Part shown: positions 1-64,000 of the stretch, piece by piece | Layout: every line of letters begins with the position of its first letter | How positions within the stretch are numbered: position 1 is the first letter of the stretch | NCBI GenBank assembly: GCA_016218925.1 | Contig: JACRCR010000109.1 | Coordinates: forward strand, 42,053-106,052 | Direction of reading: 5' to 3' | Length of the DNA: 64,000 bases | DNA from: Deltaproteobacteria bacterium | Lineage (GTDB): Bacteria; Desulfobacterota; Binatia; UBA1149; CAITLU01 | Position numbers and translations under genes: made by a program | The notes under the pieces: generated by a model | Told to the model about the DNA's origin: nothing | The model's input: the letters and a program-made list of their open reading frames with translations, nothing else | Database searches by the model: none

Positions 1-722
1 TTGAGGTCGATCCGGAACTCGCCTCGCATGCGCGGATTTCCTTCGTTGACGACAAACGGGTGACGGTCTTCGAGGGCGACGCGCTGCGGCTGGACCTGCC
101 CGCGCTGATCGATTCCGGCGTTCACGTCGTCGCCAATCTTCCCTACGAGAGCGGCACCGCTATCGTTTCGTCGCTGCTGGCGCGACGAGGATTCGCGGCC
201 GACATCGTCGTGATGCTGCAGCGCGAGGTCGTCGCGAGGCTTGCCGCCAAGCCGGGCAGCAAGACCTACGGCTCGCTGAGCGTGCTGACGCAGATGACCG
301 CCGACGTCGAGCTCGGCATGGTGCTGGCGCCGCGGGCGTTCCGGCCGCGGCCCAAGGTGGAATCGCAGATGGTGCGCCTGCGCCCGCTGGCCGCGCCGCG
401 TTTCGAGGTCGGCGACGAAGCGCTGTTTCGTGAGATGGTCTACCAGGCGTTTTCGATGCGCCGCAAGATGCTGCGCAACAGTCTGGGGCGCTGGCTGATC
501 ACGCGCTTTGGTGCAGGCGGTGAAGCGGTCTGCCACCGGGTGTTCAGCGCGGCGGCGGTGGCGCCGACCGCCAGACCCGAGGAGCTTCCCGGGGAAGCGT
601 TCGCCGCGCTGTCGCGCGCGATCCTGATCGAAGACGCGAAGCTGCTCGGCGCTGCGCAGACGAGTCCCGGTGCGGCTGCCGCTGCGCGTGCCTCGGCTGC
701 CAAAGAGAACGGGCGTGCCTGA
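1..722 (+). CDS. rsmA: 16S rRNA (adenine1518/1519-N6)-dimethyltransferase RsmA/KsgA, 5'-truncated at window edge
   Basis: Frame is open to position 1. 'VVANLPYESGTAIV' matches KsgA motif IV (NLPY), and the C-terminal helical domain is typical. Confidence 0.85.
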   Translation, partial: EVDPELASHARISFVDDKRVTVFEGDALRLDLPALIDSGVHVVANLPYESGTAIVSSLLARRGFAADIVVMLQREVVARLAAKPGSKTYGSLSVLTQMTADVELGMVLAPRAFRPRPKVESQMVRLRPLAAPRFEVGDEALFREMVYQAFSMRRKMLRNSLGRWLITRFGAGGEAVCHRVFSAAAVAPTARPEELPGEAFAALSRAILIEDAKLLGAAQTSPGAAAAARASAAKENGRA

Positions 723-1533
723 GCTTCCCGAAGTCGAAACCATACGGCGTTCGCTCGAGCCTTTGGTAGTCGGCCGCACCGTAGCCAGGCTCGAACTGCG
801 AACGCCGCGCCTGAGAGTGCCGCTCGGCGAGGAGCTTCGACGCGGCGTCGAGGGGCGTTGCATCACCGGCAGCGGGCGTCGCGGCAAGTATCTGTGGTTC
901 GTGCTGGAGGACGGGCGCGGCTGGTTCTTCCACATGGGGATGAGCGGCCGGCTGCGCTTCGTCGAAGGCGCGGACGCGGGCGAGGGAGTCCACGATCATC
1001 TGATCGCACGCTTTGCCGGCGGCGATGCTCTGGTGTTCCACGATCCGCGACGTTTCGGCCTGTCGATCGTCGATGATCCGGCCACCAGCAAGCTGCTTGC
1101 CGATATGGGCCCGGAGCCGCTCGACGAGGTGGCGTTCGACAGCGACTATCTTGCGGCGTTTCGCCGCCGCACCACGCGCGCGGTCAAAGACGTGCTGATG
1201 GACCAGCGCGTGGTCGCCGGTCTCGGCAACATCTACGTCAACGAGATTCTGTTCCTCAGCGGCGTGAGGCCGCGACGCAGCATGGTGCGGATGACGCTCC
1301 GCGACTGCGCGGCGGTGGTGGTCGCCACGCGCGAAGTGATCGCGGAAGCGATCGAGCACCGCGGCTCGTCGATCTCGGATTTCCTCGACGGCATCGGACA
1401 GCGCGGCGGCTACCAGTGGCGCCATCGCGTCTACGATCGCGAAGGCCAGCCTTGCACGACCTGCCGCGCGCCGATCAAGGTCGTGGTGGTCGGGCAGAGG
1501 TCGAGCTTCTACTGCCCTCGCTGCCAGCGCTGA
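715..1533 (+). CDS. mutM: formamidopyrimidine-DNA glycosylase (Fpg/MutM)
   Basis: GTG start gives N-terminal 'PELPEVETIRRSL' (catalytic Pro2/Glu3). C-terminal zinc finger CxxC...CxxC ('CTTCRAPI...YCPRCQ'). Confidence 0.9.
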   Translation: MPELPEVETIRRSLEPLVVGRTVARLELRTPRLRVPLGEELRRGVEGRCITGSGRRGKYLWFVLEDGRGWFFHMGMSGRLRFVEGADAGEGVHDHLIARFAGGDALVFHDPRRFGLSIVDDPATSKLLADMGPEPLDEVAFDSDYLAAFRRRTTRAVKDVLMDQRVVAGLGNIYVNEILFLSGVRPRRSMVRMTLRDCAAVVVATREVIAEAIEHRGSSISDFLDGIGQRGGYQWRHRVYDREGQPCTTCRAPIKVVVVGQRSSFYCPRCQR

Positions 1534-1540
1534 GGCCGCT

Positions 1541-2416
1541 TCAGCGCGAGCGCACGTCGAGAAAGTCGCGCAGCCCGTCGCCGAGCAGGGTCAGACCCAG
1601 CACCACCAGCGTTATCGCGATGCCGGGCGCCACGACCAGGTGCGGCGCTTCGACCAGGAATGAGCGGCCCTCGGCGAGCATCGATCCCCATGACGGCGTC
1701 GGCGGTTGCACGCCCAGGCCGAGGAAGCTCAGGCTCGCCTCCGCGACCACCGCGCCGGCCATTCCGACACAGGCCTGCACCAGCAGCGGCGCGATCGTCA
1801 GCGGAAGGATGTGCATGGCGAGCACGCGCAGCCTGGTGGCGCCGAGCGCGACCGCCGCTTCGACGTGCTCGCGCGACCTCACCGCGAGCACTTCGGCGCG
1901 CACCAGACGCGCGTAGCCGGTCCATCCGATGACGGTGAGGGCCAGAACCACGTTGGCGAGGCCGGGGCCGAGCGCGGCGGCCAGCGCGATCGCCAGCAGC
2001 AGACCCGGAAACGCGAGCAGAACATCGACCAATCGCATCAGCACGAAGTCGGTCTTGCCGCCGAGGAAGCCGGCCGCTGCACCGACGGCGACGCCGATAC
2101 CGACCGAGAAGACGACGGTGGCCAGCGAGACCAGCAGCGAAACGCGCGCGCCGTAGACGAGACGCGCAAGTACGTCGCGACCGAGTTTGTCCTGTCCCAG
2201 CGGGTGCGCCGCGCTCGGTCCCAGCAGGCCTTCGGAGAGCCGCATCTGCCAGGGCGAGTCCGCGGCGAGCCACACTCCAGCCAGCGCCGTGACCACGAGC
2301 GCGGCGAGCACCAGCAACCCGGCAGTCATTGCAACCCGCCGGGGCCTGGCAACCCGCCGGGGCCTGGCAACCCGCCGCAGCGCGGTCGCGCGACTGGACT
2401 CAGCGAAGCGCTGCAT
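1541..2416 (-). CDS. peptide/nickel ABC transporter permease (DppC/OppC-like)
   Basis: Multi-TM BPD_transp_1 fold with conserved 'EAA-like' loop 'AAVALGATRLRVLAMHILP'. The true start may be the internal Met at 2329. Confidence 0.8.
   Translation of the reverse strand: MQRFAESSRATALRRVARPRRVARPRRVAMTAGLLVLAALVVTALAGVWLAADSPWQMRLSEGLLGPSAAHPLGQDKLGRDVLARLVYGARVSLLVSLATVVFSVGIGVAVGAAAGFLGGKTDFVLMRLVDVLLAFPGLLLAIALAAALGPGLANVVLALTVIGWTGYARLVRAEVLAVRSREHVEAAVALGATRLRVLAMHILPLTIAPLLVQACVGMAGAVVAEASLSFLGLGVQPPTPSWGSMLAEGRSFLVEAPHLVVAPGIAITLVVLGLTLLGDGLRDFLDVRSR
2331..2375. repeat. 18-bp tandem direct repeat (ggggcctggcaacccgcc x2.5)
   Basis: Direct reading. It encodes RRVARP repeats at the N-terminus of the DppC-like ORF, or lies in the 5' leader if the start is at 2329. 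Confidence 0.5.
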
Positions 2417-3335
2417 CGCGCATCCTCGGGTTGACCGCCACGTAGGCGAGGTCGGTGGCGAGATTGACGAGCACGTACAGCGCCGCGATCACCAGCACGG
2501 CTCCTTGGACCACCGGATAGTCGCGCGCCGCGATCGCTTCGACCAGCAGGCGACCCAGACCCGGCCACGCAAAGATCGTTTCGGTTATCACCGATCCGCC
2601 GAGCACTGCGCCGAGTTGCAGACCGACCACCGAGAGCACCGGAGTCAGTGCGTTGGGCAGCGCGTGGCGCAGCAACGCGGCGCCTTCGCTGAGGCCCTTG
2701 GCGCGGGCGGTGCGAACGTAGTCCTCTGCGAGCGTCTCGAGCAGCGCGCTGCGTGTCATGCGCACCAGCACGCCGCTCATGCCGGCGCCGAGCGTGAGCG
2801 CAGGAAGTACCAGGTGGCGCAGCGACCCGGCGCCGGCCACCGGGAGCCAGCCGAGTTCCACCGAGAACAGCAGCACCAGCGCCGGGCCGAGCCAGAAGTT
2901 CGGTATCGCTATCGCGGCCAGGCTCGCGCCGAGCGCGAAACGATCGGCGCCGCCTCCCTTGCGGGCAGCGGCCAGCGCGCCAAGCGGTATGCCCAGAGCG
3001 AGCGCCACCAGGGTCGCCGCTCCGCCGAGCGCCAGGGTTGCCGGCAGGCGTTCGGCGATCAGGGCCGCTACCGGCCGATCGCTGCGCAGCGATCGGCCCA
3101 GGTCGCCGCGCGCGGTTGCGGCCAGGGATCGACCGTATTGCTCGACCAGTGGCCGGTCCAGTCCGAGTCGGGTCCGCATCTGCTCGCGATCGACTGCGGC
3201 GGCGCTCTCACCGAGCAGCACGTCGATCGGATCGCCGGGGACCGCGTGCAGGATCGCGAACACGAGCGTTGCCACGCCGAGCAGAGTGGGGATCAGGAAG
3301 GCCACGCGACGCAGCAGGTAGGCGCGCATCGTCAC
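2400..3335 (-). CDS. peptide/nickel ABC transporter permease (DppB/OppB-like)
   Basis: N-terminus 'LLRRVAFLIPTLLGVATLVFAILHAVPGDP' is the canonical DppB signature. Overlaps the downstream permease. Confidence 0.85.
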   Translation of the reverse strand: MTMRAYLLRRVAFLIPTLLGVATLVFAILHAVPGDPIDVLLGESAAAVDREQMRTRLGLDRPLVEQYGRSLAATARGDLGRSLRSDRPVAALIAERLPATLALGGAATLVALALGIPLGALAAARKGGGADRFALGASLAAIAIPNFWLGPALVLLFSVELGWLPVAGAGSLRHLVLPALTLGAGMSGVLVRMTRSALLETLAEDYVRTARAKGLSEGAALLRHALPNALTPVLSVVGLQLGAVLGGSVITETIFAWPGLGRLLVEAIAARDYPVVQGAVLVIAALYVLVNLATDLAYVAVNPRMRDAALR

Positions 3336-3413
3336 CGGCGTCCGTCGCAGAAGGGCGTTGCGGTCAGGCCGGGGTTGCCAATGCGGCGCGGTCGCGGCTT
3401 AACCGGTGGCGAG

Positions 3414-4946
3414 ATGACAGCGGCCCTCAAACTGCGCGTCCGCCTCGCCGGTCGCATCCAGTCGCTGGTGTGGAACGAACTGCCCGCCGACTGCTCGCCG
3501 CCGCGCGCGGCTGTGCAACACGGAGCGAGGGTGGCGTGGCTGGCGGTGCAGGGCTTTCGCAGCGATGCCTGCGCGCTGCGTTCGTGTGCTCTTGCGTATG
3601 CCAGCCTCATGGCCTTCGTTCCGGTACTCGCGGTGTCGTTCGCGTTCTTGCGCGGCTTCGGCTGGAGCGGCCAGCGCCTCGAACCGATGCTGCTCGAGCG
3701 TTTCGCGATGCTGTCTCCCGAAGCGGTCGCGACCATCATCTCGTACATCGATAATACCAGCATTGCCGGTCTTGGCGTCATCGGCGGCCTGTTCGTCGTC
3801 GGTTCCGCACTGTCGGTGATGCGCCAGGTGGAAGACTCGCTCGACCTGATATGGGGCAACCCTCGTCCTCGAGGGCTGGTGCGACGCTCCGCGGATTCGC
3901 TGGTGCTACTGGTAGCAGCGCCGTTGCTGCTCGCGCTCGCGGCCAGCGTGACGGCGGCGCTGCGCACCGCCGTCTACCTCGCGTGGTTGCACGATCTCGG
4001 CGGTGTGGGTCCGGTTCTCAGCGCGCTGACGCGGCTGGTTCCATACGGGGTGGTCTGCGGCCTGTTCACGTTCCTGTACGCGTTCCTTCCCAACGCCGAG
4101 GTGAGGCTGCGGTCGGCGCTGGCGGGCGGAATCGCAGCCGGCATCGCCTGGCAGGTAGCGCAGAACGCCTACGTCGCGTTCCAGTTCGGCATGCGCAACT
4201 ACAATGCCATCTACGGCACGCTGGCGCAGTTGCCGGTGCTGATGCTGTGGATGACCACGAGCTGGTTCATCGTGCTGGCCGGTGCCGAGTTGTCGGCGGT
4301 GGTACAGAACTTCGCCACGCTGCGGCGCGAGCAGCGCGCCACCAAGCCTGGAACCGCGGCGCGCGAGAGGCTGGCCTTGGCGCTGGTGTGCGAACTCGCC
4401 GAGGCGGCCCACGCACGGCGCGCGGCGCCGACCCTCGACCAGCTCTCGCATCTGCTCGACGCGCCGCTGCGCGAGGTGACGGAAGTGGTCGTGAGGCTCT
4501 CGGCTGCCGGGCTCGTGCACATGGGCGGCGACGAACAAGCCTATTGTTTTCTGTCGCTGGCGCCGAGCAGTGTAGCGCTCGAGCGAGTCGTCGCAGTGGC
4601 GAGGGACGAAGGGCAGGGCGCGCGCAGCGGTGGTGTCGAGGCGCCGACCGCCGGCAGCTTGCGCGATCTGCTCGGCGCACTGGAGTCGTCGCGTCGACGC
4701 GCCCTCGGTGCCGCCAGCCTTGCCGACCTCGTCGACCCTCGCGCTGGCCGTCGCGAACGAGTCGGTCCTTCCCAACGGATCGAGCAAGTCGGTCCTTCCC
4801 AACGGATCGAGCAAGTCGATCCTTCTCGACGGATCGAGCAAGTCGATCCTTCCCAACGGATCGAGCGAGTCGATCCTTCTGACGATCGGATCGATCGGGG
4901 CGAGCGGGTCGTTGACGAGGAAGCGGATCCCGTGCTTCGCAACTGA
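3414..4946 (+). CDS. YihY/BrkB (virulence factor BrkB / ribonuclease BN-like) family membrane protein with C-terminal repeat tail
   Basis: Six-TM YihY-like core ('LMAFVPVLAVSFAFL', 'AIYGTLAQLPVLMLWMTTSWFIVLAGAELSA'). ATG at 3414 follows the divergent DppB start. Confidence 0.8.
   Translation: MTAALKLRVRLAGRIQSLVWNELPADCSPPRAAVQHGARVAWLAVQGFRSDACALRSCALAYASLMAFVPVLAVSFAFLRGFGWSGQRLEPMLLERFAMLSPEAVATIISYIDNTSIAGLGVIGGLFVVGSALSVMRQVEDSLDLIWGNPRPRGLVRRSADSLVLLVAAPLLLALAASVTAALRTAVYLAWLHDLGGVGPVLSALTRLVPYGVVCGLFTFLYAFLPNAEVRLRSALAGGIAAGIAWQVAQNAYVAFQFGMRNYNAIYGTLAQLPVLMLWMTTSWFIVLAGAELSAVVQNFATLRREQRATKPGTAARERLALALVCELAEAAHARRAAPTLDQLSHLLDAPLREVTEVVVRLSAAGLVHMGGDEQAYCFLSLAPSSVALERVVAVARDEGQGARSGGVEAPTAGSLRDLLGALESSRRRALGAASLADLVDPRAGRRERVGPSQRIEQVGPSQRIEQVDPSRRIEQVDPSQRIERVDPSDDRIDRGERVVDEEADPVLRN
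4757..4880 (+). repeat. 21-bp tandem repeat (x~5.5) encoding heptad (V/D)PSQRIEQ repeats at the YihY C-terminus
   Basis: 'gtcggtccttcccaacggatcgagcaa' and near-copies were read directly. Confidence 0.8.
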
Positions 4947-4964
4947 CGGCGCCGCTGCCAGTCT

Positions 4965-6551
4965 TCAGCGCTGCGCGGCAAGGTGCGCGAAGGCGAGCCC
5001 GCCGAGATCTCCGGAGGTCGCTGGCTCGAATCCCTCGACGCGCGTCGACAGCACCGTCACGTTGAGAGGCCACCACAGGAACACGTAGGGGAGGCGTGCG
5101 GCGCTGCGGCGCTGGAGCCTGGCGTAGAGTCGTTTCCTTTGCTCGGTCGCGGTCGCGCGGCGCGCCCGGACCGCGAGTCGATCGATCGCCGTGTCGGCGA
5201 AGAAGCCGCGGTTGGCTCCGGCCGGCGCCGTCATCTGCGAATGGAAAGCGACGCGCATCAGGTCGGGGTCACGGATGCCGATCCATGCCAGCGCATACAG
5301 GTCGAAATCGCCGCGCCTGACGTCGTCGAAGAAGGTTCCCCATTCGTTGCTCTCGATGTCGAGCGCGATCCCGACCTCGGCGAGCTGCGCGGCCAGCACT
5401 TCGGCGATGCGGCGTCGCAGCTCGACGGTGCTGGTCCTGTAACGCAGGTGGAAACGCGCTTGCGGTCCGTCTGCGTCGGGATCGGCAAGACCGGCGCGAT
5501 CGAGCAGACGCCGTGCACGTGTTGGATCGTAGTCATAGCGGCGCACGTTGCCTTCGAACGCCCAGTGATGTGGCGGCAACATCCCGCTGGCTACCGTGGC
5601 CTGTCCGCGCAAGACGTGGGCGACGATCGCCTCGCGATCGATCGCGTAGGCGATCGCGCGACGCACGCGCACGTCGCGCAGGAACGGGTTGCGATGATTG
5701 AAGCCGAGATATTGCACGGCATCGTATGGACCGGTAACGACGCGCACGCGTGACTGATTGCGGGCCAGATACGCGACGGCGTCGGGTTCCAGAGCGTTCT
5801 CGACCAGGTCGAGACTGCCGTGACGCAATTCCAGCACGCGCATCGTCGCGTCCGGCACCACTCGAAACGTGATCGCGGCAAGCGTCGGCGATCCGCCGAA
5901 CCATTGCGCGAACGCTGCCAGTTGCACTTCGCCGTCGCGACCGCGCCTGGCTATTCGATAGGGGCCGCAGCCGATTGGATCGTCGACGCCGAGTGCGCCG
6001 GAGGCTTGCGCAGCCGGCAGGATGCCGAGTGTGGCGCCGTCGAAGAACGCGGCGTCGGGTTCGAGCAGAACGAAACGCACGCGATCGGCGGCGACTGCTT
6101 CTACGCTCTTCACCGCGGCCAGTGCCGCGCGTTTGGGTGATGCGAGCGTTGGGTCCAGCACCGAGCGATAGGTGGCCGCGACGTCGCGCGCGGTGACCGG
6201 CTGGCCGTCGTGGAACAGAGCGTTGCGCCTGAGCCGCACCAGCCAGCTTCCGTCGCTCTGGCGCTGCCAGTCCTCGGCGAGCGAGGAGGCGTACCCGCCC
6301 TGCGCGTCGGGTTCCATCAGCGCACAAGACACCAGCGCGCTGATCCGCGAGGCATTGGCGTCGGCGACCAGACGAGGATCGAGGGCGCCCGGCGCGGCCT
6401 CGATTCCGACGCTGAGCGAGCCGCGCGCGTCACTTGGCGAGGAGGGAGAGACTCCGCAGCCGCAGAGCAACGTGGCGGTCACCCAGCAGCATGCCCGCAG
6501 CGTCCCGCGCGGACCTGCCGCGACCTCGACAAAACGTTCCAACCGTCCAGA
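4965..6551 (-). CDS. ABC transporter substrate-binding lipoprotein, family 5 (DppA/OppA-like)
   Basis: SBP_bac_5 motifs ('YRIARRGRDGEVQLAAF', 'PYVFLWWP'). Lipoprotein signal 'TATLLCGCG'. The start is inferred as TTG at about 6551, since no in-frame ATG is present. Confidence 0.75.
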   Translation of the reverse strand, partial: SGRLERFVEVAAGPRGTLRACCWVTATLLCGCGVSPSSPSDARGSLSVGIEAAPGALDPRLVADANASRISALVSCALMEPDAQGGYASSLAEDWQRQSDGSWLVRLRRNALFHDGQPVTARDVAATYRSVLDPTLASPKRAALAAVKSVEAVAADRVRFVLLEPDAAFFDGATLGILPAAQASGALGVDDPIGCGPYRIARRGRDGEVQLAAFAQWFGGSPTLAAITFRVVPDATMRVLELRHGSLDLVENALEPDAVAYLARNQSRVRVVTGPYDAVQYLGFNHRNPFLRDVRVRRAIAYAIDREAIVAHVLRGQATVASGMLPPHHWAFEGNVRRYDYDPTRARRLLDRAGLADPDADGPQARFHLRYRTSTVELRRRIAEVLAAQLAEVGIALDIESNEWGTFFDDVRRGDFDLYALAWIGIRDPDLMRVAFHSQMTAPAGANRGFFADTAIDRLAVRARRATATEQRKRLYARLQRRSAARLPYVFLWWPLNVTVLSTRVEGFEPATSGDLGGLAFAHLAAQR

Positions 6552-6627
6552 AAAATGAGCCTTTTTGAATAGAAGCGCACTCGCCCGCCTGCTACCATGG
6601 CGGCTCGTCGACTTCAGGAGGTGCGGG

Positions 6628-8790
6628 ATGTCGAGACGGGTCGGGGTAGTGGCGGCAGTGGCGGTGGGGATCCTTCTTTCGGGATCCGTGGCCGGAGCGG
6701 TTTCGGCGGGGAGTACCCACTTTCCCAGGTACAAGGAACTGGAGCCCAACGTAGCCTTCTGGCGCGACTCCTTCACCAAGTGGACCAGTAAACAGATTGT
6801 CTTCCACGACGTCGAGCATCTCGACCTCGTGTATTCGGTGCTGTCGGTCGACGACCTCGTAACGGCTCTCCCGCTCAAGCAGCAGGAGGACGCCATCCGC
6901 GCCCGCCGCAAGGCCGAGGGCGAGCGCCTGGAGGCGATGCTCGAGCGCATCGGCGCAGGCCAGTCGCGAACGGAAGAGGAGCACCGCATCGTAAGAGCCA
7001 TTGCCCGCATCGGCCACGAGCCCGAGTACGCTAGCACGCTGGCCGCCCAGATCCGCTCCCAGCGCGGGCTCGGCGACAAGTTCTGCGGGGCGATGGAGCG
7101 CGCCTACGCCTACCTGCCGATGATGAGGCAGATCATGCGCAGCCAGCAGGTGCCCGAGGAACTGGTGGCGCTGCCGCTGGTAGAGTCCGGTTACCAGATC
7201 GGCGCCGACTCTTCGGTCGGAGCCGCCGGCATATGGCAGTTCATGCCCGCGACGGGTCGTCTCTATCTCGACGTCAACGACGCCTACGACGATCGCCGCG
7301 ATCCGCTGCGCGCCACCGAGGCGGCCGCACGCATGCTGCGCAAGAGCTACGACACGTTGGGGTCGTGGCCGCTTGCCATCACCTCCTACAACCACGGCCT
7401 GGGCGGCGTGGCGAATGCAGTCAAGACGATGGGCACCACGCATTTCGGTGTGATAGCTCGCCATTACAAGGGCAAGACCTTCGGGTTCGCCTCGCGCAAC
7501 TTCTACGCCGAGTTCCTGGCGGCGAGCGACTCGGTGACTCGTGCCGAAGAGATCTGTGGCCCGATTCGGGTCGAGCCCTACAGGCCCGACGAATTCACGC
7601 TCGAGGCCAGCGCCTCGCTGCGCGACCTTGCCAAGGCCGCTGGTATCAGCGTCGACGAGCTCGAGACCATCAACCCGGCGCTTCGCGACAGCGTAGTGCG
7701 CGGCACCAGGCGCGTTCCGGCCGGCTATCGTCTGAACTTGCCATCGGGCTCGGAGGATCGATTCGCGCTCGCTTACGCCAAGACCGGTCGTTCGGGCAAT
7801 GTGGTCGTCGCACAGGCGTCGGCGGCTAGGGCAACGGCTTCCGCTTCCGAGCGGAGCATTGCCTCGGCAGCTTCGGGGCCACGCCGCCACAAGGTGGCGC
7901 GAGGGCAGACCTTGTCCCAGATCGCCAGCCACTACGGTACCTCGGTAGCGACCCTGCAGAAGATGAACTCGATGGGACGCTCCAAAATGGTACGCATCGG
8001 TCAGGTTCTCGAGGTTCCTGGTGCGGCCGGCAGCGCCCCGGCCCAGCCGATGGTCGTCGCTTCGTCAACCGCACTGAAGGCGGCGGTCAAGGCTGCCGCC
8101 GAAGTCGATACCGGCGCGGCCGGCGCAGGCAGCGGCGGCAAGCCTTCGGCGGCGGTTCAGGCTGCCGAAGCGGCTGCCGACGCGGCCAAGACCGCCGTTG
8201 CGGCGGTTCCGGCTGCGGCAGTGGTTGCGAGCACAGAGCCGACCGCGAAGGCCGAGCCCGACGCCGTGCTCACCACTACCCACAAGGTCGGGCGAGGGCA
8301 GACGCTCACGCAGATTGCGTCGATGTACAAAACCTCGGTTGATGAACTGAAGGCGCTCAACGGGATCTCCGACTCGCGCGAATTGCGCTACGGCCAGTCG
8401 ATCAAGGTACGCACCAGCGGCACCGCTATCGCGGCTTCGGCGCCGGTCGGCGCGGGTTACAAGGTCAGGACCGGCGACACGCTCTGGAGCATCGCCCAGG
8501 CGCAGGGAACCTCGGTGGAAACCCTCAAGCGGATGAATCCGAGTCTGGCCGGCAGCGGTCTGAAGGCCGGGACCAGCGTCAGGGTACCGGCCCGAGGGTC
8601 GGCGGTAGTAGCCGCGGCTGCGGCCGCCAACACCAAAGCGACTTTTGCCTCGCACCGGGTCCAGCCGGGCCAGTCGCTGTCGGGCATTGCCCAGAAGTAC
8701 GGGACCTCGGTTGACGAGATAAAGCGCGTCAACGGGATCCGCGACTCGCGCAAAGTTCAAGCCGGGCAAACCCTTAGAGTTCCGCTGTAA
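6628..8790 (+). CDS. mltD: membrane-bound lytic murein transglycosylase D-like (SLT domain plus four LysM domains)
   Basis: Signal peptide. SLT catalytic region 'VESGYQ...GAAGIWQFMPATGR'. Four C-terminal LysM repeats ('HKVARGQTLSQIASHYGTSVATLQKMN', etc.). Confidence 0.85.
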   Translation: MSRRVGVVAAVAVGILLSGSVAGAVSAGSTHFPRYKELEPNVAFWRDSFTKWTSKQIVFHDVEHLDLVYSVLSVDDLVTALPLKQQEDAIRARRKAEGERLEAMLERIGAGQSRTEEEHRIVRAIARIGHEPEYASTLAAQIRSQRGLGDKFCGAMERAYAYLPMMRQIMRSQQVPEELVALPLVESGYQIGADSSVGAAGIWQFMPATGRLYLDVNDAYDDRRDPLRATEAAARMLRKSYDTLGSWPLAITSYNHGLGGVANAVKTMGTTHFGVIARHYKGKTFGFASRNFYAEFLAASDSVTRAEEICGPIRVEPYRPDEFTLEASASLRDLAKAAGISVDELETINPALRDSVVRGTRRVPAGYRLNLPSGSEDRFALAYAKTGRSGNVVVAQASAARATASASERSIASAASGPRRHKVARGQTLSQIASHYGTSVATLQKMNSMGRSKMVRIGQVLEVPGAAGSAPAQPMVVASSTALKAAVKAAAEVDTGAAGAGSGGKPSAAVQAAEAAADAAKTAVAAVPAAAVVASTEPTAKAEPDAVLTTTHKVGRGQTLTQIASMYKTSVDELKALNGISDSRELRYGQSIKVRTSGTAIAASAPVGAGYKVRTGDTLWSIAQAQGTSVETLKRMNPSLAGSGLKAGTSVRVPARGSAVVAAAAAANTKATFASHRVQPGQSLSGIAQKYGTSVDEIKRVNGIRDSRKVQAGQTLRVPL

Positions 8791-8938
8791 ACGGTCGGTC
8801 TAGCTTCGGAAACGCCGCCGTCGCGTGCTAGGGTGCCGGCGCGTGTTCGGGTTCCCCGTGTTGCGCAGTATGGAGGGTCGGCGCTGTGTCGCCGCTCGCC
8901 GAAGTGACGGGAGCCGAGCCCGCCCGAGAGGTTGATCC

Positions 8939-9766
8939 GTGCATACCTTGATGCTGCTGCTTGCCTCCGCCTGCTACGTTGGGGCGAGCCTGTGTTACGG
9001 CGCGAGTTTCTCGCGGCGCGAAGCGCCCGGAGCGCGCGTGGCGCCGTGGCTGCTGGCCTTCGCTTTCGGCATCCACACGCTGGATCTGGGGCGCGATCTG
9101 ATCACCGACGGGGTGTTGCCGGTGGCGACCTTCGCCGGCGGCTTCTCTTTTTTTGCCTGGCTGGTGGTCGGCGTCTATCTGGCCCTGCAGGCACGGCTGA
9201 GTTTGGCGGTGGTCGGCGCGCTGGTGAGCCCGCTCGCGTTCATAGCAGTGCTGCTCGATGTGATCGTGCGCGGCGACGACGTCGCGGTTCCGGAGGCTTT
9301 GCGTAGCCCCTGGCTCTTTGTCCACGTCACGTTGGCCTTTCTCGGCAACGCGGTGTTCGCACTGGCCTTCGCGGTCGGCGCCGTCTACCTGCTGCAGGAG
9401 CGGCTCATCAAGTCGCGGCACACGGCAGGTCTGGTACGCCGGCTTCCTCCGCTGGAGAAACTCGATCGTCTGAGCGCCGGGTTCCTGATCTGGGGCTTTC
9501 CGCTGATGACCCTCGGCATCGTCAGCGGCGGGGTCTGGTCGGCGAACTCGACCGGCCACTTCTGGACCGGCGAGCCGCGCGAAATTCTGGCGGTGCTGAC
9601 GTGGGTGCTGTACGCGGGCCTGCTGCAACTGCGGCTGCTCGGCGGTCTGCACGGCCGGCGCGCCGCAAGGTGGACGATAGTCGCATTCTCGTTGCTGCTG
9701 ACGTCGTACGTGGCGGTGAATCTGCTGCGACTTGGAACGCGCCACGGACTGGGGCTGGCGGGCTGA
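8939..9766 (+). CDS. cytochrome c assembly protein family membrane protein (CcsA/HemX-like) preceding hemA
   Basis: Eight-TM protein with a W-rich motif. Position immediately upstream of hemA is typical of deltaproteobacteria and Firmicutes. Confidence 0.65.
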   Translation: MHTLMLLLASACYVGASLCYGASFSRREAPGARVAPWLLAFAFGIHTLDLGRDLITDGVLPVATFAGGFSFFAWLVVGVYLALQARLSLAVVGALVSPLAFIAVLLDVIVRGDDVAVPEALRSPWLFVHVTLAFLGNAVFALAFAVGAVYLLQERLIKSRHTAGLVRRLPPLEKLDRLSAGFLIWGFPLMTLGIVSGGVWSANSTGHFWTGEPREILAVLTWVLYAGLLQLRLLGGLHGRRAARWTIVAFSLLLTSYVAVNLLRLGTRHGLGLAG

Positions 9767-9822
9767 ATGTCGACGGGGACGGGTCGAGGTACGCCGCGGC
9801 GGGCCTCGCGCGGGAACTGGCA

Positions 9823-11097
9823 ATGAGTCGCGAACTGACAGTGGTCGGGCTGAGCCATCACACGGCACCGGTCGAGGTGCGCGAGCGACTGGCTGCGGCC
9901 GCCGTCGATGCCGCCGCGTTCCTGCGCCGTCTGGTCGCCGAGTGCGGCGTCGACGAGGCGGTGCTGCTCAGCACCTGCAACCGCATCGAAGTGGTGACGT
10001 GCAGCAAGGCCGGCCACAATCCCGCGCCGCCGCTCGAGAACCTGATGCTGGACCTGTCGGGACTCGCGCCGACAAACGGCGCTGGGATGGTTTTCACGAT
10101 GCACGGACGCGAAGCCGTGCGCCACCTCTTCCGCGTAGCCTCGAGCCTCGACTCGATGGTCGTTGGCGAGCCGCAGATCCTCGGTCAGATGAAGCAGCAG
10201 TTCGAGATTTCGGCCGGGCTCGAAACCGCCGGCCCGGTGCTGGTGCGCGTCTTCCACAAGAGCTTTTCGGTAGCCAAGCGGGTACGCACCGAAACCGGTA
10301 TTGCCGCGCGCACCGTGTCGGTGGCTGCCACGGCGGTCGATCTGGCCAGCCACATCTTCGAGTCGCTGGAAGGGCGTGTGGTGATGCTGCTCGGCGCCGG
10401 CGACACCGGCGAGACCGCGGCGCGCCACTTCATGGCGGCCAACGTCGGTCAGATCATGGTGGCCAATCGCACTTTCGAGACCGCGGTCGAACTGGCGCGC
10501 GAACTGTCGGCCACCGCGCTGCCCCTCGAGCGCTTCCGCCAGTATCTGCCGCTTGCCGATCTGGTGGTGGGTTCCGCCGGCGGCGGACAGCTTCTGGACG
10601 CCGAAGACGTCGGCAACGTGCTGCGCGAGCGACGTGGCAAGCCGATGTTCTTCATCGACCTGGCGGTGCCGCGCAACTTCGATCCGGCGATCAACCAGCT
10701 CGACGGCGCCTATCTCTACGACATCGACGATCTGGCTGCAGTAGTCGAAGACAATCTGGGCGAGCGGCGCCGCGAGGCCGTGCGCGCCGAGACCCTGGTC
10801 GAAGGCGAGGTCGACCAGTTCTGGCAGTGGTTCGAGAAGCTCGAAGTGGTACCTACCATCGTCGAGCTGCGCGAATACGCCGATGCGATACGTCGCCGCG
10901 AAGTCGACAAGACCCTGGCCAAGATGCCGACGCTTTCCGAGGAAGACCGTGAGCGGATTCACCAGATGACACGCGCGATCGTCAACAAACTGCTTCATCA
11001 CCCCACCACGGTACTGAAGGGCGAAGGATCGCCCACCGAGGAATCCAGACTGCTCACTGCGGTGCGGCGCCTGTTCGGGCTGGGAGACGACGCGTGA
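9823..11097 (+). CDS. hemA: glutamyl-tRNA reductase
   Basis: 'LSTCNRIEVV' active-site Cys motif and NADPH-binding 'LLGAGDTGE'. Confidence 0.9.
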   Translation: MSRELTVVGLSHHTAPVEVRERLAAAAVDAAAFLRRLVAECGVDEAVLLSTCNRIEVVTCSKAGHNPAPPLENLMLDLSGLAPTNGAGMVFTMHGREAVRHLFRVASSLDSMVVGEPQILGQMKQQFEISAGLETAGPVLVRVFHKSFSVAKRVRTETGIAARTVSVAATAVDLASHIFESLEGRVVMLLGAGDTGETAARHFMAANVGQIMVANRTFETAVELARELSATALPLERFRQYLPLADLVVGSAGGGQLLDAEDVGNVLRERRGKPMFFIDLAVPRNFDPAINQLDGAYLYDIDDLAAVVEDNLGERRREAVRAETLVEGEVDQFWQWFEKLEVVPTIVELREYADAIRRREVDKTLAKMPTLSEEDRERIHQMTRAIVNKLLHHPTTVLKGEGSPTEESRLLTAVRRLFGLGDDA

Positions 11098-12062
11098 AAC
11101 TCAAAGTAGGAACGCGACGTAGCGCGCTGGCGCTGACGCAGACCCGCCAGACCATGGAAACGCTGTGCGCGCGGGTGCGCGGGCTGACCTACGAGTTGGT
11201 CGAGATCACCACGACCGGCGACCGCATCCTGGACCGACCGCTTCGCGAGGCGGGCGGAAAAGGACTCTTCATCAAGGAACTCGACGAGGCTTTGCTCGAC
11301 GGACGCGTCGACTGCGCCGTGCACTCGCTAAAAGACGTGCCGTCCGAGCTCGCCGCCGGAACCGTCATCGCGGCGGTGTTGCAGCGTGAGGATCCGCGCG
11401 ACGTGCTGGTCACGCGCGACGGACGCACTCTGCCCGCGCTTGCCGATGACGCTGTGGTCGGGACCACCAGTCTGCGTCGCGCTTCCCAGTTGCTGGCGAT
11501 GAAACCGGGGGCTTCGACGCAGTTGCTGCGCGGCAACATCGAGACGCGGCTGCGCAAGCTCGTCGAAGGACAGTGCGATGCGACATTTCTGGCCGCGGCC
11601 GGACTGGCGCGGCTCGGCCTGACGCTGTCGCCTGCCCACGGTGTGGTGCTCGATCCGTTCGTGTTCGTCCCGGCCGCAGGGCAGGGCGCGGTGGCGATCA
11701 CCGTGCGCGACAACGACAGCGCTGCGGCGGCTGCCGTCGGTCAGGTGGATCACCGCGCGACGCGCGCGGCGGTGGAGGCCGAGCGTGCCTTCGCGCGCGT
11801 GTTCGGCGGCGGCTGTCATCTTCCACTCGCCGCCTACGCGCAGGTGGACGACGCCGAGCCTGGCGAGGTGCGGCTGGTGGGCCTGCTGCTGACGGCCGAC
11901 GGAAGACGCATGATGCGCGACGAGACCCGCGGCCCGGCCTCGCAGGCGGCGGCTCTCGGCACCGCGCTCGGGCGCGTGTTCCTGGAGCGCGGCGGCGGAG
12001 AGTTTCTCGAAGCCGCCGAGATCAGCGCTGCGGCGGCGGCGCTGCAGGGGCCGGACGTCTGA
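11094..12062 (+). CDS. hemC: porphobilinogen deaminase (hydroxymethylbilane synthase)
   Basis: 'KVGTRRSALALTQT' N-terminus. GTGA overlap with the hemA stop. Confidence 0.9.
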   Translation: MKLKVGTRRSALALTQTRQTMETLCARVRGLTYELVEITTTGDRILDRPLREAGGKGLFIKELDEALLDGRVDCAVHSLKDVPSELAAGTVIAAVLQREDPRDVLVTRDGRTLPALADDAVVGTTSLRRASQLLAMKPGASTQLLRGNIETRLRKLVEGQCDATFLAAAGLARLGLTLSPAHGVVLDPFVFVPAAGQGAVAITVRDNDSAAAAAVGQVDHRATRAAVEAERAFARVFGGGCHLPLAAYAQVDDAEPGEVRLVGLLLTADGRRMMRDETRGPASQAAALGTALGRVFLERGGGEFLEAAEISAAAAALQGPDV

Positions 12063-12119
12063 GATGAACGGCGGCGTCGCCCCGACATCCGCACGGGCGG
12101 GCCGAGCGCCGGAGGCGGC

Positions 12120-13685
12120 GTGAAAGGTCGTGTCTACCTGGTAGGTGCGGGGCCCGGAGATCCGGGCCTGCTGACGCTGCGGGGCAAGGAAGTCCTCGGG
12201 CGCGCCGATGTGGTGCTCTACGACGCGCTCGCCAATCCGCGCATCCTCGACTTCGCTCCGGCCGGTGCCGAGCGCGTGCTGGTCGGCAAACGTCAAGGGC
12301 GCGAGAGCGCCTCGCAAGACGTGATCGAGACGGCGATCGTTCGTCTCGCGCGCGAAGGCAAGACCGTTGTTCGCTTGAAGGGCGGCGATCCGTTCATCTT
12401 CGGGCGCGGCGGCGAGGAAGCCGAGGCGTGCCGCCGCGCCGGCATCGACTTCGAAGTGGTGCCCGGCGTAACCTCGGCGGTTGCGGTGCCAGCCTACGCC
12501 GGCATACCGCTCACCCATCGCGAACACTCCTCGCTGGTCACGTTCGTGACCGGTCAGCCCGGTGCGGTGCGCGAAGGCTACGATCTGGATTGGGAGATGC
12601 TCGCGCGCGGCGGCGGCACGCTGGTGTTTCTCATGGCGATGACGAGCATGGGCGAGATCGCCGACAAGCTGATTGCGGCCGGCTTGGCGCCGGCAACGCC
12701 CGCGGCCGCGGTGCGTTGGGGAACGCTCCCGAAGCAGCAGAGCGTGGTCGGCACGCTGGCCGACATCGCCGCGAAGGCCGGCGCCAGGCTCGCGCGTCCG
12801 CCGGTAGTGCTGGTGGTAGGCGCCGTTGCCGGTCTGTCCACTGAACTGTCCTGGTTCGAGCGCTTGCCGCTGTTCGGACGGCGCATCGTGGTGACGCGGG
12901 CGCGCCATCAAGCCGGTGTATTCGCATCGGTACTCGAAGAGTCCGGGGCCTGGGTGATCGAGTTCCCGACCATCGAGATTCGCGAGAACGAGGTTTCGCG
13001 CGAAGTGCTGCAGCGCGCGGGATCCTACGACTGGATCGTCTTTACCAGCACCAACGGCGTCGAGGCGTTCTTCGGACAGTGGCTAAGGGCGGGTCGCGAT
13101 CTTCGCGAACTGGCCGGGGTCAGGCTGGCGGCGATCGGTCCTGCCACCCGGGCGGCGGTCGAGGCCCGAGGCCTGCTGGTTGCCGCGCAGCCGGCGGAAT
13201 ACCGCGCCGAAGCGTTGCTCGAGACCTTCGGCGAAGTCGCCGGCAGGCGCATCCTGCTGGCCCGCGCCGAAGTTGCCAGAGAGGTATTGCCGGAGCGCCT
13301 GCGCGAGCGCGGCGCCAGCGTCGACGTGGTCGCGTTTTATAGAACCGTCGTGCCGCAGCCGGTCGCGAGCAGCGCACCAGTGACGCTCGACGGCCTGTCG
13401 GGCCTGCCTGCCACCGGCGAGCCGAGCCAGCCCGTGGTGGTCCCTGGCGACTTCGACATGATCACGTTCACCAGCGCCAGTACCGTGAAGAACTTCAATC
13501 TGCTGTGCGAGGGCAGGGCGCGCGAGGTGCTGCGCGGCAAGGCGGTCGCGGCGATCGGCCCGATCACCGCCGATGCCTTGAGCGCGCTCGGGATCCAGAC
13601 CGACGTGATGCCGGCCGATTACACGATCCCTGCGCTTGCCGAGGCGATCCAGGCCTATTTTGCAAATCGGCACCCCGTCGCTTAG
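12120..13685 (+). CDS. bifunctional uroporphyrinogen-III C-methyltransferase / uroporphyrinogen-III synthase (CobA-HemD fusion)
   Basis: N-terminal 'VYLVGAGPGDPGLLTLRG...GGDPFIFGRG' (SUMT). C-terminal HemD-like domain. Confidence 0.85.
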   Translation: MKGRVYLVGAGPGDPGLLTLRGKEVLGRADVVLYDALANPRILDFAPAGAERVLVGKRQGRESASQDVIETAIVRLAREGKTVVRLKGGDPFIFGRGGEEAEACRRAGIDFEVVPGVTSAVAVPAYAGIPLTHREHSSLVTFVTGQPGAVREGYDLDWEMLARGGGTLVFLMAMTSMGEIADKLIAAGLAPATPAAAVRWGTLPKQQSVVGTLADIAAKAGARLARPPVVLVVGAVAGLSTELSWFERLPLFGRRIVVTRARHQAGVFASVLEESGAWVIEFPTIEIRENEVSREVLQRAGSYDWIVFTSTNGVEAFFGQWLRAGRDLRELAGVRLAAIGPATRAAVEARGLLVAAQPAEYRAEALLETFGEVAGRRILLARAEVAREVLPERLRERGASVDVVAFYRTVVPQPVASSAPVTLDGLSGLPATGEPSQPVVVPGDFDMITFTSASTVKNFNLLCEGRAREVLRGKAVAAIGPITADALSALGIQTDVMPADYTIPALAEAIQAYFANRHPVA

Positions 13686-13694
13686 CATCCGCGC

Positions 13695-14663
13695 GTGCCA
13701 TTTCCAGAACAGCGTATGCGGCGCCTGCGTCGCAATGAAACCATGCGGAGACTGGTGCGCGAGACGCGCCTTTCCCGCGATGACCTGGTGCTCCCGTTGT
13801 TTGCCGTCCCCGGCGCCGGCGTTGAGCGAGAGGTCGGGTCGATGCCAGGTGTCTTCCAGCAGTCGGTCGATCGCGCGCTCGACACAGCGGTAAGAGCCCG
13901 CGATCTTGGCATTCCCGGCGTGCTGCTGTTCGGCATCCCCGAGCGCAAGGACGCGCGCGGCTGCGACGCGGCGCTCGATGACGGACCGGTGCAGAGCCTG
14001 GTGAGGGCGATCAAGAAGACCGCGCCCGATCTGCTGGTCATCACCGACGTGTGTCTGTGCGAGTACACCGACCACGGCCACTGCGGCGTGCTCGACGGCG
14101 AGCACGTGGTCAACGACGCGACACTCGAGCTGCTGGCCGACGAGGCACTCTCGCACGCCCGTGCCGGCGCCGACATCGTCGCGCCTTCGGACATGATGGA
14201 CGGGCGCGTGGCGGCGATCCGCGTCGCGCTCGACGAAGAAGGTTTCGACGACACCGCGATCCTGTCGTACGCTGCCAAGTACTGCTCGGGATTCTACGGC
14301 CCGTTCCGCGAGGCGGCCGAGTCGGCGCCGCAGTTCGGCGATCGACGTTCCTATCAGATGGATCCCGGTAACGGCGGCGAGGCGATGCGCGAGATCGCGC
14401 TCGATCTCGACGAAGGCGCCGATATCGTGATGGTCAAGCCGGCGCTGCCCTACCTCGACATCATCCGTCGCGCCCGCGAGACGTTCGAGTGTCCGCTGGC
14501 GGCCTACCAGGTGAGCGGCGAGTATTCGATGATCAAGGCGGCCGCCAGGGCAGGTTGGATAGACGAGCGGCGCGTTGTGGACGAGACGCTGCTTTCGATC
14601 CGCCGCGCCGGCGCCGATTTCATAATCACATATTACGCACTCGAAGTGGCGGAGCGGCTCTGA
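13695..14663 (+). CDS. hemB: porphobilinogen synthase (delta-aminolevulinate dehydratase)
   Basis: '[18 protein letters not shown]', '[14 protein letters not shown]' and '[10 protein letters not shown]' motifs. Confidence 0.9.
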
Positions 14664-14686
14664 AGAGCGCTGGCCTGAGAGAGGCG

Positions 14687-16153
14687 ATGCGCCGGATCCT
14701 CGCGATCGTGCTGGCGGCCTTGATGGTGGCGCCGCCCGGCGTGGTGCCACGCGCGCTGGCGCAAGTGGCGGAGGAAAAGAAACTCGGCGACGAGTTCCTG
14801 GCCAAGGCCCTGCCTCACATGCCGCTGATCCACGACTACGAGCTGGCCGGCTTCGTACGCGAGGTCGGCGCGCGGCTGGTCAAGACCGTGGGACCCCAGC
14901 CTTTCGACTACGAGTTCTTCGTGGTGCGCGACAATGAGATCAACGCGTTCGCGGTGCCGGGCGGCAAGCTGTTCGTCAACGCCGGCCTGATCGCACGCGC
15001 CGACAACGAAGACCAGCTGGCCGGCGTGATGGGCCACGAGATCGCGCACGCCGCCGCCCATCACGTTGTGCGGCAGCAGCAGAAGGGAGCCGCGGCGGGC
15101 TACGCGTCGTTGCTCGGGATCTTTCTCGCCATCATAAATCCGGCACTCGCCCTCGGCGCGCTGGCCGCAGGACAGGCCGCGCAGCTTCGCTACCAGCGCG
15201 ATTTCGAACGCGAGGCCGATTACCTCGGCATCGGCTATGCCCGCTCGGCCGGCTACGACCCCTCGGCGATCGCGCAGATCCTGAAAAAGCTCTACGCCGA
15301 GCAGCAGCTCAACCCAACGCAGATGCCGGCCTACTTCATGTCGCACCCGCTGACCGGCGAGCGCCTGACCAATCTGGAAGCGGTGTTGGGAAAGACCGAG
15401 TGGTCGTCGAAAGCGCCTGCCGGCAGCGACCGCATGCACCGCGCGCAAGCGATCGCGCGCGGCTATGCGCAGACCCGTGAGCAGTGCGTGCCCGAGTACG
15501 AACGCGCGCTGGCCAACGCCACGCCCGCGCAACGGCCCGAGGCCCTCGAACTGCTCGGTGTTCTGATGACCCACGGCGAAGACTACGAACTGGCCGACCA
15601 GTACCTGCGCGACGCCGAGACGGCCGGTCGCAACGTCGATCGTGAACTCGGCCGCACCGAGTTTCGTCGCGGGCACCTCGAAGAAGCCAAGGTCCGCCTG
15701 GGACGCGCGCTGGCCAAGACCCCCGACGACTGGGACGTCCTGGCCGATCTCGGCAACATCGACTATCAGGAAGGTCGCTACGCCGACGCGGCGACAAAGC
15801 TGGATCGCTCGGTACATCTGGAGGCCTACCGCGCGGAGGTGGTGCAGTCGCTCAGTCGCGCGCTGGCCAAGACCGGCAAGGAGGGCGCCGCCTACTACTG
15901 GCAGGGCCGCTTCAGCCAGATGCAAGGCGATCCGTCGCAGGCGATGGTGCACTTCCGTCACTCGATGGAACTCCTGCCCGAGACCGATCCGCTGCGCGAG
16001 GATATCGTCAAGCGTTCGAAGGATCTCGGCGAGGAGATCAAGGAAGAGCGCGCCGAAAAGGAGCAGCAACAGCAGGAGCAGCGGAGCCGGCGCGGGCCGG
16101 GCGGCATTCCGCAGATGCCGATGCCGATGCCTCGCAGCGGCGGAGGGCGCTAG
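14687..16153 (+). CDS. M48-family zinc metallopeptidase with C-terminal TPR repeats (BepA/YfgC-like), periplasmic
   Basis: Signal peptide, HEXXH 'MGHEIAHAAAH', and TPR-like C-terminus. Confidence 0.8.
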   Translation: MRRILAIVLAALMVAPPGVVPRALAQVAEEKKLGDEFLAKALPHMPLIHDYELAGFVREVGARLVKTVGPQPFDYEFFVVRDNEINAFAVPGGKLFVNAGLIARADNEDQLAGVMGHEIAHAAAHHVVRQQQKGAAAGYASLLGIFLAIINPALALGALAAGQAAQLRYQRDFEREADYLGIGYARSAGYDPSAIAQILKKLYAEQQLNPTQMPAYFMSHPLTGERLTNLEAVLGKTEWSSKAPAGSDRMHRAQAIARGYAQTREQCVPEYERALANATPAQRPEALELLGVLMTHGEDYELADQYLRDAETAGRNVDRELGRTEFRRGHLEEAKVRLGRALAKTPDDWDVLADLGNIDYQEGRYADAATKLDRSVHLEAYRAEVVQSLSRALAKTGKEGAAYYWQGRFSQMQGDPSQAMVHFRHSMELLPETDPLREDIVKRSKDLGEEIKEERAEKEQQQQEQRSRRGPGGIPQMPMPMPRSGGGR

Positions 16154-16206
16154 GATGGCCGGCGTCGTGCCAAGTCCGTCGCGGCGCGACGCGTGGGAGA
16201 GCTGAG

Positions 16207-17250
16207 ATGGCACGTGGCACCGGACTGGTTTCTTCGAGGGTGGCCGCGATGCACGGCTACACTCCGGGCGAGCAGCCGCAGGCCGGGCGCCTGATCAAGC
16301 TCAACACTAACGAGAATCCCTATCCGTGCTCGCCGCTGGTGGCGGGCGCCATCGCCGACGAAGCGCGCTCGTTGCAACTCTACCCCTCGCCGAACGCCGA
16401 CGCGCTGCGGGCCAAGGCCGCACAGGTGTACCGTGTGGCGCCTGAGCAGGTGCTGGTCGGCAACGGCTCCGATGAAGTGCTCGCGATGATACTGCGCGCC
16501 TGCGTGCTCGATGGCGACGCGGTGGCGTACGCAGTGCCCACCTATTCGCTCTATCGCACGCTGGCGCAGTCGGTCGGTGCGCGGGTGGTGGAGATTGCCG
16601 CCGACGGCTCCGCGATACCACGCGGCGTGGCCGATGCGCGTGCGCGCGTGACGTTTGTCTGCACTCCCAACTCGCCGACCGGCCGTGCGATCGCGCTCGA
16701 TGCCATCGCCGAGTTCGCACGCAGCGCGGACGGCGTGGTAGTGGTCGATGAGGCTTACGCCGATTTCGGCACCGCCACCGCGCTGACGATCCTGGCCGAT
16801 CACCCGAACATGGTCGTGACGCGCAGTTTCTCGAAGTCGTTCTCGCTGGCCGGGCTGAGGCTCGGGCTGGCGTTCGGACACGCGGACTTTCTCGCCGAAC
16901 TGCTCAAGGTGAAGGACTCGTACAACATCTCGCGCCTGGCGATCGCTGCCGGGGTCGCCGCGCTCGACGACTACGCATGGATGCAGAGCAACGTCTCGCG
17001 GGTGCGCGCGACCCGGGCTCGTGTCACCGCGCGGCTTCGCGCGGCGGGATTTCGCGTGGAGGATTCGAGCGCGAATTTCGTGTGGGTGGACTGCTCGAGC
17101 GCCGGTGGCGGCAGGCCGGTCTACGACAAGCTTCGCGCGGCGGGCGTGCTGGTGCGCTACTTCGACGTCGAGGGGCTGCGCGGCGGGATTCGCGCGAGCA
17201 TCGGGACGGATGAGCAGATGGACGTTATGCTGGCGGTGCTCGGGGGGTGA
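16207..17250 (+). CDS. hisC: histidinol-phosphate aminotransferase
   Basis: Class-II aminotransferase: 'LNTNENPY', PLP-Lys region 'TRSFSKSFSLAGLRLG'. Confidence 0.85.
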   Translation: MARGTGLVSSRVAAMHGYTPGEQPQAGRLIKLNTNENPYPCSPLVAGAIADEARSLQLYPSPNADALRAKAAQVYRVAPEQVLVGNGSDEVLAMILRACVLDGDAVAYAVPTYSLYRTLAQSVGARVVEIAADGSAIPRGVADARARVTFVCTPNSPTGRAIALDAIAEFARSADGVVVVDEAYADFGTATALTILADHPNMVVTRSFSKSFSLAGLRLGLAFGHADFLAELLKVKDSYNISRLAIAAGVAALDDYAWMQSNVSRVRATRARVTARLRAAGFRVEDSSANFVWVDCSSAGGGRPVYDKLRAAGVLVRYFDVEGLRGGIRASIGTDEQMDVMLAVLGG

Positions 17251-17348
17251 GGGGTGGGAGATCGGCGGATTTTGTCGCGTAGTACCGAGGCGCAGCGACG
17301 AGGTAGTCACGAGAGAGGCGGCGCTGGTCCCGGCGCCAGCGGCCGCCG

Positions 17349-17450
17349 TTGGAGCGAACGCACTCTTGGTTCAACCGGTTCCGCAAGCTAGCGATGCGTT
17401 GCGAAGAGAAGCCGGAGAAATACTCGGCCTTCATGCAATTTCGCCGCCGT
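17349..17450 (+). pseudogene. C-terminal remnant of an IS5-family (IS4/IS5 DDE) transposase
   Basis: 'ERTHSWFNRFRKLAMRCEEKPEKYSAFMQF' matches the conserved C-terminal signature ERTxxWxxRFRRLAxxYE...Y.AF of IS5-group transposases. Only about 34 codons survive, and they abut hisC. Confidence 0.45.
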
Positions 17451-17548
17451 CATCATTACGCTCACGCCCTTGGGATAGGCTCTTCGTGCAACGCGACGTC
17501 CCGTGTTTCTATCGCACCGTTAGCCAGAGCTGGATCGTCCGTGAGCAC

Positions 17549-19069
17549 TTACGACATATCTTGGCCGGCCTCAGTCCATGGGGTCTCCCGTTTGAAAGCG
17601 AGGCAGAACATTAGGTTCACGACGATGATTGCCATGGCACTAAACACGGTAATCGTGTCATTCTGAACCCAGTTCCCGTAAACAAATGGCACAAGCCCGA
17701 TGAGCGAGGCCGTGATGCCCCAGAAGGCGCCCTTGGCGCTCAGGCGGTCCCAGCAGACACTCAACACGGTTGGCACGGCGAAGCATGAGGCGACACCATT
17801 GAAAATCCACCACAGGCGGTCCAAGGAGAACAGGTGCTGAACGATCAAAGCCGTGATAAGCCCCAAGGCCGCAATTCCATACATCGCCGTGCGAGAACGT
17901 TTCACTGACAATGCGTCCAGGCGATCCTTGTCCTTCGTGTCCTTGGCCGTCAGAGGCAATTGAAGCCTTTCCCTCCTGAGCAACTCTCTCTCAGCCTCGG
18001 TCAGGGGCGCCATGTCGATGGCATAAAGCGACGCTGCCGCGCACAAAGCCGAATCGAGAGTGCTCTCGAGTCCGGACAGAAGGATCACAACGAAAAGCAG
18101 CGCGGCCCATAACGGAAGAAGCTTGACAACAGTCGCCACACCGATCATCGGAAGCCCGACGCCTTGAGGAAGGGCGATTCCCATCTCCGGGTTGGCGGCG
18201 ATGAAGCCAAGCACCGAAAGCGCGATCGGCACGATACCGAACAGGAGGCCTCCTACGACGAAAGCAGGGACCAAGTGTTCTCTTCTAATCGCGAAGCTCC
18301 GCTGCCAATACTGCTGATCGGAAATCGATCCTGCAATCAGTCCGATCGATGTCACAATTCCAAAGGAGAAGGCAACTTTCGGGTCGAGCACATTCCTATT
18401 CTGCGCGAGACCGCCGAGCCCCGCCTCAATGGAATTCAGACCGGCGACCCAGATTACCCAAGGGATGATCACAAAGATTCCCACGAGTATGAAAGCCATC
18501 TGCAGGAAGTCCGTTACGATCGAGGCCCTGAGTCCAGAGATGAGGGAGTAGGCCAAGCCGACGGCCAGCAGCAGGAACATGAGGAAGTTGAGCGGAATGC
18601 CGGTGAGGAAATTAAGCATCATCCCACCGACGAAGATTTGAACGGTCACGGCCATGATCTGGTACCAAATGTATGGAACCATATAGATCGTGTGAAGTCG
18701 CTGGTCGCAGAATCGGTGGCGGATCCAGTCCGGCAGCGTGTAGCCGCCGGGGATCTTGTTTCGAACACGCGGCGCTAGCCACGCAAAGACCACCAGCGCA
18801 AGAATGTTCGGCGCCGTAAACCAGAAGATGCCAGGCAGGCCCAATTCATACGCCTTTTGCACGCTCACGAAAAGCGCTGGGGCCCAAATCCAGGATGCGG
18901 CGATGCTTGGTGCCGCGAGGACCCAATGCACATCGCGGCCAGCGACCAGGAAGCCCGCTTGAGTCTTGGTCCATCTCGCGTCGCGAGAAGCGAGCCACGT
19001 CACCAGGATCATGACGATGCCGAAGAGTCCGATTAGAAGATATCCGACACCCTGCGAAACTACGTTCAT
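17549..19069 (-). CDS. sodium:solute symporter (SSS/SSF) family transporter
   Basis: About 13 TM helices. SSS N-terminal signature 'FLVAGRDVHWVLAAPSIAASWIWAPALF...YTLPDWIRHRF'. Its ATG overlaps the upstream gene's stop (ATGA). Confidence 0.8.
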   Translation of the reverse strand: MNVVSQGVGYLLIGLFGIVMILVTWLASRDARWTKTQAGFLVAGRDVHWVLAAPSIAASWIWAPALFVSVQKAYELGLPGIFWFTAPNILALVVFAWLAPRVRNKIPGGYTLPDWIRHRFCDQRLHTIYMVPYIWYQIMAVTVQIFVGGMMLNFLTGIPLNFLMFLLLAVGLAYSLISGLRASIVTDFLQMAFILVGIFVIIPWVIWVAGLNSIEAGLGGLAQNRNVLDPKVAFSFGIVTSIGLIAGSISDQQYWQRSFAIRREHLVPAFVVGGLLFGIVPIALSVLGFIAANPEMGIALPQGVGLPMIGVATVVKLLPLWAALLFVVILLSGLESTLDSALCAAASLYAIDMAPLTEAERELLRRERLQLPLTAKDTKDKDRLDALSVKRSRTAMYGIAALGLITALIVQHLFSLDRLWWIFNGVASCFAVPTVLSVCWDRLSAKGAFWGITASLIGLVPFVYGNWVQNDTITVFSAMAIIVVNLMFCLAFKRETPWTEAGQDMS

Positions 19070-22000
19070 TTTGCGCGCTCCTTTCGCTTGGTCGCGAGGG
19101 TTCCAAATCCATCCCGGAAATTTGCGATCTCCGTTTCTCGGCGGGTGAGCGCCGTTAACTCTGCGTCGGATAGTGATCTGCAGAGTCGGAAGCCCACGTC
19201 TGGGTTCGTATTCTGCGGAAACAGCCCTATCCCATAGTCGAAGGCGAAGCTGCGCTCACCCAAGTATGATGTGGCCCCGAGAATTGCTCGTCGCCCGTGG
19301 CTTCGTCCGGGGAAGTCGTGACACCATTCCTTGACGTTCCCCATCATGCCCGATGTGCCGAACGGGCCGAACGGTTCAGAGAGCACTGGAACATGCTCCT
19401 TTGCCATGCCAAGGAGCACTTCCTTGTAGACGCTCCGCCACGACATAAGCCACTGCCACAACGAGTCGCTAGCGGGCTCGGACGCGCCGGATTGGAGCGT
19501 AGCACACCAGCGATCTAAGTCGCTTTCTGGAAGAATCAGCGGGTACAGCTCCCATGGGTACGATACGTCGAGCCGCCCTCCGCGAGCTGCCCACGACCAC
19601 TCGTGAACTGCCGGAAGCCGGTAGCCTCCTCCGAACGCAGAGTAGTCGTCACGTGCGTCGCTAGCCGCCGGTTCTGTGTCCTCGGCGAAGTAACGAGGAT
19701 ATACGCACGCTAGTGATGGTTCGCATTGCGTCAGCCAATCACAGAACGCGGCACAGGCGTACCAGCTGACATACACGACCGGATGTCTGTACTGAGTGGC
19801 GAGTGGCCGATGCCTTGGATCCAGCGCAGAAGGCATCTCTTCCCAGAAGTAGAGATGGTACTCGTTGGTGAACTTGGCAAAACGAGGCCGGCTGTTTGGT
19901 CGAGCACCTCCTGCAATCGTGACATTCTCAACGCGCCAGCCGTTACCTTCCTTAGAGCTCAAGAACGCCAGATAGTCTTCGTTGGTGATTTCTCGTTCAC
20001 CGATTAGGAACGGACGGTTCAGTTCGGGTGGCATTCCCACCTGGCTCTCCGCCAGGAAACTCGGCGCTGCTTCCGCAACTGGCGGGGGCATGAGCACCAT
20101 CTCGTATCTTTCGAGCCGATTGGGGCCGCGTATAATTGCTTCGACGTCCCGTCCCCACCACGGATCTATCGCCGCTCGCTCGGCACCGGAAAGCAATCCC
20201 ATCGCATCTAGGTTGTGGCCGAGAAAGCGAAGACAGGAGGAGAACACAGAAAGGTCACGGCGAGCGGCGCAGTCAACCAGCTTGCGTCTCGCCAGATCGG
20301 CCAGCGCCTGGGGGCCGCGGCCAGCTGGCCCCAGGTCGATATCAGCCAGGAGATCTCTAAGGATGCCGGCCGCCGCCAGACCAAGGGGGACGTCGCCGAG
20401 CGCTCTGAGCCGGTCTATGACAGGGGACGACTTCTGGTCTTCGTTGGGTAGCGGGACCTGGACTGCTCGCTTGAGATTGACAGCGACATGCCTCGCCAGC
20501 AGGAAGGCGCCGCTGACCGAAGTCGCTCCCGCTGGCGCGATAAAATGCGCGGTCGCTACAAGCGCTCTTGCGCGAGTCGTATCTTCGCCTCGCTCGCTAC
20601 CCTCATCGATGGCTTCCACGGCCTCCTCACCGACCTGAGGGAAGAATTGCGACGCCTCGGAGTCGTTCGGCCTGACCGCGAAACGGAGGGCCGCGACACT
20701 TTCCGGATCTTCATTTCCGGCCAGTTCCAGGTTCGTTTCGCGCATCCGACCGTGACGAGTGCCGAGCGGGGCCACCTCAAGGAGCGTATGCGTTTGCAGA
20801 TCGGTTCGAACGGCCTCAACGTCGAGGCCGTAACGGTGCGAAATGTGAGCTGGGATCCCGTCCATACTAACGAGTTCCGTTCCCCGCGCGGCGAGATGCC
20901 AGACCAACTCGCCAAGGAGTTCGACCCGCTCGTTTGTCCCGACCCGAATCACCGCGCCAGTGGATCGTGTATACAAGTCACGGGCCTTGCCGAGCTGGAT
21001 GTTGTAGTCGACCACCGCGCCAACAAGTGCCGCAGCAAGCAACTCCGCTGGACGCGGATCAGTGGCGGACCGCGCGGCATGGTCTACCATCGCCGCCAGG
21101 AGTGCGGGGGATCTCGAACAGATCTTCACTGCTTCAAGTAGCGCTTCCGTACACGGGTTCGCACCCGCGGGTTCAGGACCTGCGGCTGGCTTCAGGAACT
21201 TACCGAGACGCTGGGCTGCTTCTGCACTTTCCTGCTCGGCCGCCACGACCGAGAGGTATGCCGATACGGACTTCCGACCAAATGGCAGGAGAGCAACGAT
21301 CTCAAAGGCGCTCGATACGGAAACGCTCGGCCAAACCTCGGCTGCGAGAAGGCGGTCTATCGACCCAAAATGCGTAGCCCTGCATGCGGTGATGAAACGG
21401 GCGCCGAGCGGCAGCGCTGAACATATTCGCTGTAGGAGTTCGATCGCGTCTCCTTCATCTCCACGGGTGATGTGGCCAACCTCTTCGAAACCGTCGATGC
21501 AGAGAGTCATGTGGCCTGCAGCAATGAATGCCTCTACAAGCCTCGCATCCCACAAGAAGCGCGCGGTCGGATATTCCCTTAGCACTGCGTCCGGGAAAAA
21601 TGGGACCGACGTGCCAAAGGCTCCGAGGTGCGCCCGTTCCTCACGCAAGTCGAAGAAGAACGCAGGTCCGTAGAGCCAAGGGGCACGCTGATGACAACTG
21701 AAAATCTGTTCGCAGAATCGGAACAGCTGCCACGTCTTGCCGCTTCCCCGCTCGCCCAAAAGAAGCACAGGGTGCCGCTTGAGGTCGGCCCGCGCCCAAT
21801 CCTTGAAGTATTCCCCAGCCGAAATCTCGCTCTGTGGAGGTGTGCCGCCGCCGTCTGGCGTATGTACCACACGCAGGAGGCGATCCTGAAAACGCGTCTG
21901 GTACTTGGATTGGTTAAAGTCGCGCCGAGCTTTTCCGAAGACAAGCGCCGGCAGTCCGTCTGGGACGGCGCAGAGCAGCCGGAACAGCTGCGAGAAGTCA

Positions 22001-22323
22001 AGGACTTCCAATCGCTCCCCGGCCGACCGCAGATTCCCGAATCGGGAAGGGTCGCAGGCGATCAAGACGCGATCCGCGTTCGAAGCGCCAATAAACGCGA
22101 GAATGCCCGGGACAGCTCCTTCTATCGGCTGGCTCTCAAGGAGCAAGATCTCTTCGGTCAGCCTCTTCGTGAGTCCGGTGGTACACAGGCGGAAACCTTG
22201 TAGGCCTCCCGCCAGAGGGGAGTCCTTAAGGCCAAGTGGAAGTATTGTGCTCGACCCGAGGCGAAGTGCTGGGTGACCGAGCACTTCGCAGACCAGAGGG
22301 GTCACGTCAAAGTGGTCGCTCAT
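19066..22323 (-). CDS. STAND NTPase (NACHT-type P-loop) fused to a C-terminal formylglycine-generating-enzyme/sulfatase-modifying (FGE-sulfatase, SUMF1/EgtB-like) domain
   Basis: Walker A 'LLLGERGSGKTWQLFRF' and Walker B 'MTLCIDGFEEV', followed by a long helical region. C-terminal 'HPVVYVSWYACAAFCDWL', 'YRLPAVHEWSWAARGG', 'MMGNVKEWCHD', 'GFRLCRS' are FGE-sulfatase motifs. An N-terminal ~140-aa domain is unassigned. Confidence 0.8.
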   Translation of the reverse strand: MSDHFDVTPLVCEVLGHPALRLGSSTILPLGLKDSPLAGGLQGFRLCTTGLTKRLTEEILLLESQPIEGAVPGILAFIGASNADRVLIACDPSRFGNLRSAGERLEVLDFSQLFRLLCAVPDGLPALVFGKARRDFNQSKYQTRFQDRLLRVVHTPDGGGTPPQSEISAGEYFKDWARADLKRHPVLLLGERGSGKTWQLFRFCEQIFSCHQRAPWLYGPAFFFDLREERAHLGAFGTSVPFFPDAVLREYPTARFLWDARLVEAFIAAGHMTLCIDGFEEVGHITRGDEGDAIELLQRICSALPLGARFITACRATHFGSIDRLLAAEVWPSVSVSSAFEIVALLPFGRKSVSAYLSVVAAEQESAEAAQRLGKFLKPAAGPEPAGANPCTEALLEAVKICSRSPALLAAMVDHAARSATDPRPAELLAAALVGAVVDYNIQLGKARDLYTRSTGAVIRVGTNERVELLGELVWHLAARGTELVSMDGIPAHISHRYGLDVEAVRTDLQTHTLLEVAPLGTRHGRMRETNLELAGNEDPESVAALRFAVRPNDSEASQFFPQVGEEAVEAIDEGSERGEDTTRARALVATAHFIAPAGATSVSGAFLLARHVAVNLKRAVQVPLPNEDQKSSPVIDRLRALGDVPLGLAAAGILRDLLADIDLGPAGRGPQALADLARRKLVDCAARRDLSVFSSCLRFLGHNLDAMGLLSGAERAAIDPWWGRDVEAIIRGPNRLERYEMVLMPPPVAEAAPSFLAESQVGMPPELNRPFLIGEREITNEDYLAFLSSKEGNGWRVENVTIAGGARPNSRPRFAKFTNEYHLYFWEEMPSALDPRHRPLATQYRHPVVYVSWYACAAFCDWLTQCEPSLACVYPRYFAEDTEPAASDARDDYSAFGGGYRLPAVHEWSWAARGGRLDVSYPWELYPLILPESDLDRWCATLQSGASEPASDSLWQWLMSWRSVYKEVLLGMAKEHVPVLSEPFGPFGTSGMMGNVKEWCHDFPGRSHGRRAILGATSYLGERSFAFDYGIGLFPQNTNPDVGFRLCRSLSDAELTALTRRETEIANFRDGFGTLATKRKERAK

Positions 22324-24134
22324 GTCTTCTGCCCCCGTCTCCCTCTCGCAACTGTGAGTGCTGTTTCGGCGAACTTGAGGGGCAATTTGCCCGCCCGGCA
22401 GAACTGATAAACGGGGTATTCACGAAGTGACTCCAGGCTGTCACCCCGAGTCTCCCCAAGAGCCTGTGTGTATACAAGGCCCGTCCGTATCCAGGCATGG
22501 TCAAGCTCCCCGATCTCCCGTCGCCGGGCGTAGTAGCTCACCGGGTGTTCCCATGCCTGCAGGACGATGCGTGTCCCCAGTGCACCTCCGTACTGCCGCA
22601 GGATTTCCGCACAGTTCTTCGAGTAGACGTCAACGTCTCCTCGCACGTCCTGGGGCACCGAACTTCGGTTCTCATCCGGGCCGTCGCTGCGGACTGCCGA
22701 GAGCGCGAGATCGCAGGCCTTGGCGAAGGCGTCTTCACTTGTATCGTAGACCGCGGGTCCCTTGCGCTGCTCAGTGGTGGACTTCAGGCAGCGAAGCACG
22801 AGGAACAGGAACCACGGATCGCCTCCGCTGTATTCGTCGAGCAAGGCGAGGGTCGCAGGAGCAGCGGGGGCTCCCAGAAAGAGCCGCAGTAATTCGTCAA
22901 GCTCGGCTTGAGACAGGGGAGGAATTCTCAAGACGGCGTGCCTGACGAACAAAGGCTCTGTCGCTCGGTCTATCGGGAGATCGTGCGCGGCTAGTAGCAG
23001 GCCGAGTTGCGGGCAATCGTCTGGCTGACGTTCAAGCCGCTGCCGAAGCGCGCCGAGGCCTTCCCAGAGGTGGTGGCGTGGGCTGTCGTCTCCGTTAATA
23101 GCTTCCTCGACTGTGTAGAATGGCAGAAAGACGGTGATTCTATTTGTAATCCCCGATGCCGTCGCGGCGTTGCTCAGGAAGGAGAGGAAATCACGGATGC
23201 AATCCCAGTGCTCTTGGTGCAGCCGGGCGTCTCTAAGATAGGAGCGCGCGAAGCTTGCCGGATTACCAACCATCTCGGGCGTGAAGATCCCCGGCAGAAA
23301 TCTACCAGTCGTTTGCTTCAGTCCGCTAGCTGCTACGAAGGCGAGAGATGCGAATAGGCAGTCGAGAGCCGCAAGTGCGGGCGGCGGAATGGTCAAACAT
23401 TTATCAAGGATATGCAGGAAAGCCGCGCTCTCGAAGCGGACGATGACATGCTTTAGATGATCGGAGCAACGTGCCTCGATGTAGTCTTGGAATCCATCAA
23501 TGAACTCGGGGAGGTACGACTGCTTGCCGCCGACCAAGAAGACCATGCGCCGCTCCGGCAAGAGGTACTCAAGCTCGGCGAAGAGGCTGGGGCGGTGCCG
23601 CATGGCTTCGGCGAATCCGCCAGGGGTTGCAAGGTCTCCTCTCGCCGTGGGTAGCGCAGTCGATGCGAGCCAGGACTGGAGCGACGCATGGCCCGCCTGG
23701 CGGTACTGCGAGGCTGCGTGAAGCACGATCGATCGCAGGATCTCAATCGCGCCCTGTTGGGGCTTGTCCGGAAGGGCATCGACTGCATCCTTGAGGGTCG
23801 TGCCAGTGTCCGGCCATGGTGCGGGTCGGACGTTTGCAACGCTCAGCGATGAGCGTTGCGCCGCGAGCGTCTCACGCCCTACGACAAGGCGGACCAAGCC
23901 TCGGTAGCAAGCGTCCGGATCGAGTTGGGAGAACCTAAGCGGCTCTGCACCCTGGAGGCCGGAATTCCATACGTAACGTGTGGTATCTTGCACTTCCTTC
24001 GGCGCGTGTAGCTCGGGGACCCACAACCAGACGTCACAACTACTATCATCCACGTGGACGATGGAAGCATCGTAACGTGGGCTGCTCGTCGCATGAATGC
24101 CGTCGTCGTCGACTGGGGCCACGAAGAGACTCAC
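22320..24134 (-). CDS. hypothetical 604-aa protein; possible degenerate (P-loop-less) STAND-like partner
   Basis: No recognisable catalytic motif. 'FLVGGKQS' resembles but does not satisfy Walker A. 'RIPPLSQAELDELLRLFLG' resembles the STAND helical motif. ATGA overlaps at both ends. Confidence 0.55.
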   Translation of the reverse strand: MSLFVAPVDDDGIHATSSPRYDASIVHVDDSSCDVWLWVPELHAPKEVQDTTRYVWNSGLQGAEPLRFSQLDPDACYRGLVRLVVGRETLAAQRSSLSVANVRPAPWPDTGTTLKDAVDALPDKPQQGAIEILRSIVLHAASQYRQAGHASLQSWLASTALPTARGDLATPGGFAEAMRHRPSLFAELEYLLPERRMVFLVGGKQSYLPEFIDGFQDYIEARCSDHLKHVIVRFESAAFLHILDKCLTIPPPALAALDCLFASLAFVAASGLKQTTGRFLPGIFTPEMVGNPASFARSYLRDARLHQEHWDCIRDFLSFLSNAATASGITNRITVFLPFYTVEEAINGDDSPRHHLWEGLGALRQRLERQPDDCPQLGLLLAAHDLPIDRATEPLFVRHAVLRIPPLSQAELDELLRLFLGAPAAPATLALLDEYSGGDPWFLFLVLRCLKSTTEQRKGPAVYDTSEDAFAKACDLALSAVRSDGPDENRSSVPQDVRGDVDVYSKNCAEILRQYGGALGTRIVLQAWEHPVSYYARRREIGELDHAWIRTGLVYTQALGETRGDSLESLREYPVYQFCRAGKLPLKFAETALTVARGRRGQKT

Positions 24135-24778
24135 CAGGGATTCTCCTGAGGTAGGCTTGGGGTCAGTTCATAAACGGCGGCGATTTGGTCGCGCACTTCG
24201 TCCGCGAGACCAAGAAGCCGTTCCCCGTCGGCCCGGACCCGATCGATGCGGGCTGCCGCGTCTTGAGCTACGTATTGCACTGCATCGGCGGCGCCGTCGA
24301 GCTCGCCGATTTGGGTCTCGGCGTTCCTAACCCAATAGGCGAGCTGATTCCCGAGCGCAGGCTGCTGTTCATCCACGAGAGTGCCAAGCCGGGTTGCTGC
24401 GGTCGCCGCTTTCTCCAGGGTGTCGCCATAGAGCCTGATCACGTCTGCCGGCGGGACGGTCGCAGCCGTCAATGCGTGGTGGTACGCCACCCGAAGGGAC
24501 TGGAATTCACGCAAGAGCTCGCGCATCCTCGGCTTCGCGGACAAGATGTGTTCGCGCTTTTTCCGCCACGCCAGGAGGTAGTCTACGAAGCCGATCGTGA
24601 GCGCAATGCCGAAAATCTCGGTGCCCAGGTTTAGGAAAAAACCGTCGAAGAAGTGCGAGCGATCCCCGAGCCAGTAGGACGCACCGATCACGGCGAGCGA
24701 GGCGACTGTCAAAGCACATGCAAGCACGGCGCCTAGATGCGCGAAACAGGCTGTCTCGATGCGTCGCCAGAAGATCAA
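24131..24778 (-). CDS. small two-TM membrane protein with cytoplasmic coiled-coil domain (first gene of the 4-gene operon)
   Basis: Two hydrophobic helices (res ~10-32 and 48-70), then a charged helical domain. The stop overlaps the next gene's start. Confidence 0.55.
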   Translation of the reverse strand: MIFWRRIETACFAHLGAVLACALTVASLAVIGASYWLGDRSHFFDGFFLNLGTEIFGIALTIGFVDYLLAWRKKREHILSAKPRMRELLREFQSLRVAYHHALTAATVPPADVIRLYGDTLEKAATAATRLGTLVDEQQPALGNQLAYWVRNAETQIGELDGAADAVQYVAQDAAARIDRVRADGERLLGLADEVRDQIAAVYELTPSLPQENPW

Positions 24779-25171
24779 CGGTAGATTCCTTTCCGACTCA
24801 GCGTGAGTGGCGGTATTCTATGAGGGATAGAACTAGCGCTTCCCGCATGGGCGGCTGGTGTCCATGGGGTCGCGCAGAGGAGCGAGGCGAGAACTCGGTC
24901 CCGCCCGTCCAGACCGACCGTGGCCCACGATCTCGAAGACGCCGAAAGCAAGTTGAACCCTTCTTCCGGGCGACCCTGCGAGGAGAGCGCCGGAAAGTCA
25001 ATCGTGCCCCCGCGGGCTACGACTGTTCTTCGCTGCGACCTTCTGGATTCGTATGGCCCGATAGTTCCTTGAATCGGCCAGCGACCGAACGCGTTCAGCA
25101 GCGCTTCGCATCCAATAGCAGTGGCGCGCCGCGTCGTCAGCTGGATCGCTCTGGGTGCGTTCATCGACCGG

Positions 25172-26029
25172 TCACCAGTCAAGCGCAGCCGACTCCTGCC
25201 ACTTGGGTAAGCGCATCCATTTCGGAGTAATGAGCACCTCCTTTCCGTTCCTCCGCTCGGCAGCGGAATAGCGTAACGAGAAGGGATGTATCGCGGCCCA
25301 GCCGCGATACATCCGACGAACCTCGGCACAGTCGTCATACGTCAGCACCCAAGCCGCGTTACACATGGCCTTCAGTCGGGCGGCGAGCGCCGCGTGGTAG
25401 TCCGCGTCCAGCGAGTTGAGGTAGAGCGTCGGTCCCTTTTCGAAGTATGGTGGATCAACGAAGAAGAAGGTGGACTCCGGGTCGAGTCTCTCGATGAACT
25501 GGATTCCGTCGTCGCAGGACACGCGGACGCGCTCGCGGTACTCGGCGACTTTCTCGCAGCGGCGGCGGAGGTCAGACTTGTTGAACCTGGCGTCAAGCTT
25601 CCACGCACCGACCTGCGTGATCCCTCCAATAGGCCCGCCGTTCATGATGATCCCCGAGCGATTGCATCGGTTCAGGTAGAACGTCGAAAAACCTCGGCGG
25701 AGCCGGGAAACGCGACCGCTGTCTCTGTACACACTTCGCTGTCGGCGCCATTCAACCATGCTCACGCGTGTCCTCGACAGCATGTCCAGAAATGGCAATG
25801 GCCGGTTGACCAGCGTCCACCAGAAATCGTAGATGGCTGGATCTGCGTCGTTGATGTAGATCCCGTGGGTCTCTTCAAGATACAAGAGCGTAAGGGAGGC
25901 ACCAGCTCCCCCTGCGAACGGCTCCGCGATCGCTTGATGTCCCAGTCCATTGATCCTTCGTATGTTACCCAGCAGACCTGCCATCGCTGACTTCCCGCCG
26001 GGGTAGCGAAGGGGGCTTGAGGTTCTCAT
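25172..26029 (-). CDS. Dam-class (D12, alpha-group) N6-adenine DNA methyltransferase
   Basis: Motif I 'LRYPGGKSAMAGLL...EPFAGGAG' and motif IV 'FFFVDPPYFEKG'. Confidence 0.85.
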   Translation of the reverse strand: MRTSSPLRYPGGKSAMAGLLGNIRRINGLGHQAIAEPFAGGAGASLTLLYLEETHGIYINDADPAIYDFWWTLVNRPLPFLDMLSRTRVSMVEWRRQRSVYRDSGRVSRLRRGFSTFYLNRCNRSGIIMNGGPIGGITQVGAWKLDARFNKSDLRRRCEKVAEYRERVRVSCDDGIQFIERLDPESTFFFVDPPYFEKGPTLYLNSLDADYHAALAARLKAMCNAAWVLTYDDCAEVRRMYRGWAAIHPFSLRYSAAERRNGKEVLITPKWMRLPKWQESAALDW

Positions 26030-27480
26030 TCAGCGGTACCTTCTTGATCCTGCTCCAACATCAGCCGGAACAACGGTTCCGTGCGTTTCCAGAACTGCAA
26101 AATATCTCGCGCGCTGGGCAGATCGGGCTGGTGTACAAATCCATGAAGTTCGCTGATCGTGAATGGTGCCGAGGGATCGTACCGGATCGCCTTCTCAACG
26201 ATCGTGGCGCTTGCATTGGTCAGCTTGGCTTTCGCAATCCGCTTTATCTCGGGCACCAGCTGCTTCATCGTGGGCACGCCGAAAGGAAGCGTTCGGGACT
26301 CCTTCTTCTCGATTCTCTCGATGATGGCCGGAAGCTCGCCGGTGCGTTGGAGGTAGTCCAGCACCGCGAGCTCGAAGAAGACCCGAAGGAGCACGGCACC
26401 AGCGTTTGGAAACTCCTCGCGCTTGAGCCTGACCAACTCGCGCCGGATGTCGCGGAGCCGGTCATTCCCAAACCGGACTCGAAAATCGCGCGGCAACACC
26501 GTGTTGCTCGGCTGTTTAGACCTCTTCGGGGCGGAGGGCTTGGGCTTGCTCCGTGACGCAGTCACGGAGCGATCCTGGATGATATCAGCCGGCACAAACG
26601 ATCCGCGTTTCTTGGCGGGATGCTCGTCGGATTTCCAGGATCTGAAGTAATCTCGGATGTCTTCGCTGGTGTTGAGGGTTCTCGAAGATTGCCTCCCAAG
26701 TGCTACATCCATCACGAGTTTCGTGAAACCGCGAAGGAATTCTGCCTTGGTTGTCGTGCCACGAATTCCGTGTTCTGGGTGAGGTTCAACCATCAGGCAG
26801 TCGCGGCCAACAGAGGAATCAAAGACGCGCTCGATCGTTGTGAACAGCTTGGCCCGGGGATTCTCGAGCTTGGCCTTCACCTCTTCAGGGAGATCGAGCG
26901 AGCGGGCCATCTCGGCGATGGCCCGTGTTTGTCGAGCGGACTGGATGTCTGCAAGCGAGAATCCAAGTTGGTCCTGTAACTGCTCATTGGTGTAGCCCTC
27001 GGACAGCTTGTCGAGAATGAAACTCGCCCGATTTTCAGCTTGCCACGCGAGAACCGGCGTCCCTATGTGCCTACCCGCGATCTGGCGGTCGGTAGCCCGG
27101 CGACTCGGGGCGACGGTGACGGGCACACTCGCGATTTCACTCGGCACCTCAATCTGCCGGGACAGGCGCTCCAACTGCCGCTGGAAGGGCCCTTCTAGCA
27201 AGCCGGGCGCGCGGAGACCTTTCAAGGCTGCCAAGCGCCTGTTCCCCTCGACTACCACAAATCGATCATTCTCTTTGATTGCCAGAAGTGGTTCGTTCGG
27301 GAAGTAGCCGCGTGCGGCAATGCTCTTGGCCACTTCCATCGCCTTGTCGTGCTCAAATAGGTACTGAATGATCTCACGCGGCGCTCGCGCCGATGTCTCA
27401 CGGCCAAGGCGTGGGTTCTTCGCATCCAAGTGGAGACTGGCGACAGAACGCCGCACGGTGGGCCAGCTGTCGGTTGCCAT
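26026..27480 (-). CDS. ParB/Srx-like N-terminal nuclease-domain protein with unassigned C-terminal domain
   Basis: 'GYFPNEPLLAIKENDRFVVVEGNRRLAALKGL' matches the ParB box II region (GxRRxxA). ATGA overlap with the MTase gene. Confidence 0.65.
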   Translation of the reverse strand: MATDSWPTVRRSVASLHLDAKNPRLGRETSARAPREIIQYLFEHDKAMEVAKSIAARGYFPNEPLLAIKENDRFVVVEGNRRLAALKGLRAPGLLEGPFQRQLERLSRQIEVPSEIASVPVTVAPSRRATDRQIAGRHIGTPVLAWQAENRASFILDKLSEGYTNEQLQDQLGFSLADIQSARQTRAIAEMARSLDLPEEVKAKLENPRAKLFTTIERVFDSSVGRDCLMVEPHPEHGIRGTTTKAEFLRGFTKLVMDVALGRQSSRTLNTSEDIRDYFRSWKSDEHPAKKRGSFVPADIIQDRSVTASRSKPKPSAPKRSKQPSNTVLPRDFRVRFGNDRLRDIRRELVRLKREEFPNAGAVLLRVFFELAVLDYLQRTGELPAIIERIEKKESRTLPFGVPTMKQLVPEIKRIAKAKLTNASATIVEKAIRYDPSAPFTISELHGFVHQPDLPSARDILQFWKRTEPLFRLMLEQDQEGTAE

Positions 27481-27750
27481 CGGTAGTCTTCTCTCCTTGG
27501 CTAGCAGAGTAGCTCAGCTTGGTTCGCCGACGGGAGGCCTCTCACGGGGCGCCCATCGTCTCGGCGATGCGCGGCGCGTTCTCTTCGCGTCGGTCTCCAT
27601 CGCGTTGTTCGGCTCACGCCGCGGGCTCGCGCCCGTTACGCAGGGCCCGGTACCTGAGGCACCGGTCACCGCGCAACCCGAGGGCGACGCCTAGGAATGA
27701 TCCACGTGAGCATCCTTGCGCCGGTCGCCATTCTTGGGTTGCATGGTGGC

Positions 27751-28545
27751 TCACACTTTGAAGACCGGGTGGCGTCCAAGTGGCTCGCATTCATCTGTCC
27801 ACTCGACCAGATACTCCGGCAGCCTCGTCGGCCCGCGCTTCGGAAACCGCAGGCGAAGCGCAGCACAACCCTGAATGCTGGTAAGTCCCCTCAGATCGAA
27901 CACCGCCATAGATCGGTAGACAATGAGCGCTACGTCGAGGGCGGCAACCCCCGCGACGAGTATCAGCAAGGCTTTCCTCGGCAAAGGCTCTACGACTACA
28001 AGGGAGATAAGGAGGATCTCAGCGAAGAAGGAGGCGAACGTCACGTAGACGAGTGCGCGTGGGAGGTGCGGGCGCGGCTGCGTCTCAACATGGGTGCATT
28101 CGAGTAGGTGAAGCGCAGTCTCCCAAGGGACATCACTCCGTCGGCACGCCTCGGTTAGTGGAGTCGTGTCGACCGCAACGCCGGCAACCGAGAGTCGCTT
28201 ATAGTCAAGTCCGATCACAAAGGCCGCCTTGCGATTGCGTGCCCGCGCGCGGTTCAAGATCACTAGCGACGAAGAAACAAGGACGAGCAGCGGAACAAGA
28301 TAGAAGAGCCCGGGCGAGACAACAGTTCCTGTCGCAGGCGTACCGCGGGCGAGGACGCATAATGCGAGCGCGGGAGCAGTGATCCCGGACGTGAACAGTT
28401 GCAGCTGCCAATGCACATCCTCGGCCGTTTCGCCGACCAACCTCATGCATTCAGCTCCATCCTCCCGCTCCCATTTCATCGGTTTGACTTCCATCGGCTC
28501 TCCGCCTCTCGCAGGACATTCGCCTTCGCCACCAATAACGTCCAT
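27751..28545 (-). CDS. hypothetical integral membrane protein (3-4 TM)
   Basis: Hydrophobic segments only; the start is uncertain. Lower-GC island context. Confidence 0.35.
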   Translation of the reverse strand: MDVIGGEGECPARGGEPMEVKPMKWEREDGAECMRLVGETAEDVHWQLQLFTSGITAPALALCVLARGTPATGTVVSPGLFYLVPLLVLVSSSLVILNRARARNRKAAFVIGLDYKRLSVAGVAVDTTPLTEACRRSDVPWETALHLLECTHVETQPRPHLPRALVYVTFASFFAEILLISLVVVEPLPRKALLILVAGVAALDVALIVYRSMAVFDLRGLTSIQGCAALRLRFPKRGPTRLPEYLVEWTDECEPLGRHPVFKV

Positions 28546-28854
28546 TGGCAGATTGCTCTCTCGACAAAAGCTAAGGCGACCCCGAGCATCAACGCGTCGC
28601 TTCCGCGCGCTGCTTCCCGATTCCCGTCGCCGCCTTGACTACGTATCACAACGCCCTTTCTCGCTCTCTATCGGTTCCTTAGCCAACCGTTCAGCTACCC
28701 CGTCCCGCTCTACTCGCATCTCTCCGCGGTTCTCGCTCGCATCTTGCTCCACGGCGTGCCGGGACGGAAGCGCAACGGTGCGTTGTGCCGCTATGTTTGC
28801 AGGGGCGGGGAGTGGCCGCAGGCTGGGCGATCTGTCTTAGGAGAGCGGTCTGGA

Positions 28855-28935
28855 TCATTCGGAGTGACGCGCGTCACTTCCGGCGTGGAAGAAGGGCCGC
28901 CGACTGGATCCCGCGCAGGGTCGACCGCGCAGCGC
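28855..28935. repeat. ~80-bp dispersed repeat, copy 1 (copy 2 at 30948-31030)
   Basis: 'ggagtgacgcgcgtcacttccggc...gggccgccgactggatcccgcgcagggtcgaccgcg' vs 'ggagtggcgtgcgtcactttgcggc...gggccgccgattggatcccgcggaggatcgaccgcg'. The two copies flank the gldG fragment, the IS200 and the PIN fragment. Confidence 0.6.
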
Positions 28936-29660
28936 GACGGAAGGATTGAGACCGCGACCGAGCCTTCGGCGGGGCTCGTTTAGCGCGCCGGGGCCGTGGC
29001 TGAGCCCGCGAGTGTCGATCAGGGCCGTGCAACGTCTCTGTGACCGAGCGGGCCCTGGGCTGATCGACAACCGCCGACCCGCGCCACCACACGGCAACGC
29101 CGGCCAGCCAAGACGGGTTCGGGTGGTACCAATACAGAGGGGCGAAGGCAGTGTGGGCCCGACCCCGTCCGAGCAACGCCGGCGAGGCGCTAGGCGCAGT
29201 CCGATCGAGATCGGCTCTTCATCTCCGGCAAGCCGACCGATGTCGCTCTGGCGCGGCGCGTTGTGGAGTTGCTGCAGGTACTTGCTCATGCCAGGAAACT
29301 GGCGTCGCCGCAGGCGGCGAACTTGAAGCTCTTGTCCTGCGTGCCGCAGAGCACGGTGGTCGGATCGCCGCCTGCGACTGCAACGCAGATGGGTCCGGCG
29401 ATGTCGCCCGCCTTCAGTTCGGCCTCGTCCATCCCGTCGAACCTTTTCGTCGTCAGGCACCGGCTTGGGTGGAAACGGGACCAGATGCCGCCGGGCGTCG
29501 GCGGAGGTCTGCTGCAGGGCCCGCACAATGGCATCGACATCGTGGTCGTAGCGCTTGGCCAACTCCTCTCAGATCGTGCGGATCTCTTCAACGATCGGAT
29601 CTTGAGCCATGGATTGTTCTCGCCCAGCTCTTCGGGCGTGCAAGTCACCGGCGGCACGAA
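28870..29660 (-). pseudogene. decayed paralogous fragment of gldG (C-terminal ~250 codons), frame-disrupted
   Basis: Minus-strand translations 'AELKAGDIAGPICVAVAGGDPTTVLCGTQDKSFKFAACGDASFLA', 'DEEPISIGLRLAPRR' and 'WLAGVAVWWRGS' align with the GldG C-terminus at 33200-33560 ('AEMKSAEDIAGPVSVGVAGTDKASALGGADDKSFKFAVFGDTSFL', 'GDEELISIAPRVV', 'LAGIAVWWRRS'). They are split across frames. Confidence 0.65.
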
Positions 29661-29749
29661 CCCAGCAGCCCGGCATGCCCTCTCGATCGCAAGCCGAGTC
29701 GCCGCGTTGGCGATGTGCGTACGGTTCTAGGTGAGCAGCTAGCGTAAGC

Positions 29750-30400
29750 GGGAGACCCCCCGGCTATGCCGGGGAGGCAGTAGTCGTTTGACAGTTCCGG
29801 GAGTGATCCACCCAACTCCCCTTCGTGAGCCGCTCAAAGCATCACGAAGAGGAGTGTTGGATGGATCAGTATCGGAACCTCAGTCCCACAAAATGGGATT
29901 GCAAGTACCACATCGTGTTCATCCCGAAGTGCCGCCGCAAGGTGTTGTACGGGACGCTGCGCCTGGATCTCGGGTCGGTGTTTCGGTCGCTCGCCGAGCA
30001 CAAGGAGAGCCGCGTAGAGGAAGGGCACTTGATGCCGGGCCACGTGCACATGCTGCTGTCGATACCGCCGAAGTACGCGGTTTCTCAGATGGTTGGATAC
30101 ATCAAGGGAAAGAGCGCGATCCACGTGGCGCGCACGTTCATGGAGCGCAAGCGCAACTTCGTGGGGCAGCACTTCTGGGCGCGCGGGTACTTTGTTTCGA
30201 CGGTCGGTCGGGACGAGACCGTGATCCGAGAGTACATCCGGTATCAGGAAGCGGAGGACAAACGGGCAGACCAGCTACAACTGTTGCCATAGAGCGCCAC
30301 CTTCAGGTGGCTCACGGTGCCGCTCGCGAGCGGCACCAATCTTAAGCCGCTTTGAGCGGCTCACGCGTTTGAAAGCCCCCGGCTTTGCCGGGGGATCGTT
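29750..30400 (+). mobile_element. IS200/IS605-family insertion sequence (tnpA-only) with subterminal hairpins
   Basis: Left hairpin 'ccccggctatgccgggg' (~29757-29775) and right hairpin 'cccccggctttgccggggg' (~30378-30396). An inverted 16-mer 'gtgagccgctcaaagc'/'gctttgagcggctcac' sits at both ends. Confidence 0.8.
29861..30292 (+). CDS. tnpA: IS200/IS605 family Y1 (HUH) transposase TnpA
   Basis: 'KWDCKYHIVFIPKCRRKVLYG', HuH 'HVHMLLSIPPKYAVSQMVGYIKGKSA', catalytic Tyr region 'YIRYQ'. Confidence 0.85.
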   Translation: MDQYRNLSPTKWDCKYHIVFIPKCRRKVLYGTLRLDLGSVFRSLAEHKESRVEEGHLMPGHVHMLLSIPPKYAVSQMVGYIKGKSAIHVARTFMERKRNFVGQHFWARGYFVSTVGRDETVIREYIRYQEAEDKRADQLQLLP

Positions 30401-30608
30401 ACTCCAGTCCATTGATTGCAGCTACTACGATGTGAACGGCATCTACCACCGCCTTGGGTGGTAGCGCGTCCGCGACGAGGAGGCCTCGCGCCAAGTCAGT
30501 GACAGAATCGGTCACTTGGAGCAGAGGGAACCCCATCAGGGCGGCTTTTCGGTTCGTGGCAGCGCTTGCGTCCCTTCCGTCGGCTTCTTGCAAGACCGCT
30601 CCGGACAC
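30399..30608 (-). pseudogene. possible truncated PIN-domain (VapC-like) gene ending at the IS200 right end
   Basis: 'LVADALPPKAVVDAVHIVVAAINGLE' resembles the PIN 'D..IAATA..G' core. The ORF stops 1 bp from the IS end. Confidence 0.35.
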
Positions 30609-30947
30609 GAAGATATGGAAACGATCGCGGCGTTCCCGCCACTCGACGGTGAGCTCTTGGTGTGGGCGGCGATGACGAGGTCGCGACTCTGGCGTCCCGT
30701 CAGGTAGTTGACGATCGTTGTTTCAAGATAAAACCCTTGGTTTCAGCTCCGTCCCGTGCGAGCAAATCGCGTGCTTAGCGTTCGCCGAACCCTCGAGTTC
30801 CAGGGCCCGGTCAATTCTCATATGCCCGCGACTCCAGTTCGAATATTGGTCCGCGCCGCGTCGCGACGGAAACGCAGCGGCGTGTGGTGCTGGGGCTTTC
30901 GCTAGGGCAGGGGGCGGGGCTACGTATTCTGCGAGAGCGGCCGGAGG

Positions 30948-31030
30948 ATTCGGAGTGGCGTGCGTCACTTTGCGGCCAGCGGTAGGGCCGCCGATTGGAT
31001 CCCGCGGAGGATCGACCGCGGAACGCGGCG
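30948..31030. repeat. ~80-bp dispersed repeat, copy 2
   Basis: See copy 1 at 28855-28935. Confidence 0.6.
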
Positions 31031-31367
31031 GGCATCCGTACGGGACAGGGGGCGACGCAGCTGTCTTCGCTGCGGCCGGCTTCCATGCTGCCGGAGGTCG
31101 TTTATCCGAACACCCGGTCCAAGGTGGAAAGTTCCGCGCGGGCCAGTGGCGAGGCGAGCGCTTACCGTGTCCCGGCGGCGGCGGCTGGCGTGTCAGCGCT
31201 CAAGTCGCGGCTCTTACACCCACGCCCGCCGGAAAGACAGCCGTCCATCCGTGCTCAACTTCTCCGTCGGCTGGCGTATCCGTTGCGACCGGTGCCGTTC
31301 GCGCGGTACAAACTTTGTGGGGAACATCTCCTTCCTGACACGCGATTCAGTCTAAGGGACTCGACCA

Positions 31368-31625
31368 ATGAGAATCGCGCAGCTCCGGCCGGAATCGAAT
31401 TGCATACTGTCGATCATCGCGGACGATGGGCGTATCGGCAAGTTCGACGTGAGTCCGTATCTCGAGTACGAGGCGTTCGAAGGTCTTCGTGACAGCGCCG
31501 AATTCGCGAAGGTGGTCAACGGCGGTTACTTCGTCGAATGGGAATGTGGTGCCGACCTCTCAGCTGACACCATCGAGGCGCGCTGGCAGGTAGTCGGGCG
31601 AGCAGCTCCGCAGACGCCTACCTGA
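31368..31625 (+). CDS. DUF2442-family small protein (usually paired with DUF4160; partner not found)
   Basis: About 85 aa. 'IADDGRIGKFDVSPYLE...FAKVVNGGYFVEWECGADLSADTI' fits the DUF2442 pattern. Confidence 0.55.
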   Translation: MRIAQLRPESNCILSIIADDGRIGKFDVSPYLEYEAFEGLRDSAEFAKVVNGGYFVEWECGADLSADTIEARWQVVGRAAPQTPT

Positions 31626-31666
31626 CCGTTTGAGGCAGACCGCTGAGATACTCTCAGCCGCTGCAC

Positions 31667-33160
31667 TTACTGCCGACTTGGCGCTGTTTCGTCTTCTGCG
31701 CCGTTCCCCGCGGCCGGCGCGTCCTTCGTTGCCGCCCCTACCTTCATCTCGACAAACTCCGCTCTCTTCATCGACAACCGCGACATCTGCGAGGCCGACG
31801 CCGTGAGCACCGCGCTGCGATCGTCGCTCTGCAGGTAGAACACCGGTGTGGTCGCGCCGGGCTCCTTGCTGGCGCCGGTGATGGCTCCGCACAGCCCGTC
31901 TTTGGTGGACAGTTCAACTCGGGCCAGCGGCTCGTCGAGCGCGTAGGCTGTCTTCGTGGCTGGTTCGCCGGCGTCGCCGACCAGCTTGTCGCCTTTCAGG
32001 TCGACGAGACTTTGCATCGCGTTGTCGGCGATGCGCTGGACCACCGCGCCGTCGCCAGCGGGCTCGATGCTCCACGGTTTGCCTGCGCCTTCGCGCAATA
32101 GCGTGAAGGTTTCGCCGTCGCGGGTGAAAGCCATCTTGACGACGTCGTCGCCGTTGCAGCGGACCAGTTTGCGGTCGCGCACGTCGTTGGCCTCGACGCC
32201 GTAGGTGGTGGCCACCCAGTCGGCGACCTTGGCGACCTGCGCAGTGGTCGGGTCTGCCGCGTCCGGCCCGTCCTGAACCCGCTCGAAGAAGGAACCGGCC
32301 GGCGCTGCTTCGTCGGCGACGCCGAGCTTGAAAGCGACCTTGCCGGTAGCGGCAAGGTCGGCCGTCACCGACAGCGACGGCGAGTCCAGGCCGAACTTCG
32401 CGCGATCGATCTCGGGTCCCTCCAAGTACGCCAGGGCTTCGATGGTCGGCAGCGTGCTGACCAGAGCGCGCACCGCTTCGGTGTCGGCTCGATCATTGAT
32501 CGGCGAGAGCAGCGCCCAGTCGTCGCCTTTCTTTTCGAGCTCGATCTTGCGGCCGGCCTTCTCGATGGTGAGCCTCGCGATGGCTTGCGGATTCACGTGC
32601 AGCAGCGACTTGCTGCGGAAGTCGAAGGCGGTCTTCTTGATCGTGGTGTGGAACAGCAGCGCCGTGAGCAGCACGTCGTCGTTGCCTTCCACGCGCACGA
32701 AGGCGTGGTAGTCGACCGGGGTGGTGTTGCCGACGATGATCGCGGGCAGCGTCTTGCCGCCGGCCACGGTCAGTTCGAGACGCGCGCGCGTTCCTGTGGC
32801 GCTCTCCAGGCCGTAACTGGTCAGAGCTTCGGCCTCGCCCTTGGGGATCCGCCGCTCGATGGCTGCGTCGCGCACCGCGCCGAGGAAGAGATCGACGGCG
32901 TTGGTATCGGCTGCGGCCTCGACCGGTGCAACCAGGCGCCAGGCGCCGTCTTTCTTGGCCAGTTCGACCGGCTTGGCGTCGGGGTAGGTCAGCTCGAGGT
33001 GCTCGACCTGGGCCGGTTCGATGTCGACGACGTGGTCGCCTTTGGCCTCGATCGCCATCTTCGGGGCTTCGAAGAAGTAGATGTACAGGCCCAGCGCGAT
33101 CGCCAGCGCAGCGATCAGCGAAGTTCGAAGCAAGCTCACGACTGCAACCTCACCAGCCAA
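31667..33160 (-). CDS. DUF4340 domain protein (GldG-associated)
   Basis: N-terminal TM anchor, a repeated beta-rich domain, and typical position downstream of gldG. Confidence 0.7.
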   Translation of the reverse strand: MAGEVAVVSLLRTSLIAALAIALGLYIYFFEAPKMAIEAKGDHVVDIEPAQVEHLELTYPDAKPVELAKKDGAWRLVAPVEAAADTNAVDLFLGAVRDAAIERRIPKGEAEALTSYGLESATGTRARLELTVAGGKTLPAIIVGNTTPVDYHAFVRVEGNDDVLLTALLFHTTIKKTAFDFRSKSLLHVNPQAIARLTIEKAGRKIELEKKGDDWALLSPINDRADTEAVRALVSTLPTIEALAYLEGPEIDRAKFGLDSPSLSVTADLAATGKVAFKLGVADEAAPAGSFFERVQDGPDAADPTTAQVAKVADWVATTYGVEANDVRDRKLVRCNGDDVVKMAFTRDGETFTLLREGAGKPWSIEPAGDGAVVQRIADNAMQSLVDLKGDKLVGDAGEPATKTAYALDEPLARVELSTKDGLCGAITGASKEPGATTPVFYLQSDDRSAVLTASASQMSRLSMKRAEFVEMKVGAATKDAPAAGNGAEDETAPSRQ

Positions 33161-33199
33161 CCCGTGCGCAAACGCGGTCGCGATGCCGCGGCATCCGGC

Positions 33200-34765
33200 T
33201 CACAGCGAGGACCGGCGCCACCACACGGCGATGCCGGCCAGCAAGATCAGTTCGGGCAGCACCAGCACCGACAGGTAGAAGACCGTGCGCGCCTGTTGCT
33301 CGCCCAGGAACGCGCGCGAGGCGCGAACCACGCGCGGTGCGATCGAGATCAGCTCCTCGTCACCGGCGAGCCAACCGATGACGCTCTGGCCAAGCGCGTC
33401 GTTGTAGAGCTGGCGCAGGTACTGGTTGGTCAGGAAGCTGGTGTCGCCGAAAACCGCGAACTTGAAACTCTTGTCGTCGGCGCCGCCGAGCGCGCTGGCC
33501 TTGTCGGTGCCGGCCACTCCGACCGATACCGGGCCGGCGATGTCCTCGGCGGATTTCATCTCGGCCTCGCCCTGGCTGAAGACGCGAGTGACGTCGGTCT
33601 CGGCCCAACTGGTAGGTGAGGTGAGCGCCAGCGGGGTCACCGAGACGCCGGCGGGCGGCTTGTCGGGCGCGCCAACCGAGCGCGATACCGAAAACAGTGT
33701 GCGCTCGGTCATCGCCTTTACCGAAGGATGCTCGCCGTACTGGGTCACGATCGCATCCATGCCCAGCGAGACTCCCTCGAACAGCCGCACCTGCTGGTCG
33801 AGAATGACGTCGTCTCCGACCTTCGCGCCCAGCTCGCCGGCCAGTAGCGCCAGTTCCGGATCACGCTGGGGTTCGAGCAACACCAGCACGCTGCCGCCCT
33901 TCTTGGCGAAGTCCTTGACCTTGGCCAGCTCGGCGGGGAAGTGGCTGCGGTCGCCGGTAGAGAGCACGACTACCGCGGCGTCGTCGGGAATCGGTCCAGC
34001 GTCGGTGGTGATCAGCGGCTTCACTTCATAGTTCTGGTTGGTCAGCGTGTCGGCGAACAGGCCAAGGCCAGAGGGGGCCTGCTTCTGCGCCACGTCCGGC
34101 TCGCCGTGGCCCTGCACGAAATAGATCGTCTTCTGCTTGGTGGTGGCGACCTTGTGGATGCCGTTGGTGATCGATTCCTCGTCGATCTTGCCGACGGTGG
34201 TCGAACGGTCGGCCTGCTTGATCTTCAGCGTGGGGATGCTGGCGATCAGTTCCTTCTGGGCCAGCTCCGGGCTGATCTGCGGATCGACGATCTGCCACTT
34301 CACTTTGGTGGTGTAGTTGCCGTAGATTTCCGAGACCTCGCGGACGAAAGCTTTGTCCTGAGGGCCGACGAAGGCGAGGATCTGCACCTCCGTGTCGAGC
34401 TTGTCGAGAACCTGTCTGGTCGCGTCGGTCAGGCTGTTGACGCCGGCCGCGGACAGATCCCAGCGCTTGCTGTAGCGGGTGCCGATGAAGTTCAGCATCA
34501 CCACTACCACCACGAAGACGATCGAATAGACCACCGCGTTGGTGCCGTAGCGCGTGGAGCGCCGGCGCAGGAACTCGGTCAAGGATCCCGAGCCCGACGC
34601 GAAGTACCAGATGACACAGACCAGGCCGGCCGCCACGTGCAGCGCCGAGAACCAGCCGAACGAGAACAGGCCCTGCTGCGGGAGCCTGGTCATCCAGTTT
34701 TCGATCAGGCCGAACGCGAGAAAAACAAGACCTGCGATGCCGAGGATCGGTGCGCGACTACCCAC
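33200..34765 (-). CDS. gldG: GldG-family ABC transporter auxiliary/substrate-binding component
   Basis: N- and C-terminal TM anchors flanking a large periplasmic domain. It follows ABC-2 permease and ATPase genes. Confidence 0.75.
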   Translation of the reverse strand: MGSRAPILGIAGLVFLAFGLIENWMTRLPQQGLFSFGWFSALHVAAGLVCVIWYFASGSGSLTEFLRRRSTRYGTNAVVYSIVFVVVVVMLNFIGTRYSKRWDLSAAGVNSLTDATRQVLDKLDTEVQILAFVGPQDKAFVREVSEIYGNYTTKVKWQIVDPQISPELAQKELIASIPTLKIKQADRSTTVGKIDEESITNGIHKVATTKQKTIYFVQGHGEPDVAQKQAPSGLGLFADTLTNQNYEVKPLITTDAGPIPDDAAVVVLSTGDRSHFPAELAKVKDFAKKGGSVLVLLEPQRDPELALLAGELGAKVGDDVILDQQVRLFEGVSLGMDAIVTQYGEHPSVKAMTERTLFSVSRSVGAPDKPPAGVSVTPLALTSPTSWAETDVTRVFSQGEAEMKSAEDIAGPVSVGVAGTDKASALGGADDKSFKFAVFGDTSFLTNQYLRQLYNDALGQSVIGWLAGDEELISIAPRVVRASRAFLGEQQARTVFYLSVLVLPELILLAGIAVWWRRSSL

Positions 34766-34776
34766 TGTCGTTCTCC

Positions 34777-35547
34777 CTATTTCCAGCGCGCCGATTCGAC
34801 CGCACGGTGGGTCAGGAACAGGAACACGACCGACACGCTGGCGAAGTAGACGAGATCGCGGGTGTCGAGCACGCCCTTGATCATGCTCTGGAAGTGCTCG
34901 GTGACCGACAGGTACACCAGGATCGACTTGATCGGTTCACCGGCGCCCTCGGCCGGCCAGCCGATCACGAACAGCAGCAGCAGGATCACCATCGCACTGA
35001 TGGTCGCGATGATCTGGTTGGACGTAAGAGCCGAGGTGAAGTTGCCGGCCGCCACGAAAGTCAGCGCGGTCAGGTAAAGCCCGAGAAAGCCCGCCATCGT
35101 AATGCCGACTTCGGGGTTTCCGTAGACGAACAGGATGGCGGGGAAGACCAGCGCGATCGCGATCATCGCGGTTACCAGGAACGCGCTGGCCAGGTACTTG
35201 CCGAGCACCATCTCGCCGACCCGCACCGGCGAGGTGAACAGCAATTCGAAGGTGGACGAACTCTTCTCTTCGGCGAAGCTTCGCATCGTGATCATCGGGA
35301 TGACGATCAGCAAGACCACGAGCAGATTGCCGAGCAGCGGAGTGATGACGGCGTCGTTGAGGTTCAGCCAGGTGGTATCCATGCCCTGCAGCATCGAGTA
35401 CTGGGCCACCAGGCGGTTGAACTGTCCGAGCATGTTGAAGAAGAACCAACCGGCCAGCAGCGTGAAGCCGGTGAGCACCACATAGGCGATCGGCGAGACG
35501 AAGACCGAGCGGATGTCGCGCCAGGCGATGGCCATGACGTTACGCAT
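34777..35547 (-). CDS. ABC-2 family permease (GldF-like)
   Basis: Six-TM ABC-2 permease. Start at internal Met 'MRNVMAIAWRDI'. Confidence 0.75.
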   Translation of the reverse strand: MRNVMAIAWRDIRSVFVSPIAYVVLTGFTLLAGWFFFNMLGQFNRLVAQYSMLQGMDTTWLNLNDAVITPLLGNLLVVLLIVIPMITMRSFAEEKSSSTFELLFTSPVRVGEMVLGKYLASAFLVTAMIAIALVFPAILFVYGNPEVGITMAGFLGLYLTALTFVAAGNFTSALTSNQIIATISAMVILLLLFVIGWPAEGAGEPIKSILVYLSVTEHFQSMIKGVLDTRDLVYFASVSVVFLFLTHRAVESARWK

Positions 35548-36313
35548 GGGCGGCGTCTCCTTCGGAACTCGTCGCCCGTCCGGCCGCCTGCGGGCCGGCC
35601 AGACCGGCATCCCCGCTGACGTGACGCAGATATTCCTCTTCGAGGCTGCGCTCGCGCACCAATTCGGCGATGTCGGCTTCCAGGGCGATATGCCCGCCGT
35701 TGATGATCACCACCTTGGCGCAGATCTGCTGGACTTCGGGCAGGATGTGGGTGGATAGGATCACCGTGCGATCGGTGGTGAGCCGCCGGATCAGCGAGCG
35801 AATCTCGATGATCTGCGCCGGATCCAGGCCGATGGTCGGTTCGTCCAGAATCAGTACCGCGGGCTCGTGGATCAGCGCCTGGGCCAGCCCGACCCGCTGG
35901 CGGTAGCCTTTGGACAGGTGCCCGCACAGGCGTCCGGCCACTTGCTCGAGGCCGCATTCCTCGATGACGCGATCCGCGGCCCCCGCTACCGCGGTGCGCG
36001 CGATGGCCTTGAGCTTGCCGACGTGCCGCAGGTAGCTGCGCACGGTCATCTCCAGATACAGCGGCGGGGTTTCGGGCAGGTAGCCGATGCGTTTTCGCAC
36101 TTCGAAGGAGTCTTCGAAGACGTCGAAGCCGTCTACCTTCACCGTGCCGGCGGTGGCCGGCATGAAGCCGGTGATGATGCGCATCGTCGTGGTCTTGCCG
36201 GCGCCGTTGGGTCCGAGGAACCCGGCCGCCTGGCCGGTGGCCACCTGGAACGATACGTCGTCGACCGCCGTGATAGACCCGTAGGTCTTGGTCAGATTCT
36301 TGACTTCAATCAT
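35540..36313 (-). CDS. ABC transporter ATP-binding protein (GldA-like)
   Basis: Walker A 'GPNGAGKTT', signature 'LSKGYRQRV', Walker B 'ILDEPT'. Confidence 0.85.
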   Translation of the reverse strand: MIEVKNLTKTYGSITAVDDVSFQVATGQAAGFLGPNGAGKTTTMRIITGFMPATAGTVKVDGFDVFEDSFEVRKRIGYLPETPPLYLEMTVRSYLRHVGKLKAIARTAVAGAADRVIEECGLEQVAGRLCGHLSKGYRQRVGLAQALIHEPAVLILDEPTIGLDPAQIIEIRSLIRRLTTDRTVILSTHILPEVQQICAKVVIINGGHIALEADIAELVRERSLEEEYLRHVSGDAGLAGPQAAGRATSSEGDAAHA

Positions 36314-36545
36314 TCGTTGTTTGGTCCGCTAGGCCGATTGGCCCGCCGCCCTGCCTTGCAAGGCATGGTCTGCGCTAACAGCGCGGCCATCTAAACACGG
36401 CTAGGACGGGAGTCAACGCCACGGTATTCGAGGTCGCGCGGCCGCGACCGAAGAAAGGCCGCCGGCGTGTCCTGCGCCGCGAAGGCCGTCCGTCCGGTAC
36501 CTTGGGTTGGTATGGACGGCCGGCCTTCGCGCGCGGATCCCTTCG

Positions 36546-39341
36546 TCAGTTGAGGCTCTTTCCCTTGAACAGCGTCGGGCTCAGCGCGCCCTGGCTGAAA
36601 ACCGACTCCCAGCAGGTGTCGGCCTGCGTGTCGACGAGTTGGACGGTGTACGAGGTTGCCGGCATCAGCGTATCGGGAAGGTTGTCGCGAACCCCGATCA
36701 CGACGATCTTGGCGCGGCCCTCGGTGCCGGCGATGATCTGCATGAGGTAGACGCCGCCGACGGCGAGCGTCGGGTCTTTGAAACGGTAGCCCTTGATACC
36801 GGTGGCCAGCCAGGGCGGCCCGGACGGCATCAGAATCTGTCCGCCGAGCGAGCCCGCTCCCGGAACATTCGGATACAGACACAGGTTGTAGGTGCCGCCG
36901 GCGGTCGGATTGGCGAGCTCGGCGAACGACGTGGCCGCACCCTTGATCCACTTCCACTTCACGACGTCCTTGGCGTTGTTGGCGTCGTCCTTGACGAGCA
37001 GGGTCGAGACCGAGGCCGCCCGGCAGCCCGTCAGCGGCTGCGCCGCACAGTCGGCCGCGCACACGGCGCTGCACCCGTCATTCGAGTCGGTGTTGCCATC
37101 GTCGCACTCCTCGGTTCCCGAGTCGTTGACCACGCCATCGCCGCAGAATTCGTCAGCGCATGCGTCCGAGCATCCGTCGCCGGAAAGAGCGTTGCCGTCG
37201 TCGCATTGCTCCGTCGTCCCGTTGTTGACGGTGCCGTCGCCGCAGTACTCGGTGACGCAGGCCGTGGTGCACCCGTCGCCTGAGTTGTTGTTGCCATCGT
37301 CGCACTGCTCGGCGCCGTCGTGGACGCGGCCGTCACCGCAGCGCGCGTCCTGACACGCGTTGGTGCAGTCATCGGTGTCGATGAGATTGCCGTCGTCGCA
37401 CTGCTCGCCGGGGCCGACGATCAGGTCGCCGCAGCGGGCGTCCTGACAGGCGTTGGTGCAGGCGTCGGTGTCGATGAGGTTGCCGTCGTCGCACTGCTCG
37501 CCGAAGCCGACGATCAGGTCGCCGCAGCGGGCGTCCTGGCAAGCGTTGCTGCACGCGTCGGTGTCGATGAGGTTGCCGTCGTCGCACTGCTCGCCGGGTC
37601 CGACTATCTGATCTCCACAGCGCGAGTCCTGGCAGGCGTTGGTGCAGGCGTCGGTGTCGATGAGATTGCCATCGTCGCACTGCTCGCCGGGTCCGACGAT
37701 CTGATCTCCGCAGCGCGAGTCCTGGCAGGCGTTGGTTCAGGCGTCGGTTTCGATGAGGTTGCCGTCGTCGCACTGCTCGCCGGGTCCGACTATCTGATCT
37801 CCGCATCGTGCGTCCTGACAGGCGTTGGTGCAGGTGTCGGTGTCGACGAGGTTACCATCGTCACACTGCTCGCCGGGGCCGACGATCTGGTCTCCGCATC
37901 GCGCGTCCTGGCAGGCGTTGGTGCAGGCGTCGGTTTCGATGAGGTTGCCGTCGTCGCACTGCTCGCCTGGGCCGACGATCAGGTCTCCGCAGCGGGCGTC
38001 CTGACAGGCGTTGGTGCAGGCGTCGGTGTCGATCAGGTTACCGTCGTCGCACTGCTCGCCCGGTCCGACTATCTGGTCTCCGCAGCGCGAGTCCTGGCAG
38101 GCGTTGGTGCAGTCATCGGTGTCGATCAGGTTACCGTCGTCGCACTGCTCGCCGGGTCCGACGATCTGGTCACCGCAGCGGGCATCCTGGCACGCGTTGG
38201 TGCACGCGTCGGTGTCGACGATATTGCCATCATCGCACTGCTCGCCGGGTCCGACTATCTGGTCTCCGCATCGTGCGTCCTGGCAGGTGTTGGTGCAGGT
38301 GTCGGTGTCGACGAGGTTGCCATCATCGCACTGCTCGGTCCCGGAGTTGTTCACCACGTGGTCACCGCAGAACTCCGTGCTGCAGATGTCGCTGCATCCG
38401 TCGCCGGCAACGCTGTTGGCGTCGTCGCACTGCTCGGGGCCTTCGGTGACGCCGTCGCCGCACACCGAACAGACATCGGGAGCCGGCACCGCCCTGGGGT
38501 CGTCGACGGGGTTGCCGTCGCCCCAACACTCGGCAAGGCCGGTGGATCGGATCCCACAGGTGTGGAAGGTGCCGGCGGAAATCTTGACGAAAATCCCGGC
38601 GAGGGGCGGGATCTCGCCTTGGTAGCCCCAGCACTCCACGGTGCCGCCGGGCCTGAGCCCGCAAGTGTGCAACGCGCCGGAAGTGATCTGGGTGAAGGTT
38701 CCGGAGAGTGGACTGGCTTGACCCTCTTCGTCGTCGCCCCAGCAAGCCACCGTGCCATCGGTGCGAAGGCCGCAGGCGTGCAACCCGCCGGTGGCGACCG
38801 AGGCGAAGTCGTCGGTGGTCGGAATCGAGTCGTCGGCGGTGCTTTCGCCCCAACACTCCACGGCTCCGCTCGGTCGCAGGCCGCAGGTTCGGTACTCGCG
38901 GGCCGAGACCTGCGTGAACGCTCCGGGCGGCGCCGTGGTCTGGCCGAAGAACCCGTAGCCCCAGCACTCGATCGTTTCGTCGTCGCGCAGCGCGCAGCTG
39001 TGATAGGCGCCGGTGCTGATCTGCGTGAACACTCCGGTAAAGGGCGTGGTCAGGACCGCGATCGGGTCACCCCAGCACTCGACGCTGCCGTCGCTGCGCA
39101 ACCCGCAAGTGTGAAAACCGCCCGCCGACACCTGCGTGAAGACGCCGCCGGGGCTGGTTATCTGCCCGGCACCGTCGTCGCCCCAACACAGTGCGAGGCT
39201 GTCGTCGGTGATGGCGCATGTGTGCGAGTCGCCTCCCGATATCGCGGTGAACCCGCAGTAGGCATCGGCCTCGGCGTGCAACGCAACGGCCAGCACGCCG
39301 GACATCGCGCACATCCACAGCTTTCGTGTGTTCATCATCAT
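36546..39341 (-). CDS. secreted RCC1-repeat / Myxococcus cysteine-rich-repeat protein; single reading frame interrupted by one in-frame TGA at ~37734-37736
   Basis: Signal peptide 'MMMNTRKLWMCAMSGVLAVALHA'. Six or more RCC1-like 'HTCGLRxDGxVECWG' blades. At least 13 copies of a 31-aa 'CGDQIVGPGEQCDDGNLIDTDACTNACQDAR' repeat (TIGR02232-like). The frame is identical on both sides of the TGA. Confidence 0.75.
37130..38400. repeat. 93-bp near-identical tandem array (~13 units) encoding the cysteine-rich repeats
   Basis: Direct reading of near-identical successive 93-bp units. Confidence 0.85.
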
Positions 39342-39544
39342 CCCGTCTCCTCGAACAGCGGCCCGCGGGTTCGAGTCCCGGCGGCTGGCCGGTCCGCGAG
39401 GCACCCCCGTTACCGGTGCGGCGGCGCGCAGGGTATCACGGGCAAACCGATCCACACCAGACGGGATTGGCGCGGTCTGCGCGACCCCGCGCGTGCGCGC
39501 TGGCTCGACTTGCATCGGGACGGGTCCTGCTCGACGGTTGCCCG

Positions 39545-42238
39545 GTGATCAAGGACCCGCAGCGCATCGTCTACCTTCTCGATATCAGCTTCTTCATCTT
39601 TCGCGCCTATCACGCACTGCCACCACTCACTACCTCGGCGGGGGTGCCGACCAACGCCGTGCACGGAGTGTCGGCGATGCTGGAGAAACTCATCCGAGAC
39701 AAGAAGCCACGCTACCTCGGCGCTTGCTTCGACACCGCACGTGCCACTTTCCGGCGTGATCTCTTTCCGGCCTACAAGGCCAACCGTCTCGAGCCCGATC
39801 CGGAGCTGAAGGCGCAATTCCCGTACGTGCGCCGTCTGATCGCCGCGCTGGAGATTCCGGTTCTGGACCGTGCAGGTTTCGAGGCCGATGACATTCTGGC
39901 CAGCTTGGCGCGTCGCTACGAGGCGGAGGGCTTCGAGGTAGTGCTGGTGACCGGCGACAAGGACCTCATGCAGTGCGTGACGGATCATGTCTCGCTGCTG
40001 GATCCGATGCGCGATCTGACGGTGCGCAACAAGGAGGTAGCAGAGAAGTTCGGGGTCGGTCCGCAGGCCGTACCCGAGGTCCTCGGCCTGATGGGTGACT
40101 CTTCCGACAACATTCCCGGCGTCAAGGGAATCGGGCCAAAGACGGCCACCGCGTTGATCGCGCACTTCGGAACCATCGAGGAGATGCTCGCCCGTACCGA
40201 GGAGATCGAGAAGCTGCCGATCCGCGGCGCGGCCGCGGTGCGAAAGAAGATAGAGGAGGGCGCCGAGATGGCGCGTCTGTGTCGCGTGCTGGCGCTGGTA
40301 CGACGCGACCTGGAAATCGAGGTCGAGCCCGCCGACCTCGCACTGGGCGCGCTGGCCACCGACGCGTTGGACGCCCTGGCGGGCGAATTGGAGATGACCC
40401 GGCTCGTGCCGCGAATGAAAGCGCTGGCCGCGCAGTCGGGGTTCGTCCTGCATCAGCCCGCAGAGGCTGGCGCGGCTGCGCCGTCGCGACAACTCTCGCG
40501 GCCCGAGACGAAGCCAGGGCCGGCGCAGGGCCAGCTCGCTCTGGGCGAGGTGCCGTCGCCGACCGCCGTGGTATCTGCGCGGCCGCGGCCGGACTTGCCG
40601 CCGGCCGGGGCGTGGCGCGACCTGAGCCCGGGCCGCCTGTTCGTTGCCTACGGCGGCGCCGACTCGGACGACTGGGTAGTGTCGCTCGGCGACGGCAATA
40701 CCACCGCGACCGTGGCTGGCGGCGACGCCGCTGCCGCAGCGCTGGCGGATCTGGCAGCGCGCGGTGCAAGCCTGGTCGGGCACGACCTCAAGACGCTGTG
40801 CCGCGAGCTTGGCGCGCGAACCGGAAGCGACGGCTTCGACCTCTCGGTGGCATCCTACCTGTGCGACACCTCAGCTGGAGACCATTCGCTGGAGGACGTC
40901 TGCACGCGTTTTCTGGGCGAGGCTCCCGCCGAGCCTCCCCACGGCCCCGAGGCACTCGAGCAGATCCGGCGCGGGTCGGAGCTGCTGGCGGCCCAGCTCG
41001 AAGCGCGCGAGCAGGTCGCCCTGTACCGCGAGCTCGAGCACCCGTTGATCGAGATCCTGGCCGCGATGGAGTCCCATGGCATGCTGCTCGACAGCGCCAG
41101 GCTGCGCGTGATTTCGGCGAGCCTGGAAGGGCGCATGAACGCGCTGGTGGGTCGGATCTACGAGGCCGCAGGCGGTCCGTTCAACATCCTGTCGCCGATC
41201 CAGTTGCGCGAGATCCTGTTCACCAAACTCGGTCTGCCCTCCAAGGGCCTGAAGTCGACCAAGTCAGGCCCTTCCACCGATAGCGAGTCGCTCGAGAGTC
41301 TGGCCGACAAGCACCCGTTGCCGGCGCTGATTCTGGAATACCGTGGCATGGCCAAGCTCAAGTCGACCTATGCGGACTCGCTTCCGCGGCTGGTGGACGA
41401 GGCCGGCCGGGTCCATACCCGGCTCAACCAGACCGTTACCGCGACCGGGCGCCTCTCCTCGAGCGACCCGAATCTGCAGAACATTCCAATTCGCACGGCG
41501 GAAGGGGCGCTCATCCGCGGCGCGTTCATCGCGCCGCCGGGAAGTCTGCTGGTCTCGGCCGACTACAATCAGATCGAGCTTCGCGTTCTTGCGCATCTTT
41601 CCGAGGACGAGAACTTGATCGAGGCTTTCCGCGAGGGGCTCGACATCCATCGGGCCACCTCCGCCGATCTCTTCGGCGTCGCGCCGGAGGCGGTCACGCC
41701 GACCATGCGTCGTGACGCCAAGGTCGTGAACTTCGGGATCATCTATGGAATGGGGCCTGGGCGTCTGTCGCGAGAGCTCGGAATCAGCCGCACCCAGGCC
41801 GACGAGTATATCAAGCGGTACTTCGCCAAGTACCCAGGAGTACGGCGATTTTACGGTAAAATGCTCGACCACGCCCGCGCCCACGGATTCGTCGCGACCT
41901 TGTATGGCAGGCGCCGCTACCTGCCCGATATCAGCAGCGAGCATGGCGGTCGCCGTCAGATGGCCGAACGTGTCGCGACCAATACGCCGATCCAGGGCAG
42001 CGCCGCCGACATCATCAAGCGGGCGATGGTGGCCCTGGCCGCCGAGATCGCCGCGGCGCGTCTCGAGTCCCGCGTGGTTTTACAGATTCACGATGAGTTG
42101 TTACTGGAGTGCCCTGCTGCCGAGGTCGAGGAAGCCACGCGGCTGGTAGCCGGGACGATGGAGCGGGCCGCGCGCCTGCTCGTGCCGATCGTGGTCGACG
42201 TGGGCAGCGGCCACAGTTGGGCCGAGGCCCATGAGTAG
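39545..42238 (+). CDS. polA: DNA polymerase I
   Basis: 5'-nuclease N-terminus 'LLDISFFIFRAYHAL'. Polymerase motifs 'RRDAKVVNFGIIYGMG' and 'QIHDELLLE'. GTG start at 39545 is inferred. Confidence 0.9.
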   Translation: MIKDPQRIVYLLDISFFIFRAYHALPPLTTSAGVPTNAVHGVSAMLEKLIRDKKPRYLGACFDTARATFRRDLFPAYKANRLEPDPELKAQFPYVRRLIAALEIPVLDRAGFEADDILASLARRYEAEGFEVVLVTGDKDLMQCVTDHVSLLDPMRDLTVRNKEVAEKFGVGPQAVPEVLGLMGDSSDNIPGVKGIGPKTATALIAHFGTIEEMLARTEEIEKLPIRGAAAVRKKIEEGAEMARLCRVLALVRRDLEIEVEPADLALGALATDALDALAGELEMTRLVPRMKALAAQSGFVLHQPAEAGAAAPSRQLSRPETKPGPAQGQLALGEVPSPTAVVSARPRPDLPPAGAWRDLSPGRLFVAYGGADSDDWVVSLGDGNTTATVAGGDAAAAALADLAARGASLVGHDLKTLCRELGARTGSDGFDLSVASYLCDTSAGDHSLEDVCTRFLGEAPAEPPHGPEALEQIRRGSELLAAQLEAREQVALYRELEHPLIEILAAMESHGMLLDSARLRVISASLEGRMNALVGRIYEAAGGPFNILSPIQLREILFTKLGLPSKGLKSTKSGPSTDSESLESLADKHPLPALILEYRGMAKLKSTYADSLPRLVDEAGRVHTRLNQTVTATGRLSSSDPNLQNIPIRTAEGALIRGAFIAPPGSLLVSADYNQIELRVLAHLSEDENLIEAFREGLDIHRATSADLFGVAPEAVTPTMRRDAKVVNFGIIYGMGPGRLSRELGISRTQADEYIKRYFAKYPGVRRFYGKMLDHARAHGFVATLYGRRRYLPDISSEHGGRRQMAERVATNTPIQGSAADIIKRAMVALAAEIAAARLESRVVLQIHDELLLECPAAEVEEATRLVAGTMERAARLLVPIVVDVGSGHSWAEAHE

Positions 42239-42269
42239 ACCGGCGATTCTCTGACTGAAAGCGGACTAA

Positions 42270-42905
42270 TTGAGTCCGACCTCGAATAGGTACCGGGCGC
42301 TGGCGTCTATGCCGCAGGACCATGGAGAACGGCGGTTGGAGCCTACCGACGGCGAACTCGTCGATCGCGCCCGCTTGGGCGATCGCGGCGCCGTCGAGCA
42401 CCTACTCGAGCGCTACCAGCGCCGCCTCCTCGGCGTGCTGGTCGGCATGGTCCGCAACCCCGAAGACGCCCGCGAGATTCTCCAGGAGACCTTCATTCGG
42501 GTCTTCCGCAACCTCGAAAACTTCAAGGGCGATTCGTCCTTCTATACTTGGGTGTACAGAATCGCGATGAACCTCGCCATCGACTACCAGCGACGCGACT
42601 CGAAGCGACCATCGGTCGAATTCGACGAAGGAGTCGGTCGCGACGAGGACTCGGTAGGCGACGGTTCGGCGCATCTTGGCGTAAACCCCTTCGAGCGCAT
42701 CCGCAGTCGGGAACTCGGGCAGAAGATTTTCGAGGCGATCGAAAGTTTGACCCCCGATCACCGCGCCGTCATAATTTTGCGCGAGATCGACGGTCTGTCC
42801 TACGAGGAGATCAGCGAAGTCCTCCAGTGTTCGATGGGAACCGTCATGAGTCGTCTCCACTACGCGCGCAAGAAACTTCAAACACGTCTTCATGAGATGC
42901 TTTAG
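42270..42905 (+). CDS. ECF (sigma-24/RpoE-like) RNA polymerase sigma factor
   Basis: Sigma-2 'FYTWVYRIAMNLAIDYQRR' and sigma-4 'LSYEEISEVLQCSMGTVMSRLHYARKKL' regions. Confidence 0.85.
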   Translation: MSPTSNRYRALASMPQDHGERRLEPTDGELVDRARLGDRGAVEHLLERYQRRLLGVLVGMVRNPEDAREILQETFIRVFRNLENFKGDSSFYTWVYRIAMNLAIDYQRRDSKRPSVEFDEGVGRDEDSVGDGSAHLGVNPFERIRSRELGQKIFEAIESLTPDHRAVIILREIDGLSYEEISEVLQCSMGTVMSRLHYARKKLQTRLHEML

Positions 42906-42920
42906 GCGGAACCGTCCCGA

Positions 42921-43679
42921 ATGGGAGTTGCACCGGAGATGACCTGCAGCGAATTCGACAAAGCCTTTGATCCGTACGTCGACGGGCTTCTCGATCCGCT
43001 GAGCGCCGCGGCGGCGCGAATGCACCTGGAGTCGTGTCCGACTTGCGATCGGATGGTCGCTCGTTGGCAACAGTCGAGGATACTTCTTTCGACGGCCGTA
43101 GCAGAGATTGCTGCGGCCGTTGACGTTTCAGGTCTCTTCACCGCGGTGGGCAGCGCGTTGGACGCCGGCTGCGAACTGGAAGATGGCGCGCTGACTCGTC
43201 CGTCGGTCACGCGCGGCGCCAGCCACCAGCGCGAATTTCATGCGGAGCGTGGCGGCGTTTCCGCCAGCGTCGATATCGCGGCTCGTACGGCGCGGCCGGC
43301 CGCGAGAATGAGGCGTTTCTCCGCCATCGGGCGCTTCGTCGCTGTAGCCGGTGGGTCGGCGGTGGCCGCCGCGGCGTCGATAATGCTGCTCGCGCCAGGG
43401 ATGACTCTGCCGGTGCAGGTGGCGACCGAGACGACACCTTCAACCTTCAGCCTGGGTTCGTCGCTGCGGCTGAAGCCGGTGACGTTCACCGCTCCGGAGC
43501 GTCGCGACGGCGGTGTCTGGAGGCCGCTGCTGCCGGTGCCGGCGCTGGTCGACGCGCTCGAAGCCGGCGAAGGGCGCACCGTTTCCACGTGGGTACAGCC
43601 GCGTACCCAGACGCGCGTCATCTGGGTGCAGAGTCGGAACTCGGGGCCTACGCTGCAGACGGCCGGTTACGATAAATGA
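42921..43679 (+). CDS. anti-sigma factor, zf-HC2 type, single-pass membrane
   Basis: 'HLESCPTCDRMV' HxxxCxxC zinc motif and one TM. Immediately downstream of the ECF sigma gene. Confidence 0.7.
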   Translation: MGVAPEMTCSEFDKAFDPYVDGLLDPLSAAAARMHLESCPTCDRMVARWQQSRILLSTAVAEIAAAVDVSGLFTAVGSALDAGCELEDGALTRPSVTRGASHQREFHAERGGVSASVDIAARTARPAARMRRFSAIGRFVAVAGGSAVAAAASIMLLAPGMTLPVQVATETTPSTFSLGSSLRLKPVTFTAPERRDGGVWRPLLPVPALVDALEAGEGRTVSTWVQPRTQTRVIWVQSRNSGPTLQTAGYDK

Positions 43680-44338
43680 TCGGAGGTTTTCGGATGGCCG
43701 CTGCGGCAGCGCTGGCTGCCTCGCTGGCCGCGGGCACGGCAGTGGCCGAACCCAAGACTACGATCAACATCTCGGCAGTGATGGCGTCCAACTCGGGCCA
43801 GGGCAAGAGCTTCGATACGCGCCTGAAAGACCTTCGCGACGAACTCAGGCCGCTTCGTTTCAAGAGCTATCGGTTGGTTTCCAGCGAGTCGCGTACGCTG
43901 CGCGGAAGCGGCGACCAGTGCGGCATGGAGCTTCCCAACGGCCGCTACCTGAACATCACCACTCGCGAGCACACACGCGATCACCTCCGCATCCACATAC
44001 TGCTCAACGAAAACAACCATCCGGTCATCAACACCGACGTCAAACTCGAGCCGGCCTCGGTGGTGCTGATAGGAGGGCCGCACGATGAACACGGCACGCT
44101 GATCATAACGATCGGTACCAAGGCGTTGGCCGAGGGACCCAAGTCGAGCGGTAAGCGCGACGCAGCGGCTCAGGGCTCGGCGGCGGCTCACGCTGCGGCG
44201 GCCGCCCACGCCGCGGCCGCCACGCCGTCATGCAAGCCGTCGGCTCCGCTCAGTCGGGCGCCGGCCCGCAAGTCGTTGCCGTCGGTAGTTCCGCCGCCAT
44301 CGCTCAACGCGCTGGTTCCGGGCGGCAGCGACAAGTAG
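43676..44338 (+). CDS. hypothetical secreted protein (signal peptide), co-operonic with the sigma/anti-sigma genes
   Basis: 4-bp overlap with the anti-sigma stop. N-terminal signal 'AAAALAASLAAGTAVA'. Confidence 0.45.
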   Translation: MIGGFRMAAAAALAASLAAGTAVAEPKTTINISAVMASNSGQGKSFDTRLKDLRDELRPLRFKSYRLVSSESRTLRGSGDQCGMELPNGRYLNITTREHTRDHLRIHILLNENNHPVINTDVKLEPASVVLIGGPHDEHGTLIITIGTKALAEGPKSSGKRDAAAQGSAAAHAAAAAHAAAATPSCKPSAPLSRAPARKSLPSVVPPPSLNALVPGGSDK

Positions 44339-44350
44339 CGGACGGGAGAT

Positions 44351-44668
44351 TTGGCCATGGCCAGCGATTTCGAAGAAATGATGCGCGAACTCCGCCGCGG
44401 CCTCGATGACATCTTCACCAAGGTAGACGGCGCGGAGCACGAAATGCCGCGCGGCGGCCTCTCCACGTTCTTCTCGCCGGTGGATCCATACAACCGCTGG
44501 CCGGTATTCGCGCCGCTGCTCGCGGCCGTCGGCGTCGCGGCGCTGGTGGCTTTTTCCGGTGTCGCGATGGTGGCCTTCACGGCCATGATGCTGGCTCTGT
44601 CGGCGGTCTGGTTCCTGCTCAGCGAAGTGTTCGGCTACGAACTGTCGCTCGCGCCGGTTTCTCGCTAG
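44351..44668 (+). CDS. hypothetical small membrane protein
   Basis: About 105 aa with two C-terminal TM helices. Confidence 0.3.
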   Translation: MAMASDFEEMMRELRRGLDDIFTKVDGAEHEMPRGGLSTFFSPVDPYNRWPVFAPLLAAVGVAALVAFSGVAMVAFTAMMLALSAVWFLLSEVFGYELSLAPVSR

Positions 44669-44707
44669 CCGGCGCTCTCAACCGCCGCTGCCGACGGCGC
44701 CACCACA

Positions 44708-45076
44708 CTAGCGATCCGCGGCGGGCGGATCCAGGGGCCGCGTCCCCGGCGCGTACTTGAGCACCTGGACCTTTTCCATCGTAACCAGACCTTCGGTCAC
44801 CATCTCGTCGAGGACGACCGTCAGGTGTTCGACGTGTTCGGCGGTATCGACGACCTCGATCACGATCGGCAGATCTTCGGAGAGCCGCAGCAGGTGCGTA
44901 GTGTGCAGCACGCTACGAGCGCCGAAGCCTGCGATCCCGTGGAATACCGTGGCACCTGCGAAGCCCTCCTTGCGCAGTCGGGCCAGCAGCGCCATGTGCA
45001 ACGGCTCGTGGTGCCATTTGTCCGACTCTCCGATGAAGATCCTCACCAAGACCTGTTCTCCGCTCAGAACGCGCAT
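44708..45076 (-). CDS. DUF190 (PII-like) protein, typical CrcB companion
   Basis: 'VRIFIGESDKWHHEPLHMALLARLRKEGFAGATVFHGIAGFG' fits DUF190. Downstream of crcB. Confidence 0.7.
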   Translation of the reverse strand: MRVLSGEQVLVRIFIGESDKWHHEPLHMALLARLRKEGFAGATVFHGIAGFGARSVLHTTHLLRLSEDLPIVIEVVDTAEHVEHLTVVLDEMVTEGLVTMEKVQVLKYAPGTRPLDPPAADR

Positions 45077-45100
45077 GAGATGCTCCTTGCCCTGCGTAGC

Positions 45101-45484
45101 TCAGGGGCCGACCAGCCAGCGGGCGGCGGCCCAGCCCGACAGGCAGGCCGCGAGGCAGCCGATCACCGAGACGACGATGTTGGTGACCGCGACCGCCCAG
45201 GCCCCGTCTTGCAGGTACTTCATCGTTTCGTAGCTGAAGGTGGAGTAGGTGGTGAAGCCGCCCATCACGCCGGTGCCCAGCACCAGTCGCAGCGTGGGTG
45301 GTAGCGTCGTCGCTTCGATGCCGAGGTACATGATGATGGCGAGCAGAAACGAACCTATCGTGTTCACCGCCAGAGTGCCGTACGGGAACGAAGTCCCGAA
45401 TACCTGCAGCACCCAGCCCGACAGCAGGTAGCGCGCCCCCGTGCCCACTGCGCCGCCGAGGCAGATCAGCAGAAACCGCGTCAT
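45101..45484 (-). CDS. crcB: fluoride ion channel CrcB/Fluc
   Basis: Four TM helices; 'GTGVMGGFTTYSTFSYE' signature. Confidence 0.85.
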   Translation of the reverse strand: MTRFLLICLGGAVGTGARYLLSGWVLQVFGTSFPYGTLAVNTIGSFLLAIIMYLGIEATTLPPTLRLVLGTGVMGGFTTYSTFSYETMKYLQDGAWAVAVTNIVVSVIGCLAACLSGWAAARWLVGP

Positions 45485-45527
45485 CGCTTCACCTGATCTT
45501 CACGCATCGAGCCATTGCTGCGGCAAT

Positions 45528-46019
45528 CTAACCGAGGTCCCAGCTGAACGGACCGACAGGAGTGGGGATGCCGAGGATCAGGGCGCACGCGGCGGCCGCT
45601 GCGTCGCAGGCCGCGGCATCGTGGAGGTTCTCGTCGAACGCGTCCGTTTCGGGGCGCGGCGCCACCTCGGGCAGCGGGGCCAGCGGGTGACATCCGCTGG
45701 TGAACGCCGCGTTCTCCAGCCGGTACCAGAATATCGGCAAACCCGAGCGCAGCAGTTGCTGTCGCCGGCCTTCGCATAGTGCATCCACGCCGGCAACCAC
45801 TACCGCGCCCGGCGGCGGTGAACACGAGGCCTCGTCGCCGTCGTCTCGCACGACCGCCACACCGGCGGCGCGCAGATACAGACAGGCCTGTGCGACGCCA
45901 CGCGCAGCGCCGAGAACCAGCACGCGAGATCCGAGCAAGCGCTCCTGGCCCTGCGCTCCGATGCCAGGAACGATGACCTGACGCGAGTATCGCTCGAGTT
46001 GCTCGTCGCTCAGCGGCAT
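45528..46019 (-). CDS. short ThiF/MoeB-like (E1-like) protein, 163 aa, probably truncated or minimal
   Basis: 'LERYSRQVIVPGIGAQGQERLLGSRVLVLGAARGV' shows YSRQ and GxGxxG, but the C-terminal half is absent. Confidence 0.5.
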   Translation of the reverse strand: MPLSDEQLERYSRQVIVPGIGAQGQERLLGSRVLVLGAARGVAQACLYLRAAGVAVVRDDGDEASCSPPPGAVVVAGVDALCEGRRQQLLRSGLPIFWYRLENAAFTSGCHPLAPLPEVAPRPETDAFDENLHDAAACDAAAAACALILGIPTPVGPFSWDLG

Positions 46020-46026
46020 CGGCGTG

Positions 46027-46266
46027 CTACTCGATCACGTTTTTCTCGATCGGTTCGACCTTGACGCCCTGACCCGCGATCCACTTGACGGCGGCGTTGA
46101 TCTCGTCCTGGTCGCCTTCGAGTTCGAGTGCGACGATGCCGATGTGGTCGGAGACGGAGGCCGCGCGAATGTTGGTTACCACGCGGAACTTCTGCCCGAC
46201 CCAGTAGATGACGGGTTCCTTGATGCGGTCTTGATTGTAGGTGAGATAGAAGCGTTCGATCGACAT
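46027..46266 (-). CDS. small NIL-domain-like protein
   Basis: 79 aa; 'VTNIRAASV...GIVALELEG' resembles the NIL (MetN C-terminal-like) fold. The assignment is tentative. Confidence 0.4.
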   Translation of the reverse strand: MSIERFYLTYNQDRIKEPVIYWVGQKFRVVTNIRAASVSDHIGIVALELEGDQDEINAAVKWIAGQGVKVEPIEKNVIE

Positions 46267-46275
46267 TGGTTGATC

Positions 46276-47259
46276 CTATATTTCGGCTGCCAGTTGGTGA
46301 CGGTCGCGCCAGCCGAGCCAGAGGTTGGTTGAAAGGTAACGGTCGCCGAAATCGGCGAGGATGACGACGAGGACGCCGCTGGCGAGGTTTCGCGCGACCT
46401 CGAGGGCTCCGACAACCGCCGCTCCCGAGGACTGTCCCAGCAACAGTCCGTCTTTGGCGGCGAGGTGGTAGACCATGTCGTAGGCGTCCTCGGTGCTGAC
46501 GCCGACGACACGGTCGAGTTTTTCCGGGTGCCAGATGCCGGGCACGATCGAAGTGGCCATGTGCTTGAGGCCCTCGATGCCGTGAAAGGAATCGGCCGGC
46601 TCGACCGCGATCGCCTGCACGTTGCGGTTGCGCTCCTTGAGGAAACGTCCGGTGCCCATCACCGTTCCGCTGGTGCCGACGGTCGCCACCAGGTGGGTCA
46701 CGCGCCCGCCGGTCTGCTCCCAGATCTCCGGTCCGGTGGTCAGGTAGTGTGCCTCCGGGTTGGCTTCGTTGTCGTACTGATCGGGCTTGAAGTAGCGCTC
46801 CGGGTCCTGCGCCAGGATCTCGCGGCACAGCAGCAGAGCGCCGTCGGATCCCTCCATCGGACTCGAGTAGACGATCTCGGCATCGTAGGCCTGCAAGACC
46901 CGCTTGCGCTCGCGCGAGACGTTCTCGGGCATCACGAGCCTCACCGGGTAGCCGAGCGCGGCGCCGATCATCGCCAGCGCGATGCCGGTGTTGCCCGAGG
47001 TCGATTCGAGGATCGTCTTGCCGGTGCGCAGTGCGCCGCTCTCGAGACCTCGGCGTACCATGTTCCAGGCTGGACGCGCCTTGACCGAACCGCCCGGGTT
47101 GAAGCCTTCCACCTTGCCGTAGATGACGACTCCCGGTGCGACCTGTTCGCGCAGACAGCGCAGTTCGACCATCGGCGTGTTGCCGATCAAATCGACGACG
47201 CCTAGAGCCTCGGCTGTGGTCGACAGCCGGGGTCTGACTGCGGCGAACGCGCCGTTCAC
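46276..47259 (-). CDS. cysM: cysteine synthase (CysM/CysK family, PLP-dependent)
   Basis: PLP-Lys 'NPGGSVKAR', 'TSGNTGIALA' and 'GTSGT' motifs. GTG start. Confidence 0.85.
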   Translation of the reverse strand: MNGAFAAVRPRLSTTAEALGVVDLIGNTPMVELRCLREQVAPGVVIYGKVEGFNPGGSVKARPAWNMVRRGLESGALRTGKTILESTSGNTGIALAMIGAALGYPVRLVMPENVSRERKRVLQAYDAEIVYSSPMEGSDGALLLCREILAQDPERYFKPDQYDNEANPEAHYLTTGPEIWEQTGGRVTHLVATVGTSGTVMGTGRFLKERNRNVQAIAVEPADSFHGIEGLKHMATSIVPGIWHPEKLDRVVGVSTEDAYDMVYHLAAKDGLLLGQSSGAAVVGALEVARNLASGVLVVILADFGDRYLSTNLWLGWRDRHQLAAEI

Positions 47260-47270
47260 GCCGGTGTACC

Positions 47271-47582
47271 TCAGGCCGCGGCCAGCGGGCTCGCCACGGA
47301 CATGGGCGCGCCGCCTGCGATCGCCGGGACGATGGAAATCTCGTCGCCGTCCTTTACGGCAGAGCCGGTATTGTCGAGGAAACGGATGTCGTCACCGTTG
47401 ACGTAGAGATTGACGAAACGACGGATCGAACCGTCAGCCTCGCAGATCCTCTCGCGCAGCCCCGGGCAATTCTTCTCGAGGTCTTCGAGGATGGCGGCGA
47501 TCGTCGCTCCGTCGGCCGCGACCGCGTCCTTGCCACCGGTGTACTTGCGAAGAGGGGTAGGGATTCTGACCCGAACAGCCAT
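47271..47582 (-). CDS. MoaD/ThiS-family sulfur-carrier protein (CysO-like) with C-terminal extension beyond the Gly-Gly
   Basis: Beta-grasp-sized ORF ending '...ISIVPAIAGG' followed by 12 extra residues 'APMSVASPLAAA'. Confidence 0.65.
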   Translation of the reverse strand: MAVRVRIPTPLRKYTGGKDAVAADGATIAAILEDLEKNCPGLRERICEADGSIRRFVNLYVNGDDIRFLDNTGSAVKDGDEISIVPAIAGGAPMSVASPLAAA

Positions 47583-47663
47583 GATAAACGTTCCTCCTTG
47601 TTGTCGTCTGTTTCGTCGTCGTCATTGTTCGGCGGCTGGCAGTGCCCGCCGCCGAGTCGTCGA

Positions 47664-48923
47664 TCAGGCCGATGCCCGCACCTTGGAGCTCTGCTCGAGC
47701 GTCTGGTAGAGCGCGTCGAACTCTTCGAGACGCGCACCGATGTTGAAAGGCACCGGCACTGCGTCGGTCACGGCCTCCAGCGTCTTGTAGCCGTTGCCCG
47801 TGACGCTGATCACGATCGACTCGTTGCGCGGGATGCGTCCCTGTTCGATCAGCTTCTTGGTCACGGCCACCGTCGTGCCGCCGGCCGGCTCGGTGAAGAT
47901 TCCCTCGGTTCGAGCCAGGAGGCGAATGCCATCGACGATCTCTTTGTCGGTGACGGCTTCGCCCCAACCGCCCGACTTGCGCACGGCGCCGAGCACGTAG
48001 TAGCCATCGGCGGGATTCCCGATCGCGATCGACTTGGCGATGGTGTTGGGCTTGACGGGTTCGATCAGGTCGGCGCCGCGATGCAGAGCGTTCACGACCG
48101 GCGAGCAACCGGCCGCCTGGGCCGTGTAGATCTTCCACGGGGTGTCCTTTACCAGCCCCACTTGCACCAGTTCCTCGAAGGCTTGTGCGACCTTGGGCAG
48201 GATGGTGCCTCCGGCAGTCGGAACGACGATGTGCTGGGGAAGCTTCCAGCCGAGTTGCTCGGCCACTTCGAAGCCGTAGGTCTTGGCACCCTCGGTGTAG
48301 AACGGCCTGAGGTTGATGTTGACGAAGGCCCAGCCGTACTTGTCCGCTATCTCGGTGCACAGACGATTGACGTCGTCGTAGTTTCCGGAGATCGCCACCG
48401 GCGTGGGCTCGTATATCGCCGAACCTATCACCTTGCCGCGCTCGAGGTTGTCGGGAATGAATATGAAGCAGCGAAGCCCGGCGCGCGCGGTGTGGGCCGA
48501 CACCGAGTTGGCGAGGTTGCCGGTGGATGCGCACGAAATCGTGTCGAAGCCGAATTCGATCGCGGCCGAAACGGCCACCGATACCACGCGGTCCTTGTAC
48601 GAGAAGGTGGGATGGTTGCACGAATCGTCCTTGACCCACAACTCTTCGACCCCGAGCACCTCGCCGAGGCGGTCGGCCTTGACCAGCGGGGTGAATCCCG
48701 AGTGCAGGCCGATGCGCGGTTCGCCGGAGACCGGAAGCAGCTCCTTGTAACGCCACAGATTGCGCGGACGCGACGCGATCGTCTTGTGCGACAAGACCCT
48801 CGCGATGGCGTCGTAGTCGTAACCGATCTCGAGAGGTCCGAAACACAACTCGCACACGTGCAGCGGTTTCCAACTGTACGACTCGCCGCACTCGCGGCAT
48901 TTCAGGCCCGTGGTAAAGCTCAT
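47664..48923 (-). CDS. thrC: threonine synthase
   Basis: 'HPTFSYKDRVVSVAVSAAIEFGF' PLP-Lys motif and a good RBS (GGAGG). ATGA overlap with the upstream E1-like gene. Confidence 0.85.
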   Translation of the reverse strand: MSFTTGLKCRECGESYSWKPLHVCELCFGPLEIGYDYDAIARVLSHKTIASRPRNLWRYKELLPVSGEPRIGLHSGFTPLVKADRLGEVLGVEELWVKDDSCNHPTFSYKDRVVSVAVSAAIEFGFDTISCASTGNLANSVSAHTARAGLRCFIFIPDNLERGKVIGSAIYEPTPVAISGNYDDVNRLCTEIADKYGWAFVNINLRPFYTEGAKTYGFEVAEQLGWKLPQHIVVPTAGGTILPKVAQAFEELVQVGLVKDTPWKIYTAQAAGCSPVVNALHRGADLIEPVKPNTIAKSIAIGNPADGYYVLGAVRKSGGWGEAVTDKEIVDGIRLLARTEGIFTEPAGGTTVAVTKKLIEQGRIPRNESIVISVTGNGYKTLEAVTDAVPVPFNIGARLEEFDALYQTLEQSSKVRASA

Positions 48924-49678
48924 GATGCTTGCCTCCTCAGAAACGATTGAGCGGATCCGGCGCGATCGGCGTTGCGATCCTCGCGTGAGCCGCAAAAACA
49001 GTCGGGACTCGGTGGGAAATCGACGTGGCGCATTCGAACTCCGCCGAGTTGATAAATGAACATACGGCCCGCACGCACCCGCCCGGGCTCGAACAGGCGT
49101 CGCAGCGCGGTGATCGCCTGCATCGAGCCGACGACGCCGGCCACCGGCGCCAGGATTCCGAGCGAAGCGCAACCTTCGTTGCCCGACGGGGCAGCCTCGG
49201 GAAACACGCAGGCAAGGCACGCGGAGACGCGCGGCTCGATCAGCATCCATTGCCCGCCGATACGAACCACGCCGCCGTGGACAAGAGGCACGCCGGCTTC
49301 GACGCAGAGGCGGCTGAGCAGGAACTTGGTGCGCGGATCGTCGGTGCCGTCGATGACTATGTCGTGGGCGGCGACCAGCGCCGGACCGCTCGCTTCGTCG
49401 AGGCGCAGTCGCGCAGTTTCCACCGTCGCACCGAAGTCGGCCGCGAGGATCTGCGCGGCGGCTTCGACTTTGGGACGCCCGACGTCCGAGTCGCGGTAGA
49501 GCACCTGACGCTGCAGGTTGGAAACCTCGACTCGGTCGGGGTCCACCAGGGTGAGGCGCAGGTTCTGCGCGAGCCGCGCCGCGCTGCTGGCCAGCGTCCG
49601 CGCCGCAGCGCAGCCGAGCGCGCCCGCACCGACGAGCAGTACGTTTGCGGGACGCGACTTGTGATTCTTCGAGTACAA
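48920..49678 (-). CDS. MoeZ/MoeB/ThiF-family E1-like adenylyltransferase for sulfur-carrier proteins
   Basis: 'VLLVGAGALGCAAA', 'DPDRVEVSNLQRQ' and zinc CxxC...CxxC motifs. The start is inferred as TTG at 49678, immediately after the leader hairpin. Confidence 0.7.
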   Translation of the reverse strand: MYSKNHKSRPANVLLVGAGALGCAAARTLASSAARLAQNLRLTLVDPDRVEVSNLQRQVLYRDSDVGRPKVEAAAQILAADFGATVETARLRLDEASGPALVAAHDIVIDGTDDPRTKFLLSRLCVEAGVPLVHGGVVRIGGQWMLIEPRVSACLACVFPEAAPSGNEGCASLGILAPVAGVVGSMQAITALRRLFEPGRVRAGRMFIYQLGGVRMRHVDFPPSPDCFCGSREDRNADRAGSAQSFLRRQAS

Positions 49679-49711
49679 AAAAGCCTCTTCCTCGGGTGGT
49701 AAGGAAGAGGC
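49675..49711 (-). terminator. intrinsic terminator/attenuator hairpin of the SAM-I riboswitch; 3' stem arm doubles as the SD of the downstream TTG start
   Basis: Stem 9 bp, loop 11 nt, then UUUUUUG. 'GGAAGAGG' lies 7 nt upstream of TTG at 49678. Confidence 0.65.
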
Positions 49712-49850
49712 AAAGCACCAAGGCTCGGTCTCGACCTTATCTTCCACTTCGAATGCTCGCGAAGTGTGGGACTTAGCACCTGCACCCGCCTTGCGGCCGG
49801 CCGGTTGCTGTGGCATCGCAGGGCCCGATCCCTCCGCCACTCTGAATAAG
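49683..49850 (-). promoter_or_regulatory. SAM-I (S-box) riboswitch with terminator-type expression platform
   Basis: Minus-strand leader 'CUUAUUCAGAGUGGCGGAGGGAUCGGGCCCUGCGAUGCCACAGCAACC...GGUGCUAAGUCC...GAAGAUAAGG' carries the S-box core (P1 CUUAUUC/GAAGAUAAG, GGAGGGA...GGCCC, GCAACC, GGUGCUAA.UCC). It is followed by hairpin GCCUCUUCC-N11-GGAAGAGGC and a U6 tract. Confidence 0.75.
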
Positions 49851-49860
49851 GTTGCGTCGC

Positions 49861-49888
49861 TTATAACGGCGCAGGGGGGCGCTGTCAA
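49861..49888 (-). promoter_or_regulatory. sigma70-like promoter for the riboswitch-led operon
   Basis: Minus strand: TTGACA, 17-18 nt spacer, TTATAA/TATAAG. The predicted TSS lies about 5-10 nt upstream of the riboswitch P1. Confidence 0.55.
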
Positions 49889-49990
49889 AACATTTTCCGC
49901 CGCGGCTCGAGGGCCGACCGGCCTGCTGCGGCTTCGCTCTGGCGCGCCGGCCTCGTTTGCTTGGCGGCCTTCTCGTGGAACACTTCGCCG

Positions 49991-50728
49991 ATGACGAGTG
50001 AGCGCATCCTGCTCGAAGGGGCCCATAACTTCCGCGATCTGGGCGGCCTGCCAGGCCCAGGCGGCAGGCGAGTGGTGGCGCGCCGCGTCTTCCGAGCCGA
50101 TCGCCTCAGCCACCTCACCAAGGCGGATTCGGCTCTGCTGAGCGGCCTCGGAATCACCAGGGTATTCGACCTTCGCAGCAGCGCGGAGCTGGCCGGTGAC
50201 GGGGTCGGCGAGTTCGCGGCAGCCGGCGATCGCCATCGCCACGTTCCGCTGGTGCAGGTCGCGCTGAGCGCCGGCGACCCGACCATCGATTGGACAAAGA
50301 TCAACCTCCACGATCGGTACCTGGAGATGCTGCGCGTGGGCGGCGAAGTGATCCGCACGGTGTTCGAACACATCGCGGGCGCGGGTGTGAGCGGTACGGT
50401 CTTTCACTGCACCGGGGGCAAGGATCGCACCGGAGTGCTGGCAGCCGTGCTGCTGCGCGCGCTCGGCGTCGACGACGAAGTGATCGTCGAGGACTACGCG
50501 GTGTCGGAGGTCTATCTGGAGCCGATCGTCAGGCTCTATCGCGAGAGCCTCGAGGCAGAGGGCCTCGATCCGGCGGCCATCCTGTACCTGTGCGGCAGCC
50601 CTCCGCGGCGCATGCGTGACATGCTCACCGCGATCGACGAGACCTGGGGATCGATCGACGACTATCTCGGTGCGATCGGCGTCACCGAGGCGATCGTGAC
50701 GGAACTGCGCCGGCGTCTGCTCGGTTGA
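49991..50728 (+). CDS. protein tyrosine/serine phosphatase (Tyr_Pase family)
   Basis: CX5R active site 'HCTGGKDRTG'. Confidence 0.8.
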   Translation: MTSERILLEGAHNFRDLGGLPGPGGRRVVARRVFRADRLSHLTKADSALLSGLGITRVFDLRSSAELAGDGVGEFAAAGDRHRHVPLVQVALSAGDPTIDWTKINLHDRYLEMLRVGGEVIRTVFEHIAGAGVSGTVFHCTGGKDRTGVLAAVLLRALGVDDEVIVEDYAVSEVYLEPIVRLYRESLEAEGLDPAAILYLCGSPPRRMRDMLTAIDETWGSIDDYLGAIGVTEAIVTELRRRLLG

Positions 50729-50741
50729 GCGGCGGCCCTCG

Positions 50742-51470
50742 TCACCTGGCAGTTTGCGGCGGCGCCGCCGGCACGCTGGCCAATCTCTGCTCGGCCCGCA
50801 CCGCGGCCTGTGTCCCGGGATACTTCCGGATCACGAAACGGTAGCGGCCCGCCGCCGCCTCCTGGCGCTCTCGCTCGCGGTAGTAATCGCCGACGACCAG
50901 TTCATGGCTTCCGAGGCTCTCGCGCGCCTGCGCTGCGCGGTGCCGCGCAAGATCGGCCCACAGCGACTTGGGGAATTGGTGTCCGAGCTTTTCGAATTGC
51001 CTCAACGCGGCTTCCGAAGCCGAGCTGTCGCGATCGCTGGTGTTGCTCTGTTCCAGATAACACATGCCGATCGTGTAGCCGACGAAGGGCAGCAGCGGAC
51101 TGACGGGGTAGAGCCGTTCGAAGTCGTTGAAGGCATCGATGGCCTTGCTGAACTCTCCGGTGAGGAAGTAGGCGTGCGCGATGTTGAGACTGGCGATCTC
51201 GGCCTTGTCTGAGAACGGATACTGTTCGAGCATGACCTTGTAATCTTCGATCGCGGAGTTGTAGCTCTCCTCTTCGAAGGCGAGCGAGCCCTCGCGGAAC
51301 AGCTCGTTCTCGGGTCTGATCGCCGGAGATCCGCATGCGCACACCAGGCACGCCAGCAGACCGGCCAGCCCGAGGCACCGGAGGCGCGCAGCCGGCTTGG
51401 TGAGGGGTCGCGCAGCGGCGCCTGCTCGGATCGGCGAGGGGCCTGGCCGGGGGGTCTTCGAGTTCAGCAT
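50742..51470 (-). CDS. outer-membrane lipoprotein with TPR repeats, BamD/YfiO-like
   Basis: Lipobox 'GLLAC'. TPR motifs and C-terminal 'VGDYYRERERQEAAAGRYRFVIRKYPGT' typical of BamD. Confidence 0.6.
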   Translation of the reverse strand: MLNSKTPRPGPSPIRAGAAARPLTKPAARLRCLGLAGLLACLVCACGSPAIRPENELFREGSLAFEEESYNSAIEDYKVMLEQYPFSDKAEIASLNIAHAYFLTGEFSKAIDAFNDFERLYPVSPLLPFVGYTIGMCYLEQSNTSDRDSSASEAALRQFEKLGHQFPKSLWADLARHRAAQARESLGSHELVVGDYYRERERQEAAAGRYRFVIRKYPGTQAAVRAEQRLASVPAAPPQTAR

Positions 51471-51529
51471 CTCGCCCAGGCTAGCGGCGAAGCGCGCGCC
51501 GGTCCACCCGCGAGGTCTGCGCAGTGATC

Positions 51530-52879
51530 TCATTCGATGTAACCGAGCGAACGCAGGTGCTCGAGCTGCGCGCGGTCCACGGCCTCACCGGGTCTGGGCA
51601 GGGCCGGCGCAGGCTGCGAGGTGGCGCCGGTCTCGTAGGTGGCGACGTGTTCGACGGGGCGGTCGGCGATGGAGGGGTCGAAGAGGCCGGTCAGCACGTG
51701 TCCGTCCATGTCGTCGCCGACCGCGTAGCCGAGATAGTGCAGCAACGTGGGGGCGACATCGTAGACCGCGGCTCCCTCGATCGTGGCTCCCGCGCGAACC
51801 CCGGGCCCGTTGGCGAGCAGGATTCCCTGGCTGCGGTGCGCTCCCGACAGGTGCAGGTATCGGTGCTCGGTGACAACATTGTCGCCGACCGCCGCTCCGG
51901 CGCCGTGATCCGACATGATCAGCACCAGCGGCGGTTCCTTGTAGTGCGCGAGGATCTCTCCGACACGCGCATCGATCCAGCTCCAGTAGCGTTCGATCAC
52001 CTTGCCGAATTTCTCCACCTGATCGGGCGGCACGTCGCCGAACGGTTCGGGGTCCATGAACTTCCAGAACCCGTGCTGCACATCGTCGGTCCCGCGCAGA
52101 TACACGAACAAGGCCTCGGGCAGCGGGCCGTCCCTGAGCAGAGCCTCGGTGGCGCGGGAGTAGAACAGGTCTCGAGAGTAGGCGCGGACGAAGCGATCAT
52201 AGACCAGGAAGTCGAGCGAAGGCGGCTCGCCTTCACGGTGCGTGGCACGCGAGGGATCGTAGGCGAAGTCCATGAACGACGGCATCGCGGAGATCGCCTC
52301 GCTCTCCTTTACCGGGGCCAGCGTGCTCAGATAGCCGGGCGGAAAGGCCTCGTCGTCGATGCTGCCATAGTGGGCGATGTCGCTCACCAGACGTCCGTTG
52401 ACCGGCTCGGCCGGCCAGGTGACGTACCAGCCGACCACGGCCACGTCGAGACGCTTGTCGCCGAGGATGTTCCACAGCGTTCGGCTGGTGAGCTGAGTGC
52501 GATCGACCGGTCGTGGGTTGCCCGGACCCTCGGGGAAGCGCACGAACCAGGTGATGCCATGCTTCTGCGGCGTCTTGCCGGTCGCGATCGACGTCCAGAT
52601 CACCGGCGAACTGCTGACGTCGCTCGATTGGAGTTTGCCTGAGGCGCCGCGGCTGCGCAGCCTCGCCAGGTTTGGCATCAGACCGCGGGCGATGAAGCCA
52701 TCGAGCAGGTCCCAGGTGCCAGCGTCCAGCCCCAGCACGACCACGCGGGGCGGATGAGCGGAGGCGGCCACAGGATGCCTGGTCGCCGGTTCTTCGTTGC
52801 ACGCCGCGACCACAGCCGTGGCGACGCAAAGGGCGGCGAGCAACGAGCGTCGTCCGGCGCGAGTCGGGATGGCGGTGCT
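51530..52879 (-). CDS. alkaline-phosphatase-superfamily lipoprotein (type I phosphodiesterase/nucleotide pyrophosphatase-like)
   Basis: 'VVVLGLDAGTWDLL' metal-binding start and 'LVLIMSDHGAG' motif. The TTG start before lipobox 'VVAAC' is inferred. Confidence 0.65.
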   Translation of the reverse strand, partial: STAIPTRAGRRSLLAALCVATAVVAACNEEPATRHPVAASAHPPRVVVLGLDAGTWDLLDGFIARGLMPNLARLRSRGASGKLQSSDVSSSPVIWTSIATGKTPQKHGITWFVRFPEGPGNPRPVDRTQLTSRTLWNILGDKRLDVAVVGWYVTWPAEPVNGRLVSDIAHYGSIDDEAFPPGYLSTLAPVKESEAISAMPSFMDFAYDPSRATHREGEPPSLDFLVYDRFVRAYSRDLFYSRATEALLRDGPLPEALFVYLRGTDDVQHGFWKFMDPEPFGDVPPDQVEKFGKVIERYWSWIDARVGEILAHYKEPPLVLIMSDHGAGAAVGDNVVTEHRYLHLSGAHRSQGILLANGPGVRAGATIEGAAVYDVAPTLLHYLGYAVGDDMDGHVLTGLFDPSIADRPVEHVATYETGATSQPAPALPRPGEAVDRAQLEHLRSLGYIE

Positions 52880-53095
52880 CAACGCCGGCAATTCTGGCTC
52901 AGAAGCGCGGCGAAGGCCACCCAGCGCACCGGCCCACGCATGCAGGCCGCGCAACGAAACGTGTTCGAACTCGGCACGAAGTGCGCTCGCTACACACCAC
53001 CGCGTCGACTCGCGCGACGCGGTGTCAGGCCGCACCTGCAGCTACGGCCGAGGCGATTGCCAACGGCGCGGCTCGGGTGCACCCTGCCGACCGTC

Positions 53096-54046
53096 GTGAT
53101 CGATCGGCGGCTCCAGTTCATCGTCGGCAAGGGTGGTGTCGGCAAGTCCACGCTGACGGCTGCGCTAGCGCTGTCGTCGGCCGCCAAGGGCAGGCGCACG
53201 CTGGCGATCGAGCTTGCCGCACCCGGCGGCGTTGCGCGCCTGTTCGGTGTCGCTGCAGCGGCGGGCAACCAAGCCGTCGCGGTCAGGCCCGGGCTGAGCC
53301 TGATGTGGATCGAGGGGGAGTCGGCGCTGACCGAATATCTGTCGCTGGTGGTGCCGATCAAGCGTTTGCTGAAGACGGTGTTTTCCAGCCGGCTGTATCG
53401 AGTGTTCGTCGCTGCGGCGCCTGGTCTCAAGGAACTGATGGCGATCGGCAAGATCTGGTACGAGGCTCAGAAGACCTGCGCCGACGGATCGCCGCTGTGG
53501 GAGCGCATCTTCATCGACGCCGGCGCTTCCGGCCACAGTCTGCAGTACTTGCAGATGCCATCGGCTGCAGCGGCGACTTTCCAGAGCGGCCTCGTGCATC
53601 GCGAATCGATGCGCGTCGAAGCCTTGCTGAAAGATGCCGAGACGACCTGCGTTCACGTCGTCGCGACGCCCGAAGAGATGCCGCTCGGCGAAGCCGCTGC
53701 AATCGTCGCGCGTCTTCGCGACCCGCTGGCGCTGCCGCTCGGCGATCTGATCGTCAACCGATGCCGCCCCGCACCGCCCGCCGGCGTCGCTGCTGCGGTC
53801 GAGGCGCTTGCAGAGATCCGGATCGAGAGCGGCGACGAACCCGTGCGGGGCGCACTGCTGGGCGCCGTCCGCACCGCGCTCGGTTGGCAGCTCATCCAGG
53901 AGCAGGGCCTCGCACACATCACGGCCGAGACCGGCATCGAGCCGCTGCGTCTGCCGCTGCTGGTGCGCGAAGAGTTCGGCCTTGCCGAGGTCGAGGAGGT
54001 GGCGCGCAGTCTGGACGGCCGAGCCGTGGCGAAGGATGGCTCGTGA
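53096..54046 (+). CDS. ArsA/GET3-family (anion-transporting ATPase-like) P-loop ATPase, copy 1
   Basis: Deviant Walker A 'FIVGKGGVGKST'. GTG start is inferred. Confidence 0.7.
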   Translation: MIDRRLQFIVGKGGVGKSTLTAALALSSAAKGRRTLAIELAAPGGVARLFGVAAAAGNQAVAVRPGLSLMWIEGESALTEYLSLVVPIKRLLKTVFSSRLYRVFVAAAPGLKELMAIGKIWYEAQKTCADGSPLWERIFIDAGASGHSLQYLQMPSAAAATFQSGLVHRESMRVEALLKDAETTCVHVVATPEEMPLGEAAAIVARLRDPLALPLGDLIVNRCRPAPPAGVAAAVEALAEIRIESGDEPVRGALLGAVRTALGWQLIQEQGLAHITAETGIEPLRLPLLVREEFGLAEVEEVARSLDGRAVAKDGS

Positions 54047-55209
54047 ATCTGCGCGACCTTCTTCAGACACAACGCATCGTCGTTTGCGTCGGTAGCGGCG
54101 GGGTCGGCAAGACCACGATCGCCGCGGCGCTGGCACTGCAGGGCGCGATCGCCGGCCGGCGCGCGATGGTATTGACCATCGACCCCGCGCGCAGGCTCGC
54201 CCAGTCTCTGGGGCTCGATACGCTTCGTCCCGGCGGTGAGCGCATTTCGGTCGAGCATCTCGGCGGCGAAGGTCTGTGCCAGGGCGGGACGCTGTCGGCC
54301 GGGATGCTCGACCAGAAGAGCGCCTGGGACGAGTTCATCGCCCGCCACGCGCCGAGTGCCGAAGTCCGCGACACGCTGCTCGCCAACGAGTTCTATCAGC
54401 ACCTGTCGCGGTCGTTTGCCGGCTCGACCGAGTACATGGCGATCGAGGAACTGTGTCGCATCGACGAGTCCGGTGCATTCGATCTGATCGTGCTGGACAC
54501 GCCGCCGACCGGCCACGCGCTGGAATTCCTGGAAGCGCCGCAGCGCCTCGAGGATTTCTTCGACCGCGCCACGATGGCGTGGCTCGTACGGCCGACGATG
54601 TCGGTAGGGTGGTCGGCGTGGAAGACGGCGAGCAAGACCGTGCGCTTCGTCTTCGAGCGCATCGAGGATGCCACCGGCCTCCAGGCGCTCGCGCAGATCG
54701 CCGACTTCTTCGTCGCGATCGAGCACCTGATCGACGGCATCACCGAGCGCAGTCACAAGGTGAAATCGCTGTTGCAAGGACCGGGCACTGCCTTCGTGCT
54801 GGTATCGGGTCCCGACGAGCAGGTGCTCGAAGACGCCGACGAACTGGCCTCGAAGATGCGGACCCTGGGGATGCCGCTCAAGGGCGTGGTGATGAACCGC
54901 GTGCACGCTGTCCCCGCCGGCCTGGACGACGACGATGCGACCCACGCCGCGCTCGGCAGGATAGACGCGGCATTGCAGAGCGCCGGTATCGACGGCGACG
55001 CACGAGCGTGGCTCGTGACCACGCTCGAAGGCGTGCGCGTTCAGGCGGCGGCCGAGGCCGTGCGGCGCGAGGCGTTCGAAGCTGCGCTGCCGGCAGGGGT
55101 CGTCGTCGCGTCCGTCCCCGAGCAGGGTCGCGACGTTCACGATCTTTCCGCGCTGGCGACTCTTGGCGGTCTGCTCGAGGGGAGCGATGTGGCCGGCACC
55201 GAGCGGTGA
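54043..55209 (+). CDS. ArsA/GET3-family P-loop ATPase, copy 2
   Basis: 'VVCVGSGGVGKTT'. GTGA overlap with the copy 1 stop. Confidence 0.7.
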   Translation: MNLRDLLQTQRIVVCVGSGGVGKTTIAAALALQGAIAGRRAMVLTIDPARRLAQSLGLDTLRPGGERISVEHLGGEGLCQGGTLSAGMLDQKSAWDEFIARHAPSAEVRDTLLANEFYQHLSRSFAGSTEYMAIEELCRIDESGAFDLIVLDTPPTGHALEFLEAPQRLEDFFDRATMAWLVRPTMSVGWSAWKTASKTVRFVFERIEDATGLQALAQIADFFVAIEHLIDGITERSHKVKSLLQGPGTAFVLVSGPDEQVLEDADELASKMRTLGMPLKGVVMNRVHAVPAGLDDDDATHAALGRIDAALQSAGIDGDARAWLVTTLEGVRVQAAAEAVRREAFEAALPAGVVVASVPEQGRDVHDLSALATLGGLLEGSDVAGTER

Positions 55210-55324
55210 CTCTCGCGCAGGCTTGCGTCTCGTGCTTGCGGGCCGTATCACGCCGGGTTCCGAGTCGCTGCGCCGGTTGGCGGCGCGGCGTACCTGGCGC
55301 GACACACAGACGAGGAGGAACGCC

Positions 55325-56020
55325 ATGAGATCGTACGACGTCGCGACTTCGTTTGTCGCCAGCATCGCCCGGGCCGGTTCAGGCATGCAGGTGGGCAGTC
55401 TCGGGCGTCGCCCGCAGATGCCGCTGGAACTGTACGAGTTCGAAGCGTGCCCGTACTGCCGCAAGGTCCGCGAAGCCCTCAGTGTGCTCGACCTCGACGC
55501 GATTGTTCATCCCTGCCCGCAAGGTGGTCGTCGCTTCCGCACCGCGGCGGCGGAGCGCAGCGGCAAGATGCAGTTCCCGTTTCTGGTCGATCCGAACACC
55601 GGCAAGGAGATGCTCGAGTCCGACGACATCGTGCGCTACCTGTTCGAGACCTACGGAGACGGGACGGTGCCGTGGGCGCTCGCGCTGCCTATCATCACCG
55701 ACGTATCCTCGGGGCTGGCCTCGCTGGCGCGCCTGGGCGCCGGCCGTTCGTGTCGGGCGGCCACGGCGCCCGCGCGGCCGCTCGAATTGTGGAGCTTCGA
55801 GGCGTCGCCGTTCTGTCGCCTCGTGCGCGAGCGGCTGTGCGAACTCGAACTGCCCTATCTGCTGCACAACGTCGCCAAGGGCAGCCCTCGCCGCGACGCG
55901 TTCGTGGCGGTCTCGGGCAGGATGATGGTGCCGTACCTGGCCGACCCCAACACCGGCAGCGGGATGTTCGAATCGGCCGACATCTGCGCCTACCTCGACC
56001 GTACCTACGCCCATGCCTGA
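55325..56020 (+). CDS. tandem glutaredoxin/GST-N-like thioredoxin-fold protein
   Basis: Two repeats, each carrying a 'CPYC'-type motif: 'LYEFEACPYCRKVREAL' and 'LWSFEASPFCRLVRERL'. Confidence 0.55.
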   Translation: MRSYDVATSFVASIARAGSGMQVGSLGRRPQMPLELYEFEACPYCRKVREALSVLDLDAIVHPCPQGGRRFRTAAAERSGKMQFPFLVDPNTGKEMLESDDIVRYLFETYGDGTVPWALALPIITDVSSGLASLARLGAGRSCRAATAPARPLELWSFEASPFCRLVRERLCELELPYLLHNVAKGSPRRDAFVAVSGRMMVPYLADPNTGSGMFESADICAYLDRTYAHA

Positions 56021-56261
56021 GCCCCGCCGCCCGCGGCGGGGTCAAGTCGCGCCTTTCGATTTGTCGCCTCGACCGGTCGCAGCCGAGAGCGAGGATAGAG
56101 GGGGGCCGGCGCGCCGCGGGCACGCCGCCGCGCGGGTTCGGGGCTCTCGGCCGGGCCGCCGCCCCGGGGACTTGGCCCACCAAGACGCAGCGCGAAGGTT
56201 GACTGTAGACACAGACTCCATAAGGGAGAGAGTGTCGGAGTCGGGCCCCTAAGGCACCTGG

Positions 56262-57428
56262 ATGATCCCCGGAACGATCAGTATCCTTCTCGTCGAGGAC
56301 GACGAAGACGATTTCGTCGTCACCCGCGACCTGCTCGCGGAGGCCCAGGGACGGACCTTCAATCTGGTTTGGGCGCGCACCTACGAGGACGCCGTCCGAG
56401 AAATCCGCGCGCGCCATTACGACGTATATCTGGTCGACTACCGGCTGGGTGGGCGAACCGGGCTGGACCTGCTGGCCGGAGAGCTCGAACAGGGCCGCCT
56501 GGGTCCTGTGATCATCCTGACCGGACAGGGGACCCACGACGTCGACGTCGAGGCGATGAAGCTCGGCGCGGCGGGCTATCTGGTAAAGGGCGAACTGCGC
56601 GCCGGCGAACTCGAACGCACCATCCGGTATGCCATCGAGCGGCACGAGGCGCTTCCGGGCGACGGACGCGGCATCGAGAACCAGCCCCACGTCAAGCGCG
56701 CGCGCGTGGTCGCGTTTCTCGGCGCGAAGGGAGGGGTCGGAACCACCAGCGTGGTTGCCAACGTGGCCATCGTGTTGGCCAACCGCGGACTGAGAATTAC
56801 CGCGATCGAGGTACGCGGCGACTACGGCGGACTGACACGCCTGCTCAACATCGCACCGCTCGGAGACCTCGGGCAGCTTCTGGCCGGAGACTCGGGTGTG
56901 GTCGACCCCGATACACTCGAAGAACACATCGCGCTGCACCCTACCGGGCTGCGGGTACTGGCCGCGCCGCAGTCGGTGGAGCACTTCCGGACGCTGAGCG
57001 CCGGTCAGGCCACGGCTATCATCGAGGCAGCCGCGGTCGGCACCGATCTGGTCCTGCTCGACCTGCCCGCGAGCGCGGTCGAGTCCAATCGCGAGGCCTT
57101 GCGTGCTGCCGACCTGGTGGCACTGGTGCTGGATCGTGAGCCGTCATCGCTCACGGCCGCGCGGGTGACGCTCGACCTTCTGCGGAGCTGGCGGATCGAG
57201 GCTCCGGTGGGCACCGTCATCGTCTCGCGCGTGACACTGCCCGAGGCGGTCCCGATCGCCGAGATCCACGCGCTGCTGTCGCTGCGCAAGTACGGGATCG
57301 TGCCGGCTGCGCCGGATCTGTTCTACCGTGCGGCCGCCAGTTACACGCCGATAGTGGTGAGCAGACCCGAGCACATCGTCTCCAAGGCCCTCGACGAACT
57401 CGCCCTGTGCATGTTGCTGCTTCGCTGA
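56262..57428 (+). CDS. response-regulator receiver domain fused to a CpaE/MinD-like (ParA-family) ATPase domain
   Basis: REC: 'ILLVEDDEDD...DVYLVDYRL...GAAGYLVK'. ATPase: 'VAFLGAKGGVGTTSVVANVA'. Confidence 0.8.
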   Translation: MIPGTISILLVEDDEDDFVVTRDLLAEAQGRTFNLVWARTYEDAVREIRARHYDVYLVDYRLGGRTGLDLLAGELEQGRLGPVIILTGQGTHDVDVEAMKLGAAGYLVKGELRAGELERTIRYAIERHEALPGDGRGIENQPHVKRARVVAFLGAKGGVGTTSVVANVAIVLANRGLRITAIEVRGDYGGLTRLLNIAPLGDLGQLLAGDSGVVDPDTLEEHIALHPTGLRVLAAPQSVEHFRTLSAGQATAIIEAAAVGTDLVLLDLPASAVESNREALRAADLVALVLDREPSSLTAARVTLDLLRSWRIEAPVGTVIVSRVTLPEAVPIAEIHALLSLRKYGIVPAAPDLFYRAAASYTPIVVSRPEHIVSKALDELALCMLLLR

Positions 57429-57440
57429 ACTGAAAGATCG

Positions 57441-58628
57441 CTACGCGGGTTTGGTCGCGAGCGCTTTGTCGAGAGCGGATCGCAGAGTCTCGGCCGCCTG
57501 GCCCGGTTGCGACCGGTGCTCCTGGACGAGCGCGCGCAGGCTGTCGGCGAGGATGCCGTCGCGGCCCGGATCGTCGATGACCTCGAGCGCCCGTTCGGCT
57601 TCGTCGTCGCGCCCCATGCGTATCATCAGGCGAGCGTATTGCAGCGCCAGTTCGGCGTCGCGCGGGAACCGAGCACGCAGCTTGGCGTAGATCTTCAGCA
57701 ACCGCGCGCTATCGGTCGGTTCGAGCAGACGCTCGAGAGCGGCGAGCACGACGGCGGTCGGTCTGCGCTTGGCGCTCTTGAGCAGCAGCCGCAGCGCCGC
57801 CCGTCTGCGCCCCTGCGAAGCCAGGATTTCCGCCCTCTCGACCACCGCCGGCGCGAAGTCGGGATTCAGTGCGACCACCGCGCGCAGTCCGGTCTCGCGA
57901 TCGGCGCCTTCGGAGTGCTCGATGGCGTGCATGCGGATTTCGACCAGGCGCTCGCGCTCGCCGCCGTCGTTGGGCAGCAGGTCGACGAGTCGTTGTTGCA
58001 CTTCTTCGGCGCGCTTCCACGACGAGGTCGCGACCAGCGCGTCTCTCAGCATCCGGTAGAGCACCACGCTGGCCGGGAAGCTGACGACAGCGCGTTCGAG
58101 CGCGCTGGCAGCGGCCGCGTTGTCGCCGAGCGCGCGGCAGCATCGCGCCAGTCCATGCAGCAGCAGAGGATCGCTGCCGAAATCGGCGAGGCCTTCTTCG
58201 AGCACCCGGCGTGCGTCTTCGAAGCGTCCCTCGGCGATGTAGGTCTCGGCGTGGTCGACTACGTCGCCGGCTACCGCGCCGCCGTGTTTCAAGGCTTGCG
58301 CGAGCAGCACGCGGGCCTTGCCGCACTGTCCCGCCAGCACCAGGCCTCTGGCTTCGGCCTTCAGCGCGGTGGCGCGCTCGGCGGCACGGCGCGCACGCTG
58401 GATACGCCACTGGCGAAGGGCCCAGCGGCCCTCACGGGCGAGCAGGACGATGAACACCAGCAACGCCCCGCAACAGACCGAGCCCACGATGAGCCACGCC
58501 AGCGGCATCGTGTACTCGTAGCCGGGAGCCAGCGTGAAGGTGGTGGGTTTGGAATTGAAGTAGACCAGACACGCCACCGCGGCGATCAACGCGATGGCGA
58601 GAAAGAAACTCGAGGTTCGGCGCAGCAT
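57441..58628 (-). CDS. membrane-anchored TPR-repeat protein (HemY_N/LapB-like architecture)
   Basis: Two N-terminal TM helices followed by multiple TPR-like helical repeats. Confidence 0.55.
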   Translation of the reverse strand: MLRRTSSFFLAIALIAAVACLVYFNSKPTTFTLAPGYEYTMPLAWLIVGSVCCGALLVFIVLLAREGRWALRQWRIQRARRAAERATALKAEARGLVLAGQCGKARVLLAQALKHGGAVAGDVVDHAETYIAEGRFEDARRVLEEGLADFGSDPLLLHGLARCCRALGDNAAAASALERAVVSFPASVVLYRMLRDALVATSSWKRAEEVQQRLVDLLPNDGGERERLVEIRMHAIEHSEGADRETGLRAVVALNPDFAPAVVERAEILASQGRRRAALRLLLKSAKRRPTAVVLAALERLLEPTDSARLLKIYAKLRARFPRDAELALQYARLMIRMGRDDEAERALEVIDDPGRDGILADSLRALVQEHRSQPGQAAETLRSALDKALATKPA

Positions 58629-58683
58629 TGTCAGGTGCCTGGTGGCGCGCCGCGCGGCTCCCGGCTGCTCCGGGACTGCGGGC

Positions 58684-59064
58684 TCACGCCAGTGCGATCT
58701 GTTTACCCGCCGCGTCGTCGTAGTTCCAACGAGGGGCCTGGTTCCACAGGCGCTCGAGGTCGTAAATCTGGCGGACGTTCGGCTGGAAGACGTGGACCAC
58801 GATCGATCCGTAGTCGATCAGCGCCCAGCGGCCGTTCTCCAGGCCTTCCACCGAGACCGGCTCGATGCCGTGGCGCTCGGCGAGTCCTTCGCGGATACGC
58901 GCGACGATGGCTTCGACCTGGATGTGCGAGCGTCCGGTGCAGATGACGAAGGCATCGGCGATGGACGAATGCTTTTCGAGATCCAGGACGACGATGTCGA
59001 GAGCTTTGCGATCCGCGGCGAGGTCCGCCACGGCGACGGCGAGTTCACGCGAGACGTCGTTCAA
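58684..59064 (-). CDS. rsfS: ribosomal silencing factor RsfS (Iojap)
   Basis: 'LDIVVLDLEKHSSIADAFVICTGRSHIQVEAIV...GRWALIDYGSIVVHVF'. TTG start overlapping the nadD stop (TTGA). Confidence 0.8.
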   Translation of the reverse strand: MNDVSRELAVAVADLAADRKALDIVVLDLEKHSSIADAFVICTGRSHIQVEAIVARIREGLAERHGIEPVSVEGLENGRWALIDYGSIVVHVFQPNVRQIYDLERLWNQAPRWNYDDAAGKQIALA

Positions 59065-59729
59065 TGGGCGCTTGCTCCGTAGAGTTGGTGCTGGTGGATG
59101 AAGCGGGCCACTGCCGGCCCGGTGAGATGTTCGATGGGAAGGCCGAGCGCGACGCGGCGTCTGACCTCGGAAGCCGAAACTTCGAGTCCGTGGATCGGGT
59201 GGCCTACGACCACGTGGCCGCTCTCGTGCAGGTGACAACCAACACTCGGATCATAGCGAGTCTCGCCGCGGGCAGCAACGGGGGGAGGTACCGCGGCTAC
59301 GTCGCATGCGCAGCCGGGCCTGCTGGTGACGATCAGATTGCACAGACGCGGGAGTTCTCGCGGGCGACTCCAGGTGTCGATCTCCGCGTAGGCGTCGGCG
59401 CCCAGGATCAGGAAGAGCTCTGCCGCGGGGTGGATGCGGGCGAGCTCTCGCAGCGTGTCGACGGTGTAGGACGGACCCTGCCGGCGTACCTCCAGGTCGC
59501 ACACCTGTAGCAGCGCGTCGCCGGCGGCTGCCAGCGCCAGCATCTCCATGCGCTGCTCGATCGGCGCCGGTGTGTGGTCGGGCCTGTGCGGAGGCCGCGC
59601 GGACAGCAGCAGCAGGACGCGGTCGAGGTCGAAGGCCGCCGCCACTTCGCGGGCACTGGCCAGATGACCGAGATGGACGGGATCGAAGGTGCCGCCGAGG
59701 ATGCCGAGGCGTAGCGGGTCAGCGCACAT
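59061..59729 (-). CDS. nadD: nicotinate-nucleotide adenylyltransferase
   Basis: 'LGILGGTFDPVHLGHL' (H/T)xGH motif. Confidence 0.85.
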   Translation of the reverse strand: MCADPLRLGILGGTFDPVHLGHLASAREVAAAFDLDRVLLLLSARPPHRPDHTPAPIEQRMEMLALAAAGDALLQVCDLEVRRQGPSYTVDTLRELARIHPAAELFLILGADAYAEIDTWSRPRELPRLCNLIVTSRPGCACDVAAVPPPVAARGETRYDPSVGCHLHESGHVVVGHPIHGLEVSASEVRRRVALGLPIEHLTGPAVARFIHQHQLYGASAH

Positions 59730-61008
59730 GCCCCTGACCGCGCACGACGTACTTGTAGGTGGTCAGTTCGCGCAGGCCCATCGGCCCCCTGGCATGAATG
59801 CGGTTGGTCGAGATGCCGACCTCGGCGCCGAAGCCGAATTCGAAACCGTCGGTGAAACGGGTCGAAGCGTTCTCGTAGACGGTCGCCGAGTCGACTTCGC
59901 GAAGGAAGCGATCGGCGCGCTCGCGCGAGCGTGTGACGATGGTGTCGGAGTGTCCAGAACCGTTCTGGTTGATGAAGTCGATGGCCTCGTCGAGGGAATC
60001 GACGACCTTGATCGCCAGAATGAGGTCGAGGTACTCGGTGTGCCAGTCCGCCTCGCTCGCGGTCGCGATGCCGGGCAGGATGGCGCGCGTGCGCTCGCAA
60101 CCACGCAGCTCGACGCCGGCCGCGCGCAGCCGCGGGGCCAGCATCTCCAGGAAGGGACGCGCGACGTCGGCGTGCACGAGCAGGTTCTCCATCGCGTTGC
60201 AGACGCCGGGGCGCTGAACCTTGGCGTTGAACGCGATGTCGGCGGCCATCGAAAGATCCGCGCCGGAGTCGACGTAGGTGTGGCAGATGCCTTCGTAGTG
60301 GCGGATCACCGGCACCCGCGAGTGTTCGGCGATGGCGCGCACCAGCCCGGGGCCTCCACGCGGAATGATGACGTCGATGGTGGCGTCCTGGCGCAGCATC
60401 GCTTCGGTGGCGCGGCGGTCGGTCGAGCGCAGCAGTTGCACCGAGTCGGGCGGCAGGCCGGCCGCGGTGATTTCAGCGGCCAGCAGGTCGGCGATCGCCG
60501 CGTTGGAACGGATCGCTTCCTTGCCGCCCTTGAGAAGTGCAGCGTTGCCGGACTTCAGGCACAGCGCCGCCACGTCGGCGGTCACGTTGGGGCGCGATTC
60601 GTAGATCACCCCGACCACGCCGATCGGGATGCGAACCTGGCGGATTTCGAGCCCGCGCTCGGTCGTCCACTCGCGGATGATTCCCTCGAGCGGATCGGGC
60701 AGCGCGGCCACGATGGCGACGCCGGCGGCCATCGCCTCGATGCGCTCAGGGGTGAGTGTCAGCCGATCGAGCAACGCCGCGCCGAGCCCGCCGGCGCGGC
60801 CGGCCTCGACATCGACCGCATTGGCCTGCGCGATCGCTCGCGCCTCCTGGCGAATGCGCGCCGCGATCCGCAGCAGAGCCCCACTGCGCTGCGCGTCGCT
60901 GGCGTGGGCGAGACGACGCGCGGCGGCGCGCGCGCGACGGCAGATGTCGGCGACGTGCCTCTCGATGTCGGCGTCTTCGTCGGAGCGCTGTGGCGCGGTC
61001 GTGCTCAT
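59719..61008 (-). CDS. proA: gamma-glutamyl phosphate reductase
   Basis: Aldehyde-dehydrogenase fold; 'IPIGVVGVIYESRPNVT' and 'NGSGHSDTIVT'. Confidence 0.9.
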   Translation of the reverse strand: MSTTAPQRSDEDADIERHVADICRRARAAARRLAHASDAQRSGALLRIAARIRQEARAIAQANAVDVEAGRAGGLGAALLDRLTLTPERIEAMAAGVAIVAALPDPLEGIIREWTTERGLEIRQVRIPIGVVGVIYESRPNVTADVAALCLKSGNAALLKGGKEAIRSNAAIADLLAAEITAAGLPPDSVQLLRSTDRRATEAMLRQDATIDVIIPRGGPGLVRAIAEHSRVPVIRHYEGICHTYVDSGADLSMAADIAFNAKVQRPGVCNAMENLLVHADVARPFLEMLAPRLRAAGVELRGCERTRAILPGIATASEADWHTEYLDLILAIKVVDSLDEAIDFINQNGSGHSDTIVTRSRERADRFLREVDSATVYENASTRFTDGFEFGFGAEVGISTNRIHARGPMGLRELTTYKYVVRGQGHVR

Positions 61009-62249
61009 CGATGTTTCTCTTCTTTTCCGTCGCTCTGCGCGCCCGATGCCAGCGTGTTCGCGGGACCTCGCACCTCGGTGGCGTCGGCGCGCGCGATCTG
61101 CGCCGCCGACGAGTCGGCGAGCAATACCAGGTCGTCCCTGTGTATCACCTCGTCGCCGGCGTGATAACCGAGCAACTGCTGGATCCTGGCGCTGGCCTGG
61201 CCGCACAGTTTCGCGCATTCCGAGGAGTCGTATGCTACCAGGCCACGGGCGATCTCGACGCCCGAGGGGGCGATGCAGCGCACCGCGTCGCCGCGCGCGA
61301 AGCTGCCGCGCACTTCGCGGATGCCAGCGGCGAGCAGGCTGCTACCTCTGCCGGTCAAAGCCTCGGCGGCGCCGGCGTCCAGCAGCAATTCGCCGCGCAG
61401 CGCCAGCCCGTAGGCGATCCAGTGCTTGCGTCCGGGGATCGTCACTCCGCGCGGCAGGAACAACGTTCCGGTGTGATCGTCGGGGTCGACGACGCGCGCG
61501 AGGGTTCCGGCTCTTGTGCCGCTGGCCACGATCGAGGGAATCCCGCGGTGCGCAGCGCTCCGCGCAGCCAGCAGCTTGCTCTTCATGCCGCCGGTGCCCA
61601 CTCTCGAGCCGGCGCCACCAGCGGCGCCGCTCTCGAGCCACGCATCGATGTCGTCGACTTCCTCGATCAGCGGAGAGTGGCCGAGACTCGGGTCGCTCGC
61701 GTACAGCCCGTCCACGTCCGACAGCATGACGAGCAGGTCGGCATCGACGAGTCCCGCCACCAGCGCGGAGAGGCGGTCGTTGTCGCCGAACTTGAGCTCG
61801 TCAATGGCGACCGAGTCGTTCTCGTTGACGATCGGCACGATGCCGTGGTGCAGCAGGTGTTCGAAGGTTCGCTTGGCGTTGAGGTAGCGCGTGCGATCCT
61901 GCAAATCGGCGGCGGTCAGCAGCACCTGGCCGACGTGCTTGTGGAAGTCCGAGAAGAAGCGCTCATAGAACGCCATCAAGCGGATCTGGCCGATCGCAGC
62001 TGCGGCCTGCTGCTCGGCGATGTTCTTGGGAACGCGCGTCAGCCCGAGCCGCGAGAGACCGGCCGCGCGCGCGCCTGAGGTGACGACGACGATCTGGAAG
62101 CCCTCATCGACCAGCCGCGCCAGTTCCGAGCTCAGGCGCCCGACCTGCTCCTGGTTGACACCCGAGGCGGTGGTCAGGATCGAACTGCCGAGCTTGACGA
62201 CGATGCGCCGGGTGCGCTCCAGGATCGCTCTCTTGTGTTCTTCATGCAT
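61005..62249 (-). CDS. proB: glutamate 5-kinase (with PUA domain)
   Basis: 'RRIVVKLGSSILT', 'VPIVNENDSVA' and C-terminal PUA domain. Confidence 0.9.
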   Translation of the reverse strand: MHEEHKRAILERTRRIVVKLGSSILTTASGVNQEQVGRLSSELARLVDEGFQIVVVTSGARAAGLSRLGLTRVPKNIAEQQAAAAIGQIRLMAFYERFFSDFHKHVGQVLLTAADLQDRTRYLNAKRTFEHLLHHGIVPIVNENDSVAIDELKFGDNDRLSALVAGLVDADLLVMLSDVDGLYASDPSLGHSPLIEEVDDIDAWLESGAAGGAGSRVGTGGMKSKLLAARSAAHRGIPSIVASGTRAGTLARVVDPDDHTGTLFLPRGVTIPGRKHWIAYGLALRGELLLDAGAAEALTGRGSSLLAAGIREVRGSFARGDAVRCIAPSGVEIARGLVAYDSSECAKLCGQASARIQQLLGYHAGDEVIHRDDLVLLADSSAAQIARADATEVRGPANTLASGAQSDGKEEKHR

Positions 62250-63297
62250 GGGAACTCTGGTCGCGCTCCGACTGCCCGAGCGCAGCGGCGGCGATGCGCC
62301 GCTGATCGACAGCGCCTCCGATGGCGCGCAGCAGTTCGCGGCAGCCCTGTCCGGTAGCCGCAGAGATCGCGTACACCTGATGGCCGCGCGCGCCCAGCAG
62401 GCGGCGCAGCTCGGGGAGTTGTTCGACCGCGCCGGGCAGATCCATCTTGGTGGCGACCAGCAGCAGCGGGCGCGCGCCGAGATCCTCGCCGTAGGCGTGG
62501 AGTTCGTGCTGAACCGTGTCGAAGTCCGCCACCGCCCGCTCGGCGCTGCACCCAGAGGCGTCGATGAGGTGAACCAGCACCGCCGTGCGCTGGATATGAC
62601 GCAGAAAGCGGTCGCCCAGGCCGAGGCCCTCGTGAGCCCCTTCGATGAGGCCCGGAATGTCGGCCAGCACAAAAGTCTTGTCGTCGGCCCAGCGCACCAC
62701 GCCGAGCACCGGCGCGAGCGTGGTGAACGGATAGTCGGCGATCTTGGGCCGCGCCGCGCTGACGCGAGCGAGCAGGCTCGACTTGCCGGCGTTGGGCAGG
62801 CCGACCAGGCCAGCGTCCGCCAGCAGACGCAGTTCCAGGCGCACCTCGCGCTGGACGCCGGGGGTGCCGGGATCGGCGCGGCGTGGCGCCTGGTGAGTTG
62901 CCGTGGCGAAACGCGCGTTGCCGCGCCCGCCGACGCCGCCGCGGGCCAGCAGTGCCACCTGGGCGTGCTCGGTCATGTCCGCGACGATCTGGCCGGTCTC
63001 GTCATCGACGAACACCGTCCCCACCGGTACGCGCAGGAAAACGTCTGAGCCTTTCTTGCCGTGCTGGTGCTTGCCGCGCCCGTCCTCTCCGCGCTCGGCT
63101 TTTATCGCGCGCTTGGAGCGCAGATCGAGCAGCGTGTTCTCGCCTTCGTCGGCGATCGCATAAACGCTGCCGCCGTCGCCTCCGTCACCGCCGGAGGGGC
63201 CGCCTTTGGGGCGATAGGCTTCGCGAAGGAATGCGGCGCAGCCGTCGCCCCCGTCACCGGCGACGACGCGCAAGCGCGCTTCGTCGACGAAATTCAC
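62242..63297 (-). CDS. obgE: GTPase Obg/CgtA
   Basis: Gly-rich N-terminal domain. G1 'GLPNAGKSS' and G3 'DIPGLIEGA'. Confidence 0.9.
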   Translation of the reverse strand: MNFVDEARLRVVAGDGGDGCAAFLREAYRPKGGPSGGDGGDGGSVYAIADEGENTLLDLRSKRAIKAERGEDGRGKHQHGKKGSDVFLRVPVGTVFVDDETGQIVADMTEHAQVALLARGGVGGRGNARFATATHQAPRRADPGTPGVQREVRLELRLLADAGLVGLPNAGKSSLLARVSAARPKIADYPFTTLAPVLGVVRWADDKTFVLADIPGLIEGAHEGLGLGDRFLRHIQRTAVLVHLIDASGCSAERAVADFDTVQHELHAYGEDLGARPLLLVATKMDLPGAVEQLPELRRLLGARGHQVYAISAATGQGCRELLRAIGGAVDQRRIAAAALGQSERDQSSHA

Positions 63298-63307
63298 AGG
63301 AACGCGA

Positions 63308-63562
63308 TCAGGCCGGGAGGACGCAGACTCGAGTGCGATCCTTGCCGAAAGGTTCGTACTTGACCACGCCGTCGTTGAGGGCGAAGAGGGTGTAGTCGCG
63401 ACCCATCCCGACGCCGGCTCCCGGATGGATGCGGGTGCCGAGTTGGCGGACCAGGATGTTCCCGGCCACGACGCTCTGACCGCCGTACTTCTTCACGCCA
63501 CGCCGCTGACCGCGGCTGTCGCGACCGTTACGGCTGCTTCCTTGACCTTTCTTATGCGCCAT
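63308..63562 (-). CDS. rpmA: 50S ribosomal protein L27
   Basis: '[16 protein letters not shown]...[11 protein letters not shown]'. Confidence 0.95.
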
Positions 63563-63577
63563 TGGTCGTCTCCGAGG

Positions 63578-63889
63578 TCAGTCGACAGAGGTGATCTGCA
63601 CGGTGGTTTCGTACTGGCGGTGTCCGCGGCGGCGCCGGTAGCCTTTGCGCCGCTTCTTCTTGAAGACCAGGATGCGCGGGCCGCGATCCTGCTCGACGAT
63701 GACGGCCTTGACCGAAGCGCCCTCGACCAGAGGGGCCCCGACCTGTACGTTGCCACCGTCTCCGAGGAGGAGTACCTCGCGGAACTCGACGTTCTGGCCT
63801 GGGTCGCCGACGAGCTTCTCAATCGTCAGGCGCGCGCCCGGGCTCACTCGGTACTGCTTTCCACCGCTTCGAATCACCGCATAGGACAT
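63578..63889 (-). CDS. rplU: 50S ribosomal protein L21
   Basis: 'MSYAVIRSGGKQYRV'. Confidence 0.95.
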   Translation of the reverse strand: MSYAVIRSGGKQYRVSPGARLTIEKLVGDPGQNVEFREVLLLGDGGNVQVGAPLVEGASVKAVIVEQDRGPRILVFKKKRRKGYRRRRGHRQYETTVQITSVD

Positions 63890-64000
63890 CGTCAAATTCC
63901 TCGAAAGTCCCGCAGACTGGCAAGGGGGGCGTTTGAAGTCAACGCGCGGGTACGGCCGGGCTGGCCGTAGCGCGACCCGCACCGGGAGACTGCGCGCGCA

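Follow-up and report, generated by a model that had tools for sequence, protein, structure and literature searches.

Within the window that we analysed, which comprises 64,000 nucleotides of a contig from a metagenome-assembled genome (MAG), an island of about 14 kb separates two convergent core units, hisC and the DUF4340-gldG-gldF-gldA operon, which lie a short spacer apart in relatives. The island carries a four-gene operon (p215-p604-NACHT/FGE-SSF), a gene pair resembling PD-Lambda-5, and a series of repeats, gene fragments and mobile-element scars (Table 1).

Table 1. Features of the island and its core flanks (window coordinates)
Feature	Position	Strand	Basis and remarks
hisC, left core flank	16207-17250	+	Pfam Aminotran_1_2 E=8e-53; stop codon end 17250 is the left island boundary
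Island	17251-31666	.	14,416 bp missing from the syntenic site of relatives; composition
IS5-family transposase C-terminal remnant	17349-17450	+	~31 codons; NCBIfam NF033580 (transpos_IS5_3) E=5.5e-7, profile positions 221-251 of 258
SSF-family (sodium:solute symporter) membrane protein, last operon gene	17549-19069	-	506 aa; Pfam SSF E=7e-29
STAND NTPase (NACHT-like) with C-terminal FGE-sulfatase/C-type-lectin-like domain (NACHT/FGE)	19066-22323	-	1085 aa
p604	22320-24134	-	Uncharacterised N-terminal ~170 aa and conserved ~400-aa module
p215, small protein, first operon gene	24131-24778	-	Membrane-associated look by eye; 44-55% conserved in L082 and L083
D12-class N6-adenine DNA methyltransferase (PD-Lambda-5 component B)	25172-26029	-	PADLOC PDLC04018 E=5e-93; Pfam MethyltransfD12 E=3e-10
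ParB-like protein (PD-Lambda-5 component A)	26026-27480	-	PADLOC PDLC04017 E=3e-49 and 19 further PD-Lambda-5_A models; TIGR00180 parB E=4e-6
p264	27751-28545	-	Hydrophobic by eye; no family match
Repeat copy 1, ~300-bp diverged direct repeat	28670-28976	.	Host-like GC 0.68
Decayed gldG C-terminal fragment	29069-29430	-	About the last 120 codons, frameshifts; tblastn E=4e-12 to 5e-21
Small ORF with in-frame stop	29440-29617	-	Translation; directly downstream of the VapC-like gene
VapC-like (PIN-type toxin) pseudogene	29616-30733	-	Split by IS200; one frameshift (~30655) and one in-frame stop
IS200/IS605-family element	29746-30400 (boundaries approximate)	+	tnpA 29825-30292, Pfam Y1_Tnp E=6e-37
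Repeat copy 2, ~300 bp	30766-31081	.	68% identity to copy 1, with indels
Probable decayed DUF4340 fragment	31075-31245	-	Residues ~379-435, two in-frame stops
DUF2442 gene	31368-31625	+	Pfam DUF2442 E=1e-11; no partner gene adjacent
DUF4340-gldG-gldF-gldA operon, right core flank	31667-36313	-	DUF4340 stop codon at 31667 is the right boundary; collinear with L001, L085 and L086

A lower-GC island between convergent core units

The initial annotation had described, by eye, a lower-GC island reaching from hisC to the gldG operon, and sliding-window GC and codon-usage computations bore this out. GC is 0.607 across the island, compared with 0.679 in the left flank and 0.664 in the right flank, and the lowest value for any 14.4-kb window outside the island is at least 0.651. 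For 1-kb windows, GC was 0.607+/-0.022 inside and 0.669+/-0.019 outside (Mann-Whitney p=5e-8). Codon usage deviates in the same way (GC3 is 0.65-0.72 for genes of the island, 0.81-0.89 for those of the flanks), and tetranucleotide usage is aberrant (distance to background 0.31-0.35 for the island, 0.11-0.21 outside). The drop is as sharp as described, but the figures given for it (70% to 55-60%) were slightly too strong, because local GC falls from 67-68% to 56-63% on entering the island. Towards the right, GC returns to a host-like 65-72% in two patches (28.8-29.5 kb and 30.85-31.3 kb), and the right third is a mix of host-like-GC and lower-GC pieces.

We then compared the interval from hisC to gldG with five genomes, three close (L001, L085 and L086) and two distant (L002 and L053), none of the same species and all with hisC at most 85% identical. 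In L001 (hisC 84% identical in amino acids), the alignment covers 8889-17250, ends exactly at 17250 and resumes at 31742-36432 (82-83% nucleotide identity), and the hisC and DUF4340 stop codons are 55 bp apart. The metagenome contig L085 also has an empty site, collinear on both sides with a 30-bp spacer. Empty sites in these two relatives are the outcome predicted for acquisition. In L002 and L053, whose hisC is 47-55% identical, the convergent operon follows hisC immediately. Empty-site spacers in the relatives measure 30-150 bp, and none of the island proteins is encoded at the L001, L085, L002 or L053 loci; the shared gene content of like composition that the initial annotation had named as evidence against acquisition was therefore not found there. 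L086 carries a different insert of about 0.8 kb in the same spacer, showing that the hisC/DUF4340 site is variable. The long C-terminal tail of DUF4340 also occurs in L085 and L086, where it is variable, and is therefore native. No excess divergence of the flanking core genes was seen near the junctions, so there is no direct sign that homologous recombination replaced the flanks.

Could the region instead be ancestral and have been deleted independently in the relatives? The small number of comparators, each from another species, leaves some room for such a history. It would, however, require at least four independent and near-precise deletions, even in genomes as distant as L002 and L053, and the island's composition and codon usage are foreign, while its cargo occurs in unrelated phyla and on mobile elements. 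We consider this history extremely improbable.

A second concern is the assembly itself. The source is a MAG, the outer junctions (17250 and 31666) are known from one MAG contig, and an independent Logan assembly contig, L084, spans only 18350-29776 of the island and neither outer junction. That L084 stops at 29776, the end of the IS200 element, is expected if this element is multicopy. Foreign sequence misjoined inside the contig by assembly or binning would nevertheless require that two chimeric joins both hit a spacer of 30-55 bp and restore perfect synteny and orientation. In addition, the internal joins of the host-like-GC gldG fragment to lower-GC cargo are reproduced in L084 with 100% identity, and the island holds fragments of gene families from the lineage itself. 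An artefact of this kind is very improbable.

Two candidate defence cassettes

The p215-p604-NACHT/FGE-SSF genes form a translationally coupled operon, in which successive genes share 4 bp (24131-24134, 22320-22323 and 19066-19069). The NACHT/FGE protein matches FGE-sulfatase in Pfam (E=5e-20) and NACHT at E=1.8e-4, which is under the family cut-off; its translation shows Walker A (GERGSGKT) and Walker B (CIDGFEE) motifs. Over its full length, it is homologous to a Rhodoblastus acidophilus protein (30% identity, E=2e-138), and the DGR variable protein TvpA is among the nearest PDB sequence matches. For p604, we found only 5 close homologues among 5.8e9 proteins and no Pfam, PADLOC or PDB sequence match; its AF2 model is of low quality (pLDDT 56) and gave only non-significant matches to AAA+/Cdc6-like folds. 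A profile search recovered 55 relatives, and in distant relatives the ~400-aa module is joined to TIR, CHAT or calcineurin-like phosphoesterase (Metallophos) N-terminal domains. The SSF protein has 1,098 homologues at E<=1e-30, with 80-91% identity between the closest copies, and its gene lies directly 3' of the NACHT/FGE gene in all six contexts examined (the window and five others). In other copies, TIR proteins fill the slot of p604 5' of NACHT/FGE-SSF. At L082, the four-gene module itself forms a local GC trough, and its neighbours there include a MobL relaxase and a T4SS coupling protein.

Proteins that combine STAND/NACHT with FGE/FGS sensor domains have been recognised as a defence class (PMC13581612; bioRxiv 2022.07.19.500537). 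From homology and context, we infer that the operon is a phage-defence-type cassette. The STAND NTPase would sense an invader via its FGE/C-type-lectin-like domain and then act through p604 and the membrane protein SSF, with p604 occupying the slot held elsewhere by TIR-, CHAT- or phosphoesterase-bearing relatives. As in NACHT/STAND systems with FGS "antigen receptor-type" sensors (Kibby et al., bioRxiv 2022.07.19.500537; PMC13581612; Kaur et al. 2020, PMC7159879), the C-terminal sensor-like domain follows a P-loop STAND core that has both Walker motifs. Unlike those systems, the present polypeptide has no recognisable effector domain, and its gene is always followed by an SSF gene, while upstream lies a distinct gene of effector type, for p604 or a TIR protein. 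We found no description of such a pairing, and in particular no symporter partner in these reports.

A transporter is an odd defence component, and SSF might have a non-immune role. The operon as a whole could then be a non-defence uptake or signalling module in which a STAND switch controls SSF, and the island would be only partly a defence island. SSF is indeed a bona fide and strongly conserved transporter family (71% mean column identity across 20 diverse members), no PADLOC model matches any of the four genes, and no copy of the operon was found in IMG/VR viral contigs. Against this, TIR-domain proteins sit in the upstream slot of other copies, the interchangeable heads of the p604 relatives follow a pattern typical of immune effectors, the combination of NACHT with FGE/FGS has been classed as an "antigen receptor-type" architecture (bioRxiv 2022.07.19.500537), and the module adjoins PD-Lambda-5 here and lies on mobile DNA elsewhere. 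We therefore regard a non-defence module as unlikely. The new lead at this locus is the invariant NACHT/FGE-SSF pair, an immune-type sensor paired with a transporter; the island itself is an ordinary genomic island.

The second cassette consists of the ParB-like and methylase genes, which overlap by 4 bp. PD-Lambda-5 has been reported to protect against nearly all phages tried and was described as a compacted restriction-modification and abortive-infection system (PMC9519451). The pair resembles it (Vassallo et al. 2022, PMC9519451; PADLOC PDLC03994-04019) in having two overlapping genes on the same strand, a ParB-like protein of about 480 aa and a D12 adenine methylase of about 285 aa, strong HMM matches to both components, and prophage or mobile-element contexts at other loci of its family: it adjoins Mu-like prophage genes at L087, and a type III RM system, an integrase and a serine recombinase at L089. 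The ParB-like protein has 874 homologues, and the best 120 listed are 74-84% identical, with several phyla among their named sources. Unlike the E. coli prophage original, the pair represents an environmental clade with high conservation among the listed matches. Judged by homology and context, it is probably a compact restriction-modification/abortive-infection system. The neighbouring p264 has no match in Pfam, NCBIfam, PADLOC or PHROGs and is absent from the cassette at the other loci examined.

Mobile-element scars, repeats and gene fragments

At the left edge, the IS5 remnant noted in the initial annotation was recovered in NCBIfam as the end of the profile only; in Pfam, it reached only DDE_Tnp_1_2 at E=0.055. 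The remainder of the element is deleted on the hisC side. In the right third, the IS200 element does have an intact tnpA and hairpin ends, as described. The hairpins are near-identical (29758-29774 and 30376-30394; right-end fold z=-5.5), the tnpA translation has the HUH motif in the form HVH together with the catalytic Tyr, and the left end weakly matches the IS200-derived STnc490 RNA (E=0.22). A Y1 HUH transposase of about 150 aa, subterminal hairpins at both ends, and a lack of terminal inverted repeats or evident target duplication are all as in the IS200/IS605 family; this copy differs in being without tnpB, and its ends are approximate.

The gene into which IS200 is inserted had been called a truncated PIN gene. 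It is of the PIN toxin type but not truncated: a Thiodictyon VapC-family toxin aligns over its residues 6-111 to 30730-30411 and over residues 116-158 to 29738-29616, so that the two halves are contiguous and a full-length VapC-like gene is split by the element. Neither Pfam nor NCBIfam returned a PIN match, and the small ORF at 29440-29617 had no family match in Pfam, NCBIfam or PHROGs.

The two-copy repeat also exists, at about 300 bp and 68% identity instead of the ~80 bp first proposed. As for the decayed gldG paralog fragment, tblastn identifies a gldG fragment, but "paralog" is doubtful because it is no closer to the resident gene than to orthologues from other genomes. It has 72% nucleotide identity to the resident gldG (33210-33572) and a host-like GC of 0.677, and it is 67-74% identical to each of four orthologues and branches outside their clade. 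The DUF2442 gene is an orphan, as annotated. We also observed a feature absent from the earlier list, the probable DUF4340 fragment, which has host-like GC, tblastn matches to the resident protein (E=3.5e-4) and to the L001 protein (E=1e-3), and 71% nucleotide identity to 31856-31945 (E=1e-5).

Origin and assembly of the island

Taken together, the results make it likely that the mosaic accessory island at 17251-31666, with its two defence-type cassettes, was acquired horizontally and was built and eroded stepwise in the variable hisC/DUF4340 spacer. Horizontal acquisition agrees with the empty sites, the foreign composition and the occurrence of the cargo in mobile contexts elsewhere. The earlier view of the two systems as cargo is in keeping with both cassettes recurring near prophage, integrase or conjugation genes, and "layered" is apt, since at least eight pieces can be told apart, among them an IS inside a gene that is itself an insert.

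We weighed this against a single discrete element (ICE, IME or prophage remnant) that integrated once with all of its cargo and later lost its integrase and ends, the layering being decay. The conjugative-type setting at L082, the prophages and integrase-bearing islands that hold PD-Lambda-5-like pairs, and the truncated IS5, which shows deletion of DNA towards hisC, are all compatible with such an element. However, the scanned island ORFs yielded neither a gene nor a gene fragment of conjugation, phage or recombinase type, the two cassettes are unlinked at every other locus examined, and the right third mixes host-like-GC and lower-GC pieces. One-step integration is accordingly doubtful, and we favour stepwise assembly.

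We found no integrase or tRNA, and no terminal, att-like or target-site repeats at the ends of the island, and we therefore infer the insertion mechanism: the most likely route of entry is recombination or illegitimate joining at a permissive hotspot and not a site-specific integrase. This is the least certain step. Hotspots without mobility genes, and with recombination at flanking core genes, have been documented (PMC5635113). The present locus resembles reported hotspots and defence islands (Oliveira et al. 2017, PMC5635113; Hochhauser et al. 2023, PMC10121019) in that accessory DNA occupies one interval between syntenic core genes, occupancy differs between relatives (empty, 0.8 kb and 14.4 kb), defence-type cargo lies among IS and toxin-antitoxin debris, and an integrase is absent, as in many hotspots (PMC5635113). 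It differs in that the raised flank recombination reported there (PMC5635113) was not seen and in that the lineage is an uncultured, Myxococcota-like MAG as opposed to a well-sampled species; with five comparator genomes, the term hotspot rests on three occupancy states.

Under stepwise assembly, the two cassettes would have had separate histories elsewhere. IS5 may have landed beside SSF before a deletion towards hisC removed most of it, and IS200, itself still intact, would have struck the VapC-like gene. The host-like-GC gldG and DUF4340 fragments may derive from a more distant relative and could have been carried in or left behind.

The hisC-DUF4340 spacer in relatives and in the window

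The initial annotation had claimed a lower-GC accessory island of about 14 kb, with mobile-element scars, between hisC and the gldG operon. We found this to be correct overall, and the limits can now be placed precisely at the hisC stop codon (17250) and the stop codon of the convergent DUF4340 (31667). Comparison of the syntenic site across related genomes, which had been proposed as a check, returned empty sites in two close relatives (L001 and L085) and the same gene adjacency in two distant ones (L002 and L053). A search with the hisC protein against one genome per species yielded one close relative and several distant relatives, and a GldG scan of metagenomes added two further relatives, L085 and L086. 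In L001 (CAITLU010000036.1, hisC 84% identical), positions 2754-11044 align with window 8889-17250 at 82% nucleotide identity, and the alignment resumes at position 11118 with window 31742-36432 at 83%; the hisC stop and the convergent DUF4340 stop are separated by only 55 bp. L085, a 79.7-kb contig, is likewise collinear and has a spacer of 30 bp. The spacer of L086 is about 0.8 kb and holds a single zinc-ribbon/membrane-protein gene of 184 aa with host-like GC (L086 2520-3326). In L002 (Myxococcales, hisC 55%) and L053 (hisC 47%), hisC is followed directly by DUF4340-gldG-gldF-gldA. None of the island proteins is encoded at any of these five loci.

From the empty and adjacent sites in relatives, we therefore conclude that the hisC-DUF4340 adjacency is ancestral and old, and that 14.4 kb were gained in the lineage of the window. 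The reverse history, ancestral presence followed by multiple precise losses in the relatives, is very unlikely in view of the five comparators, the foreign composition and the mobile cargo. The spacer is a single core-gene interval with accessory content that differs across genomes, and our small sample contains at least three states of occupancy (empty in L001 and L085, 0.8 kb in L086 and 14.4 kb in the window), which is one mark of a hotspot in the sense of Oliveira et al. 2017.

The claimed drop in GC after hisC was also borne out, as GC, GC3 and tetranucleotide usage all depart from the flanks. GC was 0.607 over 17251-31666 compared with 0.679 in the left flank and 0.664 in the right flank. 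In a 1-kb sliding profile it fell from 0.67-0.68 to 0.56-0.63 directly past 17250 and was back at 0.66-0.68 after about 31700 (Mann-Whitney p-value = 5e-8 for 1-kb windows inside and outside the island). None of 104 windows of the same length as the island taken outside it had a GC below 0.651. Island genes had a GC3 of 0.65-0.72, with the IS200 gene (0.80) as the exception, compared with 0.81-0.89 in eight flanking genes, and the tetranucleotide distance to the rest of the window was 0.31-0.35 inside compared with 0.11-0.21 elsewhere, or two to three times background. The right third is heterogeneous, with host-like GC patches (0.65-0.72) at 28.8-29.5 kb and 30.85-31.3 kb. All of the large genes of the island lie on the minus strand. 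In the window, DUF4340 ends in a long C-terminal tail of low complexity; this tail is native and not made by the insertion, because tails in L085 and L086 are similarly long and variable.

The locus has the features by which a genomic island is recognized, namely an empty site in relatives, deviant composition and codon usage, and remnants of mobility genes (IS5 and IS200). Taken together, we conclude that the island is genuine, mosaic and horizontally acquired, that its site is variable, and that its cargo comprises one recognized defence system and one candidate system. It is one more example of a well-known phenomenon, the genomic island, and introduces no new principle. It does provide a clean, base-resolved case of an accessory and defence insertion that lacks an integrase, at a variable spacer flanked by conserved genes, in a Myxococcota-like lineage that is uncultured and poorly sampled.

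Features of the island and of related loci
Feature	Locus	Position	Strand	Remarks
IS5-family transposase remnant	window	17349-17450		last ~31 codons; NCBIfam profile
SSF and NACHT/FGE pair	window	17549-22323
SSF and NACHT/FGE pair	L082	11836-16591
SSF and NACHT/FGE pair	L083	2266-7047
SSF and NACHT/FGE pair	L090	5699-10557
SSF and NACHT/FGE pair	L091	5211-9577
p604	window	22320-24134
Operon p215, p604, 1085-aa protein, 506-aa SSF-family transporter (in this order)	window		-	393-bp gap after PD-Lambda-5 pair
Component B, D12 adenine methylase	window	25172-26029	-	PADLOC PD-Lambda-5 B, E=5e-93
Component A, ParB-like	window	26026-27480	-	PADLOC PD-Lambda-5 A, E=3e-49
PD-Lambda-5-like pair	L087/L088	6001-8305
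PD-Lambda-5-like pair	L089	6001-8312
p264	window	27751-28545		hydrophobic by eye; no family match
Diverged direct repeat, ~300 bp	window	28670-28976 and 30766-31081		68% identity between copies
gldG fragment	window	29069-29430		frameshifted C-terminal third
VapC-like pseudogene	window	29616-30733		one frameshift, one nonsense codon; split by IS200
Probable decayed DUF4340 fragment	window	31075-31245		residues ~379-435, two stops; absent from initial annotation
DUF2442 gene	window	31368-31625		no partner gene beside it

Remnants within the island and mode of insertion

At the left edge, the C-terminal remnant of an IS5-family transposase that had been noted is present, with its last ~31 residues encoded. 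There is no complete DDE transposase with terminal inverted repeats, so the element is a remnant only. Because the rest of it is missing on the hisC side, we infer that a deletion trimmed the original left end of the island. The IS200 tnpA near the right end is intact and has hairpin ends, as had been reported: it matches Y1_Tnp (E=6e-37), carries the HUH motif (HVH) and the catalytic Tyr, and is bounded by near-identical hairpins on both sides, as expected of the IS200/IS605 family. This element splits a VapC-like gene between about codons 114 and 116. The initial annotation had called the gene a truncated PIN gene; its two parts line up end to end with a Thiodictyon VapC-family toxin, so it is a full-length pseudogene with an interruption. 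Over 94% of its length, the reconstructed protein shares 42% identity with a RefSeq-annotated VapC-family toxin, and it gave no match to a PIN domain in Pfam or NCBIfam. The DUF2442 gene stands alone, in agreement with its description as an orphan. A stable hairpin (GCTGAGA-TAC-TCTCAGC within a longer stem, window 31635-31660; DNA fold z=-4.0) sits in the 41-bp gap between the stops of DUF2442 and DUF4340, and may serve as a terminator for these convergent genes.

Two decayed fragments of the gld operon lie in the right portion, and each copy of a direct repeat lies just below one of them. The two copies of an ~80-bp repeat reported earlier do exist, with the 80 bp being the core of a diverged repeat of ~300 bp. 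The repeat gave no coding signal, no significant fold and no Rfam family, and we found no further copies in the comparison loci screened for it, IMG/VR or PLSDB. It does not look as if it derives from DUF4340. Both repeat copies and both gld fragments have a host-like GC of ~0.68. The DUF4340 and gldG fragments stand in the "wrong" order relative to the resident operon.

The gldG piece had been read as a decayed paralog fragment, and the decay is evident. The idea that it is a recent copy of the resident gene did not hold. Each of four orthologues (window, L001, L085 and L086) matches the fragment at 67-74% identity, and the orthologues are mutually 82-88% identical. The resident copy (72.9%) is not nearer to the fragment than that of L085 (73.8%). 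In 98% of neighbor-joining bootstrap replicates the fragment branched outside all four, and in none was it sister to the resident gene. These identities and this placement make a recent local duplication unlikely. The most likely source, judging from sequence comparison, is a less closely related lineage within the same family-level group, consistent with DNA that came in from a relative and brought parts of its own gld locus along. An old duplicate that decayed quickly is the alternative, and the placement outside the orthologues is possibly a long-branch artefact, as it was obtained on ~360 bp.

The outer junctions of the island both rest on one MAG contig, and exact-protein look-ups of hisC, DUF2442 and SSF returned no independent assemblies of them. 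This leaves room for an assembly chimera joined within the contig. Such a chimera would need two joins exactly inside a 30-55-bp spacer, both restoring synteny, and the internal joins are confirmed independently by L084, a contig of a separate Logan assembly of the same sample (SRR12113407) that was recovered via p604. L084 is 100% identical over window 18350-29776 and breaks exactly at the left-end hairpin of IS200, as expected for a multicopy element, which suggests that IS200 is multicopy in the genome. The other end of L084 breaks within the SSF gene.

We considered how the island was inserted. There is no tRNA in the window. Scans of the island ORFs with Pfam, NCBIfam and PHROGs found no integrase, recombinase, conjugation or phage genes; in the Pfam and PHROGs scans of island proteins for prophage or ICE remnants, conjugation genes and phage structural and replication genes were absent. 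We searched for end repeats and target-site duplications, and none pairs the two island ends. These scans and searches thus recovered none of the marks of an integrase-mediated island of the ICE, IME or prophage kind. Turnover by recombination at flanking core genes is well documented for hotspots without mobility genes (PMC5635113). A sliding-window analysis of divergence near the junctions in three taxa (window, L001 and L085), a set too small to test recombination formally, detected no footprint of flank-replacing homologous recombination. With no divergence anomaly beside the junctions, this comparison gives no positive trace of that route.

Our best reading is that the island would have formed by stepwise accretion and erosion at a permissive spacer between convergent terminators. 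Two steps can be ordered directly: the VapC-like gene was already in place before IS200 inserted, and IS5 landed beside the SSF gene before the deletion towards hisC. The main alternative to stepwise accretion is a single mobile element that entered once and has since decayed.

The PD-Lambda-5-like pair and the four-gene operon

The initial annotation had presented its two candidate systems as cargo of the island. Our results frame the PD-Lambda-5-like pair and the p215-p604-NACHT/FGE-SSF operon as independent, horizontally moving cassettes and not as host housekeeping genes; such cassette context is the usual evidence for nominating defence systems. PD-Lambda-5 is the recognized system in the island; the NACHT/FGE module, for which PADLOC gave no match, counts only as a candidate, and the VapC-like gene is a pseudogene.

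Both components that define PD-Lambda-5 are present as adjacent, co-oriented genes with a 4-bp overlap, and the N-terminal domain of component A is of the ParB type. PD-Lambda-5 comes from an E. coli prophage, is active against nearly all phages tested, and has been termed a compacted RM and Abi system (PMC9519451). Phage resistance is a feature of that E. coli system (PMC9519451), to which the window pair is likened by sequence. Component A has 874 homologues at E<=1e-20, and the best 120 of the 874 are 74-84% identical. Named sources among these 120 best matches span several phyla: Elusimicrobiota, Planctomycetes, Phycisphaerae and Acidobacteriota. In an acidobacterial genome (L087/L088) the pair adjoins head genes of a Mu-like prophage, with CHAT proteases also nearby, and in an Elusimicrobiota genome (L089) it adjoins a type III RM system, a tyrosine integrase and a serine recombinase. 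The pair has the look of a cassette that is both highly mobile and strongly conserved.

The four genes of the second cassette are translationally coupled, with overlaps of 4 bp. The 1085-aa protein has a C-terminal FGE-sulfatase domain (Pfam E=5e-20, 72.7 bits against a cut-off of 23.3). Its NACHT match (E=1.8e-4, 21.8 bits) falls below the Pfam cut-off of 26.7 bits; a NACHT-like P-loop is visible in the sequence, with Walker A GERGSGKT and Walker B CIDGFEE. None of the four genes matches a PADLOC model. Among 5.8 billion proteins, p604 has just four further close homologues. The identical four-gene order is found in L082 and L083, and the L082 copy forms a GC trough (0.46-0.53 compared with 0.64-0.67); a MobL relaxase and a large DprA-like protein adjoin it at one end, and a T4SS coupling protein at the opposite end. 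Among the copies in the window, L082 and L083, SSF is 80-88% identical compared with only 44-58% for p215, p604 and NACHT/FGE. We conclude that constraint across the components is strongly uneven.

The SSF subfamily has ~1,100 members (E<=1e-30), and no SSF homologues were found in the viral contigs searched (IMG/VR). In six of six contexts inspected (window, L082, L083, a JGI contig, Rhodoblastus acidophilus L090, and L091), SSF is the next gene downstream of an FGE-sulfatase (NACHT) gene of 940-1085 aa. The gene upstream of NACHT/FGE is p604 (with p215) in three contexts and encodes a TIR-domain protein in two, Rhodoblastus acidophilus and the JGI contig; the Rhodoblastus NACHT/FGE is a full-length homologue of the window's 1085-aa protein (E=2e-138). 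When the p604 family served as the profile in an exhaustive search, it returned 55 relatives that share residues ~170-590 and carry TIR_2, CHAT or calcineurin-like phosphoesterase (Metallophos) domains at their N-termini. Such head-swapping is typical of immune effectors. The AF2 model of p604, built on five sequences, was poor (pLDDT 56) and unusable, and its AAA+/Cdc6-ORC-like matches in Foldseek were non-significant. A motif in p604 resembles PPLSxxEL, which together with the weak Cdc6/ORC-like fold matches hints at a degenerate AAA+-type domain that lacks a canonical Walker A.

The four-gene module looks immune-like with an unusual constant partner, and its context and modularity suggest a function in defence. 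Published work describes FGE/FGS "antigen receptor-type" domains in NACHT proteins and FGE-like sensors in STANDs (bioRxiv 2022.07.19.500537; PMC13581612). In the literature searched we found no mention of a symporter partner of STAND or NACHT systems. Tentatively, and with somewhat less than even confidence, we propose that the operon represents a type of STAND immune system that is widespread and so far undescribed, with an invariant core of a NACHT/FGE-sulfatase sensor followed by SSF and an exchangeable upstream effector slot. A non-immune role for the operon is also possible. If the immune reading is true, a bacterial NLR-like receptor would have a secondary transporter fold as its obligatory partner, and SSF could act as a membrane-depolarizing executioner or as an importer or exporter of a small-molecule signal. 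This second cassette is the part worth pursuing. We found no description of an invariant NACHT/FGE-SSF pairing with exchangeable partners of the TIR, CHAT and phosphoesterase type. Its strict linkage and swappable partners yield an experimentally testable hypothesis of a transporter-coupled bacterial NLR.

Repeats and a riboswitch elsewhere in the window

Outside the island, coding tandem repeats occupy window 37040-39150, with 93-nt units in about 11-13 copies (37051-38469) and then six copies of 105-111-nt units (38517-39148). The run aligns with L001 and L085 at only 65-81% identity and in multiple offset registers, and the array may differ between relatives. A 27-nt unit is repeated five times in tandem at window 4727-4888, probably as a coding repeat of nine residues. 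A SAM-I riboswitch (Rfam RF00162, 77 bits, E=2e-16) lies on the minus strand at window 49734-49852.

What the first reader, a model, noticed from the sequence alone, without database searches (positions are those of the whole stretch)
17549..24778. Four-gene translationally coupled operon: 2-TM protein, degenerate STAND-like protein, NACHT NTPase fused to FGE-sulfatase domain, and SSS transporter. Candidate undescribed defense/signalling module.
All three gene junctions are 4-nt ATGA overlaps (24131-24134, 22320-23 and 19066-69), so the four products are made stoichiometrically from one transcript. The core is a 1085-aa STAND ATPase with intact Walker A and B, carrying an FGE-sulfatase (SUMF1/EgtB-fold) domain where NLR-like proteins normally carry their sensor, plus an unassigned ~140-aa N-terminal domain that could be an effector. 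Just upstream is a 604-aa protein with STAND-like helical motifs but no functional P-loop, which may be a pseudo-NTPase partner analogous to paired NLRs. A small membrane protein and a sodium:solute symporter complete the set. This combination matches no described defense system that I know (Avs, bNACHT, etc. are mostly single genes with TPR/WD sensors). It sits in a lower-GC island next to a methyltransferase/ParB pair and IS scars, which is the usual defense-island context. Alternative hypothesis: it is a small-molecule-sensing signalling module, with the transporter importing the ligand sensed by the FGE domain.
Basis: partly seen in the sequence, partly recalled or inferred. Interest (0 to 1): 0.85.

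Follow-up and report, generated by a model that had tools for sequence, protein, structure and literature searches.

The report
NLR-like operon coupled to transporter
A four-gene operon in a defence island encodes an NLR-type ATPase with a lectin-like (FGE) sensor, a degenerate partner ATPase that carries cell-killing domains in relatives, a small membrane protein and a solute transporter. The receptor-transporter pairing recurs in about two dozen environmental loci and I found no description of it, so it may be an immune receptor wired to a membrane transporter.

Summary
The four minus-strand ORFs exist exactly as reported. One correction: the A/B junction is GTGA, not ATGA. C is a NACHT-type STAND ATPase (intact Walker A/B; model hits NOD2/NLRP3) with a C-terminal FGE/C-type-lectin domain with no conserved cysteine pair where FGE has its catalytic Cys pair. 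D is a full-length DUR3-like sodium:solute symporter. B looks like an inactive STAND/ORC-Cdc6-like protein, but every test of this is weak.

The module is real and mobile. The B-C-D order recurs in at least 15 distinct loci from several phyla, next to PD-Lambda-5, BREX, conjugation genes or helicases.

The effector sits on B, not on C. B's core is constant, and its N-terminus is swapped for TIR, calcineurin-like phosphoesterase, CHAT or EAD1. A sister variant fuses a caspase to the NACHT-FGE protein and has no B.

The invariant link is FGE domain followed by the transporter: 24 of 26 scorable loci in D's clade, against 1 of 25 in the sister clade. D (72% identity) and the FGE domain (about 40%) evolve far more slowly than B (23%).

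STAND-FGE proteins and active/inactive STAND pairs were already predicted by Kaur et al. (2020, 2021). The transporter-coupled form appears undescribed. Verdict: new variant of a known kind, function untested.

The parts
24131..24778 (-). Gene A: 215-aa protein with two N-terminal transmembrane segments and a helical C-terminal half. Clade-specific accessory component.
   Evidence: ORF. TTG start preceded by GGAAAGGAA. Hydrophobic segments at about residues 7-35 and 47-65. Conserved in L002-L007 and weakly in L097. Absent in L009, L011, L012 and L096. No family hit.
23640..24134 (-). Gene B, N-terminal module (residues 1-165): beta-rich then helical, function unknown. It occupies the position where relatives carry TIR, Metallophos, CHAT, SEFIR or EAD1.
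   Evidence: Homology to L009 B starts only at residue 166, and L009 B has EAD1 there instead. Model pLDDT is about 50-60.
22320..23639 (-). Gene B, conserved core (residues 166-604, plus stop): putative inactive STAND/AAA+-like module.
23511..23537 (-). Degenerate P-loop position of B (LVGGKQSYL). There is no GK[ST]. The family consensus is GGxxSG[LR].
   Evidence: Alignments. hhalign places it on C's Walker A, but only at E 0.024 and probability 2%.
21829..22323 (-). Gene C, N-terminal alpha/beta domain (residues 1-165). Constant in the family, function unknown, possibly a docking domain.
   Evidence: Present in all C homologues, including those at 30% identity (18-22% identity). pLDDT 60-75. 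No homology to B's N-terminal module or to A.
21244..21828 (-). Gene C, NACHT nucleotide-binding domain (residues 166-360). Walker A G190-T197 lies at 21733-21756 and Walker B L273-E280 at 21484-21507.
   Evidence: Pfam NACHT 21.8 bits here, and 38-46 bits in homologues. Motifs invariant. Foldseek top hits NOD2, NLRP3 and NLRC4, E 1e-6 to 1e-3.
19174..20043 (-). Gene C, C-terminal FGE-sulfatase / C-type-lectin-fold domain (residues 761-1050), predicted non-catalytic. The most conserved part of C.
   Evidence: Pfam 5e-20. The best solved relatives are non-catalytic members (5aoh, TvpA 2y3c, PorK). No conserved Cys in ILGATSYLGERSFAFDYG. 40-41% identity to distant homologues, against 18-34% for the other domains.
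19066..22323 (-). Gene C as a whole (1085 aa): N-terminal domain, NACHT, helical regions, FGE domain.
17549..19069 (-). Gene D: sodium:solute symporter family permease, DUR3-like. The constant and most conserved component of the system.
   Evidence: Pfam SSF 7e-29. Best solved relatives are DUR3 urea-proton symporters (5e-20) and SGLT. 72% identical to L009 D, whereas C is 30% and B is 23% identical. 142 near-invariant columns shared with non-system relatives.
24779..25171 (-). 393-bp intergenic region between the PD-Lambda-5 methyltransferase gene and gene A. The likely promoter region of the operon.
   Evidence: Sequence. The consensus promoter scan found nothing there, and Rfam found no riboswitch. 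The role is inferred from position only.

Best explanation
This is a multi-component NLR-like conflict (probably anti-phage or anti-mobile-element) system. It is a transporter-coupled variant of the STAND-FGS systems predicted by Kaur et al.

Proposed working, with shown and inferred steps marked:
1. D, a functional-looking SSS permease, and the non-catalytic FGE/lectin domain of C form the constant sensing unit. The FGE domain reads either D's conformational state or a small molecule that D imports. Genomic coupling is shown; physical or ligand coupling is inferred.
2. The signal releases the NACHT switch of C. C has intact Walker A/B (shown), so it would be ATP-dependent and would oligomerise (inferred).
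3. C assembles with B, a degenerate STAND-like partner (weakly supported). This brings B's N-terminal module together. That module is TIR, phosphoesterase, CHAT protease or an EAD1 adaptor in relatives (shown), and a domain of unknown fold in this window.
4. The outcome is growth arrest or death of the infected cell (inferred by analogy with Avs/bNACHT).

A, a 2-TM plus helical protein found only in this clade, is an accessory membrane anchor or executioner (inferred).
For: Conserved module:
- The order B-C-D recurs with 23-58% (B) and 29-58% (C) identity. Loci: L002-L007, L009-L013, L082, L096 and L097, with L014 and L067 cut by a contig end, and degraded copies in L001/L008.
- Hosts include Deltaproteobacteria, Acidobacteria, Terracidiphilus and Rhodoblastus.

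Conflict-system signature:
- The flanks differ between loci and are defence or mobile-element genes: PD-Lambda-5 in the window, BrxL/PglZ, T4SS coupling protein, plasmid RepA/HNH/Mrr_N, and SNF2/UvrD-like helicases.
- B has a constant core and swappable N-termini: TIR_2 in 4 members, Metallophos in 3, and CHAT, SEFIR and EAD1 in 1 each.
- L009 B carries EAD1, and EAD1-trypsin, a TIR protein and EAD1-EAD2-VMAP-C genes lie just downstream.
- A sister architecture fuses Peptidase_C14 (caspase) directly to NACHT-pentapeptide-FGE, followed by the same transporter and with no B.

Receptor-transporter coupling:
- In D's clade (>= 58% identity), 24 of 26 loci with enough upstream sequence have an FGE-bearing NACHT ORF ending at the start of D.
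- In the main sister clade of D relatives, 1 of 25 does, and those neighbours are housekeeping genes.
- In L097 the FGE domain is a separate gene, and it still sits directly before D.
- In the window the C stop and D start overlap.

C is an NLR-type switch.

Precedents:
- An idle transporter (via MalK) and a PLP enzyme (MalY) hold the STAND protein MalT inactive (PMC10427625).
- Active/inactive STAND pairs with effectors on the inactive partner are known (PMC8195603, section 15).
Against: - There is no experimental evidence of defence for any member.
- No PADLOC model matches, and no member was found in viral contigs or plasmids.
- The window's own B N-terminal module has no recognisable effector fold or catalytic motif.
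- The sensor (FGE) and D are the slowest-evolving parts. Avs sensors, by contrast, bind phage proteins directly and differ widely between families.
- Many relatives carry an amino-acid-type enzyme after D. This could point to a metabolic or signalling role instead.
- Physical C-D and C-B contacts are inferred from gene order only.
Confidence: 0.55

Rival explanations
1. It is a non-immune nutrient or metabolite signalling module of the MalT/MalK type. The NACHT-FGE protein monitors a dedicated permease for an amine, ureido or amino-acid-like solute. Through B, it adjusts physiology (for example dormancy or turnover of a metabolite) rather than fighting invaders.
For: - D is under strong purifying selection. 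It keeps 142 near-invariant columns in common with housekeeping relatives and is full length.
- The FGE domain is conserved, not diversifying.
- System loci often add OTCace, PALP, Aminotran_1_2 or Aminotran_5 genes directly after D, sometimes overlapping it.
- The STAND protein MalT is controlled by a transporter and a PLP enzyme (PMC10427625).
- No DGR template repeat is present in the window.
Against: - B's N-termini (TIR, CHAT, SEFIR, calcineurin-like phosphoesterase, EAD1) and the caspase fusions are the standard repertoire of cell-suicide and conflict systems. They are not typical of metabolic regulators.
- There is no DNA-binding output domain.
- The distribution is patchy and multi-phylum, inside low-GC islands next to defence and mobile genes.
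- The window's copy works without any linked enzyme gene.
Confidence: 0.15
2. It is the same defence system, but the transporter is the effector rather than part of the sensor. The activated NACHT oligomer locks D open so that it dissipates the Na+/H+ gradient. The FGE domain binds a phage protein directly.
For: - Membrane-disrupting proteins are common abortive-infection effectors (general knowledge).
- C and D are translationally coupled.
- L097 has a B core with no N-terminal effector domain, so another component would have to kill the cell.
- FGS domains were proposed to bind invader molecules directly (PMC8195603, section 7).
Against: - Effectors in such systems are the variable part. Here D is the most constant part (72% identity where B is 23%).
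- D is barely distinguishable from non-system paralogues: 11 discriminating positions and no extra domain.
- The systems already carry dedicated enzymatic effectors on B or fused to C.
- The conserved FGE surface argues against recognition of fast-evolving phage proteins.
Confidence: 0.12
3. It is a biosynthetic or catabolic pathway in which the FGE-sulfatase domain is an enzyme (EgtB/OvoA/SenA-like sulfoxide synthase, or a formylglycine-generating enzyme) and D imports its substrate.
For: - Pfam FGE-sulfatase hit.
- Weak NCBIfam hits to SenA and EgtB.
- Class-V and class-I aminotransferase-fold genes occur in some relatives, reminiscent of EgtE/OvoB.
Against: - EgtB and SenA scores are 13.7 and 14.5 bits against cut-offs of 360 and 420.
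- No DinB-like iron-binding domain was reported by Pfam.
- The segment that aligns with the FGE Cys pair has Gly and Ala, and there is no conserved Cys. The FGE motif itself is recalled from memory.
- The closest solved relatives are non-catalytic lectin-fold proteins.
- The domain is fused to a NACHT switch and linked to TIR, caspase and CHAT modules.
Confidence: 0.03

Closest known systems
STAND NTPase-FGS ('lectin-fold') counter-invader systems, predicted by Kaur, Iyer, Burroughs & Aravind 2021 (PMC8195603, section 7). FGE-sulfatase sensors are also shown in the STAND phylogeny of Lee et al. 2026 (PMC13581612).
   Same: A NACHT-clade STAND NTPase with a C-terminal non-catalytic FGE/C-type-lectin domain. 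It is associated with TIR, caspase, calcineurin and EAD modules and has a patchy, mobile distribution.
   Different: - In the described systems the effector or EAD sits on the N-terminus of the same polypeptide, and the FGS gene is often a DGR target.
- Here the effector position is on a separate protein (B).
- C has a constant N-terminal domain.
- No DGR repeat is present in the window, and the FGE domain is the conserved part.
- An SSS transporter gene is an obligate neighbour. Neither Kaur paper (2020, 2021) nor the main text of Lee et al. 2026 contains the word 'symporter'.
iSTAND / iSTAND2 proteins of MoxR-vWA ternary systems, and the nSTAND2 active/inactive two-gene operon (Kaur et al. 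2020, PMC7159879 section 20; 2021, PMC8195603 sections 6 and 15).
   Same: An inactive STAND-like core with variable N-terminal TIR, peptidase or EAD modules. In nSTAND2, the inactive partner carries the effector and pairs with an active STAND encoded next to it.
   Different: - No MoxR or vWA partner belongs to this operon.
- B matches no Pfam model at all.
- Its STAND fold is only weakly supported.
- The active partner is a NACHT-FGE protein, not an nSTAND2 protein.
Avs and bNACHT antiviral STAND proteins.
   Same: NLR-like tripartite logic (effector, NTPase switch, sensor). Location in defence islands.
   Different: - Avs and bNACHT are usually single polypeptides with TPR-like or other repeat sensors that bind phage proteins.
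- No PADLOC Avs or bNACHT model matches C.
- Here the functions are split over 3-4 genes, with a membrane transporter.
MalT-MalK-MalY regulation in E. coli (PMC10427625).
   Same: A STAND ATPase is held inactive at the membrane by an idle transporter, and also by a PLP-dependent enzyme. Relatives of this operon likewise link a STAND protein, a transporter and a PLP or carbamoyltransferase enzyme.
   Different: - MalT is a transcription factor with a helical-repeat sensor.
- Its transporter is an ABC system encoded elsewhere.
- This is a functional analogy only; no homology between the partners has been shown.
Paired sensor/helper NLRs of plants and NAIP-NLRC4 in animals (own knowledge).
   Same: Two NLR-type proteins encoded together. 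One senses, and the other carries or transmits the output.
   Different: - In the eukaryotic pairs both partners usually keep nucleotide binding.
- B's P-loop has eroded.
- This is a resemblance in logic, not in ancestry.

Membership tests
NACHT clade of STAND NTPases (protein C) | Walker A GxxxxGK[ST], and Walker B of the hhhhDGhDE type | tested here: met
   LLLGERGSGKT (190-197) and LCIDGFEE (273-280) are invariant in orthologues and conserved in 30%-identity homologues.
NACHT clade of STAND NTPases (protein C) | Pfam PF05729 at or above the gathering score | tested here: inconclusive
   The window protein scores 21.8 bits against 26.7. Family members pass: L010 at 38.1, L016 at 45.6 and L024 at 44.2.
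NACHT clade of STAND NTPases (protein C) | NBD-HD-WHD fold like animal NLRs | tested here: met
   Foldseek top hits are NOD2 (1e-6), NLRP3 and NLRC4. However, the model is of low overall confidence (mean pLDDT 47.5, NBD 70-85).
STAND-FGS conflict systems (Kaur et al. 2021) | STAND NTPase fused to a C-terminal FGS (PF03781) domain | tested here: met
   FGE-sulfatase at 5e-20, residues 767-1004.
STAND-FGS conflict systems (Kaur et al. 2021) | N-terminal EAD or effector domain on the same polypeptide | tested here: not met
   C's N-terminal domain has no family hit and is constant across the family. This feature is met only in the sister variant with a caspase fusion.
STAND-FGS conflict systems (Kaur et al. 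2021) | Frequent DGR association (template repeat and reverse transcriptase) | tested here: not met
   No second copy of the 3' 1 kb of gene C exists anywhere in the 64-kb window. The rest of the genome was not available.
iSTAND-type inactive STAND proteins (protein B) | STAND fold with eroded NTP-binding motifs | tested here: inconclusive
   - The motif position reads LVGGKQSYL.
- hhalign against C's NOD: E 0.024-0.11, probability <= 2%.
- Foldseek best hit is Cdc6/Orc1 at E 6e-3.
iSTAND-type inactive STAND proteins (protein B) | Variable N-terminal TIR, peptidase or EAD modules | tested here: met
   TIR_2, SEFIR, CHAT, Metallophos and EAD1 occur on family members. The window's own module is unassigned.
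iSTAND-type inactive STAND proteins (protein B) | Encoded with MoxR AAA+ and vWA partners (a ternary system) | tested here: not met
   The window operon and most loci have no such genes. L009 has a separate VMAP-C/AAA_5 set downstream.
Formylglycine-generating enzyme / EgtB-OvoA-SenA sulfoxide synthases | Catalytic Cys pair (FGE), or a DinB-like iron-binding domain plus an equivalog-level match (EgtB/SenA) | tested here: not met
   - NCBIfam EgtB scores 13.7 against 360, and SenA 14.5 against 420.
- No DinB hit.
- The segment SYLGERSFAFDY has no Cys.
- Correspondence to human SUMF1 SYMCHRSYCYRY is from memory, not from a tool.
Sodium:solute symporter family (protein D) | Pfam PF00474 above threshold, and a full-length multi-TM core | tested here: met
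   101.4 bits against 22.8. Aligns end to end with relatives. Closest solved chains are DUR3 and SGLT. The substrate was not tested.
Any defence system in PADLOC-DB v2 | A significant HMM match to a system component | tested here: not met
   No hit for A, B or D. C has only E >= 0.013 chance-level P-loop matches.

The most novel reading that the evidence does not exclude
This would be an NLR-type immune receptor whose sensor domain does not bind a phage protein. Instead it reads a dedicated solute transporter, either through its cargo or through its transport state. That could let a bacterium trigger TIR, caspase or phosphoesterase effectors in response to an imported small molecule (for example an alarm or lysis-derived metabolite from infected kin, possibly processed by the linked carbamoyltransferase or PLP enzyme). 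It could also respond to the collapse of the ion gradient at phage entry.
Probability: 0.2. Interest if true: 0.85.

Novelty: new variant of a known kind. Interest (0 to 1): 0.66.

Why it matters
Bacterial NLR-like proteins characterised so far sense phage proteins directly in the cytoplasm. A family in which the NACHT-lectin receptor is invariably wired to a membrane permease would add a new input route to prokaryotic innate immunity. That input would be either transport state or an imported small molecule. It would be a bacterial counterpart of sensor/helper NLR pairs.

The system is compact (3-5 genes) and has clear mutational handles:
- Walker A K196.
- The swappable N-terminus of B.
- The transporter.

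It occurs in a cultured bacterium (Rhodoblastus acidophilus, L096), so the hypothesis is directly testable.

If the system turns out to be a non-immune solute-sensing switch that uses TIR or caspase outputs, that would also be unusual.

Tried and rejected
1. Known defence system: PADLOC found nothing for A-D, and PHROGs found nothing.
2. EgtB/FGE enzymology: rejected on scores and missing residues.
3. DGR target: no template repeat of the FGE 3' region in the window.
4. C's N-terminal domain as the effector: rejected because it is constant while B's N-terminus is swapped.
5. EAD-like homotypic pairing between B's N-terminal module, C's N-terminal domain and A: hhalign probabilities <= 1%.
6. 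Riboswitch or leader RNA that might name the transporter's ligand: Rfam found none.
7. Promoter and terminator scans: not above shuffled expectation.
8. The window's hisC-like aminotransferase (16207-17250) as a fifth system gene: rejected. It is 28% identical over a partial alignment to the system-linked aminotransferase of L021, has host-like GC, and is convergent. No enzyme-gene remnant lies downstream of D.
9. Phage or plasmid carriage: one distant transporter hit in viral contigs and none in PLSDB for C.
10. Structure prediction: only 9 and 5 sequences were allowed into the alignments, so the models are poor (pLDDT 47.5 and 55.8). The FGE domain and B's N-terminal module could not be interpreted. 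The afdb50 library was unavailable.
11. A direct profile link between B and C's NOD was not significant.

Full report
**Observation**

- A: 24131-24778, 215 aa.
- B: 22320-24134, 604 aa.
- C: 19066-22323, 1085 aa.
- D: 17549-19069, 506 aa.

The B/C and C/D junctions are ATGA overlaps. The A/B junction is GTGA, because B starts with GTG. A has no ATG start: its ORF begins with TTG, 7 nt after GGAAAGGAA. A 393-bp gap separates A from the upstream methyltransferase gene.

GC falls to 0.58-0.62 between about 17.3 and 31 kb, against 0.66-0.70 outside.

The two genes upstream (25172-26029 and 26026-27480) are the B and A components of the PD-Lambda-5 defence system (PADLOC 5e-93 and 3e-49). An IS200-type transposase lies at 29825-30292. 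The defence-island context is therefore real.

**The proteins**

D:
- It matches Pfam SSF at 7e-29.
- Its closest solved relatives are the DUR3 urea-proton symporters (5e-20) and SGLT.

C:
- It matches FGE-sulfatase at residues 767-1004 (5e-20).
- It has a sub-threshold NACHT match (21.8 bits against 26.7) at residues 185-358.
- Walker A (LLLGERGSGKT) and Walker B (LCIDGFEE) are invariant in orthologues.
- Homologues pass the NACHT threshold.
- The AlphaFold model is poor overall (mean pLDDT 47.5; NBD 70-85), but it finds NOD2, NLRP3 and NLRC4 first.

The FGE domain of C:
- It scores far below the EgtB and SenA cut-offs.
- Its best solved relatives are non-catalytic lectin-fold members (5aoh, the DGR variable protein TvpA, PorK).
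- It has no conserved cysteine in the segment SYLGERSFAFDY. From my memory of human SUMF1 (SYMCHRSYCYRY), this segment corresponds to the catalytic Cys pair.
- No second copy of the 3' part of the gene exists in the window, so nothing here suggests DGR diversification.

A and B match nothing in Pfam, NCBIfam, PADLOC or PHROGs. A has two N-terminal hydrophobic segments and a helical remainder.

**Is it a unit?**

C has only eight non-identical relatives in the 5.8-billion-protein word-indexed search. Every contig that could be read shows the same order: small protein, about 600 aa, about 1050 aa NACHT-FGE, about 500 aa SSF.

A scan of species genomes added two homologues at 29-30% identity, again followed by an SSF gene and preceded by a B homologue. 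One is a Terracidiphilus MAG and the other an unclassified MAG.

The flanks differ between loci:
- T4SS coupling protein.
- BREX BrxL/PglZ.
- Plasmid RepA, HNH and Mrr_N.
- SNF2/UvrD-like helicases in the cultured Rhodoblastus acidophilus.

This is a mobile cassette, not a chance adjacency.

**Where the effector is**

A profile search of 1.84 billion representatives found only 55 B-family proteins. Homology to the window's B begins near residue 170, and the N-termini differ. They are Metallophos, TIR_2, SEFIR, CHAT or EAD1.

- TIR-B and Metallophos-B sit in the same B-C-D context.
- CHAT-B (L014) sits on a short contig that ends inside the C gene.
- L009 B carries EAD1, and EAD1-trypsin, a TIR protein and EAD1-EAD2-VMAP-C genes lie just downstream.
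- C's N-terminal domain, by contrast, is present in every family member.

The variable, effector-bearing position is therefore B's N-terminus. In the window, B residues 1-165 are an unassigned module in that position.

**What B's core is**

The evidence points one way but is weak:
- The predicted secondary structure follows a P-loop NTPase order. The strand MVFLVG is followed by a helix, and later by the strands ITVFLP and LGLLL. Then comes a helical region with GGDPWF.
- The Walker A position reads LVGGKQSYL (family consensus GGxxSG[LR]).
- hhalign places this on C's Walker A, but with E 0.024 and probability 2%.
- Two family members give weak AAA_35 and ATPase_2 hits.

I therefore call B 'probably an inactive STAND/AAA+-like partner'. 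Its architecture parallels the iSTAND, iSTAND2 and inactive nSTAND2 proteins of Kaur et al. (PMC7159879 section 20; PMC8195603 sections 6 and 15). Membership is not established.

**The transporter is the constant**

D is much more conserved than its partners. L009 D is 72% identical to the window's D, while C is 30% and B is 23% identical.

I used D as bait in the metagenome collection and scanned the loci with profiles of A-D:
- In the clade of D proteins >= 58% identical to the window's, 24 of 26 loci with enough upstream DNA have an FGE-bearing NACHT ORF ending at the start of D. Some of these loci are redundant.
- The two exceptions (L018, L025) have two small unknown ORFs there instead.
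- In the main sister clade (about 50-56% identity), 1 of 25 has one. The downstream neighbours there are assorted housekeeping genes.

Within the system clade there is a second architecture, Peptidase_C14(caspase)-NACHT-pentapeptide-FGE followed by D, with no B. In L097 the FGE domain is a separate 370-aa protein, and it is still encoded immediately before D.

The invariant link is thus the FGE domain followed by the SSS permease.

- The FGE domain is also the best-conserved part of C: 40-41% identity to distant homologues, against 18-34% for the other domains.
- D is full length.
- D shares 142 near-invariant columns with non-system relatives.
- D differs from them at only 11 clade-discriminating positions, such as D114, W135 and R181.
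- D therefore most likely still transports something.

**An unexplained extension**

In many system loci, D is followed (sometimes with an overlap) by one of four amino-acid-type enzymes:
- OTCace-type carbamoyltransferase (L012/L013/L026, L016, L019, L025; a fragment in L005).
- A PALP enzyme (L018, L082).
- A class-I/II aminotransferase (L021; the 86%-identical gene lies upstream of B in L009).
- A class-V aminotransferase (L003, L067).

The window has none. Downstream of D there is about 300 bp containing what looks like the C-terminal remnant of a DDE transposase. Next comes a convergent, host-GC hisC-like gene unrelated to the system-linked aminotransferase.

**Mechanism**

The best-supported reading is an NLR-like conflict system split over several genes:
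- D plus the FGE domain of C form the conserved sensing unit.
- The NACHT domain is the ATP-dependent switch.
- B is a helper that delivers the variable effector.
- A is a clade-specific membrane accessory.

Shown:
- Gene linkage and its specificity.
- The intact ATPase motifs.
- Effector swapping on B.
- The caspase-fused sister form.
- The defence and mobile-element contexts.

Inferred:
- Physical C-D and C-B contacts.
- Oligomerisation.
- Abortive-infection output.
- The nature of the trigger.

That both the sensor and the transporter evolve slowly suggests a conserved ligand, either D itself or a small molecule it imports. It argues against a fast-evolving phage protein.

A documented precedent exists for a STAND protein read out through a transporter. 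MalT is held at the membrane by the idle MalFGK2 transporter and is also sequestered by the PLP enzyme MalY (PMC10427625).

Rivals:
- A non-immune solute-sensing switch.
- D as a depolarising effector.
- An enzymatic FGE/EgtB pathway, which is essentially excluded.

**Comparison with the literature**

STAND-FGS proteins with N-terminal EADs or effectors, often DGR-linked, were predicted as counter-invader systems (PMC8195603 section 7; bioRxiv 10.1101/2023.09.22.558884). FGE-sulfatase sensors appear in the 2026 STAND survey (PMC13581612).

- Neither Kaur paper, nor the main text of the 2026 survey, contains the word 'symporter'.
- Full-text searches combining symporter terms with NACHT, STAND or anti-phage returned nothing.
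- Supplementary tables of those papers were not checked.

I therefore rate this as a new variant of a known kind. It is a transporter-coupled, split-effector form of the STAND-FGS systems. It is uncharacterised experimentally and rare: 55 B-family representatives at 50% clustering.

**Limits**

- Structure models rest on 9- and 5-sequence alignments and are of low confidence.
- The B fold, the function of the window's B N-terminal module, D's substrate and any immune phenotype are untested.
- Counts of loci include some near-duplicates from related samples.

Noticed in passing
window 25172-27480 (-): This is a complete PD-Lambda-5 defence system. The methyltransferase (25172-26029, PADLOC PD-Lambda-5_B 5e-93) overlaps by 4 nt a 484-aa ParB-like protein (26026-27480, PD-Lambda-5_A 3e-49). 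It lies immediately upstream of the operon.
   Followed up: partly
window 29825-30292 (+) and 29755-29879: An IS200-type Y1 transposase (Pfam Y1_Tnp 6e-37). A hairpin at its 5' end gives weak Rfam hits (STnc490, a miRNA model), consistent with an IS200 end structure.
   Followed up: partly
window about 17352-17474 (+): The peptide ERTHSWFNRFRKLAMRCEEKPEKYSAFMQF resembles, from memory, the C-terminal end of an IS5/IS4-type DDE transposase. It lies between gene D and the host hisC-like gene and may mark the island boundary. tblastn against plasmids found nothing.
   Followed up: partly
window 27751-28545 (-): A 264-aa ORF with several hydrophobic segments lies inside the low-GC island. It has no hit in Pfam, NCBIfam, PADLOC or PHROGs.
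   Followed up: partly
L012 15114-16112; L016 5922-6947; L019 1784-2764; L025 4525-5598; L018 6189-7136; L082 7454-8530; L021 3170-4270; L003 7424-8548; L067 5234-6394: In relatives, the transporter gene is followed by a variable amino-acid-type enzyme gene that sometimes overlaps it. The enzyme is OTCace, PALP, Aminotran_1_2 or Aminotran_5. This is not seen next to the sister clade of transporters and is absent from the window. It is unexplained.
   Followed up: partly
L024 6192-9860; L027 6289-9825; L033 1309-4569 (and L034): A sister architecture has caspase (Peptidase_C14), NACHT, pentapeptide repeats and FGE-sulfatase in one protein. It is followed by the same transporter clade and preceded by a small (about 170-200 aa) unassigned ORF.
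   Followed up: partly
L096 4997-12786 (Rhodoblastus acidophilus GCA_025961435.1, contig JAOQNR010000012.1): A cultured alphaproteobacterium carries TIR-B, NACHT-FGE, SSF and a 388-aa unknown gene, next to SNF2- and UvrD-like helicase genes. It is a possible experimental model.
   Followed up: partly
L097 4313-11524: This variant has an A-like protein, a B core with no N-terminal module, and C split into a 682-aa NACHT part and a separate 370-aa FGE protein. The transporter follows.
   Followed up: partly
L018 3026-4168; L025 1888-3011: In two loci of the system transporter clade, two small unassigned ORFs (about 195 and 179 aa) replace the NACHT-FGE gene upstream of the transporter.
   Followed up: no
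L001/L008 7500-14750 (Acidobacteria MAG): This copy of the cassette looks degraded. B and the transporter are each split into two ORFs.
   Followed up: no

Follow-up and report, generated by a model that had tools for sequence, protein, structure and literature searches.

A chromosomal PD-lambda-5 gene pair that joins a predicted ParB-HEPN sensor/effector protein to a DNA methyltransferase

PD-lambda-5 is a two-gene system that gives broad anti-phage protection in E. coli (Vassallo et al., 2022; PMC9519451). The prototype, a 2461-bp locus from a prophage of strain ECOR7, protected against nine of the ten phages tested, gave an HHpred match to ParBc (96.4%) and could be cloned only in a delta-mrr host; its discoverers labelled the genes "ParB/HEPN, methyltransferase" and the whole "a compacted RM+Abi system" (Vassallo et al., 2022; PMC9519451). 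The RM+Abi analogy was drawn both there and in the survey of Anantharaman et al. (2013; PMC3710099), which catalogued HEPN domains fused or linked to R-M components and to ParB domains, listed ParB-HEPN fusions as well as an operon that combines a HEPN gene with ParB and a methylase, and described HEPN families with "conserved H but lacks R". ParB-CTPase folds have further been described as general NTP switches (PMC12704722). Our literature searches found no mechanistic or biochemical paper on PD-lambda-5.

The locus considered here lies in a 64-kb stretch of DNA, called the window below, and consists of two genes on the minus strand. Gene A (26026..27480, ATG start) is an ORF for a 484-aa protein, predicted to be a sensor/effector of the PD-Lambda-5_A family, and gene B (25172..26029) is an ORF for a 285-aa alpha-class (D12 family) DNA methyltransferase of the PD-Lambda-5_B family. 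The stop codon of A and the start codon of B overlap in an ATGA (26026..26029, minus strand), an arrangement that, read from the sequence, points to translational coupling. The preliminary description had reported a 484-aa upstream gene with this overlap, and its coordinates were exact; all the motifs that it quoted (VVVEGNRRLAALKGL in A, YPGGK and DPPY in B) are present. Other genomes supplied 24 unique A-B pairs, 17 of which also have an ATGA-type -4 junction, and in one locus (L024) A and B are separate ORFs with a 12-nt gap between them. A Shine-Dalgarno-like AAGGAGAG can be read 10 nt 5' of the ATG of gene A (27491..27498, minus strand). The promoter of gene A is presumably located in the 270-nt intergenic region (27481..27750); a sigma-70 consensus scan of 24000..28600 found no promoter-like site, and so none upstream of gene A.

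Protein A was matched by 23 PD-Lambda-5_A models of PADLOC, the best being PDLC04017 (2.8e-49), and the full-length matches include PDLC03998 (residues 12-475 against 8-464 of 466). Protein B matched the PD-Lambda-5_B model PDLC04018 at 5.3e-93 (residues 1-280 against 1-281 of 291). In PHROGs, A was assigned to phrog_9592 (1.1e-39), and its homologues make up 3407 clusters at 50% identity. Taking the PADLOC models, Pfam and these homologous clusters together, the matches of both genes are far beyond chance at the sequence level. The sequence-level elements of the PADLOC/DefenseFinder definition of the system were found, namely an A model, a B model, adjacency, a common strand and A upstream of B, and the domain content of the prototype is reproduced, A having ParB and HEPN and B being a D12 methyltransferase. 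Judged by these profile matches, the window pair is a member of the PD-lambda-5 family. The early suggestion of an unconventional R-M-like or phage-derived module is thus supported, since the pair matches an experimentally validated defence system. As standard defence-annotation models already name the locus, no new kind of system is revealed; it is a clean, high-confidence example of a validated, broad-spectrum defence. Phage defence by the window pair itself is predicted from the family, protection having been demonstrated for the E. coli ECOR7 homologue only.

The comparison with the ECOR7 system (RCQ13837.1 and RCQ13838.1) was made through PADLOC models, domain labels, gene order and size. 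Gene order is the same in both two-gene systems and the sizes are similar, with A containing ParB and HEPN domains and B being a D12-class methyltransferase. In contrast to the prophage-borne ECOR7 system, the window copy lies in a chromosomal island and belongs to a clade that occurs in environmental, high-GC bacteria.

The two genes are almost never separated. Wherever the reading frame of A is full-length (24 unique loci), gene B followed it directly on the 3' side; the three loci without B contain only truncated remnants of A, and in one locus both genes are frameshifted. Of the B-centred metagenome loci, 76 were informative, and 73 of these have A directly upstream of B, so the methyltransferase is not an orphan. 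The A/B identities to other loci co-vary (82/85, 77/79, 64/65, 55/60 and 25/37%). Such nearly strict pairing is what one would expect if a ParB-HEPN protein stays harmless only in the presence of the methyltransferase. When neighbourhood conservation was checked, the A-B order was constant and the flanking genes differed in every locus, being for instance a type III R-M system with integrases, housekeeping genes, a Mu-like prophage or, in phage AS1, the phage's own integrase. The cassette is 60-85% identical in Acidobacteriota, Planctomycetota, Nitrospirota, Gemmatimonadota, Proteobacteria, Elusimicrobiota and Chloroflexota, and the PD-lambda-5 clade of the window moves among at least eight bacterial phyla almost unchanged.

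A selfish addiction cassette of the toxin-antitoxin type, in which B would restrain a toxic A by methylation or by binding it directly, the pair would persist because cells that lose B die, and defence would be a side effect or missing from this host, could draw on the same observations: 60-85% identity over the seven named phyla among unrelated neighbours, the occurrence of A without B only as truncated remnants, and a toxin-like gene that comes first and is translationally coupled. We nevertheless hold this explanation to be improbable, as phage protection has been demonstrated for the E. coli homologue and a ParB-type HTH together with an NTP-binding domain is hard to explain in a simple toxin; addictive behaviour is in any case compatible with defence, classical R-M systems behaving alike.

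In the window, the pair lies in an island of ~60% GC within a background of ~68% GC, with an IS200-type transposase, and the flanks hold an aminotransferase gene and an ABC-transporter operon. No phage structural genes were found within ~10 kb of the pair, no tRNA genes in the window and no ParA-type ATPase among the neighbouring genes. An intact prophage context was rejected on the absence of structural genes and the nature of the flanks. The pair had also been placed next to a NACHT operon: the adjacency is real, but the operon is not a conserved partner, because homologues of p215, p604, the NACHT-FGE protein and p264 were found in none of 27 A-centred and none of 80 B-centred loci. A functional link was rejected on this count, and the connection is one of physical proximity only. 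Locus L002 resembles the window in carrying a chromosomal pair without phage genes. These two settings count against a module of mobile-element counter-defence or epigenetics, in which the methyltransferase would be loaded or targeted by the ParB-like protein to the DNA of the element itself, letting it evade host restriction, as has been proposed for phage fusions of ParB and methyltransferase. That explanation gains from copies of the pair in phages or prophages, from B-like orphan methyltransferases in ~15 phage genomes and from the enrichment of ParB-CTPase-DNA methyltransferase fusions in prophages (PMC12704722), but it gives the HEPN domain no role, and the PD-lambda-5 prototype is a defence system by experiment; we consider it very improbable.

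Protein B carries YPGGK at residues 9-13, the AdoMet motif EPFAGGAG at residues 36-43 and the catalytic motif DPPY at residues 192-195 (25445..25456, minus strand), so that the AdoMet and catalytic motifs asked of the methyltransferase in a type II R-M system are both there. It matched Pfam PF02086 (2.9e-10), the PADLOC MTase_II model PDLC03358 (2.1e-70) and phrog_56 of PHROGs (2.2e-46). On these motifs and profiles, B is an alpha-class DNA methyltransferase. Its designation as a canonical Dam-like enzyme stands for the D12 class and the motifs, but not for orthology to Dam: the score against the Dam-family model TIGR00571 was 36.6 bits, below the cutoff of 114.85, and the nearest solved relative, PDB 7m6b (M.CbeI; 5.4e-19), is an N4-cytosine methyltransferase in which DPPY is also present. 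A Dam (GATC) orthologue was rejected for these reasons. The base modified by B is probably N6-adenine, with N4-cytosine as the alternative. That the E. coli system needs a delta-mrr host suggests an active methyltransferase with a non-Dam modification, a reading for which Mrr is the basis. Palindrome avoidance, measured over the 64-kb window, gave no information on the target, with GATC at an observed/expected ratio of 0.98 and only a generic depletion of CTAG. The B-like methyltransferases that occur as orphans in phage genomes are related at 33-42% identity.

Protein A has a ParB-CTPase-fold N-domain, a ParB-type HTH, a middle domain, a linker and a HEPN-fold C-domain, and its AlphaFold2 model has a pLDDT of 93. 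Conservation was assessed over 75 diverse homologues, 23-73% identical to the window protein, in which D19, N22, R24, E78, G79, R81, R82, H138, W146, R218, R366 and H450 are invariant. Pfam gave no match to A, taken whole or as two halves, up to E=10; the ParB signal comes from NCBIfam (below its cutoff), PHROGs, PDB and structure searches.

The ParB/Srx (ParB-CTPase) fold N-domain covers residues ~8-125 (27106..27459, minus strand). It contains the motif LDxxNPR (residues 18-24, with D19, N22 and R24 invariant), a box I helix and loop (EVAKSIAARGYFPNEP) and the box II stretch VVVEGNRRLAALKGL (residues 75-89) with the P-motif E78-G79-N80-R81-R82 (27235..27249, minus strand). The proposal of a ParB box-II-like N-terminal domain is borne out by this motif, in which E78, G79, R81 and R82 are invariant; the conserved Arg and Glu residues that the preliminary description had wanted checked (E78, R81, R82) were kept in 75 of 75 diverse homologues. 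The N-domain aligns to ParB 4umk, and Foldseek matched it to CTP-bound ParB. The stretch G79-N-R-R82 is invariant or near-invariant, with Asn80 in 74 of 75 sequences where the GERR of ParB has Glu. In place of ParB box III (ENLQR-type), an equivalence drawn by sequence alignment, the family has R127...R/K137-H138...W146, and this invariant R127...H138...W146 segment precedes the HTH. Given that box III, which ParB requires to hydrolyse CTP, is replaced and that Asn80 takes the place of the catalytic Glu of GERR, NTP hydrolysis by A may be absent, or the ligand may be different.

The predicted ParB-type HTH DNA-binding region, defined by profile and Foldseek, covers residues ~127-205 (26866..27102, minus strand). 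With the family profile as query, positions 147-188 aligned to the Spo0J 1vz0 HTH and positions 148-201 to the HTH of H. pylori ParB, some family members matched Pfam HTH_ParB, and the Foldseek alignments run for ~280 columns over the N-domain and HTH of ParB, KorB and Noc. GmrSD_N was matched weakly by four of the 75 family members (7.5e-4), and DUF1524 was absent from all 75.

A middle alpha/beta domain (residues 206-300) and a linker (301-334) follow, as judged from the secondary structure and pLDDT of the model (26479..26865, minus strand). In the middle domain R218 is invariant and R267 and N270 are near-invariant; the linker is rich in Lys, Pro and Ser and of lower confidence, the blocks of 301-320 having pLDDT values of 72 and 61. 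Residues 335-478 (26047..26478, minus strand) form the C-domain, which has the four-helix up-down HEPN fold by fold comparison of the AlphaFold2 model. The assignment rests on this comparison, as the C-domain profile gave only spurious coiled-coil or designed-protein matches among PDB sequences. HEPN helix 1 has an invariant R366 and an E or D at position 370. The motif [N/D/H]446-x3-H450 (26128..26148, minus strand) would be a non-canonical form of the HEPN Rx4-6H motif, with H450 invariant, N, D or H at position 446, where a polar residue normally follows the Arg, and Leu or Met at the Arg position 445. With His alone retained from this motif, RNase activity of A is not assured. The view that the C-terminal 300 aa hold no recognisable motifs was mistaken, since a ParB-type HTH, the middle domain and a HEPN fold, in which R366 and H450 are invariant, all lie there.

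These features bear on how A would act. In a type II-like R-M system, the ParB/Srx N-domain of A would be the endonuclease or nickase, cutting unmethylated DNA at or near the site of B, and HEPN would be structural, dimerising or a back-up. ParB-like domains are indeed one of four endoDNase folds in R-M contexts (Anantharaman et al., 2013; PMC3710099), E78, R81, R82, D19 and R24 are invariant in A, the [D/E]-G-x-x-R motif resembles those of DUF262 and DndB and the GmrSD_N matches of four family members agree with this, while classical R-M accounts just as well for dependence on a methyltransferase and for obligate pairing. We still regard such a nuclease as rather unlikely. A recognised restriction-endonuclease fold is absent from A: no PD-(D/E)XK, HNH, GIY-YIG or PLD fold was found with Pfam to E=10, and the structural matches were to ParB, HTH and HEPN only. 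By structure, A is closest to CTP-gated DNA clamps and regulators (ParB, KorB, Noc and PadC) and not to nucleases, and the invariant His and Arg of a conserved HEPN fold would be left unexplained. Vassallo et al. (2022; PMC9519451), moreover, dropped clones with the high-frequency escape plaques typical of R-M and kept PD-lambda-5. The cleaving role proposed for the ParB domain finds no support in that form; structurally the domain comes closest to CTP-dependent DNA clamps that carry an HTH, and HEPN is the likelier effector.

Considering these results, we think it probable that the locus is an intact PD-lambda-5 system, a mobile two-gene cassette with R-M logic and no classical restriction endonuclease, in which B marks the host and A senses unmarked DNA. 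Every step after methylation of DNA by B is our inference. Protein B would methylate a short target sequence across the host genome, and A would be sensor and effector in one, its HTH reading DNA and its ParB-type nucleotide-binding N-domain (GxxR P-motif) serving as an NTP-gated switch or dimerisation gate, modelled on the domains of ParB, KorB, Noc and the DUF262 proteins GmrSD/SspE. On unmethylated incoming DNA, the switch would license a nuclease effector, most likely the C-terminal HEPN (invariant H450 and R366), which would cut RNA and stop the infection; nicking of DNA by the ParB domain would be a less likely route. Host methylation would keep A silent, so that A would be tolerated only together with B.

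A more specific form of this model is possible, and we offer it tentatively: an R-M system whose "R" arm is a ParB-type NTP-gated clamp, not a DNA endonuclease, that assembles an active HEPN. The HTH would load A at unmethylated target sites on invading DNA, closing or dimerising on the DNA would assemble the active HEPN nuclease, and methylation status would be read out as cleavage of RNA or local cleavage of nucleic acid. The architecture, the invariant residues and the obligate pairing with a methyltransferase permit such a clamp, which, if true, would be the first ParB-CTPase switch to act as an epigenetic sensor of non-self. The model of A, with its complete ParB N-domain and HTH, intact GxxR nucleotide motif and HEPN fold with invariant His and Arg, sharpens the weak label "ParB/HEPN" to a testable model with named residues.

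Several other known systems share parts of this design. The GmrSD/BrxU/SspE type IV-like enzymes also have an N-terminal ParB/Srx-fold nucleotide-binding domain with [D/E]-G-x-x-R and a C-terminal nuclease-type effector, and DNA modification status decides their activity; however, they lack a cognate methyltransferase and attack or sense modified DNA, a His-Me (DUF1524) DNase is the effector where A has HEPN, and the ParB-type HTH is missing. Protein A does not fit the GmrSD definition of a DUF262 N-domain and a DUF1524 C-domain. The HEPN effectors linked to R-M systems (PrrC with EcoprrI, and DUF4145 HEPN on type I/III R-M subunits) combine HEPN with methylation-based discrimination of self from non-self, whereas the window pair has no separate restriction endonuclease or helicase and carries sensor and HEPN on one ParB/HTH polypeptide. 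The ParB-HEPN protein Saro_3948, cited as an example by Anantharaman et al. (2013; PMC3710099), was not found among plasmids. The PD-T4-2 system (DUF262 ParB-like and HEPN_RiboL-PSP; Vassallo et al., 2022; PMC9519451) is likewise anti-phage and built from ParB-superfamily and HEPN domains, but these are on two separate proteins, the ParB domain is of the DUF262 type and a methyltransferase is absent. Canonical ParB/KorB/Noc clamps, the best structural matches (~280 columns), share with A the box I helix-loop and the box II GxxR P-motif followed by an HTH; A differs from them in having no ParA partner, HEPN where the C-terminal dimerisation domain stands, R127...H138...W146 for box III, Asn for the Glu of GERR, and a context of defence, not partition.

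The pair is encoded on the minus strand by gene A (26026..27480, 484 aa, ATG start) and gene B (25172..26029, 285 aa). The stop of A overlaps the start of B in an ATGA read at 26026..26029 on that strand, and a Shine-Dalgarno-like AAGGAGAG lies 10 nt 5' of A, again on the minus strand. Protein A carries VVVEGNRRLAALKGL at residues 75-89, and protein B carries YPGGK (9-13), EPFAGGAG (36-43) and DPPY (192-195); every ORF, overlap and motif quoted in the preliminary description was found at the same coordinates. A terminator scan returned a GC-rich hairpin with a 14-bp stem, GGATGTATCGCGGC...GCCGCGATACATCC, at 25284..25314 (-), within the 3' end of the B coding sequence. In PADLOC, A matched 23 PD-Lambda-5_A models, several of them full-length (best 2.8e-49), and B matched PD-Lambda-5_B over its entire length (5.3e-93). 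In Pfam, B matched the D12-class methyltransferase family PF02086 (2.9e-10), and A had no domain match even at E=10. At the level of sequence comparison the PADLOC matches are decisive for the identity of the pair as PD-lambda-5, and the locus showed every feature of membership that was open to test.

PD-lambda-5 was discovered in E. coli ECOR7 by functional selection (Vassallo et al., 2022; PMC9519451), as a 2461-bp, two-gene system labelled 'ParB/HEPN, methyltransferase' (PMC9519451). It gave broad phage protection, altering plating or plaque size in all but one of ten phages, with T-even phages hit hardest, and its cloning required a host without mrr (PMC9519451). HHpred assigned the ECOR7 A protein to ParBc at 96.4%, DUF4145 at 35.6% and HEPN_RiboL-PSP at 8% (PMC9519451); with only the latter two values behind it, the published HEPN label was weakly supported. 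Since ParB-HEPN fusions and operons of ParB, methylase and HEPN genes had already been catalogued computationally (Anantharaman et al., 2013), the window locus is a further case of a known kind, one that is phage-validated and whose mechanism is unsolved; no later mechanistic study of PD-lambda-5 was found in the literature searched.

Homologues of A fell into 3407 clusters among the 1.84 billion cluster representatives searched, with 190 clusters at E<=1e-30 and a typical length of about 480 aa. An alignment of 75 full-length members (23-73% identity to the window protein) was used to build an AlphaFold2 model, with a mean pLDDT of 93 and lower confidence only in the linker at residues 301-330. 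By Foldseek against the PDB, the N-terminal half matched CTP-bound M. xanthus ParB, KorB, Noc and Spo0J over about 280 alignment columns, and at the sequence level the family profile aligned with the box I helix-loop and box II of the ParB N-domain as well as with the Spo0J and H. pylori ParB HTH. From these matches, and by fold comparison for the C-terminal part, A is composed of a ParB-CTPase-fold N-terminal domain (residues ~8-125), a ParB-type HTH (~127-205), a middle domain (206-300) and, after the linker, a HEPN domain (335-478). According to published box and P-motif definitions (PMC12704722), the GxxR of box II is intact as G79-N80-R81-R82, with Asn at position 80 where the canonical GERR has Glu, and a conserved R127...H138...W146 segment stands in for box III. 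Nucleotide binding by the N-domain is plausible from these residues; nucleotide specificity is predicted neither by sequence nor by AlphaFold3 (PMC12704722).

Across the 75 members, D19, N22, R24, E78, G79, R81, R82, A85, H138, W146, R218, R366 and H450 were invariant, and N80, K87, R127, R267 and E348 nearly so. H450 is the His of the HEPN Rx4-6H motif, whose Arg site (445) is Leu or Met and whose following polar site (446) is N, D or H; HEPN helix 1 carries the invariant R366 and an acidic residue at 370. Retention of the His without the Arg ('conserved H but lacks R'), and the use of alternative basic residues, have been described for other HEPN families (Anantharaman et al., 2013). Because the HEPN fold has an invariant His and Arg, and because the nearest relatives of the ParB domain are clamps rather than nucleases, the HEPN domain is more likely to be the effector of A, which agrees with the 'RM+Abi' reading and with precedents such as PrrC with EcoprrI. 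In the preliminary description the ParB domain itself was proposed to cut DNA, a view in line with the counting of ParB-like domains among R-M DNase folds (Anantharaman et al., 2013) and with the invariance of E78, R81 and R82, which also argues against the loss of conserved Arg/Glu considered there; given the clamp-like relatives, cleavage by this domain is the less likely.

In protein B the AdoMet motif precedes a variable region and DPPY, an order that places it in the alpha class. Against the Dam model TIGR00571 it scored 36.6 bits, well short of the cutoff of 114.85, and its closest solved structure (PDB 7m6b, 5.4e-19; DPPY likewise aligned) is M.CbeI, an alpha-class N4-cytosine methyltransferase. 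As M.CbeI has DPPY yet modifies N4-cytosine, DPPY and the PF02086 match alone cannot fix the base that B is predicted to modify. The earlier 'Dam-class' label thus holds at the family level, and GATC specificity is unsupported; the observed/expected GATC ratio in the window (0.98, that is, without avoidance) is uninformative on the target.

The pairing of A and B was obligate: among 27 unique A-centred loci, B lay directly 3' of A in 24/24 loci with a full-length A frame, the ATGA junction was kept in 17 of 24 pairs, and A and B identities co-varied. Four cassettes were decayed (L027, L029, L030 and L031), three with a truncated A and without the methyltransferase and one with both genes frameshifted, a pattern that fits tolerance of A only with B or once A is inactivated. 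A selfish addiction module would also fit, since persistence of A only beside B and its decay without B suit addiction, a HEPN effector and a ParB nuclease alike. In the reverse direction, 80 metagenome loci were retrieved with B as query; 76 had usable sequence upstream of B, and A adjoined B on that side in 73 of them. The methyltransferase is therefore not the orphan that had been considered.

Apart from the 100% self-match (the 'Deltaproteobacteria bacterium' MAG), the best 120 relatives of A were 74-84% identical and came from Elusimicrobiota, Planctomycetota, Phycisphaerae, Acidobacteriota and others. The neighbours of the pair were mutually unrelated (type III R-M genes with integrases; housekeeping genes; a Mu-like prophage with CHAT proteins), and one copy lay in a temperate Marinobacter phage beside its integrase. 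Strict pairing amid unlike neighbours indicates a self-contained, horizontally mobile cassette. A chimeric A was seen in a Porticoccaceae MAG (L028:8001-10289), 77% identical to the window protein over residues 3-251 and 58% over residues 245-481, with B 59% identical; these identities suggest that a recombination breakpoint separates the ParB/HTH and HEPN halves, in which case the HEPN half would travel with the methyltransferase. In two unrelated genomes, a shorter second gene with only the ParB N-domain (~34% over ~145 aa) lay beside the pair (L001:5974-6399 and L012:10908-11327). In the P2-like phage OU784549 (L033, 228..3207), the gene for a 357-aa protein with an N-terminus like the A N-domain (34%, 7e-16) precedes an unknown gene and one for a BspRI-like cytosine methyltransferase, a further ParB-domain/methyltransferase association; N-domain-only homologues also occur in Wphi, L-413C and other P2-like phages.

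In the window (~68% GC), the pair lies in an island of ~60% GC at about 17.5-31 kb, bounded by an aminotransferase gene and an ABC-transporter operon, with an IS200/IS605-type Y1 transposase (29825..30292, +; PF01797, 6.3e-37) at its right edge. No tRNA gene was found within the 64-kb window and no phage structural genes near the pair, which speaks against the intact prophage previously considered. The sole Rfam match in the window was a SAM riboswitch (49734..49852, -; RF00162, 77.3 bits). A four-gene operon (17549..24778, -), with a 4-nt overlap at each junction, is separated from the pair by 393 nt. It encodes p215 (24131..24778, -) and p604 (22320..24134, -), both without family, the 1085-aa NACHT-FGE (-), with a weak NACHT match below the cutoff (1.8e-4) and an FGE-sulfatase domain (5e-20), and an SSF-family membrane protein (17549..19069, -; 7e-29). 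Since translation of the SSF gene is coupled to that of the NACHT gene, this symporter-like protein might act as a membrane effector and not as a housekeeping transporter. None of p215, p604 and NACHT-FGE had a PADLOC match, and homologues of these three and of the window's p264 were absent from the 27 A-centred and 80 B-query loci. The NACHT operon, rightly placed beside the pair, is thus a neighbour within a defence-type island and not a partner. The R-M-like defence module proposed earlier stands in substance, through the PD-lambda-5 matches and the strict methyltransferase pairing; its nuclease assignment, 'Dam' label and NACHT link need correction.

Considering these results, we infer the following steps as the most likely mechanism. 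B would methylate a short motif in host DNA, and A would bind DNA via its HTH, with the ParB-type nucleotide-binding domain acting as a switch, as in ParB, KorB, Noc and the related DUF262 domains of GmrSD and SspE. Contact with incoming DNA that lacks the methylation would lead A to activate its effector, more likely the HEPN domain, probably RNase-type, with an abortive or growth-arresting outcome. A more specific reading, in which A is an NTP-gated clamp of the ParB type that senses unmethylated DNA and drives a HEPN nuclease, is tentative and less likely than not. For A, the present analysis adds a firm architecture, in which a complete ParB N-terminal domain and HTH are joined to a confirmed HEPN fold, together with its invariant residues; for B, it adds the N4-cytosine versus N6-adenine caveat, and for the pair, quantified strict pairing and cross-phylum mobility. 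Compared with known systems, the locus lacks any known REase fold and fails as a classical type II R-M system. A resembles ParB, KorB, Noc and Spo0J in its N-terminal half, whereas it is without the ParA, box III and C-terminal dimerisation domain of canonical ParB, and it differs from GmrSD in having no DUF1524. B falls under the Dam cutoff and shares DPPY with the N4-cytosine enzyme M.CbeI.
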